A stretch of DNA of 64,000 nucleotides. Source: Chiloscyllium plagiosum. Its lineage: Eukaryota. The notes under the pieces are model-generated. The model was not told the DNA's origin. It worked only from the letters and a program-made list of their open reading frames with translations, and ran no database searches. Positions 1 to 64,000 of this stretch are shown here, piece by piece (position 1 is the stretch's first letter; every line of letters starts with the position of its first letter). The stretch covers positions 97,219,644 to 97,283,643 of the forward strand of contig NC_057718.1 in the NCBI RefSeq assembly GCF_004010195.1, in the 5' to 3' direction. The translations under genes were made by a program, and so were the position numbers.

Positions 1-262
1 CCGACCCTCCGAAGAGTAACCCACCCAGACCCATTTCCCTCTGATTGATGCACCGAACACTATGGGCAATTTAGCATGGCCAATTCACCTGACCCGCACA
101 TCTTTGGACTGTGAGAGGAAACTGGAGCACCCGGAGGAAACCCACTCAGACACGGGGAGAACGTGCAAACTCCACACAGACAGTCACCCGAGGGTGGAAT
201 CGAACCTGAGACCCTGGTGCTGTGAAGCTGCAGTGCTAACCACTGAGTCACCGTGCCACCCC
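1..262 (-). mobile_element. HE1 V-SINE (tail cut by window edge)
   Basis: Reverse complement of the tRNA-like head (CAGTGGTTAGCACTGC...GGTTCGATTCC) plus V-domain GTCTGTGTGGAGTTTGCACGTTCTCCCCGTGTCTG. Confidence 0.9.
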
Positions 263-1078
263 ATGTTTAGAATCAGATGGAGCTGTGTCTGACCGGCAGG
301 ACTGTCCTTACTCACCCTTTTTCAATCTTGAATTTTGCCTTAAAAATTCCAGTGTCGTTGGAAGACTGTCAACATCTAGATGCCTCATCGAAAACAGCAA
401 ACTTTTGCTTTAACCAGCACCTGGTGAACCGGCAGTCTCAATAAACCAGCTAAAGTAGATACCCGAAATACCAGACATTTACTGTATTATTGCAGCCTAC
501 CGAGTGGTCAGTTGAGGGTGATCAGGCTCTCTGCCAGTCAGTTTTATTTCAGGCAGGGTTGCATTATTTTTTAAGTTATTTATGCAGTAAATAAAGCAAC
601 GTGCATACCCCCTGCATTATGATTCTATTACTTGGAGCGTTTTTATACTGATGCTGACGGCCTCTTGATTTTCCGGAATATTTGATCAGTCGACACACTA
701 CTGGTCTCAGAGATGCTGGTTAATGCAAAACTTGTTGTCATAGATGTACAGCACGGAAACAGACCCTTCAGTCCAATTCATCCCTGCTGACCAGATATCC
801 AAAATTAATCTAAATTAAACCATTTGCCAGTATTTGGTGCATATCCCTCTCAACCCTTCTGATTCATATACCCATCCAGATGCCTTTTAAATGCTGTCAT
901 TGTACTGGCCTCCACCACTTCCTCTGGCAGTTCATTCCATACACGTACCACCCTCTGTGTGAAAAAGTTGTCCCTTAGGTCACTTTTAAATCTTTCCCCT
1001 CTCACCTTAAACCAATGCCCTGTAGTTTTGGACTCCCCTACCCTGGGAAAAAGACTTTGTTTATTCACCCTATCCATG

Positions 1079-1281
1079 ATTTGGAGATGCCGGTATTGTA
1101 CTGGGGTGTACAAAGTTAAAAATCACACAACACCAGGTTATAGTCCAACAGGTTTAATTGGATGCACACTAGCTTTCAGAGCGACGCTCCTTCATCAGGT
1201 GATAGTCAGGTGAAAGCTAGTGTGCTTCCAATTAAACCTGTTGGACTATAACCTGGTGTTGTTGTGATTTTTAACTTTGTA
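1079..1281. mobile_element. PLE-terminus fold-back insertion, family B
   Basis: Inverted arms (AAAAATCACACAACACCAGGTTATAGTCCAACAGG.. and its complement); 13-bp TSD CACCCTATCCATG at 1066-1078 and 1282-1294. Confidence 0.85.
1170..1198 (-). ncRNA. Minimal type-I hammerhead ribozyme motif
   Basis: Minus strand reads CTGATGA-A-GGAGC-GTC-GCTCT-GAAA-GCTA: core, helix II, palindromic AGCU, CUA triplet. Confidence 0.7.
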
Positions 1282-2234
1282 CACCCTATCCATGCCTCTC
1301 ATGATTTTATAACCCGCTATAAGGTCACCCCTCAATCTCTGACGTTCCAGAGAAAATAGCCTCAGTGTATTCAGCCTCTCCCTGTAGCTCAAAATCCTCC
1401 AATCCTGGCAACATCCTTGTAAATCTTTTCTGAACCCTTTCAAATTTAACAACATCCTTTCTCTAGGAAGGAGACCAGAATTGCATGTGATATTCTAAAA
1501 GTGGCCTAACCAATGTCCTGTACAGCCACAACATGACCTCCCAACTCCTGTACTCAATACACTGACCAATAAAGGAAAGCATACCAAACGCCTTCTTCAC
1601 TAACCTATCTATCTGGGATTCCACTTTCAAGGAACTATGAACCTGCACTGCTCACAATCTTGGTTCAGCAATACTCCCCATAAAATGCATAAGTCCTGCC
1701 CTGGTTTGCTTTTCCAAAATGCAGCACCTCACATTTATCGAAATTAAATGCCATCCGCCACTCCTTGGTCCATCTGATCAAAGTCCCGTTGTACTCTGAG
1801 ATATCCTTCTTCACAGTTCACTGCGCCACCAGTGACTGAGGGTTTTACTTCTGTCGGAGCTTACAGACATGGCTGACCTGTCTGATGGCCTGTCTGATGG
1901 TCTGTCGCATCATCTTGGTCTGGCTCCCAGCAGCACTGCTATTGAAGTAAAGCTGCGATGAAGCATCATTCCTTTGATGTTTCTGTTTGTCACTGTGGGC
2001 TTTGATGTACATTTTTCCAACCCTTTGATCCTGACTGCCGATATTCCTTGCATCTGCCATCATTTCACTTTCTCTAGTATTTATCTCTGCAAGTGTCTCG
2101 ATGTTAACTCTGGCAGTCTGGCAGGGGATATATATATATATATATGTACTCCGCATGCTTGTGTATCGGTCGCTGTCTATCGGTTGTTCACACCGAGGTG
2201 TTCTGATAAAGCGTTTAATTTGAATGCGCAAACC

Positions 2235-2543
2235 TGGCGGCTCAGTGGTTAGCACTGCTGCCTCACAGCCCCAGGGTCCCAGGTTCAATTACAGCCCCGG
2301 GCAACTGTCTGTGTGGAGTTTGCACATTCTCCCCGTGTCTGTGTGGGTTTCCTCCAGGTGCTCCGGTTTCCTCCCACAGTCCAAAGATGTGCAGGTCAGG
2401 TGAATTGGCCATGCTAAATTGCCCATAGTGTTAGGTGCATTAGTCGGAAGGAAATGGGTCTGGGTGGGTTACTGTTCGGAGGGTTGGTGTGGACTTGTTG
2501 GGCCGAAGGGCCTGTTTCCACACTGTAGGGAATGTAATCTAAC
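2235..2543 (+). mobile_element. HE1 V-SINE
   Basis: tRNA A/B-box-like head, V-domain, tail GGGCCGAAGGGCCTGTTTCCACACTGTAGG..AATCTAA. Confidence 0.9.
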
Positions 2544-2837
2544 TTGTTTGTCTTTTTTAAAATACTGTAATCTGACGCAAAACATTTGAATCTCTGGAAT
2601 TCACTGCCTCAGGGAGTTATGAAGACTCAGTCACTGCAAGTTTTTAAAGGGGAGACAGATTTTTGAAATACCGCAGAGTTGGGGGCAATGAGGAGCTGGC
2701 ATAAAGGAAGAGTTGAGGCCTGGGATCTTATTGCATGGTGAGACAGACTTGAGAGGGTGAATGGCCTCCACTTGCTCCTTCATTCTTAAGGAAGGTTAAA
2801 ATAACCAAAATTATACAACAATAGACTATTTTTAAGA

Positions 2838-3475
2838 ATTCACTCACAGGCTGTGGGAATCACTGGTTCAGTCAGCCTCTACTGCCCATCCCTAAGTGGG
2901 AAGTTAAGAGTTTAGAGTCAACCACATTGAGGTCACATGGAGGCCAGACCAGGTAAGGACAGCAGTTTCCTTCCCTCAAGGGCTTGAGTGAACCAGATAG
3001 ATGTCCACTTTGACAATGGTTTCACGGTCATTAGGCTCCTATTTCCATTTTTTTTTAAAATTGAATTCAAATACCACCATCAGCCATGGCAGGATTTGAG
3101 CCCAGGTCCCATGAACACGGGGTGGCACGGTGGCTCAGTGGGTTAGCACTGCCACCTCACAGGACCAGGGACTGGGTTTCGATTTCACCCTTGGGTGACT
3201 GTCTGTGTGCTCTGGCTTCCTCCCACAGTTCAATGATGTGTAGGTTCGGGTGGATTGGCCAGGTTAAATTGCCCATAGTGTCCAGGGATGTGCAGGCTAG
3301 GTGGGTTAGGCCTGGGAAATACAGGGTTACAGGGATAGAGTAGGGGATTGGGATGCTCTTTGGAGGTCAGTGTGGACTCAATAGGCCAAATGGCCTGTTT
3401 CCATACTGTAGGGATTCTATGATTATCTTCATCTCTGGCTTAAACGATAATGCCAGCAGACCATTGCCTCCCTAT
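2838..3475 (-). mobile_element. tRNA-derived SINE family 2, interrupted by HE1
   Basis: Complement of the CCCATCTGGTTCACT..GGGAAGGAAACTGC..CCTTACCTGGTCTGGCCT..GACTCT domain and GGGATGGGCA tail; about 8 related copies in the window. Confidence 0.7.
3118..3425 (+). mobile_element. HE1 V-SINE (internally deleted variant)
   Basis: GGTGGCACGGTGGCTCAGTGGGTTAGCACTGC head and HER1-type tail. Confidence 0.85.
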
Positions 3476-4764
3476 TTTCTGCATCTAAAAGCACATGAAG
3501 CAGAGAAGGCACATATGTGAGGCTACTTTCCACATCTAGTTGTTCCTGGAGGAGGTCATTAGCCTGAAGCCAGAGGAGCTGCTGGTCCACATTTAACATG
3601 GCTGACTAGACACTTCTCCTGCCCATCAGCCCTCTGTTGTCACATTAGGAAGAAGGTACAAATTGGAAATCAGTCTGTTTGGCCACATTATGAATGCACC
3701 TTCTTTGTACATCTCATTCTGGAGTGGGACTCACACCTGGAGCTTTTTGGCTCTGAGTCAGAGAAGTTACCCACAATTCCACAAGATCCAGGGATGGAAC
3801 AGGTGGCTTGAAATGGTACCCCTGGCAGAATTTCCTTGTGGGTGTGTTTTGGGTGAGTGCGCATTTGTTATGGTGTGTGCACACTTATATGGTGGAGTTT
3901 TGTGTGTGTGTCTGTCTGTCTGTGGGTAAATGACTGTCTCTCACGTCTGAAGGTATTTTGAATAAAATAATTGACTTTTTCATGCCCTCCATGTCATCTG
4001 ACTGGTACCATGGCTAACATTTTAGCCACAGGTTTCTGGATACATGGTTATAATTCAATTATTGATTATTATTTCCCAGTGAGCAACTGATTTGAAAAGG
4101 CACAGGTAAAAACTTATAAACACCACAAAGAACGAATTGAATGCTTTGTGTCACTTGGTCTTGTTGCAGAGAACCAGATTTAAGATGATGTTGCCTGCAT
4201 AAACATTTCACAATACAAGCCTGCTCACAAATGCTGATCTTCTGGAATCCGAGTTAAGTCAATATCTGTGTGGTAAGAGGAGCAAGGTAGCTGAAGGACT
4301 GGGAAAGGCAGTTGCAATGATGCACAGAGTAGTTTGTGTGGAAACAAATTTGTATAATCGAATTGTAAGGAGCTGGAGCTTTAATTGCTTTATCCTTCTA
4401 ATGACAGTTGTGTGGTCTTGTTACTGATCATAGCCTTTATTGATGTTAATGAGCTTCTTGGAAGGATTGGCCAGAGCACTTACTCTGTTTAGACAGGAGA
4501 GAAATGTTAAACGGACTCGCAGGAAATTGGCAGGATGTGACCTCGAATGATTTTAATGTGGAGCTGGTGTTTGGAATGGTGGACCCTGTTTTTACCCTCA
4601 GTCCATGGTTTGAGGAGTTGTTTGCAAATCACAAATGTAATTTCTATCAGGGAAAAGGTGATGATGTCGCAAGGAACAAGGAATGCACTTCGGCCCTCAG
4701 ACTGACTCTGAATTCTAAGACTGGTACCATGCTGACGTTTTATGATTGGCTGTTTTGGTTTTAT

Positions 4765-5085
4765 TTGTTTATTATTGTCAAGTGTATTTGGGACAGTGGA
4801 AAGTTTTGTTTGGGTGTGCAGTGCAGGCAGACAGAGTGCATATGGGGAATAGAACAGAATAAGGAATATAATGTTACGGCTGCGAGGTCAACAATTAAGT
4901 GTAAAATTTGAGACATCCATTCAGCGTCTAATAACAGCGGGGAAAAAGCTGCTCTTGCACCTGTTGGTATGTGTGATGAAGCTTTTATATCTTTTGTCCC
5001 ATGTTGGCTGCCTTCCCAAAGCAGTGAGAAGTGTAGATGGAGTCAGTGGATTTGAGATTGTGGGATGGACTGGGCTCTTGCCCTG
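4765..5085 (-). mobile_element. Rex1/Babar-like LINE 3' end
   Basis: Minus-strand peptide KRYKSFITHTNRCKSSFFPAVIRR resembles the Rex1 ORF C-terminus; tail CTTGACAATAATAAA. Confidence 0.7.
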
Positions 5086-5824
5086 GTTCCCTGGACTTTG
5101 GAAAGCTGTTGAAAATGCTTTGTTTTGGTGGTATCTCTGCTGATAGACTGGTGTCAGTCTCAACCAGATCCAATACTGCTTCGTAAAATTGTAAACAAGT
5201 GACTGAGGAGAGAGATAGCAGTGGAGTGAACACCATGCACACCTGGAGTGACACTTCAGCGTTCTGACACCTGAACCACTCCATTAGTTTGAGCCATTCC
5301 TCAAGAGGCTGTGGGCTCTCTGAGCACTGCACCCACAATGGCTGGAGGAAGCAGATGTGAATGCATTGGCATTGACTTTGGAGTGGCCCTTGTGCCCGTG
5401 CACTTTAAAGGGTACTATGCCTGTCACTCCCTTATCTTATTAACTATACTCTGTGCAGTGCAGTGTAACCTTAAGGCAACTCCACTCCCTCTGCCCATCT
5501 ACCCTTGGATATTTAGGTCCCAGTCGAAACATGTGGTGCTGGAAAAACACAGCAGGTCAGGCAGCATCCGAGTTCCCAGCGTTGAACATCTTGCAGCTAT
5601 GTCTCTGTAGTACTCACAACATCATGCAGTGTAACCTTGATTTAAGCTTAATTAACTTTCTCCCTCAATCTGACCAGCTTCTTCCTCTATAGCAGAGCCG
5701 CTGATGAACCTGTGACATTCCTGTGATTTCACACCTTAATTTCTGAACACCGTTTTCACTCTGAGAGGAGTAGTTAATGCAATCTTCTCCAAGCTCTCGC
5801 TATCTCACACTGGTTTCAATAGTG

Positions 5825-7500
5825 CTAAACCTCAGACATTCTGCCTGATATCTGTCTACCATCTACAAGGCACCCGTCAGAAGTATGACGGAATACTCCC
5901 CACTCGCCTTGTTGGGTGCAGCTCCAGCAACACTCAAGAAGCTTGACACCATCCATGAGCAAGCAGCCTGCTTGATTGGCACCATGTCCATCCCGTTCAA
6001 CATTCACTCCCATCAGCTTCACATCACAGTGCTTGCAGTGGGTACCATCTACAAGGTACAGTGCACAAACCCATCAACATTCCGTTAGCTCCTTCTGAAC
6101 AGATGTTGCCAGACCTGCTGAGTGTCACCAGTTGTTGTGTTTTTACTTCAGGTTTCCTGTATCTGCAGTTCGTTGTTTCCTTGCAGTTTTCCCTTTTGTT
6201 GTAAAGCCCGCAGCGAGATCCGAAAGACAGCACAGCATGAGATGGTGAAGCCTGGAGCGGGATCCTAGAGACAGTGCAGCATGGGATGGTGAAAGCTGGA
6301 ACGGGATCCTAGAGACAGTGCAGCATGGGATGGTGAAGCCTGGAGCGGGATCCTAGAGACAGTGCAGCATGGGATGGTGAAGCCTGGAGCAAGACTCTAG
6401 AGACAGTGCAGCATGGGATGGTGAAGCCTGGAACGGGATCCTAGAGACAGTGCAGCATGGGATGGTGAAACCTGGAGCGGGATCCTAGAGACAGTGCAGC
6501 ATTGGATGGTGAAGCCTGGAGTGGGATCCTAGAGACAGTGCAGCATGGGATGGTGAAAGCTGGAGCGGGATCCTAGAGACAGAGCAGCATGGGATGGTGA
6601 AACCTGGAGCGGAATCCTAGAGACAGTGCAGCATGGGATGGTGAAGCCTGGAGCAAGACCCTAGAGACAGTGCAGCATGAGATGGTGAAGCCTGGAGTGG
6701 GATCCTAGAGACAGTGCAGCATGAGATGGTGAAACCTGGAGCTGGATCCTAGAGACAGTGCAGCATGGGATGGTGAAGCCTGGAGCAAGACCCTAGAGAC
6801 AGTGCAGCATGGGATGGTGAAGCCTGGAGCAAGACCCTAGAGACAGTGCAGTATGAGATGGTGAAGCCTGGAGTGGGATCCTAGAGACAGTGCAGCATGA
6901 GATGGTGAAACCTGGAGCGGGATCCTAGAGACAGTGCAGCATGGGATGGTGAAGCCTGGAGTGGGATCCTAGAGAGAGTGCAGCATGGGATGGTGAAACC
7001 TGGAGCTGGATCCTAGAGACAGTGCAGCATGGGATGGTGAAGCCTGGAGCAAGACTGTCGCGGCAAGGAAGGAAATGTTGGACTTTCTTTCAGATATCTT
7101 TCTTAATTTTTTAATTTTATTTTTAAGTTTAGAGAATGACGCCATTTCATGGTGATGGTATAAACTTTTCACTGTCTTCTATATTGAATATACGTGACAA
7201 TGAATGATTTTATTATTCATTATTATCATTATTCTGCAGCAGCTTCCAAATTTGCACCTTACACCCTCCCCAGGAACATGATCAGCATTTGTATTGGAGC
7301 CCATTACCTGCAAGTCCACAGCCCATACTCACCTGTAACTACATTGCTGTGCCTTCGGTGTCACTGAGTCAAAATCTTGGATTTTCCATACCAACAGCAC
7401 TGTTCCTACCCCACACGGACCACTGAGGATCAAGAAAGCAGCTCACCACCACCTTCTCTGGGGGTGTTGGGGAATGGACGGAAGTCCTGGTCTAGAGAGT
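5825..7500 (+). mobile_element. Second CR1/L2-group LINE 3' fragment (5825-6075 and 7235-7500), split by later insertions
   Basis: Peptide TIYKA.VRSM.EYSPLA..GAAPATLKKLDTIHEQAACLIG; 3' part AAGAAAGCAGCTCACCACCACCTTCT. Confidence 0.75.
6224..7053 (+). repeat. 44-bp minisatellite, about 19 copies
   Basis: Unit GAGACAGTGCAGCATGGGATGGTGAAGCCTGGAGCGGGATCCTA starts at 6268, 6312 ... 7016 with exact 44-nt period and no spacers. Confidence 0.97.
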
Positions 7501-7894
7501 GGATAAAATCAGTGGGTCCTGTGCAATGCTGCAAGTGATCCATTTTACTGCAGTTAAGAGGAATACAACGCTAAACAAATGAACAATAAAATTAAACCGC
7601 AGCCATTTCCACTTTAACCTCCACTACATAATGGTGCCACATTTAAAATGCACCATTTAAACACAGCCCCTAATCTGTTCACTTTCAACAGGTTAATGAC
7701 TGCATTAAAATAATTCATGGGCGATTTTTACATGAACACATAGTGCAGATTGCTGCCAAAGGAAATTAAACCCTGTTGCCCACAATTTGCAAGCTCAATT
7801 ATGCAAATTGATTGAAGAAGAAACAGCTTATGTTGTCCCACAATGAAGCAAAGAACTGCAGATGCTGGTGTTCTGAAGGTGGCTCACTAAGTAT

Positions 7895-8115
7895 CATGGT
7901 CTCTCAGCCCGGTGTGTTAGTCTCGTGTTCTGGTGTGGCGATCTCTCAGCCTGTTGTGGCGGTCTCTCATTCCGGTATGGTGATCTCTCGACCCAGTGTG
8001 GTGGTCTCTCGGCCCAGTGTGGCGATCTCTCGGCCTAGTGTGGCGGACTCTCAGCCTGGCATAGTGGTCTCTCGGCCTGGCATGTCAGTCGGCCCAGTGT
8101 GGCGATCTTTTGGCC
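7895..8115 (+). repeat. Degenerate 21-bp minisatellite, about 10 copies
   Basis: Repeating GTGGTCTCTCGGCCCAGTGTG-like unit. Confidence 0.85.
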
Positions 8116-8640
8116 AGGCATGGCCTCAGAATAGACATCCAGCTTCGAGGTGATTCCAGAACAATCGCCCAGCCTCAAGAGCCTCTGGAGCAGTCTGGAG
8201 TCAAGGCCCAGCATAGACTGGAGGCTAGGTGCCAGTGCAGGCTGCATTGGAAGGACTGTTACTCTGAGCTCTTTATTTAGCTCTTTTCTAATTTATTCCA
8301 ACAAGCTGTATTGCTGGACATGTTATTTAGTTTTCTAATTTTTTTGGCCTAAGAGGAATCCTCACCTGGGTACTTTATACCTAAGATGACACCGTAACTG
8401 GCGACTTGTTAACTTTTTATTTTTCTCATTTGACTGCATGTGACAATAAAGATAATTCAATTCAGTGAAAATGTTGTTGCTCTTTCCTCTCCCCAGATGC
8501 TCCCTGACCTGCTGAGATTCACCAGCACTTTCAATTTGGATTGTTGCACTGACCTACCTTGGACAGAGCGTGTTTTCCAGCTTCTGCTTCATTCCCAATG
8601 ACTTTCATGTTCCTATAGGGTTGGCATTATCACTTATTAA

Positions 8641-9404
8641 GAGAACACCACCCACGCCCTCCACCTCCTCCATGATTTTTGCTTCCATGGCCCCCAACGC
8701 CTTATCTTCACGATGGATATCCAGTCCCTATACACTTTCATCCCCCATCACGAAGGACTCAAAGCCCTCCGCTTCTTCCTCTCCCGCCAACCCAACCCTC
8801 AGCCCTCCGCTTCTTTCTTTCCCGCCGTACCGACCAGTACCCTTCTACAGACACCCTCCTTCGACTGACTGAACTGGTCCTCACCCTGAACAACTTCTCT
8901 TTCCAATCCTCCCACTTCCTCCAAACCAAAGGAGTAGCCATGGGCACCCGCATGGGCCCCAGCTATGCCTGCCTCTTCGTCGGATATGTGGAATAGTCCA
9001 TCTTCCACAGCTACACAGGCACCACCCCCCCACCTTTTCCTCCGCTACATCGATAATTGTATTGGCGCTACCTCGTGCTCCCATGAGGAGGTTGAACAGT
9101 CCATCCCCTTTACTAACACCTTCCACCCCAACCTCAAATTTACCTGGACAGTCTCAGACTCCTCCCTCCCCTTCCTAGACCTCTCCATTTCTATCTCGGG
9201 CGACCGACTCAACACAGCCATTTACTATAAACCGACCGACTCCCACAGCTACCTAGATTACGCCTCCTCCCACCCTGCCCCCTGTAAAAACGCCATCCCA
9301 TATTCCCAATTCCTTCGTCTCCGCCGCATCTACTCCCGGGAGGACCAATTCCAATACCGAACAACCCAGATGGCCTCCTTCTTCAAGGACCGCAATTTCC
9401 CCCC
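8641..9404 (+). pseudogene. Penelope-like (Neptune-type) reverse transcriptase fragment
   Basis: Joined frames give LIFTMDIQSLYT.IPH.EGL, LVLTLNNFSF, QTKGVAMGTRMGPSYACLF, FLRYIDN, LPFLDLSI, YKPTDSHSYL..SSHP; one stop and frameshifts; runs into the N gap. Confidence 0.9.
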
Positions 9405-9543
9405 NNNNNNNNNNNNNNNNNNNNNNNNNNNNNNNNNNNNNNNNNNNNNNNNNNNNNNNNNNNNNNNNNNNNNNNNNNNNNNNNNNNNNNNNNNNNNNNN
9501 NNNNNNNNNNNNNNNNNNNNNNNNNNNNNNNNNNNNNNNNNNN
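9405..9543. other. Assembly gap (139 N)
   Basis: Run of N. Confidence 1.
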
Positions 9544-9939
9544 ATTTTACTGCTGCTTGGATGCTGCCTGAACTGCTGTGCTCTTCCAGCATCACTAATC
9601 CAGATTGAGGATAGTACTGAGCGGCCTTTTTCTGTACTACCCCGATCTCTATGACTCTTTAATTTCTGAAAGATAGTACTTTCCTACACAAATATGCCCT
9701 CAGCACAACACCGAATTGGCAATCTACAATGGCCTACATTTTCCAAATACCATCAGAATATGTTTGATCAAAGATAATCTTAAAGATTGCCCAAATACCT
9801 CCTGGAGAAGTCTCCAGCCAGAATTCAAAGTCTGGCCTGTCCCAAATGTGTCCACAAGAGGAAATGTTGTTTTTTTGGGGGGGGGGGGGAAAGCGGAGAG
9901 GTCAGGAAGATGATTGCAGGTCAAGAGGGCGGTGTTGAC

Positions 9940-10113
9940 CCTCACCCCCTTCCACCTATCGTATTCCCAGCGCCCCTCCCCCAAAGTCTCTCCCCAGCCA
10001 CCTTTTATCTCAGCCCGCTTGGCACACCAGCCTCATTCCTGAAGAAGGGCTTATGCCCGAAACGTCGATTCTCCTGCTCCTCGGATGCTGTCTAGCCAGC
10101 TGCGCTTTTTCCA
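9940..10113 (+). mobile_element. PLE 3' terminus (pLTR), family A
   Basis: C-rich UTR, then hammerhead, then TTCTCCTGCTCCTCGGATGCTG..TTTTCCAGCA, the same terminus as in the family-A fold-backs. Confidence 0.8.
10037..10068 (+). ncRNA. Minimal type-I hammerhead ribozyme motif (intact core)
   Basis: CTGAAGA (10039-10045)-A-GGGC-TTAT-GCCC-GAAA-CGTC (10063-10066); palindromic ACGU and GUC triplet. Confidence 0.75.
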
Positions 10114-10289
10114 GCATTATCACTTATTAATAAAGAAGGTGGTCAAGGTGACTGAACAACAGCAGCAGGTCAAATCTTTTCATCGTCAGATGTTGGTCTT
10201 TGCATAGGCCACCTCTTCACCTGTGCCAGTGCTTCCATTTTGCCTCACAAGTAACGTGTTTTTATCATTGACAACTTCTCATTGACAGT

Positions 10290-11880
10290 ATTCTTTTTAC
10301 TCGTGTGGGATGTGGGTGTCGCTGGTTGGGCCCAGCACTTATTGCCCGTCCCTAGTTGCCCCTTGAGAAGGTGGCGGTGAGCTGCCTTCTTGAACTGCTT
10401 CAGTCCACCTGCTGTGGGTTGACCCACAATGCACTTCGGGAAGGATTTCCAAAATTTTGACCCAGTGACAGTGAAGGAACGACAACATATTTCCAAGTCA
10501 GCATGGTGATTGGCTTGGAGGGGAACGAACAGGTGATGGTGTTTCCATTCATCTGGTGCCCTTGTCCTTCTAGATCGAAGTGGCCGTGGGTTTGGAATGT
10601 ACTGTTTGAGGATCTTTGGTAATTTCTGCAATACATCTTTAAGATGGCACACACTGCTGCTACTGAGCATTGGTAGTGGAGGGAGTGGATGCTTGTGGAT
10701 GTTATGCCAGGTCAAGCGGGCTGCTTTGTCCTGGATGGTATCAAGCTTCTTGAGTGTTGTTGGCACTTAACTCACCCAGGAGAGTATTCCATCACACTCT
10801 TGACTTGTACGTTGTAGATGGCGGATAGGCTTTGGGGAGTCAGGAGGTGAGTTACTCGCTGCTGTATTCCTAGACTCTGATTGGCTCTTGTGGCCATGTA
10901 TTAACGCCATCCCATTCTCCCAATTCCTTCGTCTCCGCCGCATCTGCTCCCAGGAGGACCAGTTCAAAATACGTACAACACAGATGGCCTCCTTCTTCAA
11001 GGACCGCAATTTCCCCCCCGACGTGGTCGACGGTGCCCTCCACCACATCTCCTCCACTTCCCGCTCCTCCGCCCTTGAGCCCCGCCCCTCCAACCGCCAC
11101 CAGGACAGAACCGCCTTCTTGAACTGCTTCAGTCCACCTGCTGTGGGTTGACCCACAATGCACTTCGGGAAGGATTTCCAAAATTTTGACCCAGTGACAG
11201 TGAAGGAACGACAACATATTTCCAAGTCAGCATGGTGATTGGCTTGGAGGGGAACGAACAGGTGATGGTGTTTCCATTCATCTGGTGCCCTTGTCCTTCT
11301 AGATCGAAGTGGCCGTGGGTTTGGAATGTACTGTTTGAGGATCTTTGGTAATTTCTGCAATACATCTTTAAGATGGCACATACTGCTGCTACTGAGCATT
11401 GGTGGTGGAGGGAGTGAATGCTTGTGGATGTTATGTCAGGTCAAGTGGGCTGCTTTGTCCTGGATGATATCAAGCTTCTTGAGTGTTGTTGGCACTTAAC
11501 TCACTCAGGAGAGTATTCCATCACACTCTTGACTTGTACGTTGTAGATGACGGATAGGCTTTGGGGAGTCAGGAGGTGAGTTACTCGCTGCTGTATTCCT
11601 AGACTCTGATTGGCTCTTGTGGCCATGTATTAAGTCCGGTTGAGTTTCTGGCTCAGAATGGCAACGATGGTCTTAATCTGAGCAACATCTGATACCTTGA
11701 GTGTTGTTGGGGCTACACTCATCCATCCCACTCTTGACTTGTACATTTGTAGATGGCGGATAGGCTGTGGGGAGTCAGGAGGTGAGTTACTCACCGCTGT
11801 ATTCCTAGCCTCTCATCGGCTCTTGCGGCCACTGTGTTTATGTGGTGAGTCCAGTTGACATTCTGGCCTTACTCTGGCTC
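10290..11880 (-). mobile_element. Second CR1/L2-group LINE 3' end with a 521-bp internal duplication
   Basis: PTTLKKLDTIQDKAARL.., FKKAAHRHLLKG and tail shared with SINE family 2; 10384-10904 is repeated at 11113-11633. Confidence 0.8.
10905..11112 (+). mobile_element. Penelope-like ORF fragment
   Basis: AIPFSQFLRLRRICSQEDQF..RTTQMASFFKDRNFPPDVVDGAL; closely similar to 9291-9404. Confidence 0.85.
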
Positions 11881-12094
11881 AAACTGGCAGCGACTGGCTT
11901 AATCCGAGCAACACCTGATGCCTTCTGTGGATCTTGATGGACAGATGCAGGTCCCATTGACCAACTGCAAAATGCCTCTGAGGTGCAGTGCCCATTCTTT
12001 GGCGCAGAACTGATTAAAAGGGTTCGCAAAACTGAAAACATCCCAATTGTTGTTTACGATCCTGTCAGTGATAAAACTGAGATATTTTCCTCAG

Positions 12095-12197
12095 CACCCT
12101 ATTCAGGAATGTTATGACACACCTCTGAAAGCAGGTGGGACTTGAACCTATCCCTCCTGGTACAGAGTAAGGGGCACTACCACTGCACCACAAGAGC
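12095..12197 (-). mobile_element. Short tRNA-derived SINE-like repeat (related copies near 12750, 35520, 35615, 59140, 62875)
   Basis: Complement of TGTGGTGCAGTGGTAGTG..GGTTCAAGTCCCACCTG..GTGTCATAAC; recurs in the window. Confidence 0.65.
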
Positions 12198-12309
12198 CTC
12201 ATATTGTTGCCTCACTCACTGATCAACCATTTCCTTTTTTTTAAACGTAAAGATATTTTTAATCAAATTGTTTGAAATAACCCAATGCTGTGGGGTTCCT
12301 TTTTTTAAA

Positions 12310-12720
12310 TCTTTTTTTCTTTTTTTTTACTGAAAGAGAACAGGTGTGCAAATCTTTATTTAATTTCCACCACCAGGAAGAAAGGAAACACCCGAGTGGC
12401 CAGTGACAAGCAGTGCCCTTCACATAAAAGGGCAATGCTGTGTGATCAAACAGTGAAGGGGAGGGCAGGGATCAAATCAAAATAGAGTTGGAGGGGGAAA
12501 TAATGCACTCCACTCCCTGCGGTGCCCATCTCTCCCTGAACAGCTCCAGGGTGTTGGTGGACACCGCGTGCTCCTTCTCCAGAGATACCCGAGCTCTGAC
12601 AAGACCATGGAAGAGGGGGAGGCAATCAGCCATAATAGCCCCCTCCACAGCGCAGGGCCTGGACCTGTTTATGGCCAGTTTGGCCGGGCCCAGGAGCAGA
12701 CCCATGAGGAGGTCCTCTGT
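12310..12720 (-). mobile_element. L1/Tx1-like LINE 3' end
   Basis: EDLLMGLLLGPAKLAINRSR..F..RW..ILI-stop resembles a Tx1 ORF2 C-terminus; then AATAAA and an A-rich tail on the minus strand. Confidence 0.7.
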
Positions 12721-13254
12721 GGTGTGGGTTTTTATTTGGTATGCGTTTGAATGAGCTTGTTCAGAGATGTTATGACACACTACTGCAGCACTTGGACCTG
12801 GGTCTCCTGGCTGAGAGATGGGGTCTCTGCCACCTCACTACAAGAGCTTTAATGGCATACTGCTCCCCTGATGTGAATTGTGTTGTGTGCCTCGGTAACT
12901 GAGTGCCATGGTCAATTAGTATTCCATCTGGCTGTTTCCAGGCTGTGAGAATGGAGAAGACACACTGAGGATTCTCTCGACAGCCTTCAAAAAGCTGCTT
13001 GGATGCCTAATTGGACAAATAAATCCTTTTAAAATTGCAAACTGTCTAGCTATTGTATTTGCGTACCACTCAAGGGCATCGATTTGACAATGTCGCACAG
13101 AATGTGTCGAATGATGGAACATGACCGTACAATCCCAGTGACAGTCAGTGATCTTGTGAAGTGACCTTGGGGTTGGATTTAGTCATCAGTGTGTCCTCGT
13201 GATGAAATGATTGGCAATCATTGGTGAAAATTCTTAGTGGTTACAGCGGAGATT

Positions 13255-13580
13255 GGGATGGCCTGGTAGCTCAGTGGTTAGCACTGCTGCCTCACCCCAC
13301 CAGGGTCCCGGGTTCAATCCCAGCCTCGGGCGACTGTGTGTGGAGTTTGCAGGTTCTCCCTGTGTCTGCATGGGTTTCCTCCAAATGTTCCAGTTTCCTC
13401 CCACAGTCCAAAGATGCGCAGGTTAGGTGGACTGTCCAAGTTAAATTGCTCATAGTGTGCAGACTATGTGGATTAGCCAGAGGAAATGCAGGGGTGGAAG
13501 TGTCGGTCTGGTTTGGGTGCTCTTTTGCGGGTCGGTGTGGCCCTGATGGGCTGAATGGTCTGCCAAGATTCTGTGAGATT
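13255..13580 (+). mobile_element. HE1 V-SINE
   Basis: Head, V-domain and diverged tail. Confidence 0.85.
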
Positions 13581-15279
13581 GACTCCTTGTCTTGTAGGGG
13601 CGTGAGAGTTCACTTTCTGTAAACGTTCAGTGATAGGCACCAATTGATTGGCTCATTGTCACAATCCTTGTCCAATGGCAAATTGGCATTCCTCGCTCAC
13701 CATTCCCTCAGTTAGCATGGAAGTTCAGAATTGTTATAGGGCAGAATGAGGCTATTAAACCCATTGTGTCTGTACTGGCTACTTGAGCAGTTTAACTCAG
13801 CGCCAATAACCCTGAACTTGTAGCTACCACATGCCAAGACAGTATGTTCCACATCCAACCTAATCATAGAGCGTAGAGCATTACAGCGCAGTACAGGCCC
13901 TTCGGCCCTCAATGTTGTGTGACCTGTGGAACCAATCTGAAGCCCATCTAACCTACACTATTCTACTTTCATCCATATGTTTATCCAATGATTTGCTGTG
14001 GGGGAAAAAGTTTGTTCTCTCACTTCACTTTTCCTACTTTTGCAAAACACTTGAAAACCATCTCCTCTGGTTCTTGATCCATTGTGAGTGGGAGCACTTC
14101 CTCCCTCACCACCCAGATTTTGAGAACCTCGGTCAGATCTCCTCTTAGCCTTTCTCCCTCCAGGATAATTGGCCCGATTTCTACAACCTATCTCATCTCT
14201 TTGATGTGGCTGGAGAACCTGTATTTGTGAACCAAGCCTTCCATCTACTTCTGCCTGTTTTATTTTCCTAATGGAGTTGGGGTACTGATGCTGGATGCTT
14301 GAACCTAATATATACTATTTGCATCCAATCCCCATGCACTTCGATGAACCTGCACCTTTTGTCTTGCATTTCTCTTTCAATTGGAGCAGCCGTACGTCCA
14401 CTGGTGAGCGATGTCAGAGAGAGATGGTGTGTGAATGGGACTGGCATACCTAAAAGTGGACAAATCCCCAGGACCAGATGAAATGGACCCCAGGTTGTTA
14501 AAATAAACGCGAGAAGGTTTAATTGTAGAGCACAAAGTTGTGAGGGATAGAGCATATGAAAGGATTATTTACACGAGAGAGGCAAGGTGATTCTTACATG
14601 AAGAGTGATAGATTAGTGAAAGGGTGCCCTCGTACACTAATTGTTGAAGGTAAGCATGCAGTGAAGAAGGCGAGTGGTTTGTTGTCTTTAATAGCTGGTG
14701 GACCTTCGACTATCGGGGCAGGGTTCTCTCGCCACCATTGTATAGACCACTGCTGGGGTATTGTGTGATGTTTTGGCCTCCTTATCTGGGGAAGGATTAG
14801 ATTAGATTCCCTATAGTGTGAATCGTCAACTGCTTCTCAAAGGAGCGGAGCAGTAGTGTCAGGGAGAGGGGAGACCACCCCATAATAAAACCATTAGAAA
14901 TAGGAACAGACCATTCAGCCCTTCAAACCTGTGCAGTAGGATCATGACTGATCTGACATTCCTCACAACCATTTTCCTGCCCTCTCCCCAGAATCCTTCA
15001 TTCCCCGACTGACCAAGAATCTATCTCTCTCAGCATTCCTGAAAGTTTGTAAAAGTTGTCTGTAGGGAAGGATAACGTGCTCTGACCCGGTTATGTTCCC
15101 AGAGCCTCAGAAAGCCCTCTCGACAGGAGGTGCAGAAGAGATCAGAGACTCAAATAGTACTGCAAGCAGAACATTGCAGACAGTAGTAGCATTGACTAGC
15201 TTGGTGCGGCTGACTAGAGCAGCTGTGTTCATGATAGCCATGAACTTGCTTCCGGAATGTGGTACGTGATAGATCGAGG

Positions 15280-15575
15280 CAAGATGATGGCCAAGTGGCA
15301 TTACTGCTGAACTGTTAATCTGCAGACCGAGATTCAAATCCTGCCACTGGCCGATGATTGGTATTTGAATTCAATAAAAATCTGGAATTACGAGTCTGAT
15401 GCTGACCGTGAAACTATTGCCAAATATTGGAAAAACCCAGCTAACTCCCTTAGAGAAGGGAACTGTGATTCCAAGTAATTGCTCCACAAATCAAATGGTT
15501 GGCCCTTAACTGCGTGATGGGCAATAAATACTGGCCTAGCAAGTGATGCTCTTATCCCATGAATGAATTAAAAAC
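15280..15575 (+). mobile_element. tRNA-derived SINE family 2
   Basis: TTCAAATCC..TTTGAATTCAATAAAAATCTGGAAT..GATGGGCAATAAAT..CCCATGAATGAAT. Confidence 0.7.
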
Positions 15576-15946
15576 AAAATAATGTGCTGTTGATGTCCTG
15601 ACTAGTGTGGTTGTTAGGACCAGCATAGCTGGACTGGACTGGGCAGTGCTCCTGTGTTACACTGAACTGCACACAGCCACACGTCGTCTCTTTTCAGCAG
15701 ATGATTTTGTTGAATCAGAATTTGATGACCGTTCACTCCAGCCCACTGAAAGGATATTCAGGATTGGTTCACCCACCCTGAAATATGTTTGCAAAGAGCG
15801 GTAATTGGAACTGCATATTATTCCTGCTGCCGAATGGATAGAAATTCAGACCCGTTCAGATATTTCTACCATGGTTTGATGCAGCTGCAAGGTGATCTCG
15901 TGAGAAACCAGGAAAAGCTCAAATAATACCAACAGCATCCAATCAA

Positions 15947-16155
15947 AGCTAAAAATCACACAACACCAGGTTATAGTCCAACAGGTTTAATTGGAAGCAC
16001 TGGCTTTCAGAGCGCTGCTCCTTCACCGGGTGGTTGGATGAAGGAGCGTCGCTCCGAAAGCTCGTGCTTCCAATTAAACCTGTTGGACTATAACCTGCCG
16101 TTGTGTGACTTTTAACTTTGTACATTCCAGTCCAACACTGGCATCTCCAAATCAT
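15947..16155. mobile_element. PLE-terminus fold-back insertion, family B
   Basis: Inverted arms; two damaged hammerheads at the turn; 13-bp TSD AGCATCCAATCAA at 15934-15946 and 16156-16168. Confidence 0.85.
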
Positions 16156-16415
16156 AGCATCCAATCAACTTCTGATTCTTAGAAAATGCTTTTCCTTGCA
16201 ACAAAGCCGCAAGAGAGATTTCCCAACAGCTGCCTGACACTTAATTCCAGATTTTTATTGAATTCAAATACCATCATCCACCAAAGGCAGGATTTGAACC
16301 TGGGTCCCCAAAACATCACCTGGGTCTTTAGACTAACAGTCCAGCGATAATACCACTAGTCCATTGTCTTGCCTATATCTAGTGTATGCTACATTCCTGA
16401 AGCACATTCATGGAT

Positions 16416-16690
16416 ATTAGATTAGATTAGATTCCCTGCAGTGTGGAAACAGGGTCTTTGGCCCAACAAGTCCACTCCGACCCTCCGAACAGTAACCCAC
16501 TCAGACCTATTTTCCTCTGACTAATGCACCTAACACTATGGGCAATTTCCCATGGCCAATTCATCTGAACTGCACATCTTTGGACTGTGGGAGGAAACCG
16601 GAGCACCCGGAGGAAACCAACGCAGACACCGAGAGAATATGCAAACTCCACACAGACAGTTGCCCGGGTCTGGAACCCGGTTGCTCTAGT
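16416..16690 (-). mobile_element. HE1 V-SINE (5'-truncated)
   Basis: (ATTAG)n tail and V-domain on the minus strand. Confidence 0.85.
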
Positions 16691-16861
16691 CAATGCTAAT
16701 GCTGTCTGCAATGTTCATGACTACCTGACCCTTTTGGAGTAGAAATGCCCCAGGTTTCAGCCCCGTCCTGATCAAGCTGACCAAGCAATCGTCAGTCCTG
16801 CCTATGGTTTCAGCTCTCTCAGACTAAAACCCAGCTCGACTCCCTCAAGTGCTGCTACTTA

Positions 16862-17495
16862 GCTGTAGCTTGGTCAGTAGTATTCTTGCCTCCTGCAGTA
16901 CAAAGGTTTGCCGGTTCAAGTCCTACTCTGGAAACTTGGCCTCAAAAGCGAAGTCGACCATTCCAGTGCACGATTGAGCGTGTGCTCCATTGTTGGAGGG
17001 GCAGTCTTTTGGATGAGCCATGAAACTGAGACCAAGGGATCATTTGGCTGGATGGCTGGTGCAGAGTGATGCCAACAATGCTGGTTCAGTTCCTGCACTG
17101 GATAAGGTGTTCATAAAGGACTCTCCTTCTCAACCTTTCCCCTCGCCTGAGGCATGGTGACTCTCAGATTAAATCACCACCGGTCCTCTCTCTCCAGTGA
17201 GAGATCAGCCGTATGGCGTGATAAGTCTACAGCGACTGTACTATTAAACCAAGACTCGACCTGCTTGGGTTGTGTAAAATAGCCCATGGCAGTATTAAGA
17301 AGCAGAACTGGAGTCCAGGCTCAATCAACATCACACAGTTAGATTAGCACCTTGCTGTTTGTGGGAATGCTGCCTATAAATTAGCTCTTGTGTCATTATG
17401 ACAGTGACTACACTTCATTAAAAGTACTGTATTAGATGGAAAGCATTCTAAAGATTTAGTTATCATGAAAAATGTTGTCTAAATATACGTTTTTC
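16862..17495 (+). mobile_element. Deu-domain SINE (SacSINE1/AmnSINE1-like), interrupted at about 17030-17240 by another SINE
   Basis: GGTTCAAGTCC..CCAGTGCA..TTGGAGG..TCTTTTGGATGAG..TTAAACC..CCCATGGCA..TTGCTGTTTGTGGGA..CAGTGACTACACTTCA. Confidence 0.7.
17030..17240 (+). mobile_element. tRNA-derived SINE family 3 (related minus-strand copies at about 19885-20080, 32705-32905, 43320-43483)
   Basis: Shared CTCCTTCTCAACC..CCCCTCGCCTGAGG..GTGAC.CTCAG..AAA.CACCACC motif across four loci. Confidence 0.6.
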
Positions 17496-17867
17496 TCTTT
17501 CTGTCCATCACCACCTGCTGGAAGTGGCAGCTGTGGACAGGATTGAGCTCAGCTGTCTGTGTTTTGTCTGCTACATTTGAAATATACTGCAAGCCAAAGC
17601 ACTGTCACTACTGTATCACAACAGGTGGTCAGTGCAATGATGTAAGGAATGTAGGCCACTCGGCCTATCAAACCTGCTCCCCCCATGCAGTGTGATCACA
17701 GCTGATCTTCTCCCTTAACTCTGCTTTCCCACTCACTCCCCATATCTCTGGCTTCACTGAGGGGTCAAATATTACCCACCCCAGCCTTGAGTATAATCAA
17801 TGATAAGATCATCTACAGATCTCTTGAACAGAGATTCCAAAGGTGCATAAACCACTGAGTGAGGTAG

Positions 17868-18300
17868 AGTCATGAAAATAGATCCTTCCATCCAACTCTT
17901 CCATGCCTACATAAGTCTAGTCCCATTTGCCAGCAATTGGCCCATATGCCTCTATCCCTTCCTATTCATATATCCATCCAGATGCCTTTTAAATGTTGTA
18001 ACTGTACCAGCTCCATCACTTTCTCTGACAGCTCATTCCATACACCCACCACCACCTGCATGAAAAAACTGCCCCTCAGGTCTCTTTTAAATCCTTCCTC
18101 TCTCGACTCCCCTACCCTGGAAAAAAAAATCCTTGTCTGTTTATCCTAGCCATGCCCCTCATGATGTTATAAACCTCTATAAGGTCACCCCTCAGCCTTC
18201 GATACTTCAGGGAAGAACCTATTCAGCCTCTCCCTGTTGCTCAAACCTTCCAACCCGACAGCATCCTTGTGTGTGTTTTCTGTACCCTTTCACATTTCAC
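17868..18300 (-). mobile_element. HER1-like LINE 3' fragment
   Basis: Same sequence family as 736-1830. Confidence 0.85.
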
Positions 18301-18544
18301 ATCTTGTATTTGACACTTTGTCCTCTGGCGAAGGTTTGGGGGTTCAAGTCCTACTCCGGAAACTTGGGCTCAAAAGCCAAGTCGGACATTCCAGTGAAGG
18401 ATTGAGGGTATGCTCCATTGTTGGAGGGGTCCGTGTTCTTGGCTCCTCAGTCAAAAGGAGCAACCTATTCTCTGGCAAGCCCCTTCTCAATCTTCTCTGT
18501 TTTGTCGAGGCCACCTCCATTTCTTCTAAACCTCAGAGGAGATA

Positions 18545-18696
18545 CAGTACAACCTCGATTATCCGGACAAGACGGAGTACTTTATTAGGATAACTGATTG
18601 TTTGGAACACTGAATACGTTTTTACGGAACCTTGAGATCTTGTTCAGACAATCTGAAATTTGGATACTTGACATTCAGATAACCGAGATTGTTCTG
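18545..18696. mobile_element. Tc1/mariner-pogo-type MITE
   Basis: TA/CAGTACAACCTCGATTATCCG ... CAGATAACCGAGATTGTTCTG/TA: imperfect 21-bp TIRs with TA TSD. Confidence 0.75.
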
Positions 18697-19204
18697 TAGT
18701 CCCAGTTTATCCCACCTCTCACCATCGGATGCCTCTCCCATTCCAGGAACTGATGTTGCTGTTTCTCACCCAAGGCAAGCATATCCTTCCTTCGGTGTAG
18801 AGAGTAAAACTGCTCCCAGTAATCTGTGATCAGTCTCAACAAATCTCTATACAATTGGAACTTCCTTGTTTGTGACCAAAATGCCTTTTGCCTTCCTAAT
18901 TGTTTTCTGTATTTGGGTAAACTTCCCTGTGTTTTGTCCTTGAACATACATAAGTCCCTCTGCGCATCAACATCTCAGAACGTCGTGGCTTTCTAAAAAT
19001 TGTCTTTATTTTCGGCATTTCTTCGAGAGCAGATGCATGGCTTTTATGCAAATCTTGCTGAGAGTTGGCGGACATTAATATTGTAGTTTAAACACTTGTT
19101 TCACTCTCACTGATGCTGCATTAAGTGGCTAAATGTTTGTTTTTAAATAAATTGATGATCTGAATTGCAAATGAGGCACCTCTGCTTGCAATGCTGTCAA
19201 ATAA

Positions 19205-19660
19205 GGCCATAGTATTTATGTCACTGAAGAAGTCAGCCAGTAGCCCAGTCCAATGACCTGGGGACTTAAGTTCAAACCTCATCATGGCAGCTCAGGAACT
19301 TACATTTGGTTAATTAATTAACATGAAAATCTGAAATGGAAAGCTAATACCAGTAATGGCGGTGACTGTGTAACTACCAGACTGTCATAAAAGCCCACTT
19401 AGTTCACTCGTGTCCTTTTGGAAAGGGAATGTGCTGTGCTCACCCAAACTGGGAGTGCAATTCCACAGCAATGTGGTTGACTCTTAAACACCCTCTTATG
19501 GAGGGGGGCTGGGTGTATTAAATAGTTGTGAGAAAGTCTTTATATCATACTTTCGCCACACAGGTGTCGCATTTCAGGCAGGGAGCTCCGCATCACCTTG
19601 TCAAGGGCAGTTAAGGATGGACAGTTAATGGCGACCAGGCTGTCCTGTGATTGAACAAAT
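19205..19660 (+). mobile_element. tRNA-derived SINE family 2 (diverged)
   Basis: GTTCACTCGTGTCC..CCACAGCAATGTGGTTGACTCTTAA..AAGGGCAGTTAAGGATGG. Confidence 0.65.
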
Positions 19661-20734
19661 GAAAGCACACATTCTGACCTCCGCTGGATTGTGGCCTTTG
19701 ACTAAATGTCTGTTGAAGCTTGCACAGTCAACCACATGGAACAGAAACTCTCCAGGTTCGGTTGTTGGTCACTACTGAGGCATAATGCCAAAGCAACATC
19801 TGTCTTTGTTTCCATTGTTCACAGAATTAAACGCTGCTGTGAGGTGATTGGGTGACAGAGGTCAGTTGGCCCCAACTGGGAATGAAGTCATCATAGTCCT
19901 ACCAGCCTGGAGAACTGCTCTTGCATTTGAGAGAGAGGTGACAGGTGGAGATTTAACCTGAGGGCCATCGGATGAGGGGAGGGGTTGAGCAGGAGAGTCC
20001 TTTGTGGTAACTCCAGCTGGTGTGGGAATTGAACCTGTAGTATTGGTGTCACAAACCAGCCACCCAGCCTACTGAGCTAGCCAGCATCCCCTCAGCCTCA
20101 ACTGCACATACAAAACCTCTCGTCCCCTCTCTAGTGATGAGCAGAAAAGTTGACTTTGGTCCTGTATTCGGGTTTAAGCCACAGATTGAGACAGAGCAAA
20201 TAGATAATCCTGGAAAAACCAGGCTGCAGTCTCCAGCAATAGCAGAGGAAATGGATAACAGACAAAAATTCACGTCTGATTTTTAATTTAAAACCTCCTT
20301 TCTGTCATCTTCGAAAATGTGTCCTTGTACAAACCATTATCGTCAGGTTTCTTCTTTCCAACCTGTCAGAAGTCAAATTTGAGATTAAAATTGCAGCTGA
20401 CTAAACTCCATTGGTTTCTGTTTGATGAAAAAAAGCATCCATATCTGAGTCTGTGTAGATAATTCAGTCCCTTAAGTGATAGCATAAAACATGAGAGAAA
20501 CACAAATTCATTTAAAAAATTTTCTGCAAAGATATTTAAGTATCAGAAAGGCAGTTGGCAATTTTTAGTCAATTGTTAGATTGCAGCTTTTCAGAAAAAA
20601 AACATTTTTTGGGATGGGAGGCTTTTCTGATAAGGCCGATACTTCTTTGTTATCTCTCGGTCCCCTCCAGCAGATGGTGAGGAATCTTCGTCTTGAGGCG
20701 CTGCAGTCCATGTGGTCAAAGGGCTTCTTTTATC

Positions 20735-20830
20735 AAGAGAAACTTGTGCTGAGTGGGCCAATGTCCCTGACACCAGACTCCCAAAGCAACTTGTTTACTC
20801 AGAACTCACTCCTGATAGGACGACAGTGGA
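20735..20830 (+). mobile_element. RTE-clade LINE fragment
   Basis: Peptide VPDTRLPKQLVYSEL matches the RTE ORF C-terminal motif. Confidence 0.65.
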
Positions 20831-21111
20831 CCATTGCATTGACATATGGACGAAAATGGAATTGTGTAGATTAGATGGGCTTCAGATTGGTTTCACAGGT
20901 CGGCGCAACATCGAGGGCCGAAGGGCCTGTACTGCGCTGTAATGTTCTATGTTGTATAATCACTTCAGGGAATCCCCTTACTGCATTCCCAAAGAGGTCA
21001 ACATTCCGACCGTCATATGCCATGGATCTGGCTTGTAACCAACGGAGATGGAAAAGGAAGAGACCGAACCCAGTGAGAGACTTTGACAGGAGTGTCAAAG
21101 TTGAAGAGTGG

Positions 21112-21465
21112 AATCTAGAATCCCCACAATGTGGAAGTAGGCCATTCAGCCCATCGAGTCCACAGAGACCCTCCGAAGAGCATTCCACCCAGACCCATCC
21201 CCTCCCTGCCACCTTATCCCAGTAACCCTGCATTTCCCATGGCTAACCCACCTAGCCTGCATACTATGTGCAATTTAGCATGGCCAATCCATCTAGGCTG
21301 CACATCTTTAATCTGCAAGAGAAAACTGGAGCATCCAGAGGAAACCCACGCAGGCACGGGGAGAATATGCAAACTCCACACAGACAGTCGCCCAAGGCTG
21401 GAATCAAACCCAGGCCCCTGGTGCTGAGAGGCAGCAGTGCTAACCTATGAGACACTGTGCTGCCC
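21112..21465 (-). mobile_element. HE1 V-SINE (long variant)
   Basis: Head, V-domain and tail on the minus strand. Confidence 0.85.
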
Positions 21466-22787
21466 TAACCACTGAAGTCAGGACAATTCTCCAAACACCT
21501 TGTCTAGCAGCCTTTCAAGCATCATCTATCCCAAATGTAGCAGCCCACACATTGAAACTATCATTGGACCAATATGGTGGTAATTCATCCTCGTTCTTAA
21601 GGGACTGCCTAAGGGAGGGGACATGGCTTCATATTTGATAACATTTGTGATCAGGTTTGAAGGGTTGTGCAGAAGTCACACTGTTGGCCTTACTCTACAT
21701 TACAAACCATTCATCCAACCAGCTGAACTAACTGACTCCAGAAGTGGTGTATATTTATATCCAAGGACCAATTCCCTACAAACAAAAGGAACATATTTAG
21801 AACTTGTATTTTTTTTTGAACTACCCCGATTCAGGGACGTGTAGCTCCCAGTTGCTTCTGCCACTGTAACTCCTCAGCCTATCAGAGTTGGCTTGGCGAT
21901 CAATCATCACCCTTTTCTTCTGTGGTATAAATTGTTGTGATTGTTTGAAATTTGGCATTCTTGCATTTGTCCTGATGAGTGCCGGACAAAAAGCCTTGAG
22001 AACATGTCTCTCTTTTCAGCAGCAATTGAGGTATCCCTCCCACTACGTGAGGAGTTTGTGTCACCTTGGGAAAGGTCTTGAAGGAATGTGGGAAATAGAA
22101 AAGATAGCTTTGAAACAGGTTACTGTTCAATCCTGGACCTTATTCCATGACAGTTACCTTCAATATTGAAGGGGAATGGAGTTTCAAGAGTTGAAAAGGA
22201 ACCCTGGAAACAGATTTTTATTTGCAGTCTGGGTATAGCACAATAGCCTATTCAGCACTTAGCAGTGTGAGGATTTGATTAATATAATGGATAATAATAC
22301 ACCAACATTATACCACAGGTAGTTTGGCACAATGCGTGTATTTAAGTGAGTAAATGTTGGAGGCGTACTATTGGCAGTGAAGGCTTGATACACATATGTT
22401 GGATTGCCTGCTTTCGAAAAGTGCCAACAGATACTATTACACACACCAATAGGATAAGGACAGATGGATCCAAAAATATGTATCCGACGTTGTGCATCCG
22501 ATGTCAAAGCACTGTTGTGTACTTGTCAAAAAATACACTTACTGCTCTTGCAGGCTTGTTACAGGAGCACAGACATCCAAACTTCCACCATCTGCTTCTC
22601 ACCGGCAAAGTGCAGTTTCAGAAAATAGACTATTTCAATGATTCGCTTTCAGAAGCAGAAGAAAGATAGACATTTCTCAGAAGGATAAAGGACCGAAATG
22701 ATCATTGGACATCTTACAATTCATTCATGGGATGTGGACATCGCTAGCTAGGCCACGTTTATTGCCCAGCCTTAATTGCCCAGAAGT

Positions 22788-23080
22788 GGGATGGCACAGT
22801 GACTCAGAGTTTAGCACTGTCACCTTATGGTGCCAAGGGCCCAGGTTCAATCCCACCCTCGGGTGACTTTCTGTGTGGAGTTTGCACGTTCTCCCCGTGT
22901 CAGCGATTGTTTCCTCCAAGTGCTGCACTTTCCTCCCACAGTCCAAAGATGTGCAGATTAGGTGGGTTGGCTATGGGAAACGCAGGGTTCGAGGGATAGG
23001 GTGAGTCTAGGTGGGGTGCTGTTTGGATGGTCAGTGTGGACTTGGAGGGCTGAATGGTGTGCCTCCACACTATAGGAATG
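22788..23080 (+). mobile_element. HE1 V-SINE inserted in a minus-strand SINE family 2 copy (22722-23355)
   Basis: HE1 motifs; the host SINE resumes at GAGGGTTAAGAGTCA. Confidence 0.8.
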
Positions 23081-23642
23081 CCATGGAGGGTTAAGAGTCA
23101 GCTATGTTGCTGTGGGTCTGGAGTCATGTGTAGACCAGATCAGCTGAGGATGGCAGATTCCTTTCCCTGGAGGACATCAGTGAACCAGATGCTTTTTACA
23201 ACAACTGACTGGAGATACGTGGTCGCCAAAAATCCAGTTTCTGTTTTTAAAACTGATTTCACATTTCACTAGTTGTCATGGTGACATTTGAACTTGTGTT
23301 CCCAGAATACCAGCTTCAGTTTCTGGTCTACTGAGCCAGTGACATTAACACCACTATCCTCACCTTGCTGAGAGCTCTGTTGTTCACTGTTCAGGTTATG
23401 ACTTTCATTGGGAAATGTGTTATGGACATATTCAGATTTTGTTGCAGGATGTTGTTATGGAAGTAAGCCTTCCATTTTAGATGCAAAGCACAAGTATAAC
23501 TTCTGGTATGAGAAGCTTGAATGATGAATGGACTCAAATAATGTTGACTTCGCTAATGCTGATTTTGCTTTATGCACCCCCTGTGCAGTGTAACCTAGTA
23601 TGCCTTGCCCTGTCTAAGTACTCTGTGATCCGTACATCCTTG

Positions 23643-24006
23643 TATAAAATTATTAATGGATTGGACACTCTGGAGGCAGGAAGCATGTTTCTGCTGATGG
23701 GTGAGTCCAGAACCAGAGGACACAGTTTAAAAATGAGTAGGAAGGCCATTTAGAACAGAGTTGAGGAGAAACTTCTTCACCCAGAGAGTGGTGGTTGTGT
23801 GGAATGCTCTGCCCCAGAAGGCAGTGGAGGCCAAATCTCTGGATACTTTCAAGAACGAGATGGATAGAGCTCTTAGAGATAGTGGGATCAAGGGTTATGG
23901 GGATAAGGCAGGAACAGGATACTGATTGTGGGTGATCAGCCATGACCAGAATGAATGGTGGTGCTGGCTCGAAGGGCTGAATGACCTACACCTGCACCTA
24001 TTGTCT
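23643..24006 (+). mobile_element. CR1-clade LINE 3' end (non-HER1 subfamily)
   Basis: YKIINGLD..GESRTRGHSLK, then AACTTCTTCACCCAGAGAGTGGTG and tail GGCTCGAAGGGCTGAATG. Confidence 0.85.
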
Positions 24007-24011
24007 ATTGT

Positions 24012-24167
24012 GGAAATGTGTTGCTGGAAAAACGCAGCAGGTCAGGCAGCATCTAGGGAACAGGAGAATCCACGTTTCGGGCATTAGCCCTTCTTCAGAT
24101 TCTCCTTTTCCCTAGATGCTGCCTGACCTGCTGCGTTTTTCCAGCAACACATTTCCATCTCTGATCT
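24012..24167. mobile_element. PLE-terminus fold-back insertion, family A
   Basis: Inverted arms; minus-strand hammerhead 24071-24098 with GUC changed to GUG; flanked by a 71-bp direct duplication. Confidence 0.8.
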
Positions 24168-27100
24168 TCAGCCATGACCAGAATGAATGGTGGTGCTGGC
24201 TCGAAGGGCTGAATGACCTACACCTGCACCTATTGTCTTTTGTCCATTGTTTGCTATGATCTGCCTGCACAGCTCACAAAACAAAGCTTTTCACTGTATT
24301 TAGGTGATTACAATAAAAGACATTTGGATATGTCGATGAATAAGAAAGGTTTGGAAGAAAATTATCCAAGTGCAGGCAGGTGGGACAAATTTAGTTTGGG
24401 ATGATGTTCAGCTTGGACTGAAGGGTCTGTTTCTGTGCTGTATGACTCTCTGACTCTAAATCAAACCAAATGCCCATGTGACATGCAGACAAACAAAATA
24501 GAATAAAATTTGGCGCTTTCAGTTCAGATGAGAAAGAAAATAAAACTCTTGGTTTCAGATAACACTTTCCATAACATAAAATATAGAACTGTACAGTACA
24601 GGCCCTTCGGCCCTCGATATTGTGCCTACTCTATTTTTATCCTACTCTGAGATCAGACTAATCTACAGACCCTTCATTGTACTATCCTCCATGTGCCTAT
24701 CCAAGAGTCGCTTAAATGTCTCTAATATATCTGACTCTATTACCACTGCTGGCGGTGCATTCCATGCACCCACCATTCTCTCTGTAAAGAAACCACTCCA
24801 AGCAATTTATAACTAATGAAGCACTTTGCGATAGCTGTTGTAAGTTCAGAGATTCTGCAGCCAGTCTGCACATGGCACAATCTCACAAATGAGAGTGTCA
24901 TAACCAGCAGATAATCTAACATTGTGTGACTGAGGACTCTACCACCCATCAAGTGCTCCATCTCTGTGGACCACAGCACTGTTCAGTCGACCAGTGAGGC
25001 AATGGGTAATGTTTTTAAACTTGTTAATTTCAGTTTCAGTTCAAAGTTTCTCCAAAGGGAGGTGTCATCAGTGTTGAGATGATATCTTTACGCTTTTGTA
25101 TTTTCTCCCAAATGTAACAGTGAGCCTGTGCCCCTATAAAGTTGCAAATACAGGTTTCTCATTGTTCCCTCCACAGTAGTGCATATCTTGTTTGTAAATT
25201 TGATTATTCTGGCACTCTCTGCTGACTGAGCTATTGTAGCAGTGTGGTTAAAACTGAATCTGTCACCTATTGAATTTTTTCTGAATCCCTCGTCGTAGCA
25301 CTGTACTTTGTACAGAGACTGGATAACAACCAGCTCTGAATGTTTATCAGACAGTTGGGAGTTGACCGCACAATTGCAGCAGCTTATTCAGTAGTTACAT
25401 GTAAACAGTCAGTGGTTAATTGTTGTGCATCGCTGTGTGTTAGACCTCTTCCATCTGGAAATAATGAAACACTCAAATGCTTTTGATCTAGCAGATATGT
25501 TTAAAATTAAAACATTTCTGATGTGATGTTTAATTAACAGAATAATCATCAGCTCGCCTTATTACTAACTTCCTATTAATTGTGCCTTAAGCAATCACAG
25601 TTTGTGATTTTGAACAACCGCAGTTATGGGATTGCTGATATCGAAGGGATCTTCAGGCGGGAAGTGAATGAACATAAAATTCTTAGTCTAAGGCACTGGC
25701 TGAGCCACGGTGCTAGTAAAAAGGTGCACACTGGGCATGATTATAGGTCGGTCCCAGAGAGCATCAACTGCTATTTATCCAGACAACATGAAACTCATAT
25801 TCAGCTACCTCACAATCGTGATTGTACACTGAAGGGTTAGATCACTTGGGGATAGTGACAATTTTAGCAGGGCAATTTTAAAAAGGATAGCAATCCATGA
25901 GAAGCCAACTAGGTTAGCAGCCAAGAGTGATATTGTATGTGCTGTCAAATCGAGTCTGCTCCTCACCGTGAGCTGGATTTGTGGCCCATGACGTCTTTAA
26001 GCATAAGGATCTCCCAGGTCTGCTTTGTCCAGTGTGATAAAGGAAAACCACTCACTGCTCTCAGTAGAAGAGGCTTTCCCTCACTCCCATGCATGTGTTT
26101 ATATTGTCCCTTGTCTCATCTTCCTTTTCGAGATCTGAATGTACTCATGCTCCTTGGCTGTCCCTCCACTTGGTGAATTTTTCTGTTCCTTCACTTCTCC
26201 TTTCCGGTCTTTAGCCACATCGGGGGGCTCACATAATGCAGTTACTTTTTTTATTGCTGCATAATAAACCCTTCTTAGCACCCAGGATGTTTTGTTGTAT
26301 TTGTTCTGGCATGGGTTGTAGGTGTTGCTGGCACCTGCTGCCAGTGTGGGAAGTTGGTGGTGAGTTGTTTGGGTGCAATCTGTCTGGTCTAGGTACCATC
26401 CACAGATATACCCCAAAAAGCAAACCTCAAGTCAATGCATCAGAAGCTGCTCTTTCCATTTGAAATACATTGTCTGAAGAAAGTCTCAACCCTTAACCTC
26501 CGTGCTTCACCCCTTCATCCTTCATGCCTGACCGCACGATATTGTCGAATCTTCTGTTCTGCGATCATAAATAGGAACCATCAGCCTGCAGGTTAAAGCA
26601 CTTCAGTCTGTCTCCCTGCACCTCGTGCTGTCAATGTGTTTTCAGAAGAAGCTGGCTTTGTTTGCTCAAACTCAGTCGAGCTAACGTTCAGTGGATGTCA
26701 TTCCCCTGTGCGTCACAAATCACCCGTTATTCAGCTGCTGTTGATTCTTTGTTGGGGGCGGTTTGTTACACAAGATGCCCTCTTGAACCTCAAAAAAAAC
26801 CAACCTCTATTCAGTCATGAGCCATAGCATAGGCTCATGACTGAATAGGCTCAAAAGGGGTGAATGGCCTAATCCTACTCCTGTTTCCTACAATTCTATG
26901 AGCTGCGGAAGGTTTCCTGTTAACAGGGGAGCAAGAGCGATGCCTGAATCTTCTGCCTACTGCAAGGGGGTGCTGAAGACCTGTCTGTATTGTGTTAGGA
27001 GCTCGGCTCAGATCAGCGAGCTCAACGTGAGCTGGTGAGGTTCCAGGATCACTGTTTGCCAGGTAGTTTCACCAAGCTGTGACTGAAATCAGCATCTTCA

Positions 27101-27489
27101 GAGAATGACTCTCAAGTGGGGAGGAGCAAAAAGAGCTGATTCCAGGATGGAACTGGCAAGAATTCATTCATTCCCAGCATAACTGAGAATCTCTGACCGG
27201 ACCTGGGTGTGCCTCCCCATCGTCCACTGCTTGTGCGTGCCAAGTTTCCACCAGCAATCTGCTTTACTCTGACAATAACACAGGTCAGAGGCCAGGGAAA
27301 CATCTGGACAGCGACCAGGCACATAGTGAATCCTTCCATCCAGCTACTGACTAGCGGGACACTGTGCTGTCCTTATGCTGGGAGCATTACTATTTCAATA
27401 AAATGTTGAGATACTTCTAAGAATTTGGACGATTGGGTTCCAAAGCTGGCAATCCCGAGGTGTTATTTAAAATCAAGGAATTGAAAACA

Positions 27490-28112
27490 TGGCACGGTGG
27501 CTCAGTGGTTAGCACTGCTACCTCACAGCGCCAGGGACCAGGGCTCAATCCCACCTCCGGGCAACTGTCTGTGTGGAGTTTGCACATTCTCCCCATGTCT
27601 GCGTGGTTTGTTCCAGGAGCTCTGGTTTCCTCCCACGTTCCAAAAAATGTGCAGGTTAGGTGATTGGCCATGATCAATTGCCCATAGTCTTAGGTGCATT
27701 AGTAAGCGGGAAATGATTAGATTCCCTAAAGTGTGAAACAGGCCCTTCGACCCAACAAGTCAATTCCGACCCTCTGAAGAGTAACCCACCCAGACCCATT
27801 TCCCTCTGACTAATGCACCTAACACTATGGGCAATTTAGCATGGCCAATTCGTATCTTTGGACTGTAGGAAGAAACCAGAGCACCCAGAGGGGACCCATG
27901 CAGACACGGGGGGAGGAGTGTGCAAACTCCACACACACGGTCACCTGAGGCTGGAATTGAACCTGGGACCCTAGTGCTGTGAGGCAGCAGTGCTAACCAC
28001 TGAGCCACCGTGCCCCCCCCACATAAAGAAATAAGTCTGGTTGAGTTACTCTTTGGAGGGTTGTTGTGGACTTGGTGGGCCAAAGGGCCTGCTTCCACAC
28101 TGTAGGGAATAT
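27490..28112 (+). mobile_element. HE1 V-SINE split by an inverted HE1
   Basis: Head and body at 27490-27714; tail resumes at about 28028-28112. Confidence 0.8.
27715..28019 (-). mobile_element. HE1 V-SINE nested in HE1
   Basis: Complete minus-strand copy; GAAAT on both sides (27710-27714, 28028-28032). Confidence 0.85.
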
Positions 28113-28587
28113 AATAACCTTACTTGACTGCTGTGAAAATAAGATTATTTAATTATTATGAAGTGCTGTCCTTTTGTTTTAATTGCTGACCTTTATTATA
28201 AGCCATCACAGCTGGATAAATCTCAGGGCTACCAACTGATGGCAGGAAGATCTTGTACCGCTCAGGATTAAAGCAAACCTTAGAATTAGATTTTATTGTA
28301 ACATGTACTCAAATACAGGGATACAGGTGCACAGTGAAAACGTTTCTAAAGTCTCCATTCACGGCTCCATCTCAGCCACAAAGGTACTGAGGTATAAATT
28401 CTTCAGTACAAAGTATAAAGAAGGAATTTGCAAATGCAACATTACAGTTCTTATTAAGTAGAGAAATAGGAGAAATAACATTAGAAATTCAACAAGACAG
28501 TCCTTCTTACCTACTTAGCCATTAACTTTAAACAGAAAGAGAGAATTAAATGTTAAACACTCCAGTCTTCCTAATATGCTTTTCCAC

Positions 28588-28920
28588 ATAGGAACAGAAA
28601 TTAGGCCATTCACCCCATCGGGTCTGCTCCACCATTCAGTCATGACTGGTAATTCTCTCAACCCAATCCTCCTGCTTTCTCCCCGTAACCCTTGATCTCC
28701 TTGATATTCAAGAACCTATCTATTTCTGTCTTAAAAATACTCCATGACCTGGCCTCCACACCCTTCTGGAGCAATGAATTCCACAGATACACTTCTCGTT
28801 AGCTGAAGAAGTTTCTCCTTATCTCCGTTCTAAAGGGTCTTCCCTTTACTCTAAGGCTATGCACTCGGGTCCTCGTCTCTTCCACCAAAGGGAACATCTT
28901 CCCAACATCCACTCTGTCCA
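28588..28920 (-). mobile_element. CR1-clade LINE 3' end
   Basis: Complement of GGAAGACCCTTTAGAACGGAGATAAGGAGAAACTTCTTCAG and a CR1-type tail. Confidence 0.75.
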
Positions 28921-29839
28921 GGGTGGGGGAGCCAGTATTGAACTGGGGTTACTTATTAGTAAAGTATCATATCTACAGTTACTTCGTACTCTGTTTACTT
29001 TTGGTATTCTCTCTTTGTTTGACTGTCCCCTTCTCAGAAGACCACCAGTTGGAGTGAAAATCGGCCATTCAGCCCATCTGCGTCTGCTCAACCATTCAAT
29101 GAAATCATTGTTTATCCTTTTCTGTCTTTCCCCATCACTCTTGATTCCATTTCCGATTAAACATTTTTCCCCATATTGCAGGTTGTGACTTGTGAAACTC
29201 CCTCTTGACTGAAAGAGTGATGGAAGCAGTCTTTAATTTTTTGTAAACTGGAGATACACCAATCCATGAGTGGCACGGGGGATAAATAGTTACCGTGGAT
29301 CAATGTGGAGTAACCCGATCAATCGAAGATGTGTTGAATGATGCAGCAAGCTCAGGGCCGAATGGCCTACTCCTTCTAATGTTTATGTGTGTATGTAGGA
29401 AGCTGCATAATTCATGACAACACAAAGGCCTATTTGTAAATGGTTCCTCTGGCAACCATTTTACCTCAGCCCAGACATTTACACTCAAAGCACTGGGCCT
29501 AGGAATAATTATAATATTTTCAATAATTAAAAAGCGATTTAAAATATATTGCTTAAGAATATAGTGGGCAAAGGAAAGAGTGTTAAAGGAGAGAGGTTGT
29601 GCATGATACAGGAGAAACTGGGCTAGTGTTTGTTGTGTTTCTGAGTAATCTCTCTGGGGGCAGCATGAGGATTAAAAGATGTGAGGGAAGGAGATCTTGA
29701 GAGTACCTCCAACATTGCAGCACTCCCACAGTGTTCAGTGAATTTGGTGTTCAAGCCCTGGAGTGGGACTTGAACTCACCACGTCTAAATCAGACATTAG
29801 CTGGCTGCTTTCAGCGGTCCAGCCTAAAATCGAAGGGCC

Positions 29840-30100
29840 AGCAGATGGTGGAATTTGAATTTACTTAAAATATTGAGAGACGAATGATGACCATGAAGCC
29901 ATTGTTGATTGTGGGGCAAAACCCATCTGATTCATTAATTCCCTTTAGGGAAGGAAACTGCCATCTTACCTGATCTGGCCTTTATGTGACTCCAGACTCT
30001 CAGTAATGTGGGTCACTCTTAACCATCCTCTGAGCAATTAGGGATGGGCAATAAATGCAGGCCTAGCCAGAACACCCTCATCCCGTGAATGAATTAAAAA
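29840..30100 (+). mobile_element. tRNA-derived SINE family 2 (3' part)
   Basis: CCCTTTAGGGAAGGAAACTGCC..GTGACTCCAGAC..TAGGGATGGGCAATAAATGC..GAATGAAT. Confidence 0.75.
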
Positions 30101-31422
30101 AAAACCATTGTGCCAACTGAGTTTAGACCTGTCAAAATGGAACTTCCCAGAAGCATAGGCCTGAAGCAACGAAACAAGTCCCCGTTCCATCTGCCTCTCA
30201 TACAAACCAAAGGGAGTTGAAACTGTTCCTCTGGTGCATTAGGCTTACCAGGACTGAGTTTGAACCTGGTTGGTATGGCAAAACAAAAGGCCTTTGATGT
30301 GCATCTGGCTTCATTGGAAACGCCTAACGGTTGAACTGGAAGAAGCTCCATTCCTCAATAAGACCATCTCTGGTAGCGATGAGCCGTAGGAGCCATGAAG
30401 CAAGTTAACATTTGTCCCATTGGTTATGATGTCTATGGCTGTTATAATGGACACATTAACAGATCTCCAACTGCTTCACTCACTGGGGTGTGCGTTTTGT
30501 CACTGGGGTTCACAGTTGTGTGAGTTGGTAGCGTACTGTCAGGATGGCTGCATAACTCTGAAACCTACAGGCAATTAGCAGTTGTATTTAATTGTGAATT
30601 ACTCCCTTCTGAACTTCTCTTGTCCCAGTTTGAACTGATCTGAAGATGATGAATAATTGGCTGCCCAGCACCAGCATTTCCTTAGTGACTAACTGCAATA
30701 CCAGGAAGTAATGACTCAGGGTGGAACGTCTTATCCATAAATAACTGGCTTCATGAATAAACATCGCCTCACGGATATTATTCCTGAGTTAAGATTGCTG
30801 CTACTTAGTGCTTTTAGACAATTGTGAGGCATTCACTTATTCCAAAACTGACCCCTGAAGGTAGATGAGCCACTGTGAATCATCCATCTTCTGTTATTTG
30901 ACGTTTTCCCCCACCAGTTGTCGCTTCTTAGTAAATCTGATCCACTGTTGAAGTCTGTGACACATGCTGTCTCTGCACAGCATTTATCTGTTAGCTGCAA
31001 ATGTCTGGAGTTTCTATTCTCAGTCTGGAGTACTGGGTGCAGTTCTGGCCTCCTCACCCAAGGAAGGATGATCTGAGTGTGGAAGAGGTGAATGTTTTCC
31101 AGACTGATCACTGGGATGACTGGACTGACATATGTGGAGAGACTGGATTGGTTAGGATTTTATTCACTCAGGTTTAGAAGAATGAGGAGGGGAGGGGGGG
31201 GATCTCATAGAGACCAATACAATTCTAACAGGACTAGACAGGGTTAGACAGGAAGGATTGTTTCAAATAACTGGCAAGTCCAGAGGTTTGGGGTCACAGT
31301 CTAAGGGTACAGAGGAGAAATGTCTTCACCCTGAGATGAATGGTGAGCCTGTTGACTTCTCTGCCACAAAAAGGCGGTTGAGGCGAAGCATTGAATGTTT
31401 TCAAGGAGGAGTAGATACAATA

Positions 31423-32267
31423 ATAGAGTCTTGGAGATGTACAGCATGGAAATAGACCCTTCGGCCAACCAGTCCATGCTGACCAGATATCCCAACCCAA
31501 TCTAGTCCCACCTGCCAGCACCCGGCCCATATCCCTCCAAACCCTTCCTATTCATATACCCATCCAAATGCCTCTTAAATGTTGTAATTGTCCCAGCCTC
31601 CACCACTTCCTCTGGCAGCTCATTCCATACATGTACCACCCTCTGCGTGAAAAAAGTTGCCCCTCAGGTCCCTTTTATATATTTCCCCTCTCACCCTAAA
31701 CCAATGCCCTCTAGTTCTGGACTCCCCCACCCTCAGGAAAAGATTTTGTCTATTTATGCTATCCATGCCCCTCATGATTTTATAAACTTCTATAAGGTCA
31801 CCCCTCAGTCTCCGACGCTTCAGGGAAAACAGCCCCAGCCTATTCAACCTAACCCTATAACTCAAATCCTCTAACCCTGGCAACATCTTATAAATCTTTT
31901 CTGAACCTTTTCAAGTTTCACAATATCCTTCCGAAAGGAAGTAAACCAGAATTGCAGGCAATATTCCAACAGTGGCCTAACCAATGTCCTGTACAGCCTT
32001 AACATGACTTCTCAACTCCTGTACTCAATGCTCTGACCAAAAAGGAAAGCATACCAAACGTCGTCTTCACTTCCTATCTACCTGTAACTCCACTTTCAAG
32101 GAGCTATGAACCTGCATTCTACATTCCCTAGGACCTTACCATTAAATGTATAAGTCCTGCGAAGATTTGCTTTCCCAAAATGCAGTACCTCGCATTTATC
32201 TAAATTAAACTCCATCTGCCATTTCTCAGCCCATTGGCCCATCTGGTCAAGATCCTGTTGTAATCTT
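31423..32267 (-). mobile_element. HER1-like LINE 3' fragment inserted in an older plus-strand CR1 (31020-32395)
   Basis: MLPGLEDLSYRVRLNRLGLFSLKRRRLRGDLIEVYKIM; the host CR1 resumes at CTTAGGAATCAAAGGGTATGGGG. Confidence 0.9.
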
Positions 32268-33304
32268 CTTAGGAATCAAAGGGTATGGGGAGAAAGTGGG
32301 AACAGGGGACTGAGTTGGTTGATCAGCCGTGATCATATTGAATGATGGAGTGTGCTCAAAGGGCAGAATGGACTACCCCGCTCCTATTTTCTGTTGGGTA
32401 AATGGGAAGGACCAGAATGTGAGACCGCAGAGGTTGTGTTCTACATAGTATCTCATCTCACTGGCTGTGATCCTATGTGCATTGGGAACGCAAGGGGAAT
32501 AAACGCTTGGAGAGCACCCTGAATTGTAACACGATTAATATTGCTAGACGCAATCTCTCAGAGAGATGTGGTCCTTCCATGACAGGATAGAGACCCTTGT
32601 TTGTTCTTATAAAGTGGCCAATAATCAGGTTTGAACTTCAATCTGGAGGAAATCACAATCAAGCCTGATCTGAGCAGGCCACTGGTCAAGTCCATTGAGA
32701 TAAAGATAAAGTCACCATCGTTCTAGTGGACCATAGGGCTGCTCTCCTGTTAGTGACAGACAGTTGGCTGTGGGTGTAACCTGAGGGGCACCACACTTCA
32801 GGGTGAGGTTGAGAAGGGGGGACCTTCATGGTAACCCCAGCTGGTACAGGAGTTGGGCTCATTTGCTGATTGCACCCACTCTGCATTTTGCAGCCATTGA
32901 GCTAACTGCGGGCCCCCCGCCCAATCTCTTGAGATATAACGTCATGAAAAGGATAACGGGGGCACCTCTGGAGGTGTGTCACCTTGTAACCTAATTACGG
33001 TTTTGGTTTATTCATTTTTTGGGACGTGGAAGTTGCTGGTATTGTCAGCATTCGCTGCCCATCCCTAATTACCCTGGAGTGGCCTGCAGGGCTTTATTGG
33101 AGGGCAGCCCACAATCAACCACATCACTGTGGGTCTGGATTCACAGGTAGGCCCGACCAAGAATCAATGGCAGGTTGTTTTCTGAGAGACTGTAGTGGGC
33201 CAGATGGGTTGCTTTGACAAATGACAACGTCACCGTGAGACTCGGGTGGGCTTTTTTATTTTAGAAATGCCCACTGTGGGATTTGTACCCTCACTCCCCA
33301 GAGC

Positions 33305-33645
33305 ATAAGAGGCATGGATAGTATTAGTAGACACTGTCTTTTCCGTGGGGTGGGGGAGTCCAGAACTAGAGGGATAGGTTTACGGTGAGAGGGGGAACAT
33401 ATAAAGGGACATAAAGGGCAGCTTCTTCACGCAGAGGGTGGTGTGTGTGTGGAATGAGCAGCCAGAGGAAGTGGTGGAGGCTGGTACAATTACAACATTT
33501 AAAAGGCATCTGGATGGGTATAAGAATAGGAAGGGTTTAGAGGGATTTGAGCCAAGTGCTGACAAATGGGACTAAATTAGGTTAGGGTAACTGGTTGGCA
33601 TGGACAAGTTGGACCAAAGGATCTCGATGGTCCTATCTATGACTC
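33305..33645 (+). mobile_element. HER1-like LINE 3' end inside SINE family 2 (33010-33705)
   Basis: GAGTCCAGAACTAGAGGG..GGAATGAGCAGCCAGAGGAAGTGGTGGAGGC..CTATGACTCTA. Confidence 0.85.
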
Positions 33646-36600
33646 TAATTAGCCGAAGCCTCTGGATTACTAATCCAATGACATTACCACTATGCCACCA
33701 TCTTCCCACGGTGCTTCAGTTGGATACCAATGAGGGGTTGGACTTGAAAATAGAGATTTTAGCCCAGAGTTCCTGGTGTTACAAGTATTTTAAAAACAAA
33801 CAACTTCCTCACCAAAGGAGTTGACTCCTGAGTTGATGGACAATTCCAAGTACGTTAGTGCCTCCTGCCCGGCCCTGCAGATTGTGTGTTGGATACGCGG
33901 TGACACATAGATGGCACTCCTTCCAAGAAAGTAGGCCATGCCATCATGGAGCCTGCCATCTGCTTTTCCCTTCTGCTCTTCGTCAGCTGATTTAAAAAAA
34001 AAGTCTCCAAATCTCTGCCATGCGTTGTTCAGGTTGGAACCTGAGCAGATCCGCAACTCTCGACGGTGGCCCTGTGCCGGAATGTTCCAACACTCTGGCT
34101 TCACAAATGTGGAGCATCTTTATTGCAGCATCGTATAATTCATTGATGGTTATACCATGTGTCCCTCACTGAGTTTCTATGGCCCAGGATAAAGTCTCCA
34201 GCTTGATTCTGTATCAACTCTGAGCTTGGCACGGTGCCAGAGAATCTACTGGGTTGCTCTCGTTATCAGTAAAGCATCAGCAAGCTTCCAACTCTGCCAG
34301 TCTCTCACACACCCTGCTGTCAATGTCACTGTGAAGGCTGATGTGGCAGTGTTGCCTCCTGTGGTCAAGGAACCTGTCGGTCAAGTCTAGAACCGTGTAG
34401 CCCTGTGAGACAACTTGACACCTTCAAAGGAAACAGAGGAGGAGGTGTAGGTAAGGGATGGCTACCAGGACAACATGCTGTATCAACAACCCAGGAGGAC
34501 CAGCCACAGCTCAGTACCAGTGGTGGGTGGGGGGGGGGGGGAGGTGGGTGTGTAGAATAGAGAAAACAGCAAGGACTTTGAGGCAAGAGTCAGAGAGGGG
34601 AACATGATCATTAGCGAAGACACATTTCAGTGCAACTTGTGTAAGTGCAACCCAAGCATTTGTTCTGGCTGTTGTCTGAATCAGTGAGGCATTGATTAAT
34701 GGTGGCTCGCAATCTGGCACTAAGTTCAGCTTTTCCATTCACAGACAGCTGCTGCAAAGTTACCTTAATGACCCAGGCTGGCATGAATGAAGATTGCTGA
34801 GGGGGTGAGGGGAAGAGTGTGTAATCTGCTTGTGTCAGCATTAAATGAGTGATCTTTGAGACTAGTTGTCTTGTACGCTGCCAAATGGCGAAGCTTCAGA
34901 TAGGATTGACTTGTCTCGCACTTCTGACAGTATTGGAACCGCAGTATGTTCAATCGACTTCGGAGTGTTCGTGTGTGCACATGAATTGCACAAGGCACTT
35001 ATTTTGTCTGTGCTAAATGGTATTTTCTCAGCAGCTTGTAATAAATACTAAAGGTTGAGTTGTTGCCAATAAACCCACCAGATAAGGCTGTACATATGCA
35101 CGATCCAGCAAGGCTCGCAAGAAATGAAATGAATATTGGCTGTTCCTGTCTCAGGCCTAGAGACACTGAGATCAATTAAATGATTCAGTTGATAGAAGGG
35201 ACTTGGGGTGAGGAGGATTATTTAATAAAGGAATTAAGTCTTACTGTGTGATATGCTAATGCGATAGGAGATACATCATTGCAGGAGGTTAAGTGATCGT
35301 TCTGTCTTGTAGCCTTGTGGCAAGATGAAGCAAAAGGATGATGTTTCTCTCCTGTGGTTAACATTTCCCTTACCTCTGCAGTCTCTGTACATATTCATTA
35401 GCAGCAAGACATGATTTAAAAAGATTGTAAATTGTGACAACTTTGACCGCTCAGAGTCTAGGCTGAGAGCAGTTAACGCAGCATAATATCTAGGATTAAA
35501 CTTCAGAGTGTCCTTTTCACTAGGCCAGGTGATCCAAGTTCAAGACCCATGTGCTCCCGAGGTGTATTAGAACATTTCTGAACCGGTTGATTAAAAATGC
35601 CCTGGGTTCTCCATGGTGTTTAGCACAGTGGAAGCAACCCTACCTCAGGGCCAGAAAGTGTAGGTTCAAGTCCCACCAGCCCAGAGGCATAATATTACCA
35701 TTTTGGAGCAATTAGGTTAAAACATTGCTTTGCTGTGGAAGGAATTGCACACTGCAGGTCTACACAACACACGTTTAACATGGTTCATGGACTCCTAGGT
35801 CTCTTGTATTCTGTACGGCCTCAAGGAGCCTGGTTTTAATCTTTTGAGGGTGCTGCTGCCAAACGTCTGGTTGAAATTCATCCCTGCGATGAGATTTGCT
35901 GCTTCTTGATGCTCAGGAGATGGCCATGTCAGAGGGATTCTTTGTGAGTCTATTTCTGAACCTCGGACAAAGTCCAAGTCCAGGCAGTGGGCTACGGATC
36001 AGGACCCTACACCCAATGCCTGACCCTTCTCTACTGGTTATGACTGTGTCAGCCAGGCAAGAGAGTAGAGGAATCTTCGGTTTGTGTCACACGGGACCCA
36101 AAAGCATTTGATGCTGTTCAAAGATTTTTGACACAAAGGTTGTTGCCATGCTCATTTACCTCAGAGAGCACAAGATCCAAAAGCAAATGCCACACGAGCT
36201 TTAAGCTCTGAGAGACCACCCTTCCGCCTCACTTTGGTTACTGAGTCGTGATCGAAACAACAGTTTGAGGTTACTATATTTTCTGACAGCTGTCAGACTA
36301 ATCTGAGCGCCCAAGTGCTGATTTCCCTTTGCTGACCTGCAACATAACCTGCCACCAGTCAATGGAAAGCGTGGGATGGCCGGAAAAGAAATAGTGAGGT
36401 CCAAAACTTGCAATGTGGGATCTGTTTCCCCAGTATTGGCAACCTTGGGGTCAATTTTATGACACAATTGCAGAAGCAATTTCACATTTTAAATTAGAGA
36501 CCATTAGAGAGAGAGAGGTTACTGAAGCTTTACGCAAAGGGAGTTTTTTTTTCCTCTTCCTATGTACAATGATTGATTTCTGAAGCTTTAGATTGTAAGA

Positions 36601-37096
36601 TAACGTGTCATCTGCCTGCTATTAGCATTGTACAGGTTTGCAATGTGTTTTACTGGGAGCAGGCTGTGAATACTGTGGCCGTAATTTTTATTTCTGTTTC
36701 ACGGTTTTAAATGTAACACCTTTGCTGCATTTTTGATTCCTCTGCCAATGTAATAGGACCTCAGTTTGTCCTGCCAAGTCAATACAGGTGAGGGATCGTG
36801 ACTTCACTTCAACTCCTCAATCTCGGCATTCCTTTGATAATGTGCTCTGCAACTCAATACAGTTGGCAGCAAGTTCTTTACTGCTTGAAAGTTACTGTTA
36901 GGTAACCCATTCCATTCGACAAGGTTCCACATAGTAGGCTGGTTATAAGACCATAAGACATAGGAGTGGAAGTAAGGCCTTTCGGCCCATCGAGTCCACT
37001 CCGCCATTCAATCATGGTTGATGGGCATTTCAACGCCACTTACCCGCACTCTCCCCGTATCCCTTAATTCCTTTGAGATTAAGAATTTATCAATCG

Positions 37097-38217
37097 CTGG
37101 TTAGCAAGGTTAGATCACATGGAACCCAGAGAGAGCGAGCCATTTGGATACAAAATTGGCTCAAAGGTAGAAGACAGAGGGTGGTGGTGGAGGGTTGTTT
37201 TTCAGACTGGAGGCCTGTGACCAGTGATTTGCCACAAAGATCGGTGCTGGGTTCACTATTTTTTATCATTTATATAAATGATTTGGATGTGAACATAGGA
37301 GGTATGGTTAGTTAGTTTGCAAATGACACCAAAATTGGAGGCATAGTGGACAGTGAGGGAGGTTATGTCAGAGTACAACAGGACCTTGATCAGATGGGCC
37401 AATGGGCTGAGGAGTGGCAGATGGAATTTAATTTAGATAAATATGAGGTGCTGCATTTTGGAAAGGCAAATCAGGGCTGGACTTATACACTTAATGGTAA
37501 GGTCCTGGGGAGTGTTGCTGAACAAAGAGACCTTGGAGTGCAGGTTCATAGCTCCTTGAAAGTTGAGTGGCAGGTAGATAACTTAGTGAAGAGGACATTT
37601 GGTACACATTTCTGTATTGGTCAGTGCACTGTATTTAGGAGTTGGAAGGTCACATTGCAGCTGTACAGGATATTGGTTAGGCACTTTTGGAATGCTGCAT
37701 TCAATTCTGGTCTCCCTGCAATAGGAAAGATGTTGTTAAACTTGAAAGGGTTCAGAAAAGATTTTCAAGGATGTTGCCAGGGTTGGAGGATTTGAGCTAC
37801 AGGGAAAGGTTAATAGGCTAGGGCTGTTTTTCCTGAAGCATCGGGCACTGAGGGGTGACCTTATAGAAGTTTATAAAATCGTGAGAGACATGGGATAGGG
37901 TAAATATTCAAGGATTGGGGAGTCCAAAACTAGAGGACATAGGTTAAAGTGAGAGAGGTAAGATTTAAAAGGGATGTAAGGGACAATGTATTATGCAGAG
38001 GATGGTTGTGTATGGAAATGAGCTGTCAGAGGAAATGGTGGAGGCTGGTACAATTACAGCATTTAAAAGGCAGCTGAATGTGTATATGAATTGGAAGGGT
38101 TTAGAGGGATATGGGCCAAATGCTGGCAAATAGGACGAGATTAATTTAGGATATATGGCCAGCATGGATGAGCTGGACCGAAGCGTCTGTTTCCATGATA
38201 TACATCTCTATGACTCT
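37097..38217 (+). mobile_element. HER1-like LINE 3' fragment including RT motifs
   Basis: WIQNWLKGRRQRVVV, LPQRSVLGSLFFIIYINDL, FANDTK, LGVQVHSSLK; stops and frameshifts. Confidence 0.92.
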
Positions 38218-39129
38218 GTTTGCTATTATGAACTGTTTACAATGCAGGATATGGAATCTCTGAAATAATCTCTTGCAAGGCCTCTTGTGGAAATATCATC
38301 CAAAAGTACAGTACAAGGAGTAAACAGTCACTCGATTGTTCTTGGCATGTAATTGTGTTTACAGTGTAAGAATCAAACAGTTCAAAAGGTTCATCTCGGC
38401 TTCATAACAACACCTTCCGTTTAAACAAGAGAATGGAAAGTACCACAAACATTGTGACCCAGCCTGACCATGCCGGACTACCTACCTCTGCTGTTAGTTC
38501 TCACATTAAAAGAAACAGGATAACTTAGAAGTTGGGGGAAATAAAATTGAACAAAGAATTTTCAGTGATGCATTTTGTGCCAGGTTTGCTTTCTTGATCC
38601 TGAGATATTTAACTTTTTGGAATATATTTTAATGCCTGCTGTATGTGATTCAGATAATAGGCTGTATTGGTGCTAGTAATTCTCCTTCATTTTGTGATTG
38701 GTTTCTTTTTTATAATCCTCTTGCAAGGGACGAACTGTGATGCATCCTCCTATAATGGGACTGGCACATGGATCTCCCTTCAGCGCTCGCTCACAGTGAT
38801 CCTTAACTCCAGATGGATTGCCGTGCCTCACTGATACACCTTAAAGAGTCTAGCTATGAACCAATCCAGAATTAATTGACCTGAGTGGAAAGCATTACGT
38901 TGTGGAGCAATTTTGGACTTTTAATTGTGTTGCACTTTAGAGATGCAAATTTTACGAACAATTGAGACAAAATGAAAACAGAATGGACCCTTCATGTCCA
39001 AGTCAGTCCCCTAACACCTATCAACTCCAATCCCATTTCCCAGCCCTTCCCCTACAGCTTTGTCGCTATCTCCTCATCAACCTGTTCAAAGGTGTTTTTA
39101 CACACTTCTGCAAAAGGTGGAACTTGAAC

Positions 39130-39255
39130 ATTCCTGATGAAGGGCTCATGTCCAACACGTCAATTCTCCTGCTCCTCAGTTGCTGCCTGAGCTGCTGTGC
39201 TTTTCCAGCACTACACTTTTCTAATCTCTGGCATCTGCAGTCCTCACTTTCTCCG
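39130..39255 (+). mobile_element. Solo PLE terminus, family A, with decayed hammerhead
   Basis: ATTCCTGATGAAGGGC..ACGTC followed by the terminus to CTGCAGTCCTCACTTTCTCC. Confidence 0.75.
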
Positions 39256-39834
39256 TATGGTTTGAGACACAGTTTCACTGAGGCCTCACTCATAACACAA
39301 GAGTACTTGGATGGAAAATGGAGTCACTGATTATAGGGATAGGATACAATTGTAAACCGTTGTAATTCGGATCGATACACACTAGTTTTGGAAGCTGTGC
39401 ATGGCTCTCACTGCTGGTACTGAGCTCCATTGGTGGAGGAAGTGGATGTGGTGCCAATCACATGGGGTCCTTTGCTCTTGAACAGTGTCAACTTTCTTGA
39501 GTCCTCATCCAGGCAAGTAGGGCGTTTCCACATTTCTGACTTGTGCCTTGTAGATGGTGGACATGTTTTGGAGAGTCAAGAGGTGGGTTACTTGCCATAG
39601 AATTCTAAGCATCTGATCTGCTCTTGTTGCTCCTGGTTGTCCCCGTCAGTTTCTCGTCAATAAGATGTCCAGAGTGGGGCAATTCAGTGATCATAATACC
39701 ATTGAATGTCAATAGGCTAGACTGGATGAGGTTAGCAGATTTCCCTTCCTTAAAGGCCCAGTGGGCCACACAAGTTTCGACCGCAATTAACTGTGGTTAT
39801 GTGGTCACCAATACTGTCATTCCAATTGATTAAC

Positions 39835-40583
39835 TGTTATGGCACGGCGGTGAACCTTTCTGTTAATTAAACCAAACATCCAGCAAGGCTCACCTCACCT
39901 TGTAATCTGTGAAAGTGTGAGTGACAGAGAACTCCCCAAATTCCACGGTTTAAAGAAAAATATCAATTTTATTCTTTAACTCTAAAAGTGAACATTAAAC
40001 AACAACTCTAAACTTCCTTTCTCTTAACGGTCTGTTATCTAACTCCAATTCAATATCAATATACTGATTCAATAAAAGCCCCTATTAAATTTATATCAAT
40101 GCAATTTTCAAAACCAGGCAGCAGCTATCATTGTCAGTGTCTGTCATCCTCTGGCTGTAGATCTCCTTGGGTCATATTCTGTTTTTTGCTGCAGAGATGT
40201 TTCATATGAGAAAATGATCTTTGATAGGGGGTGCTCTGAATGGCAGTCACTCTCTGTGGATGGCAGGTTGTCATTCTCATTGGCTAACTCTCAAAAAGCT
40301 GACTTATTTATACCCCAAACCTCGGATCGTCTCATTGGTTTGATGTTGTTAAAACAGTAAAATTCAAATTCGATTGGGGTTTTAGTATCCTGGGGCATAA
40401 TTTAAACTGATTGATAAAATTCAAATTGTTGTGAACATAGCAGCCAAATGTTACATATTTTCAATTTGCTAGGACACTCTGAGACAGCTAGTCAGTCACA
40501 TGACAGGTGCCTGCAAACTCTCACTGCCAAAACAACCTCTACTCTCACTTAAAGGTATAGTGCATGTCTTCAACTTCATACCA
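39835..40583 (-). mobile_element. Solo LTR (Gypsy-like, 749 bp)
   Basis: TGTTATG...CATACCA termini; 4-bp TSD TAAC at 39831-39834 and 40584-40587; minus-strand TATAAATAA near 40304-40312 and AATAAA near 39968; splits a SINE family 2 copy. Confidence 0.75.
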
Positions 40584-41749
40584 TAACATATTTTAAAATC
40601 CATCTGTCACCACGGTGGGATTTGAACCCATGAGCCCAAAACATTCACCTGGGCCTCTGGATGACTAATCCAGACCATTACAAGTATGTCACCATGCCTG
40701 CAAATGGGCAAGTCTGCCTCATAAAGTAGATGCTGAAAAAAAAGTGTGCTGAAGAAGAGCTGGAAATTCTTCAAATGTCCTTTCACGTAATCTCCTCTCT
40801 CAACAGACATGCTGAAAGAGCAATTAACTGAGAATTTAGTGTCTGTGGGATCTTGCTGTTCACTCATTGTGGTCATATAGGCAGAGAAAAGGTGCCCACG
40901 ATGGCACTTCATTGTGAGTTTGATCTGGGTGGTGCTTTCCCACAACATTTTATAATCGGGATTGTGTTTTGATACACCTATGTTTAAATGGAGGTGAGTC
41001 CAATTGTCATCAGGCCTTTCAGACACCTAAGATCCACTCAGGCATCCAAGATGGAGTCCTGAGGTGAAACATCACTGAGAGCAAGATACTATCCTGTTAA
41101 AGCAGTTGAAGCTTATATTAGTGATGGTTGCCACAGGGGTAATTTAGCTTCTCATTGCCACTGAAATTGCCCTTTCTAAGTGCTTGTTAACAAGGCTGGT
41201 TGGTATTTTGTGGATAACGTTTGACCCAATGCCATTTCCTAATTGCGTTCACCTGATTGACTGAGAACCGGTCTCTGTGAGAATTTTCAGCATTACTTGA
41301 AGGGCTTTTGCCTTTTATTGTTCACTTTACGATGGAAGACCGAAGAGGATTTTTGCAACACGTGGAGAGACTTACTGGATACTCTGGCGACTCTGTATCG
41401 GCATTTATTCTGCAAATTCTCTGACAACTTAAACTGCAAAGAGTCATGGCTGTCTTGCTGTAGAACATCTTACAGGAGTTAATGGGAAGAAGGGAATGGG
41501 CTGTTCCTCATGATTTTGCAAAGTCTTCTCGCCTTGGTCTGCAAACAAAACGGAAGGAGAGGATAAGGCCAAGTTGAACAACAGTGGTACTTCATGTGAG
41601 AGGGAGTGAGTGGGGAATAGGTGGTCCTCCTCCATCAAGAACTCCACTGTCAGGATTGAGATCCTGTGCCGGCCCTCAGCCGGTCACCAGAATTCTGCCG
41701 CAGTGTGTCACCTGCGCATCCCACACCTTCAGTGCATAGAAGTGCGTGG

Positions 41750-42232
41750 AGTCATAGAGATGTACAGCACAGAAACAGACCCTTTGGTCCAACTTGTCCA
41801 TGCCGACCAGATATCTTAAATTAATCTAGTCCCATTTGCCATCATTTGGCCCATATCTCTCTAAACCTTTCCTTTTTATGTTGTAATTGTACCAGCCTCC
41901 ACCACTTCCTCTGGCAGCTCATTCCATGCACGACCACACTCTGCGTGAAAAAGTTGCCCCTTGGTCCCTTTTAAATCTTTTCCCTTTCACCTTAGACCTA
42001 TGCGCTCTAGTCTTGGACTCCCCGAACCTGAGGAAAAGACCCTGGATATTCAATCTATCCAAGCCCCTCATGATTTTATGGACTTCTATCAGGTCACCCC
42101 TCAGTCTCTGACACTCCAGGGAAAACAGCCCCAGCCTTATCCTCCCTCCAAACCTGGCAACATCCTTGTCAATCTTTTCTGCACATTTTCAAGTTTCCCA
42201 ACATCTTTCCTGCAGCAGGGAGACCAGAACTG
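41750..42232 (-). mobile_element. HER1-like LINE 3' fragment
   Basis: GAGTCATAGAGATGTACAGCAC tail and ORF2 3' end. Confidence 0.85.
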
Positions 42233-43483
42233 AATGCTGTTTTCCCCCAACGGACATTGTGTAGAATCTGTAGATGTTTCACTGTTTTAGCATCGCTGTG
42301 CAAGTTCAAGTTACGGCGATCACTGATTGACCAAAGTTCCCAGCCTTTCAAAACCATAAGCCCATAAGGCAAAGGAATGGTGGTAGGCCAATGAGCTCAT
42401 CGAATTTACTCTGCCATTCAGTGAGACCATGGCTGACCTGTAGTCCTCAACCTTACTTCCCTATCTTTTCTGCACAGTGTTTGAAAGATGCAGGCCATTT
42501 ACTGATGTCTTTTTGTTTTCCAACTGGCTTGTGTGCTATTTAGGAGACAATGCACTGTTTTACAGCACTGAGTTTGAGATTCAATTCAGCCATTGAATGC
42601 ATGGAGCTTAAATGGGAAAACCCTGTTTTGGTAACACTGCAGATGCCAGTACATACAAACACTTACAGACTTACCGAATTGTGTTTCTAATAGCTGAGAC
42701 TGTTGACTTTGGAGTTAGGTGTGTTTTTTTTATTATGCAATATCATCCATATTGGAAGCTATTATTCTTCTTTAAAATGCTTCTGTGATTAAACATTTTA
42801 AGTGGACCTTCAATGCCAGGATTGAGATGATCGTTCCTTTGTTTCCTTTGAAAAATACTGTTCCCAAGTGTGTGTCCCAGCATCTGGAATGTCACCAAAA
42901 TAGGACTTGCCAGTTTAAGCTCAGTGCTGAATTGAACTTCAAGGCAAGAAGCTTTAAGACAGAAAATCTTCTCCGAATTAGTTACAGTCCAATCAATTGG
43001 CTTTCTTCTGTGAGAGAGTACAATGGCTTTGATCTAATGTGAAATCTTTTACACATTCGGATAATAGTTCAGCTGCAACAAAATTGAAAAGAATGGATGA
43101 GAAGTCAAATGCCTTTTCAAATACCGATATTGGAAAGGTTCCATCACTCGAGTCTAACAGAATTAGTAATGTTTTCCTTTGAAATCTGAATGAATGAATG
43201 GCACAACATCAAAAGAGGGTAGAGTCTGTGACACAGTAGGATGTTCAGTGGAGCCTCAGGAAATCTGGTTAAGAAGATAAACTCGATTAAGAAGTAAGGT
43301 AACTATGGTCAAACCGGACAATAGGGGCGGCTCTCTTATTAAAGGGGTTTCATCTGAGGGTCACCTCGCCTCTGGCAAGGGGAGAGTTGAGAAGGAGAGT
43401 CCATTGTTGTAATCTCAACCAAGTATGGGAATTGAACCCATGCTGCTGGTATCTCAAACTGGCTAGCCAGTTAGCTGAGCTAA

Positions 43484-43708
43484 GTCGAGAGTGCGTTGCT
43501 GGAAAAGCGCAGCAGGTCAGGCAAGCATACGAGGAGCAGGAGAATAGACGTTTCAGGCCGGAGCCCTTCATCAGCAACTTTCCTGGTGAAGGGCTCTGGC
43601 CTGAAATGTTGATTTTCCGGCCCCTCGGATGCTGCCTGACCTGCTGTGCTTTTCTAGGAACACACTCTCGACTCTGATCTCCAGCATCTGCAGTCCTCAC
43701 TTTCTCCT
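43484..43708. mobile_element. PLE-terminus fold-back insertion, family A
   Basis: Inverted arms; 15-bp TSD AGTTAGCTGAGCTAA at 43469-43483 and 43709-43723; minus-strand hammerhead core at 43547-43574. Confidence 0.88.
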
Positions 43709-44519
43709 AGTTAGCTGAGCTAACCAGCACCACCAAGAATTGTGGATGGCTCAATCTAATTGCCACTGAGCTGATCTTACACACCCAGTGTGTTCAACTT
43801 AGTGTTTAAGTGTTCATCTTAAACACTTGCACCATGTTTATACTAAAATACACAAAATTAATACTTAGACAAAAAGAACAACTGGTGTGACCAGCCTTCC
43901 CCAAGCCCTATGATAGCTCAAGCATCAGAAATAAATATACAGACTTCATGCCCATCGTTGCTCTGCCTCCACAGTTCCTGAGAGAGGTGAAAGAAAGAAT
44001 CAAAGGCCAAATAACAACAAGTTACATTTGCCTAGCACTTTCCATGCAGCACAACACCTCCAGAGTTCTTCGCAGGAGCTTAACAAAGCAAAATTAGGCA
44101 TCGAGTCCGCTTTAGGAGTATTTCAGTCAGATGACCAAAAACCTGGTCAAAGCGATGGAGGTGAAAGGACGGTCTGAGAGAAGGAAAGCCTGGATGAAGA
44201 GCATGGCAAGGATCCTATGGCACAGTTACCAGTGGTGGGCTGATTAAAGTTGGTGATGCACAAGAAGCCAGGATCAGATGAGTTTAGATATCCCGGTGGC
44301 TTGTGGGCTTTGAGGAGAAGGCAAAGCGAGGGAATTGTAAAGAAGGATGAAATTTTTAGATGTTGCTTGAACAGGAGCTAAAGTGGCCTGGAACAGGGGG
44401 ATAGAGTGAATGGAAAGTAGCAACAAAGCTTTGACCATGTTAAGTGTACAGGGAAATGGCACATTAAAGACCAACTGGGATTTACATGGGAGGGTGCGGG
44501 GGGGAGGGGGTTGCAAGGT

Positions 44520-44790
44520 TGATGGCCTAGTGGTATTTTATATCTGGACTGTTTATCCAGAGACCCAGCTAATGTTCTGGGGACCCAGCTTTGACTCTCT
44601 CCATGGCTGATGGTGGAATTTGAATTCACTAAAAATCTGGAAGTTGGACTTTAATTTTGAACTCATTGTCAATTGTCGGAAACACCCATCTGGTTCACTC
44701 ATGTCCTTGAGGGAAGGAAACTGCCATCCTGACCTGGTCTGGCCTACATGTGACAACAATGTGGCTGACTCTTAAATTGCCCTCTGAGTG
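44520..44790 (+). mobile_element. tRNA-derived SINE family 2
   Basis: CCCATCTGGTTCACTCATGTCCTTGAGGGAAGGAAACTGCC..GGCCTACATGTGAC. Confidence 0.75.
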
Positions 44791-44870
44791 AATTAAAACA
44801 AAACAAAGTCATTGGAACAGTCAAGTGTAGATGTAATGGAAGAACAAATGGGTTCTATGCCCAAATGCAG

Positions 44871-45049
44871 CAAAGTTAAAAATCACACAACACCAGGTTA
44901 TAGTCCAGCAGGTTTAGTTGAAAGCACTAGCTTTCGGAGCGCTATTCCTTCATCAAGTAGCTTCCAGATAAACCTGTTGGACTATAACCTGGTGCTGTGT
45001 GATTTTTAACTTTGTCCACCCCAGTCCAACACCAGCTCCTCCACATCAT
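44871..45049. mobile_element. PLE-terminus fold-back insertion, family B
   Basis: Inverted arms; imperfect TSD ATGCAGCAA / ATGCAACAA. Confidence 0.8.
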
Positions 45050-45071
45050 ATGCAACAAGACCTGGACAATA

Positions 45072-45176
45072 GTCGAAAAGTGTAGTGCTGGAAAAGCACA
45101 GCAGGTCAGGCAGCATCCGAGGAGCAGGAGAGTCAACGTTTTGGGCCACGCCCTTCAGCAGGAATGCCTGATCAGG
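45072..45176 (-). mobile_element. Solo PLE terminus, family A
   Basis: 15-bp TSD AAGACCTGGACAATA at 45057-45071 and 45177-45191; decayed hammerhead. Confidence 0.8.
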
Positions 45177-46010
45177 AAGACCTGGACAATATCCAAGTTT
45201 AGGCTGAAAAGTGGCCAGTGACATTTGCACCACAGAGGAGCTGAACACTGACGATCTCCAAGAAGGGAGAATCGCACCATCACCCCTTGACATTCAATAG
45301 CATTGCGATCACTGAATGCACCTGACACCAACATCCTTGGGGTCACCATCATGTGCTTAAAAATGTGTTGCTGGAAAACTCAAGAGCAGGTCAGAGGCTA
45401 GGAGTCCTGCAGTGAGTAACTCCCGCCCCCCCCCAACAACTGTTCCCTTTCATTGTCTTCCTGACTGTGCGGGCCTTCGAGGGTGATGCCTGGCACTACC
45501 TTCTGGAACCAAAAGCCAATACTCTGATAGGCATGCTGATGCCGATCAGCATGTGTGGAACGTCGGAGCGGCTGTGCACCTATGCAGCCATGCTGTGTAG
45601 AGGGAATGCTGCTCCTGACTCTCCATGGCCTGTCCACCATCTACATGGCACAAGTCAGGAGTGGGATGGAATACACCCCACTTATCTGAATGGGTGCAGC
45701 TCCAGCAACACTCAGGAAGCTCAGCAGCATGTGCCGTCTACATGACACACAGCAGAACTTCATGCACCCTACAAACTTAAGCACCCTCCAAACCCACTTC
45801 CATCCAGAAGGACAAGGGCAGCAGATACATGGGAGCACCACCCCCCTGCAAGTTCCCCTCCTAGCCACTCACCACCCTGACCTGACCGTTCCTTCAGGAT
45901 TGCAACATCAAAGTCCTGGACCACCCTTCCTAATGGGACTGTAAATCTTCCTCAGCCAGAAGGACTATATTGGTTCAAAAGAAGGCAGCTCACCACCACC
46001 TTCTCAAGAG
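45177..46010 (+). mobile_element. Second CR1/L2-group LINE 3' fragment (rearranged)
   Basis: CCACCATCTACATGGCACAAGTCAGGAGTG..CAGCTCCAGCAACACTCAGGAAGCT..AAGGCAGCTCACCACCACCTTCTCAAG. Confidence 0.7.
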
Positions 46011-46017
46011 CACAAAC

Positions 46018-46525
46018 GTAGAAATTGTTGGAAAAGCTCAGCAGGTCTGGCAGCATCTGTGGAGAGAAATCCACAGATTTCTCCAGTGACCCTTCCTCAG
46101 TTCTGATTTCTCTCCACAGATTAGATTAGATTAGATTACATTACAGTGTGGAAACAGGCCCTTCAGCCCAACAAGTCCACACCGACCCGCCGAAGCGAAA
46201 CCCACCCACACCCCTACATTTACCCCTTACCTAACACTACGGGCAATTTGTATGGCCAATTCACCTGACCCTGCACATCTTTGGATGGTGGGAGGAAACC
46301 GGAGCACCCGGAGGAAACCCACGCAGACACGGGGAGAATGTGCAAACTCCACACAGTCAGTCGCCTCAGGCGGGAATTGAACCCGGGTCTCTGGCGCTGT
46401 GAGGCAGCAGTGCTAACCACTGTGCCACCGTGCTGCCCTAGATGTTGCCAGACCTGCTGGGCTTTTCCAGCAATTTCTGTTGTTGTTTCTGATATTAAAG
46501 CATCCGCAGTTTTTTTGGTTTTTAC
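46018..46525. mobile_element. PLE-terminus fold-back, family C, with HE1 inserted in the right arm
   Basis: AGAAATTGTTGGAAAAGCTCAGCAGGTCTGGCAGCATCTGTGGAGAGAAATC versus its complement on both sides of HE1; minus-strand CTGAGGA-AGGGTC remnant near 46086-46100. Confidence 0.7.
46120..46438 (-). mobile_element. HE1 V-SINE, young full-length copy
   Basis: Complete GGGCAGCACGGTGGCACAGTGG head, CpG-rich body, (AATCT)n tail. Confidence 0.92.
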
Positions 46526-46719
46526 CTTCTCAAACGCAACTGGATAGGAGTGACAACTTTGCAGGAACGAGTAAGAAACAACAAAGGTTTTTGAGCAAAG
46601 GTTTTGCTGAAATGCTTACATTTGTCGTTTGTGCATTTTCCTCTTTTAAAAGCTTCAGTGACAATCGTTGTTCCTTTTACTCTCCGACCATAAGCAAATT
46701 GGAGCTCTTAACTATTTAA

Positions 46720-46875
46720 ATTGAATTGAATCGAATTGAATTTATTGTCACGTGTACCGAGACACAGTGAAAAGCTTGGTCTTGTGAGCAATACAGGCAG
46801 ATCACAGAGTTAAGTAGCATAGATAGTAAATAATAGGTAAACAGCGGCAAAAACATAAACACAGGTACAGGCTGC
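46720..46875 (-). mobile_element. Rex1-type LINE tail
   Basis: Complement of AAGCTTTTCACTGTGTCTCGGTACACGTGACAATAAA(TTCAA)n. Confidence 0.65.
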
Positions 46876-48119
46876 TATGTACATGGGGTACGTATCAAGT
46901 ATTGCACAAGAGCATGGACAGCGAACTGCCTTCTTGTGTTTACATAGTCTTACAAACTGGTGTTACTCAAATATATTTCAGAAGGTGTTAAAGTGTTTTC
47001 ACAATCCTGACAACACTTGGACATACTGTCTTAATCATTAATCATGCTCAGTCTGCACTCTCGTGACTATCGTGCAACTATCTTTGTTGTGCCTGTGGAA
47101 TTACATAATTGACTTAGTCAGAATGCATCATCCTTTCACGGATCTGTACCAAACTTTGATAATTTTAGCCTTTATAATGTCTGATATCCCCTTTCTTTCA
47201 TATAGGATTGAAGAATGCATTTTGTGCAAAATGGTACTCTTGTATTCGATGAATTTATCGATATGAATAGATAAGTCATATCTCAAATTTGTTCCCCTTT
47301 AATGTTTAGCCAGCACTAGTAAATAACGTTCCTTGTTTTGATGCATTGAGCAAATTAATTAAATAATTTGAACTCTGATCTGTTTCTGTGTCCGAAGTTA
47401 CTCCCAATGCTAGTTTAAAATGTGGTGCCTCAGGATGTGCACTTTTGAAAAGGGGACAGTAATTTAGATACTCCGCTGTCTGAGGCTTGTCGCTTCAAGC
47501 TCATAAAATGTGCAGTGATTTTAATTGGAACCAACAGCAGTGTTCCATCTCCAGAAACATTATTATCAATGATGAAGCTATTAACCTGGGCTTTTCTGTT
47601 GCAATAAAGCTGAAACTGATAGTACAAACTGATAACAACCTCCGACATGCATAAACTCACATTTGGTTGCTGCAATTCAGATGTTACTGCAGTATTACCA
47701 TCCTACTCCATAGGATGTGCTATTGCAGTCCAAGCTGACAGAATTGGCACTGAAATCAATACAGTGCATTAATCTGAGGCAATTCCTCAGTACTCTTACA
47801 CTTAAAATATCTGGAAGAGTTAGAGTGAGGAAATGCAGGAGTAGCTGAGTTTTTAATGGCATAACAAATATAATGACATTTCTTTTGAACAACCTCTCTG
47901 ACACTGAAACGTTACTTTTCCAAGTGCGAAGCTGCATTCTGTCTGGAAAAAAAGGTTGCAGAGTTAAAAGCAAAATGAGTTTTGGGTGTAATTTTTTTTT
48001 CTCTGCTTATCCCTTTGATTTCTCGACCTTAATCACGACTGTGTATTCCAACCTTTAGCTTATAATGATGGAAATACTTTTAAAAAAGTCTCTTCATGGG
48101 TAGTGTGGCCCAACATAAA

Positions 48120-48545
48120 TGGCCTCAAGAGGTGCCTTCATGAACTACTGCAGTCCATATAATATTGGCAAGTGACAGGATTTAGAAACATTGACCGTGA
48201 AGCAGGAAGGATGTTGGGGTGTGTGTGTGTGTATGTAAGACGCTGTACAAGGAAGCTCATTGAGTTACTGCAGTGCATTTTGTATTGGGTACACTCCACT
48301 GCGGCATCAGTGATGGTGGAATTGAATGTTGATGGATAGGTGCCAATCAAGAGGACTCCTTTGACCTGGATGGTGTTGAGCTTCTTCAGCGCAGTTCGAC
48401 CCTTACTCACCCAGGCAGGTGGACGGTATTTTCCTGCACTCCTTGACACATGTCATGTAAGTGGTGGACAGGCTTTGGGGAGTCAGGAGGTGAATTATCC
48501 GCTGCAAATTGTCAGCCTCTGACCTGCTGCTGTAGCTATTGTATT
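48120..48545 (-). mobile_element. Second CR1/L2-group LINE fragment
   Basis: ALKKLNTIQVKGVLLIG; similar to 10290-11880. Confidence 0.65.
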
Positions 48546-48558
48546 TACCATTGAACAG

Positions 48559-49269
48559 CCTTATATACTTGATTAGATTAGATTCCCTACAGTGTGGAGA
48601 CAGGCTATTCGGCCCAACCAGTCCACACTGACCCTCTAAAGAGTAACCTTCCCAGACCCATTTCCCTCTGACACTATGGGCAATTTAGTATGGCCAATTC
48701 ACCTAACCTGCACATCTTTGGACTGTGGGAGGAAACCGGAGCACCCAGAGGAAATTGACGCAGACACAGGGAGAATGTGCAAACTCCTCACAGACAGTTG
48801 ACCGAGAGGGGAATTGAACCTGGGACCCTGGTTTTGTGAGGCAGCAGTGCTAACCATTGAGCCACTGTGCAAGTGATAGTCGAATTTCTTTGACTACTTT
48901 TTAAGGTTAAATTTATGGGGTCAACTATTACATGGATACTACTTTTCAGGACCCTTCATACCGTATCATGAGCAAAAGCCCAACTGATTTCTAAACGAAT
49001 AAAGAAAAGAATTATGGTAATTCTGAAAACCCGGATTGGAGCAAAACAGCCAGCAGACTGGAAGATCAGGAGCTGAGTGGAATAACTGGCAGACTGGAAA
49101 CCTGGAGCGGGACGTGACGGCTGGCACACTGACTCATAAACGTTGATCTGTTATCTGTGAATATCTAAGGTTGACTTTTACACAAGATATTTGGAAAATT
49201 CCAGGTTATTTGGTCAAAAATAAGGAGTCGACGTTTACATGAGATTGACCTTTACTCAAGTATATAAGG
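48559..49269. mobile_element. Tc1/mariner-pogo-type DNA transposon remnant containing an HE1
   Basis: Perfect 14-bp TIR CCTTATATACTTGA (48559-48572) / TCAAGTATATAAGG (49256-49269); TA follows the right end. Confidence 0.65.
48572..48871 (-). mobile_element. HE1 V-SINE
   Basis: Tail, V-domain and head on the minus strand. Confidence 0.88.
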
Positions 49270-49274
49270 TATAT

Positions 49275-49499
49275 AGGTGAAATTGGGTACTGCAGATGCT
49301 GGAGATTAGAGTCAAGATTAGAGTGGTGCTGGAAAAGCACAGCAGGTCAGGCAGCATCCGAGGAGCAGGAGAATCGACGTTTTGGGCAAAAGCCCTTCAT
49401 CAGGAATGATAAAGGGCTTTTGCCCAAAATGTCAATTTTCCTGCTCCTCGGATGCTGCCTGATCTGCTGTGCTTTTCCAGCACCACTCTAATCTTGACT
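49275..49499. mobile_element. PLE-terminus fold-back insertion, family A
   Basis: Inverted arms of about 90 bp; TATATAGG at 49270-49277 and 49499-49506; both hammerheads have GAAA changed to AAAA. Confidence 0.85.
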
Positions 49500-49567
49500 A
49501 TATAGGCTATGCTGCCATTCAGTAGTAACCTCCACGATGTTGGTCTTGGAGGAATTCAGTCGCACTC

Positions 49568-50270
49568 ATAAGAATAAGGAGCAGGAGTAGGATATTTGCC
49601 CTCTCCAGCACAGGCTTGCCATTCTGTCAGAGCATTGCTGATTTGCCCCAGGCCCCCAACTCCTATTTCGCATCAGCTACTCATAGCCTTCAAATCCCTG
49701 ATATTGTGAAAGTGGATCTACCTCCTTTCAAATACTTCCAGTGATCTAGCCTGCACAACTCTTTGGGATAGAGAATTCCAGGCATTCACAGCTCTCCAGG
49801 GGAAGAAATTCTTCCATATCTCAGTTTTAAATAAATATCTCCTCATTCTGTAACTGTTGTCCCTGGTGTGTTCCCACTATTGGAAACCTACCCTGGCTAT
49901 CCCCTCTCAATAAAGTCACCTCTCATTCTTGTAAAATCTGATGACAAAAAGCTCAGCTATTTAGCCATTCTTTGTGATGTGAGTCAACTCCTATATCCCA
50001 GGAATCAGCTGAGTGAATTGATTCTGGACCACCTCCAAACGTACATCCTTTCTTAAACACAGGGGCTAATACTGCATACAATACTCCAGATGAGATCTCG
50101 CCAATACCCTGTACAGTTGTAACAAGACTTCACTATTGTTAAACTCCAACCACCACCCCCCACCCCCCCACGCCCCAGCAATAAAGGCCAAAATGCCATT
50201 TGATTGCTTGGTGCACCCACACGCTAACCTCTTTCCATGCACAAGAACACCTACATCCGTCTGTGCTGCA
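49568..50270 (-). mobile_element. Old CR1-clade LINE 3' fragment
   Basis: CATAAGAATAAGGAGCAGGAGTAGG tail and decayed ORF2 3' end. Confidence 0.65.
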
Positions 50271-50271
50271 T

Positions 50272-50865
50272 GTCATAGAGTCATAGAGATGTACTGAAAA
50301 ATGTGTTGCTGGAAAAGCGCAGAGGGTCAGGCAGCATCCAAGGAGCAGGAGAATCGACGTTTCAGGCATATGCTGCACTTTTCCAGCAACACAATTTTCA
50401 GCTCTGATTTCCAGCATCTGCAGTCCTCACTTTCTCCTCATAGAGATGTACAGCATGGAAACAGACCCTTCGGTCCAACCCGTCCATGCCGACCAGATAT
50501 CCCAACCCAATCTAGTCCCACCTGCCAGCACCCAGCCCCTATCCCTCCAAACCCTTCCTATTCATATACCCATCCAAATGCCTCTTAAAAAGTTAAGAGG
50601 CATTTATACCAGCCTCCACCACTTCCTCTGGCAGCTCATTGCATACACCCTCTGCATGAAAAAGTTACCCCTTAGGTCTCTATTATATCTTTCGCCTCTC
50701 ACCCTAAACCTATGCCCTCTAGTTCTGGACTCCCCGACCGCAGGGAAAAGACTTTGCCTATTTACCTTATCCATGCCCCTCATAATTTTGTAAACCTCTA
50801 TAAGGTCATCCCTCAGCCTCCGACGCTCCAGGGAAAACAGCCCCAGCCTGTTCAGCCTCTCCTTG
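50272..50865 (-). mobile_element. HER1-like LINE 3' fragment with a PLE insertion in its tail
   Basis: HER1 motifs as in other copies. Confidence 0.85.
50295..50438. mobile_element. PLE-terminus fold-back, family A (centre deleted)
   Basis: 14-bp TSD TCATAGAGATGTAC at 50281-50294 and 50438-50451. Confidence 0.82.
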
Positions 50866-51129
50866 AAGTCTCTACGTCAATGATAATCTGCTTTTTGATT
50901 CTTCCTCCCAAAGTGCGCAACCTCACACTTGCCTACATTAAACTTTAAGCTGCCAAGAAGTTTGTTCACTCACTCAATCTCTCTGTATCCTTTTGCAGGT
51001 TCCTTATGTCCTCAAAACATGCCCTCCACCCTATTTTGGTATCATCAGCAAATTATGGATAAATATGCTCTCTGCCTCCTCCATCATTGCTGTTGAACTT
51101 TAAGGGAAGGTAGTTAGATTCTCTCCAGC

Positions 51130-51253
51130 TGCCTGACGAAAAAGTTACGCTCCGAAAGCTAGTGCTTCCAAATAAACCTGTTGGACTATAATCTGGTGTT
51201 GTGAGATTTTTAACTTTGTTCACACCAGTCCAACACCGGCATCTCCAATTCAT
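51130..51253 (+). mobile_element. Solo PLE terminus, family B
   Basis: CTGACGA..GCTCCGAAAGCTAGTG through CGGCATCTCCAATTCAT; helix II damaged. Confidence 0.75.
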
Positions 51254-51781
51254 CTCTCTTTGTTGGAGAAGGTCATTGCATGGCACCTGTGTGGTCTAAA
51301 TGCTGTTTGCCATTTATCAGCCCAAGCCTGAATGTGGCTGCCAATGGAGATTGACTGTTTCTGTACCTGGGGAGTTGGAAATGGTTCTGAATATAATGCA
51401 ATCACCAGCAAACATGCCTAATTCTGATGGAACAAAGACTGCTGGTGAAGCGGTTGAAGATATTTGGGTGCAGGACACCATCCTAAACTCCTTCAGTAAT
51501 ATCTTGGACAGAAAAGGGTCCGTTACCATGCTGTAGACCTTTATGACTCTGCAACCATGTTTTGTTGTGCAAGGTATAAATCCAACCTGTGTAGCATTTT
51601 CCTGCTGACTCCCATTGATGTCAATTTGTTTTTTCAGTTTCTTTGATGCTTGACTCAGTCAAATGCTTCTTTGATATCATGGGCAGTTACTCTAACCTCT
51701 TTGCAAATTCCTTTGAGTGAAAATCCAATCTGTATGCTACTGTGACGGTTCTTAATTGGTTGAAGACTTTGACTGGTTAGG

Positions 51782-52101
51782 ATCATAGAATCACTGCAGT
51801 GTGGAAGCAGGCCATTCGGCCCATCAAGTCCGCACTGACCCACTCCCCTACCCTACCCAGTAACTCTGCATTTCTCATGGTTAATCCATTTAGCCTGCAC
51901 ATCCTTGGACACTTATGACAATTTAGCATGGCCAATCCATCTAACCTGCACATCTTTGGACTGTGGGAGGAAACCGGAGCTCCCGGAGGAAACCCACACA
52001 GACATGGGGAGAATGTGCAAACTCCACACAGACAGGCACCCAAGAAATCAAGCTCAGGTCTCTGGTGCTGTGAGGCAACAGTGCTAACCACTGAGCCACC
52101 A
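51782..52101 (-). mobile_element. HE1 V-SINE (long variant)
   Basis: HE1 motifs. Confidence 0.85.
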
Positions 52102-52173
52102 TTACTTTGAAGATTTGTTTCTTTTTGAGTTGCTTGCAGATGCCATCAATACCCAGTAAAAGGTGACACACTA

Positions 52174-52490
52174 ATTAGATTAGATTACTTACAGTGTGGA
52201 AGCCGGCCCTTCGGCCCAACAAGTCCACACCAACCCTCCGAAGAGCAACCCGCCCAGACCCATTCCCCTACATTTACCCCTTCACCTAACACTACAGGCA
52301 ATTTAGCATGGCCAATTCACCTGACCTGCACATTTTTTTCGAGTGTGGGAGGAAACCGGAGCACCCAGAGGAAACCCACACAGACACGGGGAGAATGTGC
52401 AAACTCCACACAGACAGTTTCCTGAGGCTGGAATTGAACCTGGGTCCCTGGTGCTGTGAAGCAGCAGTGCTAACCACTGAGCCACTGTGT
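52174..52490 (-). mobile_element. HE1 V-SINE
   Basis: HE1 motifs and (AATCT)n tail. Confidence 0.9.
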
Positions 52491-52499
52491 TGTGGAATT

Positions 52500-53070
52500 C
52501 CTTCATTGCTCTGTTTTTTGAGTATAGGAGTTGGGATGTTATGTTGAGGTTGTGCAGGACATTGGTGAGGCACCTTCTGGAATACTGTGTCCAGTTCTGG
52601 TCGCCCAGTTATAGGAAAGATATTATTAAACTGGAGAGGGGTCAGAAGAGATTTGCTTGCTATGGAAGGGTTGAGTTGTAAAGAAAGGCTGGAGAGGCTG
52701 GGACTTTTTTCACTGGAGGGTAGGAGGTTGAAAGGTGACCTTATAGCAGTTTATTAAATAATGAGGGGGTATAGATAAAGTTGATGGGAGATTCCAAGAC
52801 CGGGGACACATTGTTAAGGTGAGAGGAGAGAGATTTAAAAAAGACAGGAGGGGCAGATTCTTTACACAGACAATGGTTCACATGTGGAATGAACTTCCTG
52901 AGGAAGTGGTGGATGCAGGTACAGTTACAATGTTTAAAAGACACTTGGATGGATATGTGAACAGGGAAGATGTGGACCAGGAGCAGGCAGGTGGGACTAG
53001 TATAGGTTGGGATTATGTTCAGCATAGACTGGTTGGACCGAAGGGTCTGTTTCTGTGCTGTATGACTCTA
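52500..53070 (+). mobile_element. HER1-like LINE 3' fragment
   Basis: LCRTLVRHLLEYCVQFWSP, FFTQTMVHMWNELPEEVV. Confidence 0.85.
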
Positions 53071-53671
53071 AGTGTTCTTTAATTCAACTTCAAAATAAGG
53101 GGATGAATTTGTTAACAAGGACTCGCAATGTAAGTTTTGTTACAGTGCAAATTGTTCACATTTTTACAGTCATTATTCAGGTTAAAAGGAGAAAAAAGAA
53201 TGACTGTAATATATTTGTGGGTACAGAAGGAGATAGATTTAATATCCAAACTCTGGCTTCCTGCATCTTAACTCTTGTCACATACAGATCACCCAAAGGC
53301 CACGTTCTCACTGAGCTCTAGCCAGCAACAGCTCCCTTTGAACATTCTCACTCTGTTTTTTCAATTCCCCCACATGGCTTCACCTTTCCCCAGCTCTGTG
53401 TCCTCATCCAGCCCAACAACTATCCAGTCACTATGCTCCTCCACTGGGCTTCATCGCTCCATTATTTCCCAGCCTTACCCTCACCTGCTTGCGCTCTTAG
53501 CTGGGGAGCCTCTCCCTGGACCTCTCTGCCTCAGTACCTCTGTCTCCCCTGAAAGACCTAGCCTGGTCATTTGCCTTGATATCTTTGGTGTGCCTTTGGC
53601 ATCCAGTTTAATCTGATGGAATTCCTGAGAAGCACTTTGTGGTAATCAGCTACAATAAAAGAGTTATCGGA

Positions 53672-54105
53672 AATGAGCTACTGGGAGAGACTGAATAGGC
53701 TAGGGGTATTTTCTTCAGAGCGTAAGAGGCTGGGGGGTGACTTTACAGAAGTTTATAAAATCATGAGGGGCATGGATAGGATAAATAGACAAGGTCTTTT
53801 CCCTGGCTTGGAGGAGTCCAGAACGAGAGGGCATAGGTTTAGGGTGAGGAGTCCAGAACGAGAGGGCATAGGTTTAGGGTGAGAGGGGAAAGATTTAAAA
53901 GGGACCTGAGGGACAGCTTTTTCATGCAGAGGGTGGTGAATATATGGAATGAGCTGCCAGAGGAAGTGGTGGAGGCTGGTACTGAATAGGAAGGGTTTGG
54001 AGGGATATTGGCCAAATGCTGGCAAATGGGACTAGATTAATTTAGGATATTGGTCGGCATGGAAGAGCTGGTGTGTTTCAGTGCTGCACACCTCCATGGC
54101 TCTAC
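53672..54105 (+). mobile_element. HER1-like LINE 3' fragment with an internal 35-bp tandem duplication (53811-53880)
   Basis: SYWERLNRLGVFS.ERKRLGGDFTEVYKIMRG; GAGGAGTCCAGAACGAGAGGGCATAGGTTTAGGGT twice. Confidence 0.85.
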
Positions 54106-55119
54106 CTTACTGAGTGGTTTATGCACCTTTGGAATCTCTGTTCAAGAGATCTGTAGATGATCTCATCATTGATTCTACTCAAGGCTGGGGTGGGTAATAT
54201 TTGACCCCTCTGGGAAGCCAGAGATATGGGGAGTGAGTGGGAAAGCAGAGGTAAGAGAGAAGATCAGCTGTAATCACACTGCATGGGGGGGAGCAGGTTT
54301 GATAGGCCGAGTGGCCTACATTCCTTACATCATTGCACTGACCACCTGTTGTGATACAGTAGTGACAGTGCCTTGGCTTGCAGTATATTTAAAATGTAGC
54401 AGACAAAACACAGACAGCTGAGCTCAATCCTGTCCTCAGCTGCCACTTCCAGCAGGTGGTGATGGACAGAAAGAGAAATAGCACATGGAATTAATTTAGA
54501 AAGCAGATTGACATGCATAAGTTGGACCAAAGAGTCTGTTTCTGTGCTGTACAGTGCTATGACTCTCTCAGGAAGGGTTGAGAGGGATATGGGCCAAATG
54601 CTGGCAAATGAGACGAGAATACTTTCGGATATCTGGTCAGCATGGACGAGTCGGACCAAAGGGTCTGTTTCCGTGCTTTACAACTCTAAATGCAAGTTGT
54701 TTTTGGCCTGGAACTGAAAGTTAGTTGCTTTCCTGGTGAACCTATCTGAATTGTCAATCAGGGTGAAGCTGTTAACATGAGCTGCAGGTTTTGTTAAACT
54801 CTATTAAAGAAATAATTCGCACAGCAAGGTGGACTGGTTCGACGCTGTTTTCCTTTTGCTTGCAGTCATCAGCGTGGGCATTTTATGGCTTTAAGACCGA
54901 AGCAAGCAGGCATTGAATTTTCTCGACAGTAAACAGGCTGTGTCGGGGAGCAGCTACGTGGGTGCTGAGTAACAAGCTGCTCTCAGAAAGCCAGCTGAAT
55001 GAACAGCAAAGGCAGGTCAAGTTAATTCACTCAGGAGAAGTTCCAGGCCGTGGGAAGCATTTGTCCAAAAATATCTCGCGATCACGGTAATGAAGGTAGT
55101 CTAACTTGAGCAATAATCA

Positions 55120-55190
55120 GATTGTGACTCATAAAGCCAGACCTGACAGAATTCTCCATCATTTGCTGCGGGAGACAGCCAATCACGGGG
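55120..55190 (+). promoter_or_regulatory. Candidate promoter/enhancer motifs
   Basis: AP-1-type TGACTCA at 55125-55131 and NF-Y-type AGCCAATCA at 55177-55185 in repeat-free, CpG-retaining sequence. Confidence 0.3.
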
Positions 55191-55230
55191 CAAGTCGGGT
55201 GTTCACTTCAGTATTGCTTTCCTTCGGCAG

Positions 55231-55329
55231 TTGAATTATTTTGCCATGAGCGAATGGCTTTCATGCCAGTCAGACGTGTCCTATTCCCTTGCCTGCGAGC
55301 TTCTTTCGAATGATGAGCTTGAGTTCTCA
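55231..55329 (+). CDS. Candidate coding exon of an unidentified gene: (LNYFA)MSEWLSCQSDVSYSLACELLSNDELEFS
   Basis: Acceptor-like TTGCTTTCCTTCGGCAG ending 55230, GCCATG at 55243-55248, open frame to a consensus donor GTGAGT at 55330-55335; protein not recognised. Confidence 0.35.
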
Positions 55330-55540
55330 GTGAGTCATTCTCTGAGTGACAGACCCGACTGCAGTAAACTTGCAATGGTTTCCCGAAAGGCTACACCACT
55401 GCTTTTCTGTCAAACATGGAGACCAGGAGTAGGCCAATTCTGCCTTCAATCCTGCTCTACCATTCATTCTGCTCATTGCTGCTTCTCTATTGTAATCCCA
55501 TATTCCCACTTCCTACCCATGGATGCCTGTATGATCTTCG

Positions 55541-55753
55541 AGGAGGAAGTGAGGTCTGCAGATGCTGGAGATCAAAGTTGAAACTTTATTGCTGGAACAG
55601 CACAGCAGGTCAGGCAGCATCCAGGGAACAGGAGATTCGATGTTTCGGGCACAGGCCCTTTCCTGAAGAAGGGCCTGTGCCCGAAACGTCGAATCTCCTG
55701 TTCCCTGGATGCTGCCTGACCTGCTGTGCTGTTCCAGCAATAAAGTTTCAACT
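55541..55753. mobile_element. PLE-terminus fold-back insertion, family A (best-preserved copy)
   Basis: 85-bp arms 55576-55660 / 55669-55753 with one mismatch; 13-bp TSD TGCCTGTATGATC at 55524-55536 and 55753-55765. Confidence 0.9.
55660..55693 (+). ncRNA. Minimal type-I hammerhead ribozyme motif (intact core)
   Basis: TTC-CTGAAGA-A-GGGC-CTGT-GCCC-GAAA-CGTC-GAA; 3-bp helix I TTC/GAA. Confidence 0.75.
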
Positions 55754-56221
55754 GCCTGTATGATCCAAACAAAATCTATCTCTTCTTTGAATGTATTTAA
55801 TGCGTTGGCTTCCTTTAAAATCTAAGAGAAGATCCCTCTTTCTTGAATAAATTCAGTGACTTGGTCTCCCCTGTGAGGCAATATTATTAAGAGTCAGGTA
55901 ACCAAGGCAGGTGAATAGAATTAAGATATGGATCGATCATGTTCGAATGGTGGTGCAGGCTTGATTGACAAACTGCTCGCTTCTTGTTCCTCTGCACAGT
56001 GTGAGAATCCATTGCCCCCCTGCCGATCTCATGTATCTCAATTGTAACGAGTGAAAGAAGATGTGCATTTACATATTTGTACATTTATACAGGATCTTTC
56101 ATGGCTACGGAATGTCCCAAAACACCGTACAAAAATGAAGTAATTTTGAAATGTAATCATTGCTGCCCAGTAGGAAACAGGACAGCCAATTTACACACAG
56201 GAAGCTCCAAAATGAGGTATC

Positions 56222-56742
56222 AGAGAATCTGGACAGTGTGGAAGCAGGCCATTTAGCCCATCAAGTCCACACTAATCTTCCAAAGAGCATCCCACCCTAT
56301 CTCTGTAAGCCTGCATTTGCCATGGCCAAACCACCCTCGCCTGCACATCCCTGGACACGATGGGGCAATTTCCCATGGCTAATCCACACCACCCTGCACA
56401 TCCCTGAACACTATGGGCAACTTAGGATGGCCAATCCACCCTAGCCTATACATCTCTAGACACAATGAGCAATTTTGCATTGCCAATCCACTCTAGCCTG
56501 CACATCCCTGGACACGATGGGGCAATTCAGCATGGCCAATCTACCCTAGCCTACATATCCCTGGACACTATGAGCAATTTCACATGGCCAATCCACCCTA
56601 ACTTGCACATGTTGTACGGCGATTGGAAAGCAGAGTACCTGGAGGAAACCCGCGCAGGGAAACTCCACACAGATGGTCACCCAAGACTGAAATCGAACCC
56701 AGGTCCCTGGTGCCGTGAAGCAGCATTGCTAACCACTGAGCC
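56222..56742 (-). mobile_element. HE1 V-SINE with an internal ~52-bp unit expanded to about 5 copies
   Basis: CCTGCACATCCCTGGACAC.ATGGG.CAATT..CATGGCCAATCCACCCTAG-like units start near 56340, 56393, 56445, 56497 and 56550. Confidence 0.8.
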
Positions 56743-56858
56743 ACACACACACACACACACAAACGATGGGTGCTGGGAAAAAAATAAGCACTACCGCAGT
56801 TAGGCGGTAGTGTGGGGGTTTATCAAAAAAAAATAAACAGGGGATTCCCTAAGAAAAG

Positions 56859-58530
56859 AAAACAGGAGATTCCGAGAGTTCCTGTCTTGAGGGACTGATT
56901 TTGAGCGAGCTGGCTGGCCACATAGCTAGTGTGTACGGCTGCTGTTCCTTTCTGTGTTTTTTTGGGGGGAAAGAACCTGATTCCTGAACTGGCTAATCTG
57001 CACAGCCAGTTTAGTGAGGACTGATTTCTAAACTGCCTGCCCTTCACAGTCAGTGTGTTTCATTAGGGAACTGTTGTTTCACTGCTGCTTACAGCCTGTG
57101 TTACTTTCCTTTTCTTTAAGAAAAGGACAATGCTTGTTTTGTAGCAGGGATCAGCCCTTGCTGGTTTTCTTTGTGCTTTCACTGTTTGGTGTTTGGACTG
57201 AGGCCCTGTGAGTTAATGCACCTTTCTAGCTGAACTGCCCCTCTATAGGTAGAATAGGCCTATGTAAAGACTGAACAGGTGTGTGTGTGTGTGCTGGGAG
57301 GTGAGCATTTGCTGCTTCCTGGAGTGGATCCTGCCTGTTTGAGTGGACCATTCCCTGTGAGTTAACTGCACCTTTTACAATGAACTGTATTCCTGTGGGT
57401 GGACCTGGTTCTCTGTGGATAGACTAAACCTCTATGAGACTGAACATGTGTGTGTGCTGTGGGGTGTGTATTTGCTGCCTTTAGGAGTGGACTCTGCCTT
57501 TGGTTTGGATTCTATCTCTGACAATGCATTCTGCATACTGGATTGGACTCTATTCCTGGGAATGGATTCTGCATTCTGAAGAGAACTGTTCATTGTAATG
57601 GACACTGTACCAGAACGGAGTCTGTTTGTTGCTAATTGACTCTGTATTGCTTGTTGAGTTTATCTCCTGCACTGTCTTGTGTGTCCCTGGATGTGGCAGG
57701 CCTCGCTGGGAGGCTTATAGGTCATCCTGAAAGCTGCGACCCCAAGAGTCGGAGGGTGGGTAGACCATCCTGTGAACGGAAAGTGGGTAGGCTGCCCTGA
57801 TGCCAATCGTCCTGAAAGCCAGAAGATGGGTAGATCATCCTGTGAACCTGAAGGTAGGTAGGTAGGTTACCCAGAAGACCAGAAGGTGGGTAGGCCATCC
57901 CGATGCTGGTCGCACTGAGAGCTCGAAGGTGAGTAGGCCATTCTGAGTGCTGTCGTCCCAAGAAGGGGTAATCAGGACAGGCTGTCCTAGAAGTGGCCAG
58001 AAGGTGTCAGAGCAGCCAAGAGACAGGCAGAGATCCAGAAGGCTTGTCGGCTGCCCTGCACGCCCATGTCCCAGGGAAGAGAATGGGCTGTCCGAGAGGT
58101 GGCCGGAAAGTGTCTGAGCAGATTGAGAGCCGGAAGGGACATGGTTTGGACTGAAAGCCGGAATCAGGGTAGGGGCAGGCTGCCTGTGAGTGGCTGAAAG
58201 GTGAGAGGGATGGTGGTTTGCTGGGTTGTCGGGGTGTCTATGATATATGCTCTGTTTTATTGTTCGGTTTATTGGACTGTCTGCATGTGATTGCATTTAC
58301 TGTTTCCTTTCTGATGTAATAAGTTGGGATTTGAGGTTCATCCTCTTTCCCTGTGAACTGGTTGCACTGAGGGGTCTGGGGTCTGGCTTTATTGTCCCTT
58401 TCTTCCCCTGTAAATTGCTGTTTCTTGTAAACTGCTGTTCATTGTTAACTGTAATTTGTACCGGTTAATAAAATAACAAAAATACATAAACAGGAGTTTC
58501 CGAGAGTCTCCTGACTTGAGGGACTGACTC
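56859..58530 (+). mobile_element. Unclassified ~1.7-kb non-coding element with terminal direct repeats
   Basis: AAACAGGAG.TTCCGAGAGT(C)TCCTG.CTTGAGGGACTGA near 56860 and 58488; internal tandem duplications; AATAAA and A-rich tract before the second repeat. Confidence 0.5.
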
Positions 58531-59269
58531 CAAGGTGGCTGTAAATATCAGTCCTCTATAGTTCTCTCAGAATGGCATCTGGTGAATTTTCAGTTTCCCA
58601 ACCAGCACAATACTGCTGAATAAATGGCCTTGAGGGGTGCTGTCTCCATTCTGTGAAGTGAAGTCAAAAGCAAATTCAAGAGTTGTGATTGAGATGCAGC
58701 TTCAGATTATTATCCGTGGAGTTTGAAAACCCTATTCTCCCACCAGCTGTGCAATTGTATAATCAGTGCCTTATTAGATTTTTGTCATTTGCAGAAAGCT
58801 GCAGGTATTAATGGTTTTACTGATAGAGCTGCACAGAAGTTGTAACAGGAATGGGGGTACACCATCCCTCTCAATACACTCTTCCCAAAGCAACCAGCAA
58901 CACTGCATCTGGGGGAACACACAGGGCTGTTTCAATGAATGAGTCAGTGTGACATTAAATGGCCTGTCTACGACCATGGATGGTAATTTGTTAGATTTTT
59001 AGTTTGAGCTGAAGAGCATGTGGACAATCTGAAAATCCCTGGACATTATGATGAATTATTTCAGCCTTGATTGAAGATGATCAGAGGTTCCAGCTTGTGG
59101 CTTATTGCTCCTCATACTGTAAACCTGCTGTCGAGGCCTTTGGTGGTGCAGTTGTAATGTCCATGCCTCTGCTCCAGGAGTCCCAGGCTCAAGTCCCACC
59201 TGCATATTAATGTAGCTAAACAGGTTGATTTGAAAATTTGAGCTGGGTTCTTGCTAGTCTGTTAATTCT

Positions 59270-59865
59270 TTGAAGTTTGCATCACATATAGACAGGGTGG
59301 TTAAGAAAGTGTTTAGCACACTTTCCACACTCCTTTGAGTACAGGAGTTGGGATGTCATGTTGAGGTTGTACAGTATGTTGGTGAGACCCCTTGTGGAGT
59401 ACTGTATCCAGTTCTAGTCACCCTGCTATAGGAAGGATATACTTAAACTGAAGAGCATGCTGAAAAGATTTACCAAGATATAGCTGGGAATGGAAGATTT
59501 GAGTTGCAGGGAGAGGCTGGGATTTTTGCACTGGCGTATGGGAGCCTATCTTATAGAGGTCTTTAAAATCATGACGGGCATAGATGAATAGTAGGTGTTT
59601 CTTTTTTCGAGGGGGCATATTTTTAAGGTGAGGAGAAAGATTTAAAAAGGACATGAGGGGCAACATTTTTAGTGGTTTGTGTATGGAATGAACTTCCAGA
59701 GGAAGTGGTGGGCGCAGGCACAGTTACAATATCGAGGTACACGGATAGGAAAAGTTTGGGGGGGGATATGGTCCAGGAGCAGGGAGGTGGGACTAGTTTA
59801 GTTTGGGATTATGTTCAACATGGACTGGTTGGACCGAAGGGTCTGTTTCTGTGCAGTGTGACTCT
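59270..59865 (+). mobile_element. HER1-like LINE 3' fragment
   Basis: Same subfamily as 52500-53070. Confidence 0.8.
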
Positions 59866-59974
59866 TTTTTGGTACAGTTACTGTGTCTAAACCTATATCT
59901 AAATCCCCTGAGGAAAGGGACTTGTGGTGCTAGCCCAAAGGGTCTAGATTCAAGATCCGACCTGGCTCAGGAGA

Positions 59975-60194
59975 TGGGAGCAAATTACTGCAGAGGCCGG
60001 AATCTGTACTGAACACAGCAAATGCTAGAGATCACAGTGGGTCAGGGAGCATCCATAGAGAGAGCAAGCTAACATCTCGAGTCTAGGTGACTCTTCATGA
60101 GAGCTGACATGAAATCAAGACTGGAAACGTTAGCTTGCTCTCTGTCCATGGAGACTGCCTGACCCATTGTGACCTCCAGTATTTGTTGTTTCAG
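59975..60194. mobile_element. PLE-terminus fold-back, family D (old)
   Basis: Diverged inverted arms (..GGGTCAGGGAGCATCCATAGAGAGAGCAAGCTAAC / GTTAGCTTGCTCTCTGTCCATGGAGACTGCCTGACCC..); combining both arms gives CTnATGA-A-GAGTC-loop-GACTC-GAAA-CGTT. Confidence 0.7.
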
Positions 60195-61832
60195 GATGTG
60201 TCAGTCATGGGTGTGTTGTAACTTGGTTTGGTCACAAAGTAACTTGTCCATGGCATTTCCTTCTGAAGTGCTTAAACCTTGCACCGTTACCTGGTGGGAA
60301 TGAGATGGCTTGACTTGGAGCTCTGCCATCCTGGTGGATAGTGTGGTTGCTAATGGCAACGGCTTGCTCTGCTGTTAGTATAATTGCTAACCCTTCATCC
60401 TCCCCCAGCACGACACCACTGTCTCTTTAAAACCTCATCACCCTCCAATTATTTACTTGTCAGTCTGGTAATTTGAAAATTAGCCTACAGCAGCGGAGGA
60501 CCAATGTGATTACGGCAAACAATTGCAAATAAATTTTAATGAAAACTGGTCAGAGTGGTGTTTTTAGTCAAGTTGAAACAGTAGTCCTTTTTTGTTAGTA
60601 GGTTGTAGAATTCAGTCCTGACCTCCAAAAGGTCTGTATAGTACTGCTGCTTTCAATTAATCTCCTTCCTGCATTTGAACGTAATCATAAATTGCCCTTT
60701 GTGTCTCAATTATTGAGAATGTTTCTTTGTTAACTGAATATGATTAATCAGAACAAGATGACTGATATTGTGCTGTAATTAAACTCTCGCATTCACTGTC
60801 TTTTGTACACTTCTGACAAAAGCTGAATTGCAATTTTGTGAAGGGTGTAGTTAATTTTGTGTACTAATTTTTCTTTAATAGACTTTTTTTCTTTGTTCAT
60901 TTACTTGGTACATGGTAGTTTTATCTTTCATTTCAATTGCATTTATTTTATGCTGTTTGTGTGACACTACATTGCTTCAATTTCAATTGCTTTTGTTTCT
61001 TTCATTTTACTCGCTCACCATTGGAGCCCAAGGCCCTGAAGGAACATAAACCCAAATCCCTGGAATTCCCTCCTTAAACCTCTCTGTCATCCTCACCTTT
61101 TGACAGTCTGTCTAACTCTGCTTCCCTGACCAACCTGTCCTGATAGCTCCTCACATGAATCAGCTTCAACGCTGGCTTATTAAGGGTTTTGCAAAGCATC
61201 CTGGGGGGTGGTTGACCACTAGTTGGATGGCACTATTGTTATTAATCACTGACCTGTCTGGAGCACAGTCAGGATAAGGGGGGCAAGTGAGATGATAATG
61301 AGACCCCCCTCCAGGGGACAAAGGGCTAGCAGTCACACGGTGACCAAAGTACAGATCACTGGTTGCATTGGTGCAGGGGATGGATTTTATCTGCCTCTTT
61401 AGACCCTTTTGAATTTCTGTTGGTGTTTGCTTGAGCTGCTATTGTTTCCAAATTACTGAGCTTGGAAGATGTGATAATGTAGACATTGCGCTTAGATGTT
61501 CAAGACCTCAGTGCGAGATTTGCCCACTCTGCTAGGATGTGACAGCCCTCTCATCTGTGGGATATGGGGACTCTTTCGTTAATAAAGTGTTCCTTGTCTC
61601 TGTTAATCTGTTAAACGTGCATTTGGCAAAGACAGGGGCATGATTGGATCTACCTACCGCATCAGCTTAGTCCAATACCCAGGACAGCATAATTGCATAC
61701 TCCTGTCCCCTCCGGTCACTAGCCTGTCTCCAGTGGAAACTGATCCAGAGCCATGGACCCTTGTCCGCCCCAGATTAGAATCGGTTGTTCCTAATTTTAA
61801 CTGGGAGGTGCACATTTATACATTCAATTGAC

Positions 61833-62335
61833 AGTCAAAAATCACATGACACTGGGTTATAATCCAATAGGTTTATTTGAAACCCTGCTCCTTCCTCACA
61901 TAGCTTGGGAGAGAATACATCAGACACAGAATTTATAAGTAAAAGATGAATGGGTCGTGCAACTGATATGAATTTATTGAACAAATCCAGATGGCTATAA
62001 GCTTTTAATCAGTAAAAATGGGGAGGCAGGTTTTGATCAATTAATACGTAAATCTCAGAATTTCTTACAAGTCAGTGCCCCAAGATAACATAGTTTTATC
62101 AGACCCCTTAGGTCAAACAATGCCTTTAGGTGTGGGAGCCTTACTTTGAGTCTGTTTGTGTCTCCATGGAGTCAGATTGGTTTTATTTCCAAAGAAGGAA
62201 TTTATAAAATGCCACATGGACTGACTGCCAACAGATTGTGTGCTTTCTGAACAAAATAGACTGTATCTGTAAATGCAAATTCACCCCATAGATTTGTGCG
62301 TGAGGGGGAGAGAGAGCACGTGTGTGAGAGACACT
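61833..62335 (-). mobile_element. Decayed PLE 3' region related to family B
   Basis: AAAAATCACATGACACTGGGTTATAATCCAATAGGTTTATTTG..GCTCCTTCCTCA followed by AT-rich UTR-like sequence. Confidence 0.55.
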
Positions 62336-63141
62336 GCATTTGCAATATTGAACGTTATCTCCTTAAAGTTTCCTTTAGTTGATCTAGTTTAGCCATTGAC
62401 ATTGTGAAACCACGGGCATGTGTGATACTGGCATCCCACACTGAACACCCGAATGCACGGCAACCCCTCATCTGCAGAGAATGTATCAAACTGACTGGAA
62501 AAATACACCTTCCTCACGGATACTGCACCAAACACCAATTTCTTCGTTCATTCATCTGCTTGGTTGGGTGTGAATGATTCCTCGAAGAACCAGGGTCTAT
62601 CTCTGGTGTCTCAGCCAATGCTTATCACTCCATCAACATCACAAAGACAGAGAATCTGGTTATCATTACCGTGCTGTGTGGGGGAGCTTGCTGTCTGCAT
62701 ATTGCCTACCAAGTTCCCTCCCTTCCCACTTGGCGATGCCACGGACATCACTGCAAGAATGGAGTTTTTGTTTTAAATAGCCTCCCTCTTGCTATCTGTA
62801 ACTCTGTCTATGCCTTTGGAATAAACTATCAACTTTGCTTTTTTCTTAAAAAAAAACTTTCTCCAATCAACCTGCTCAGAGATGTTATTAAACACTTCTG
62901 GGACTTGAACCCAGGCCTCCTGGGTCAGAGGTAGGGGCATGACCGCTGCACCACAGGCTCTATTAAAGTGGGCGTTTCGGCTTGTGGCAGGATGTCAAGT
63001 TTGCCAAGAGTTGGGAATTTCGATGATTTTATTACTGAGGCCATCTGCCTGCAGCATGTTCAAGTGTATACCCAAATTGGTCATCATAGCACTTGTAACA
63101 AAAGCTGGTTTGTAGCTGTCAACTAACCTTCTTTAATATGG

Positions 63142-63627
63142 TTAGGGACAAAAAAAAGACCGCAGATGCCGGAATCCAAACTGGACAGGCAGGAGTCCAG
63201 AAGAAGGGTTGCACTTGATGGGTCAAGTTGCCCACCTCCTGATGCTGCCTGGCTTGCTGTGTTCTTCCAGCCTCCTGCCTGTCACCCTTCTTTTCATATG
63301 ATGTGGAGATGCCAGTGTTGGACAAAGTTTAAAAATCACACAACGCCAGGTTATAGTCCAACAGGTTTATTTGGAAGCACTAGCTTTCGGAGCACTGCTC
63401 CTTCATCAGGTGATTGTTCTTAATTACAACTGGAACATGCACATTTACACATTCAATTGTCACAGTCAAAACTCACACGATACCGGGTTATAGTCCAACA
63501 GGTTTATTTGAAACCGCAAGCTTTTGTGCTGATCACAACCACCTAATGCAGGAGCAGCACTCCAAAAGCTAGTGCTTCCAAATAAACCTGTTGGACTATA
63601 ACCTGGTGTTGTGTGATTTTTTTTAAA
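63142..63627. mobile_element. Composite of PLE termini (family E piece plus family B fold-back)
   Basis: Flanked by CTTCTTTAATATGG at 63128-63141 and 63628-63641. Confidence 0.75.
63378..63412 (-). ncRNA. Minimal type-I hammerhead ribozyme motif (intact core)
   Basis: Minus strand CAC-CTGATGA-A-GGAGC-AGT-GCTCC-GAAA-GCTA-GTG; helix I CAC/GTG. Confidence 0.75.
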
Positions 63628-64000
63628 CTTCTTTAATATGGCAATTGCAAAGCCCATTGCAAGGGAGAGATCGAGCCCAATGCTGGGAGAGAGAGATTGA
63701 GACCTGAGCAGGTCAGAGGGTGTCTCATGGAGCATCTACAGGCCTATACACTGCTGAACTTTTAATTTATTTCTTTATTTTTCTATTTTATACTCAAGGT
63801 TCTGTACCTAAGATGGGGGGGGGGGGAATGGCTACCTTGTACACTTTTCACCTTACTCCTGTATGTAAGTACATGTGACAAACCGAATTCTAATTCTCAG
63901 TCCCTCTCTTGTCACCATCCACTGGAGAAGTTCAACATGGAAGAGAGTCAGAATGAAGAGGAAAGGGAAAACTGCTCCACACTGTCACCCAGTGGCCAGG

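Follow-up and report, generated by a model that had tools for sequence, protein, structure and literature searches.

Short fold-back insertions in Chiloscyllium plagiosum with arms assigned to hammerhead-bearing termini of Penelope-like elements

In the cited parts of Craig et al. 2021 (PMC8557442) and Arkhipova et al. 2013 (PMC3846280), endonuclease-bearing Penelope-like elements (PLEs) insert as a unit of a pLTR, an adjacent inverted 5′-truncated copy, a 30–40-bp tail and a target-site duplication (TSD). The cited sections of PMC8557442 and PMC11167929 give the origin of these inverted, tailed insertions as open. For an anole PLE, two reverse transcriptase (RT) start sites define the tail and a predicted dimer primes both strands (PMC11167929, section cited). 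Metazoan PLE hammerheads are mostly single motifs and come from truncated PLEs, according to the cited part of PMC4209133. The hairpins described here are the published insertion unit of inverted pLTR, tail and TSD in its shortest form.

The window, the whole 64,000-nt stretch of C. plagiosum DNA that was analyzed, contains 11 short inverted repeats, and none was found in each of 10 block shuffles. The ten that were paired automatically are all head-to-head and none is tail-to-tail; the eleventh (46018) is interrupted by an inserted repeat of 310 bp. All 11 hairpins and three solo ends named in a preliminary description of this DNA were found in their places. Turn, start and stop coordinates are counted from the C of CTGA as 0. 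The features are as follows.

1079..1281: fold-back of family B that interrupts an older repeat; the left arm has the tail and turns at −8, and the right arm is the short one, from +20; intact hammerhead motif at 1198, minus strand; 13-bp TSD 1066–1078 / 1282–1294.
8645..9404, plus strand: broken RT fragment of a family A PLE, 85–89% to long copies, with an N gap at its end.
9544..9596, plus strand: piece of a family A terminus that follows the N gap directly and likely belongs to the RT fragment as its end.
9943..10116, plus strand: family A monomer with 81 nt of 3′ UTR, an intact hammerhead motif at 10039 and the terminus.
15947..16155: fold-back of family B with the tail on its right arm and the short arm on the left; the arms turn at −3/+2; 13-bp TSD 15934–15946 / 16156–16168.
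24012..24172: fold-back of family A turning at 0/+28, with a direct duplication of 76 bp on its flanks, 23936–24011 / 24168–24243.
39130..39254, plus strand: family A solo end with tail, beginning at the hammerhead 5′ edge; no TSD found.
43484..43708: family A fold-back; turn −3/−4, tail arm right; 15-bp TSD 43469–43483 / 43709–43723.
44871..45048: fold-back of family B with the tail on its right arm, turning at −2/+33; no clear TSD.
45072..45176, minus strand: family A solo end that lacks the tail; TSD of 15 bp, 45057–45071 / 45177–45191.
46008..46523 (listed as 46018): old family C fold-back with a dispersed repeat inside, about 46124–46433; 10-bp TSD 45998–46007 / 46524–46533.
49275..49498: fold-back of family A, turning at −9/+1 and with the tail on its left arm; TSD of 8 bp, 49270–49277 / 49499–49506.
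50295..50437: short family A fold-back without ribozyme core; turn +10/+59; 14-bp TSD 50281–50294 / 50438–50451.
51132..51252 (listed as 51130), plus strand: family B solo end with tail; 6–7-bp flank match only.
55537..55752 (listed as 55541): fold-back of the young subfamily A1; turn +6/−3, 35-nt tail arm left; intact hammerhead motif at 55663, plus strand; 13-bp TSD 55524–55536 / 55753–55765.
59974..60194 (listed as 59975): old family D fold-back with a damaged hammerhead motif; flank match of 6 bp only.
63298..63621: composite family B element; tail arm 63299–63417 with an intact hammerhead motif at 63409, minus strand, then a spacer matching 61785–61832 and an inner fold-back 63461–63621; the TSD search found only a 6–7-bp flank match.

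The preliminary description counted at least four sequence families. Family B is indeed unrelated to family A, but families C and D share the layout of family A and look like older relatives of it. TSDs of 8–15 bp, ascribed to most insertions, are present at 1079, 15947, 43484, 46018, 49275, 50295, 55541 and the solo end 45072. They do not extend to 24012, which lies in the 76-bp duplication, to 59975, 63298 and 51130, with matches of 6–7 bp only, or to 44871 and 39130, with none. The family A terminus had also been placed downstream of an RT fragment at 8641–10113. The RT fragment spans 8645–9404, and the terminus at 9943–10116 is discontinuous with it and therefore probably a separate insertion; genome-wide, the link of family A RT and terminus holds (25 of 30 RT-selected loci).

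On sequence evidence, the arms are assigned to the hammerhead-bearing ends (pLTRs) of two abundant PLE families that encode RT and GIY-YIG domains. Pfam searches of the window's own RT pieces gave no match, and long copies were used instead. Both long family A frames (2/2) matched RVT_1 above the cut-off and GIY-YIG just under it (E 3e-4), and the closest long copies have termini 96–99% identical to the 55541 arm. Like the RT-selected loci, those picked by the endonuclease region of family B, which is frameshifted, have a matching terminus downstream (28 of 30), and the reading of the arms as PLE termini is borne out in this way. Coding partners were traced for families A and B, whose proteins are 24–38% identical; none was traced for C and D. 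The tail continues into the N-terminus of the ORF, whose likely first start codon lies about 36 nt beyond the tail. The traits of the PLE insertion unit are present, with a tail at one end, a head-to-head inverted copy and a short variable TSD. Elsewhere in the genome the same family also occurs as tandem units, 224 and about 320 nt long.

The arms hold predicted minimal type-I hammerheads with the core features. A type-I descriptor (CUGANGA plus GAAA core, paired helix II, palindromic helix III, NUH and short helix I) gave 294 matches against none in the reversed control, in 1.06 Mb of fetched DNA that was enriched by selection. Helix I has 3–4 pairs in 261 of these. The strict minimal descriptor matched one arm in 4 of the 11 window hairpins (1079, 43484, 55541 and the outer arm of 63298) and the monomer motif at 10039, and never both arms. 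An intact or damaged hammerhead had been described at the turning points; the position of the turn with respect to the ribozyme is indeed far from random, but the strict motif is confined to those four hairpins. An Rfam scan of the window gave no hammerhead family match, only sub-threshold microRNA-like matches on hairpins, and as a monomer the motif shows weak folding, no better than shuffles (z-scores −0.5 to +1.2). Head-to-head motifs lie on opposite strands, so no transcript holds more than one sense motif. In the fold-back copies the ribozyme is probably a passenger.

The 3′ ends of the arms are bimodal: one side of the hairpin starts at +125 and the other at +89. In all 31 consecutive young hairpins the tail end is paired with the shorter end, which leaves a 35-nt tail on one arm. 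Stops were sampled at 100 termini of one subfamily (A1) on one chromosome arm, with an exact +8..+24 required. Of these, 74 fall within the 16 nt from −7 to +8 (mode −4, 9.5 times the upstream stop rate), and only 4 fall in −8..−17. An exact match reaches −8 in only 4,977 of 16,537 termini. Among unselected family A termini, 31/39 start in −10..+9 and 1/39 in +20..+29. The pile-up is weaker in family B (8/22 unselected termini in −10..+9; 23/39 arm-selected termini in −15..+9), which has no clear initiator at its stop. The ribozyme region had been proposed to limit the copied segment; copies do stop at its 5′ edge, but this is about 30 nt upstream of the cut site, and cleavage therefore does not set the turn.

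RNA-level signs of the stop were also sought. In the cited parts of PMC2377424 and PMC4209133, the D. virilis element starts 46 bp upstream of an intron that ends directly at helix I; start and ribozyme edge are therefore not coincident there. No AG that could serve as such a splice acceptor lies at helix I in family A or B. No excess of cap-derived G at −5 was seen at solo 5′ joints; those with a TSD (n = 19) comprise 12 microhomologies, 6 inserts and 1 blunt joint. One single-cell poly(A) run covering the stretch shows no site where many molecules begin. Clipped reads at −4 in the same run are explicable by read-through of genomic stubs, and it showed no circular-RNA joint, for which its library and depth were unsuited. 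Of three further RNA runs, one gave no matching reads and two consist of contigs, which carry no information on starts; the RNA runs are neutral on an RNA start. Of 20 copies reading through to the ORF, 10 run into assembly gaps at the 5′ end.

Eighty consecutive A1 insertions comprised 31 short hairpins, 28 short solos, 11 mid-length copies, 7 long copies and 3 long inversions, and the two-arm form without an ORF makes up about 39% of young insertions. Solo ends have the same limits as hairpin arms and are about as common as hairpins. TSDs of 8–17 bp flank 28 of 34 inverted insertions; as had been suggested, they are no fixed transposase footprint, being variable in length and without a fixed motif. 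Joints consist of 1–5-nt microhomologies or short templated inserts. The 31 consecutive young hairpins have 28 distinct joints, and 26 distinct joints were counted by eye in 50 listed of 2,120 A1 hairpins. A whole-hairpin search favored the joint of its query (16/29 other copies) and was replaced by pattern counts and the consecutive sample. By pattern count, the exact 55541 joint occurs at 27 loci, and these copies have no common one-arm marker except a CpG change favored by the query. Identical simple joints were found both with and without a template variant carried on both arms. Most hairpin joints are thus likely newly made at each insertion. Two simple recurring joint types (7/50 each) fit either new or clonal origin, and the clonal share may therefore exceed 1–3 of 31. 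Recurrence of whole hairpins with identical junctions had been put forward as a check, and both outcomes occur: most hairpins are independent products and a minority belong to clonal lines. Rather than the distinct non-autonomous class first proposed, the hairpins are mostly the short end of a continuum with autonomous long copies.

The hairpins are best explained as two head-to-head copies of a PLE terminus that were twin-primed at insertion, stopped near the ribozyme 5′ edge and joined at their ends, with a probability of about 0.7. A dimeric protein would perform twin target-primed reverse transcription, the two cut target strands priming one copy each, from start sites that lie 35 nt apart. 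Each copy would stop near the ribozyme 5′ edge, and the two ends would be joined by microhomology-mediated repair or by RT template jumps. The stop may be an RNA 5′ end; the upstream pLTR contains an initiator-like TCATTCC whose A, at −4, would be the transcription start. In L1 twin priming, both target strands prime reverse transcription and an inversion with a microhomology joint results. L1 arms span different parts of the RNA, whereas hairpin arms here span the same part, from two fixed starts.

For the stop itself, an RNA 5′ end and a structural or protein block stand at about even odds. As a complete account, twin priming with the stop set by a block at the hammerhead region, through a folded or dimeric ribozyme or a bound PLE protein, seems rather unlikely. 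The pile-up at the helix I 5′ strand in two unrelated families, the protein-assisted anole ribozyme (PMC11167929, part cited) and the lack of an RNA start in the single-cell poly(A) run are consistent with it. However, RT has already passed the helix I 3′ strand and helix II at the stop, the monomer folds weakly, and the sharp upstream cliff (4 of 100 stops after 74) is what run-off would give. In the cited part of PMC11167929, ribozyme mutants left the size of the in vitro insertion product unchanged.

A single cDNA that snaps back at a small palindrome near the ribozyme and self-primes its second strand is an improbable source of the hairpins. Head-to-head joints with palindromes in rotifer PLEs were read as self-priming (PMC3846280, passage cited). 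Similar hints here are inserts copied from helix II or just downstream of it at four joints (L211, L245, L259, L261) and private variants on both arms in 5/60 young hairpins. A short-ended cDNA cannot yield the tail, yet the short-ended arm reaches further in 20/31 hairpins, and in one (L243) the tail arm holds only +104..+125, wholly outside the other arm; two primers rather than snap-back follow from these arms. The strict 35-nt end offset also requires a second priming event.

Slightly less probable again is that the hairpins are mainly a self-propagating non-autonomous family, with few masters transcribed and recopied in trans by PLE protein. Loci outside the window, and none of the window copies, provide the evidence for such lines. 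One complex 27-nt joint recurs at 31 loci, with a one-arm marker common to 19 of 22 examined and 10 having their own different TSDs. A second, longer fold-back joint with captured host DNA is found at 199 loci, and the host flank is common to 4/4 examined. The combination of shared joint, one-arm marker and own TSDs thus defines one minority line, and captured flank a second, but not most young hairpins. The 28 distinct joints in 31 hairpins, the limitation of the 55541 joint to 27 loci against 2,120 hairpins, and the equally common solo ends with the same limits argue against self-propagation as the main source.

Within the 27-nt-joint line the tail is found on either arm, and it is therefore set at each insertion, not inherited. 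A fold-back may occasionally be transcribed from outside and recopied with its joint, the ends being re-trimmed at +125 and +89; the recurrence is observed, and the route is probable at most. Tentatively, and at somewhat less than an even chance, the fold-backs would comprise mobile units, whose hairpin RNA is recopied by PLE protein with the joint intact and the ends re-cut on either arm, and a bulk of stubs that are a strong-stop-like run-off of the PLE mRNA 5′ end. If so, the recopied lines are a genomic read-out of a tail set at each insertion by two priming sites, and recopied fold-backs are an inverted, TSD-making counterpart of retrozymes.

It is very improbable that ribozyme self-cleavage sets the template end and hence the turn: one window arm (24098) begins exactly at +28, but cleavage after +27 would strip the catalytic core, which most arms keep, only the single unselected A terminus noted above lies in +20..+29, and no reads at the cleavage site are reported in the cited text on the anole element (PMC11167929). 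MITEs of a DNA transposon, suggested by short, non-coding, palindromic, duplication-flanked copies in high number, are ruled out by the mapping of the arms to PLE termini attached to RT/GIY-YIG frames, with asymmetric ends in 31/31, TSDs that lack a fixed motif and range from 8 to 17 bp, and joints that differ.

The window holds 10 hairpins per 64 kb and a genome sample 21 per 384.6 kb, about three times fewer. The density of one per 6 kb extrapolated earlier to the genome is therefore too high. Genome-wide it is about 1 per 18 kb, or roughly 190,000 copies, and the prediction of a very large class was correct. For annotation, these perfect-looking hairpins are mistakable for MITEs or microRNA precursors. 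Thousands of the products are nearly unmutated, with starts, stops and joints readable to the base, and so allow a direct test of models. Recurring whole hairpins with re-trimmed ends would give a natural test of PLE insertion.

The overall hairpin architecture is already published. No account of stubs of this kind, or of fold-backs that are recopied, turned up in a literature search that did not extend to Repbase, Dfam or subscription journals; an earlier description may exist. Like the PLE unit in the cited parts of PMC8557442 and PMC3846280, the hairpins have head-to-head pLTRs, a tail at one end, 8–17-bp TSDs, microhomology joints and a partner with RT and C-terminal GIY-YIG. Unlike it, they have arms of about 90 and 125 nt and no ORF in about 39% of young insertions, their stops are concentrated within 16 nt at the ribozyme 5′ edge, and in some cases the unit is recopied together with its joint. 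The ORF of the anole Poseidon element PAc (Frangieh et al. 2024, PMC11167929) has its start in stem II, whereas the first likely start here is about 36 nt beyond the tail; neither fold-back products nor stops at the edge of the ribozyme are covered in the cited portion of that text. The predicted motifs resemble metazoan PLE minimal type-I hammerheads in core, short helix I and palindromic helix III (Cervera and de la Pena 2014, PMC4209133, part cited). The opposite-strand hammerhead pairs of Schistosoma described there are 100–700 bp apart, but those here are 10–40 nt apart and usually have a whole motif in only one arm. Non-LTR retrozymes, in the cited part of Li, Clavereau and Pollet 2026 (bioRxiv 10.64898/2026.07.22.740005), are likewise short non-coding hammerhead PLE derivatives amplifying in vertebrates. 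Retrozymes are head-to-tail tandem units by definition, whereas the hairpins here are head-to-head single units with a TSD and a tail.

All the hairpins and solo ends (single termini) listed in the preliminary description were found in the window, which spans G000:C9:97219644-97283643. The hairpins are two head-to-head copies of a Penelope-like element (PLE) pLTR end with no ORF, and are named here by window start position. Eleven short inverted repeats were detected, against none in ten block shuffles. BLAST with natural copies as references placed the arms head-to-head in ten and tail-to-tail in none; the eleventh, 46018, is interrupted by a later repeat. The 8–15-bp TSDs claimed for most can be clearly seen in seven hairpins and a single solo; elsewhere they are weak or missing, and one hairpin has a 76-bp duplication in their stead. 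The turn was said to lie at or next to an intact or damaged hammerhead, and a strict minimal-hammerhead descriptor fits four hairpins, one arm each, and a site at 10039, but both arms of no hairpin in the window. Further window features are as follows.

Additional features of the window
23936-24011 and 24168-24243: direct duplication, 76 bp, 98.7% identical, flanking the 24012 hairpin instead of a short TSD
63414-63515: in the composite 63298 element, the spacer and inner arm, 85% match to 61785-61884, 1.6 kb upstream, where a family B remnant lies with its flank
5522-5572, 8484-8532, 61833-61882, 63236-63271: additional short remnants of family A, C and B termini, absent from the preliminary description
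6204-7050: 44-bp minisatellite, 19 copies, 91% matches
10894-11112: second family A ORF fragment, young, 97% to a long copy, within another repeat

The composite 63298 element looks as if local DNA had been copied into the insertion.

The arms are PLE termini, as proposed. The window RT piece gave 56,576 first-look candidates genome-wide, and the terminus of family A (A to D are terminus sequence families) lies downstream at 25/30 RT-selected loci; the five misses are two short contigs, one gap, and two loci without a terminus. The claim that this terminus follows the window RT fragment holds for the family link, but the RT at 8645-9404 is not continuous with the terminus at 9943-10116. The B terminus is present at 28/30 loci selected by the family B endonuclease region, and 12 of the 30 have an inverted B arm upstream; the B and A proteins share only 24–38% identity. 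Families C and D have the layout of A and look like older relatives of it. One arm carries a 35-nt tail, ending at +125 rather than +89 (the C of the hammerhead CTGA is 0). Sequence beyond the tail continues into the ORF N-terminus, so the segment serves as both 3′ pLTR and 5′ leader, as in the anole element. The family A tail end (+113..+130; locus L291) could be a 3′ splice site: a branch-point-like motif, a pyrimidine run and an AG lie directly ahead of where the ORF begins. One RNA run covering the stretch gave no splice joint there.

In forty 10-kb stretches at fixed positions (384,610 non-N bases) there were 97 termini; short hairpins numbered 21, a rate of 1 per 18 kb. The corresponding genome-wide estimate is ~194,000 short hairpins (Poisson range 120,000–297,000; 3.56-Gb genome), covering just the families present in the window. 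The predicted very large class is borne out; one per 6 kb is not the genome rate, the window being ~3x denser. Subfamily A1, the youngest of A (window copy 55537..55752), has 16,537 termini and 2,120 short hairpins by exact patterns, the hairpin pattern requiring both helix II copies exact and ≤24 nt between them. Assembly gaps often start within pLTR copies (L281, L284, L285, L287, L288, L292, L294, L297-L299; window 9405-9543), which indicates that this genome assembly under-represents tandem and inverted PLE structures.

Arm starts are concentrated near the CTGA. Among 100 A1 termini, 74 start in −7..+8 (18 at −4, 14 at −3, 8 at −5), 19 within the next 153 nt, and 7 beyond the fetched stretch. 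The stop rate in the zone is 9.5x the upstream rate, with copies treated as independent. Only 4,977/16,537 A1 termini genome-wide match exactly to −8, a count somewhat lowered by mutation. Family B has the same peak, weaker (8/22 unselected, 23/39 arm-selected). In one RNA run, clipping of 79 reads at −4, and of reads at the tail end, confirms the copy limits in another sample. The odds that the stop is set by the RNA 5′ end or by a block in the ribozyme region are about even, with the RNA end slightly favoured. Position −4 is the A of TCATTCC, which we take to be an initiator-like motif. Reverse transcription primed in the mRNA's own leader would run off at the RNA 5′ end near −4, and the sharp upstream cliff of starts suits such run-off. 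Against the RNA end speak the absence of a cap-G excess, the lack of the initiator-like motif in family B, the different layout in D. virilis, and the finding of no pile of molecule starts in one RNA run covering the stretch. The A1 sample is blind to stops past +8, which are covered by 39 unselected A termini: 31 start in −10..+9 and 1 in +20..+29, so the cut site (cleavage follows +27 by the standard hammerhead rule) is not the turn. The suggestion that the ribozyme region limits the copy may hold as a block at this pile of starts and falls for the cut site.

Joints between arms are mostly new. A whole-hairpin search with the window A1 hairpin returned copies 95–100% identical to the query, of which 16/29 had the query's joint because ranking favours it; an unbiased pattern count placed that joint at 27 loci. 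The first 50 listed of the 2,120 A1 hairpins have 26 joints, counted by eye, the two commonest (7 each) both being 3-nt microhomologies. Of the 80 loci fetched for a consecutive sample, the first 100 A1 termini on C1 without omission, 31 are short hairpins and 28 are short solos; the others are 11 mid-length monomers, 7 long copies and 3 longer inversions. The hairpins have 28 distinct joints; junctions are thus mostly unique, with a minority shared at 31 and 199 loci. Joints are 1–3-nt overlaps, blunt, or contain an insert partly copied from nearby element sequence, and solo ends are attached to the target likewise (1–5-nt microhomology in 12/19 solos with a TSD). Both look like polymerase-theta-type end joining or template jumps by the RT. 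One variant of the core, present on both arms, is found with either of two joints that also exist without it, and 5/60 young hairpins have a private change on both arms. These variants fit two arms copied from one template, with later inter-arm conversion possible.

Two sampled hairpins from different chromosomes have in common a complex joint of 27 nt and a change confined to one arm. The joint occurs at 31 loci, and 19 of 22 examined carry the marker, always on the left arm and never on the right; two of the 19 have a common flank and could represent a single event. The other three lack the marker and continue into ORF sequence; in one of them a TSD encloses an inverted arm, a pLTR, a short ORF start and another pLTR. 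In the complete hairpins of the line, the tail is on the left in five and on the right in seven, with a shorter end opposite, and ten have their own, different TSDs. A pre-formed joint was therefore inherited and the ends set anew. A second, longer fold-back (−76/−149 joint) is present at 199 loci; a host-like flank is common to 4/4 copies examined, and the sequence shared by two of them is 818 bp long and extends about 365 bp past the arm. The consecutive sample contains one hairpin of the 27-nt-joint line in 31 and two more with a similar complex joint; no clonal copies were shown among window hairpins. An inversion joint at −127/−91, with the same one-base change, is common to L139:4785 and L266 and probably marks a third clonal line.

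Arm 3′ ends lie at about +89 and +125. The tail end is paired with a shorter end in 31/31 consecutive hairpins, at or near +89 in 27 and still shorter in four. For the anole PLE, Frangieh et al. (PMC11167929) describe a tail bounded by two RT start sites, with both target strands extended and a dimer predicted. In the 27-nt-joint line, both primers would start on the sense arm of the RNA; one cDNA would continue past the joint into the opposite arm, and complementarity of the arms would let the two cDNAs anneal. The tail on either arm would equally follow from transcription of both strands. The further-reaching arm is the short-ended one in 20/31 hairpins and the tail arm in 8/31, with 3/31 ties, and the tail arm at locus L243 is +104..+125 only. 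Single-cDNA snap-back, the self-priming idea in PMC3846280, can yield neither the further-reaching short arm nor the L243 tail arm, while two primed copies can. With two primed copies, the trailing RT would have to displace the leading cDNA, which would explain shorter tail arms.

Head-to-tail 224-nt units (pLTR and ORF start) at several loci (e.g., L257, G000:C1:16162733-16163597), up to five in a row at G000:C8:24157651-24158516, are retrozyme-like non-autonomous derivatives of family A. An internal deletion joint (ORF ~+250 to −70 of the 3′ UTR) recurs at L287, L288, L290, L292 and L300 and marks a second mini-element of ~320 nt per unit.

Searches of the open literature, outside Repbase and Dfam, found neither a stop zone at the ribozyme 5′ edge nor recopied fold-backs. 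With the stop zone resolved to the base, and a clonal line carrying its tail on either arm, an open question of mechanism can be tested. The hairpins are genuine and occur in very large numbers, and most are a known insertion structure in its shortest form. That structure, an inverted pLTR with tail and TSD, has been described in PMC8557442, PMC3846280 and PMC8969392. pLTRs with minimal hammerheads, and opposite-strand pairs 100–700 bp apart in Schistosoma, appear in PMC4209133, and retrozymes are tandem PLE derivatives according to bioRxiv 10.64898/2026.07.22.740005.

Follow-up and report, generated by a model that had tools for sequence, protein, structure and literature searches.

Minimal hammerhead motifs of a Penelope-like family and a second, putative one in Chiloscyllium plagiosum: dispersed copies as probable hairpin-trapped by-products of insertion

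The hammerhead motifs found in the window, i.e., the whole analysed stretch of 64,000 nucleotides from Chiloscyllium plagiosum, are very probably minimal type I hammerheads residing in the pseudo-LTRs of at least two families of Penelope-like elements (PLEs), whose dispersed copies are inert by-products of insertion trapped in hairpins. This reading offers a simple reason why a genome can tolerate very many ribozyme-like motifs, since the usual head-to-head insertion would bury the core in a hairpin.

All five cores named in the original prediction were recovered at their coordinates and strands, three of them (10039-10066 (+), 43547-43574 (-), and 55663-55690 (+)) with the 3' end GAAACGUC and two (1170-1198 (-) and 63381-63409 (-)) with the 3' end GAAAGCUA, and the extra A after CUGANGA was seen in all five. 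They contain the CUGANGA box with one extra base, helix II, GAAA, and an NUH triplet, whereas a sixth core, belonging to family A and located at 24071-24098 (-), fails at G17. The cleavage triplet of hammerheads follows the NUH rule, which is broken by the GUG site of this copy, and the sixth core is predicted to be uncleavable. All six cores carry palindromic positions 15.2/16.2 (ACGU or AGCU) without a monomeric helix III, and helix II is short (4-5 bp). The PLE-type minimal hammerheads proposed earlier are supported by a match to the published consensus CUGANGAH-G..C-GAAAN-palindrome-NUH, and they would be able to act only as double hammerheads. The cut of the 55663 core is predicted between 55690 and 55691. 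Some details had to be amended: the helix II loops UUAU, UCCG, CUGU, GUC, and AGU match the named cores, but UAAU belongs to the sixth core and UUUU to another copy, in which G12 is changed to A. Likewise, the five cores are intact with respect to all catalytic residues, but 43547 and 1170 contain G10.1-U11.1 instead of G-C, and 43547 shows an additional G2.1-U1.1; G10.1-C11.1 is kept in 10039, 55663, and 63381 and in both families generally. A chance origin is ruled out by two shuffle comparisons, as the core pattern matched six times in the window, whereas 100 shuffles gave 0.01 matches on average and never more than 1, and a structure-aware scan demanding at least four helix II pairs plus the palindrome returned the same six matches (mean 0.01, maximum 1 in 200 shuffles). 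Rfam yielded no family at gathering level in the whole window and no hammerhead family around 10039 at E values up to 10. The coordinates of the main features are collected in Table 1.

Table 1. Positions of hammerhead cores, inserts, and associated features in the window (PLE assignments as judged from sequence).
Feature	Position	Strand	Remarks
Family A minimal type I hammerhead core	55663..55690	+	CUGANGA, extra A, 4-bp helix II, CUGU loop, GAAA, ACGU, C17
Sense arm, PLE pseudo-LTR stub without tail	55660..55752	+	begins 3 nt 5' of C3
Inverted arm without CUGANGA box	55537..55659	-	62/62 identical to sense arm downstream of cut site
One-sided tail, about 40 bp	55537-55576		in inverted arm only
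Target duplication, left copy	55524..55536		13 bp
Target duplication, right copy	55753..55765		13 bp
Family A core	10039..10066	+	sole named core without inverted arm; helix II predicted to be kept in context
PLE reverse-transcriptase remnant	8641..9402	+	5'-truncated, stop and frameshifts; identified by homologues; followed by assembly gap 9405-9543
Family A head-to-head insert	43484..43708	-	core 43547-43574; 15-bp target duplication
Sixth core, family A, G17	24071..24098	-	in head-to-head insert with 76-bp flanking duplication
Family B head-to-head insert	1079..1281	-	core 1170-1198, AGCU, A17, G10.1-U11.1; 13-bp target duplication
Family B head-to-head insert, both cores damaged	15947..16155	+	13-bp target duplication
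Family B composite insert	63298..63630	-	core 63381-63409
Diverged B-like segment upstream of 63381 core	63414-63534		part of 63298..63630 insert
Inverted arm of 63381 insert	63535-63630	+	

With these motifs, two shark families are added to an already described class. According to the available portion of Cervera and De la Pena 2014 (PMC4209133), metazoan PLE hammerheads of the minimal type share with families A and B the CUGANGA box plus an extra base, the highly conserved G10.1-C11.1, a short helix I, and the lack of helix III, as well as palindromic 15.2/16.2 positions, thousands of solo copies, several consensus families per genome, and nearby pairs on opposite strands. By contrast, helix II in families A and B is short, no shark is included in the considered rows of its Fig. 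S3, and the same portion does not discuss trapping by inverted arms or mixed-family dimers. A literature search for Penelope-like hammerheads in sharks, with most subscription journals outside its range, found none, its lone match using "shark" for the shape of a motif. Dimer cleavage of a minimal PLE hammerhead has been reported by Lunse et al., as cited in PMC6765202 and to the extent presented there, and in the parts of the PLE literature used here the role of these hammerheads is still regarded as open.

Each core heads a dispersed repeat, with about 12 loci of family A (ACGU) and about six of family B (AGCU) in the window. As judged from sequence, family A represents a PLE pseudo-LTR that is tied to an element with reverse transcriptase (RT), GIY-YIG endonuclease (EN), and a Neptune-type linker, because an exact 17-bp target duplication (8624-8640 / 10114-10130) encloses the RT remnant together with the 10039 copy, and because P0009, an RT-EN protein of another shark (Stegostoma), continues into terminal sequence of family A (E 1.7e-6). 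The remnant is separated from the 10039 core by an assembly gap and unrelated DNA; the gap, 139 N at 9405-9543 inside the PLE insertion, is followed by a further family-A fragment at 9544-9592. The 10039 copy itself extends into PLE 3' sequence. Searching proteins with the remnant gave 458 hits among 543 candidates, its best piece being 83-84% identical to predicted proteins of Chiloscyllium punctatum, and its relatives carry RVT_1 and GIY-YIG. The CX2-5CxxC linker between RT and EN, a mark of the Neptune and Nematis clades, is present in the close relatives P0007 and P0008 and in many others; the window does not contain this part of the element or any endonuclease domain. The RT pieces of the window gave no Pfam hits of their own and are identified by their homologues. 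No RT was found beside any family B copy in the window, and it is the architecture of its inserts that points to a PLE origin of this family. Viral contigs contained no match to the terminal sequence of either family; four viral-contig pattern matches without helix II or palindrome were excluded from the counts.

The 55663 core resides in a head-to-head insert of 216 bp (55537-55752) with a one-sided tail and 13-bp target duplications, where it forms part of one arm of an inverted repeat (55576-55753, 96% identical) that was absent from the original prediction; the opposite strand of this insert contains no CUGANGA box. Inverted arms, one-sided tails of 30-40 bp, and target duplications are present in both families, and the stubs, which comprise about 90-135 nt per arm, retain the whole core upstream of the cut site. 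Target duplications of at least 13 bp were found in 8 of the 14 inserts tested, the other six giving only flank matches of 6-9 bp. The arrangement with an upstream inverted arm is general, because it also occurs at 36 of the 102 outside loci whose flanks were long enough, among the matches listed from a metagenome scan (at least 117 loci and at least 118 matches, grouped into 49 clusters, using a pattern in which 15.2/16.2 had to be G or C and the first two pairs of helix II were fixed). The same features are known from EN+ PLEs, for which the available parts of Arkhipova et al. 2013 (PMC3846280) and Craig et al. 2021 (PMC8557442) describe an inverted pLTR in head-to-head arms, an optional 30-40-bp tail on one arm, target duplications, and heavy 5' truncation; the families of the window differ from these published elements in consisting mostly of pLTR stubs only, with duplications mostly of 13-17 bp and one of 76 bp. 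The latter, located at 23936-24011 / 24168-24243 and 75/76 identical, flanks a family-A insert, compared with the usual 13-17 bp. At 44871-45176, a head-to-head insert of family B lies about 20 bases from a family-A insert, which has its own 15-bp duplication. The start of the inverted arm was considered as a signature of a cleaved template and rejected: at 24063 and 44900 it coincides with the cut site or misses it by no more than about 2 nt, other copies have it in different places, and at the outside loci (among the matches listed) arm starts are scattered from -35 to +36.

The inverted arms bear directly on whether the cores can fold. In head-to-head inserts the antisense arm is transcribed before the core, and with this arm upstream the core of a read-through RNA is computed to zip into a hairpin and thus cannot fold. 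For the 55663 region the computed fold is an 87-bp hairpin of -195.9 kcal/mol (z -25.8). With 150 or 300 nt of flank, the nearest-neighbour calculations gave a helix II probability of at most 0.08 for 43547, 55663, 1170, and 63381, as opposed to 0.97 for 10039, and the computed opening costs were 20.7-54.5 kcal/mol for the four trapped cores, compared to 3.5 kcal/mol for 10039. When the transcript was ended 5 or 20 nt past the site, the trapped cores remained buried in the computed folds, except for 63381 at 5 nt (helix II probability 0.86 at 5 nt past the cut site and 0.0 at 20 nt). Four of the five named cores are therefore predicted to be buried by their own upstream antisense arms, and most of the named copies, held in a predicted hairpin with their own inverted copy, probably cut nothing. 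The 10039 core, which is not trapped, stands against this explanation.

The earlier suggestion that intact copies cut a host transcript passing through finds little support. Such cutting would need transcription, an open core, and a partner, and the predictions leave only 10039 open among the named cores. Dimer partners exist, since the family is transcribed and very abundant: 2522 reads of a polyA single-cell RNA run (X7, of which about 2% was read) fell on the 55537-55752 insert, and 27,483 contigs of one run match it. The cores 10039 and 55663 lie on the same strand and are compatible on paper, with a helix III of 4 bp and a helix I of 4+2 bp. However, cores that share strand and family and keep every catalytic residue are separated by at least 45.6 kb in family A and 62.2 kb in family B, and the best dimer energy of -3.3 kcal/mol corresponds to a roughly millimolar Kd if core stabilisation is ignored. 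Moreover, 98% of the X7 reads continue into unlike sequence and therefore stem from other loci, while the unique flanks of 55663 (about 1.2 kb) received no read and the insert showed no pile-ups of read starts or ends, which is a weak test with this small share of one polyA single-cell library poor for 5'-OH ends. Thus, the family is transcribed, and the 55663 locus itself shows no evidence of transcription in this one RNA run. Pfam revealed no credible host exon in 163 open frames (13 long ones and 150 others, with one sub-threshold hit) chosen from 176 frames of at least 62 aa in mostly unique sequence, a choice from which short exons would escape. Published systems argue in the same direction as far as the available parts of the reports extend: minimal dimers cleave poorly (PMC4209133), eight of nine Xenopus dimers failed to cleave, and the Anolis motif depends on protein, its site being free of RNA-seq ends (PMC11167929). 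Together with the predicted trapping of four cores, these observations make cleavage of host transcripts unlikely, and the idea that intact copies cut read-through transcripts after cis or trans pairing with a further family copy deserves hardly any credence.

Two further features of the transcripts may be mentioned. Contigs from both contig runs contain joints from 55692/55693 back to 55660 with 2-3 letters in between, which may reflect a core repeated in very short tandem at another place in the genome, or else an inverted junction close to the cut site. Family RNA reads on 55541-55745 show T>C at 12 and A>G at 6 places, compared to 5 and 4 in the contig runs; hairpin editing is possible, but a mixture of subfamilies together with placement bias explains this excess equally well.

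The two palindromes were proposed to make dimerisation family-specific. In nearest-neighbour calculations, which ignore core stabilisation, the palindrome duplexes yielded -1.7 (ACGU/ACGU), -2.5 (AGCU/AGCU), and +5.9 kcal/mol (ACGU/AGCU). Whole dimers were computed at -3.3 to -2.9 kcal/mol for B with B (1170/63381), +0.7 to +2.5 among 10039/55663, and +7.1 for 43547 with itself, as compared to +13.5 for 10039 or 55663 with B and +4.2 for 43547 with B; in the predicted A x B pair, helix III keeps just two of its four pairs and helix I is largely lost. Mixed dimers are therefore predicted to be disfavoured, and like dimers would themselves be marginal in trans. This part of the proposal stands as plausible, and it is a small extension of published data, since the rows of Fig. 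S3 of PMC4209133 considered here already contain palindromes of the C-G, G-C, and U-A types, the first two of which occur in families co-resident in S. mansoni. What does not stand is a family-specific label: among the matches listed, 37 of the 49 outside clusters share ACGU, five have AGCU, and seven are non-palindromic (six of these with a helix II of less than 4 bp). Because the classes are few and one is dominant, the palindrome cannot identify a family.

A stronger version, in which the palindrome is a selected identity code that prevents cross-dimerisation of co-resident PLE RNAs, appears doubtful. It would account for the computed mismatch between the two classes, for the fixation of palindromes within families (42/42 in the largest outside cluster among the matches listed), and for the complementarity of 15.2/16.2 in 42 of the 49 outside clusters listed (p 1.8e-7 against 0.5), and a literature search combining hammerhead, heterodimer, and Penelope, in which most subscription journals were outside the search, returned no publication on hammerhead heterodimers of Penelope elements. 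But with ACGU so frequent among the listed clusters, as obtained with the G/C-only pattern, most family pairs would be indistinguishable by palindrome; helix I also differs and would yield the same exclusion, self-complementarity alone accounts for the palindrome, and in a full element the partner would be the other pseudo-LTR of the same RNA, a pairing in cis that requires no code. Two co-resident and very abundant families with incompatible palindromes provide a natural pair for testing dimer selectivity, which also bears on whether dimerisation matters for cleavage or for two-strand insertion.

As to the origin of the stubs, two like cores in the RNA of a source element may swap strands into a double hammerhead, in which the 4-nt palindrome would form helix III and both helices I would form between the copies. 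By analogy with other PLEs, cleavage of this dimer would be slow and would probably need the protein of the element. The stubs seem to have been copied from uncleaved RNA, because they retain the whole core upstream of the cut site. If both DNA strands often received a copy, this would generate the observed structure of head-to-head arms, one of them tailed, between target duplications; the antisense arm upstream would then let the core zip into the long computed hairpin, and the dispersed copies would be inert by-products, of which the intact-looking ones are simply young. Priming of both strands is proposed here after the Poseidon PLE of Anolis carolinensis (Frangieh et al. 2024, PMC11167929), for which the available part of the study reports that the tail is delimited by two internal start sites of the RT, that each DNA strand is primed and copied from RNA left uncleaved, and that the hammerhead needs protein for its activity. 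These activities together would yield the stubs seen here, with the difference that the shark families are known from their sequences and that Poseidon represents another clade, the proteins related to family A having the CX2-5CxxC linker of Neptune/Nematis.

An RNA-pairing palindrome has a parallel in the dimer-initiation signal of retroviruses. It might accordingly be thought that the palindrome mainly pairs two element RNAs rather than cutting them, the double hammerhead holding two templates of the same class in a dimeric PLE protein, such that both strands would be primed at once and head-to-head inserts would be built by this simultaneous priming. The insert at 15947-16155 fits two templates per event, as it combines one 13-bp duplication with arms whose loop II variants derive from two B subfamilies, each matching other independent copies. 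This single case is explained equally well by two templates in one insertion or by later gene conversion, and the arms at 55663 and 24063 each derive from a single source. Pairing as the main function is improbable.

Another possibility, namely that the stubs are a non-autonomous retrozyme or SINE-like family multiplying via its own tandem or circular RNA, is very improbable. The copies are indeed short, with starts only a few bases 5' of the core, and the 63381 hammerhead is directly preceded by its diverged B-like segment, resulting in an imperfect repeat of about 137 nt. In addition, the available text of Li et al. 2026 (10.64898/2026.07.22.740005) reports non-LTR retrozymes derived from PLE pseudo-LTRs in a chondrichthyan, and such retrozymes, as presented there and in the available part of Cervera and De la Pena 2020 (PMC7229834), resemble families A and B in being non-coding, in carrying a type I hammerhead of PLE pseudo-LTR origin, and in being dimer-dependent in vertebrates. 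However, these sources define them by tandem units with a complete hammerhead each, and no tandem of two complete cores is present in the window. Furthermore, the cut site is not where the copies begin, as they start upstream of the core; the palindromic inserts have centres that vary from copy to copy, the 10039 copy continues into PLE 3' sequence, and 364 family reads extend upstream of 55660 into similar sequence. Note that the diverged B-like terminal sequence, which has a different continuation, occurs twice in the window, at 63414-63534 and 61785-61884, in copies that are 85% alike.

The conservation of the motif was compared among 8 A and 5 B inserts, using one arm each and counting differences from the majority. 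The statement that helix II pairing is kept while the loops vary needs a qualification. Loop II is hypervariable, with 13/32 differences in family A (p 3e-6) and 7/15 in family B (p 2e-5), but the stem owes its identity within each family to common descent and shows no compensatory changes. It is no better conserved than the downstream DNA, with 3/62 versus 29/360 differences in family A (p 0.60) and 6/50 versus 12/240 in family B (p 0.10). Covariation, which was suggested as a check, is seen across the 49 outside clusters but not within A or B; among the matches listed, pairing at the unconstrained positions of helix II occurs in 38/49 clusters for position 3 and in 39/49 for position 4, as compared to 20.8 and 18.6 after shuffling, and position 2 of helix I pairs in 32/49 against 21. 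G12-A14 is damaged at 4/24 sites in family A, and the palindrome and U16.1 are invariant (0/32 differences in A and 0/20 in B), which may reflect selection on the source elements or small numbers. Every catalytic residue is kept in 5 of the 13 inserts, close to the fraction of 0.29-0.46 that simple arithmetic predicts (5-8% divergence over about 15 sites). In the family RNA reads, alternative letters of at least 10% within 55663-55690 fall at N7 and loop II among the positions listed. Overall, the pattern is consistent with constraint on the source elements, followed by neutral decay of the copies.

Some additional repeats occur in the window. A further A-like terminal-repeat subfamily is represented at 46024-46100 (-), 46436-46474, and 8490-8527, the first copy having kept CUGAGGA along with an internal deletion and a short inverted arm. 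A direct duplication of 521 bp (10384-10904 / 11113-11633, 98.5%) surrounds a PLE RT piece of about 210 bp without a pseudo-LTR (approximately 10905-11112), and may represent a very long target duplication, a repair-templated capture, or an assembly artefact. Finally, a tandem repeat with a unit of about 44 bp extends over 6201-7055.
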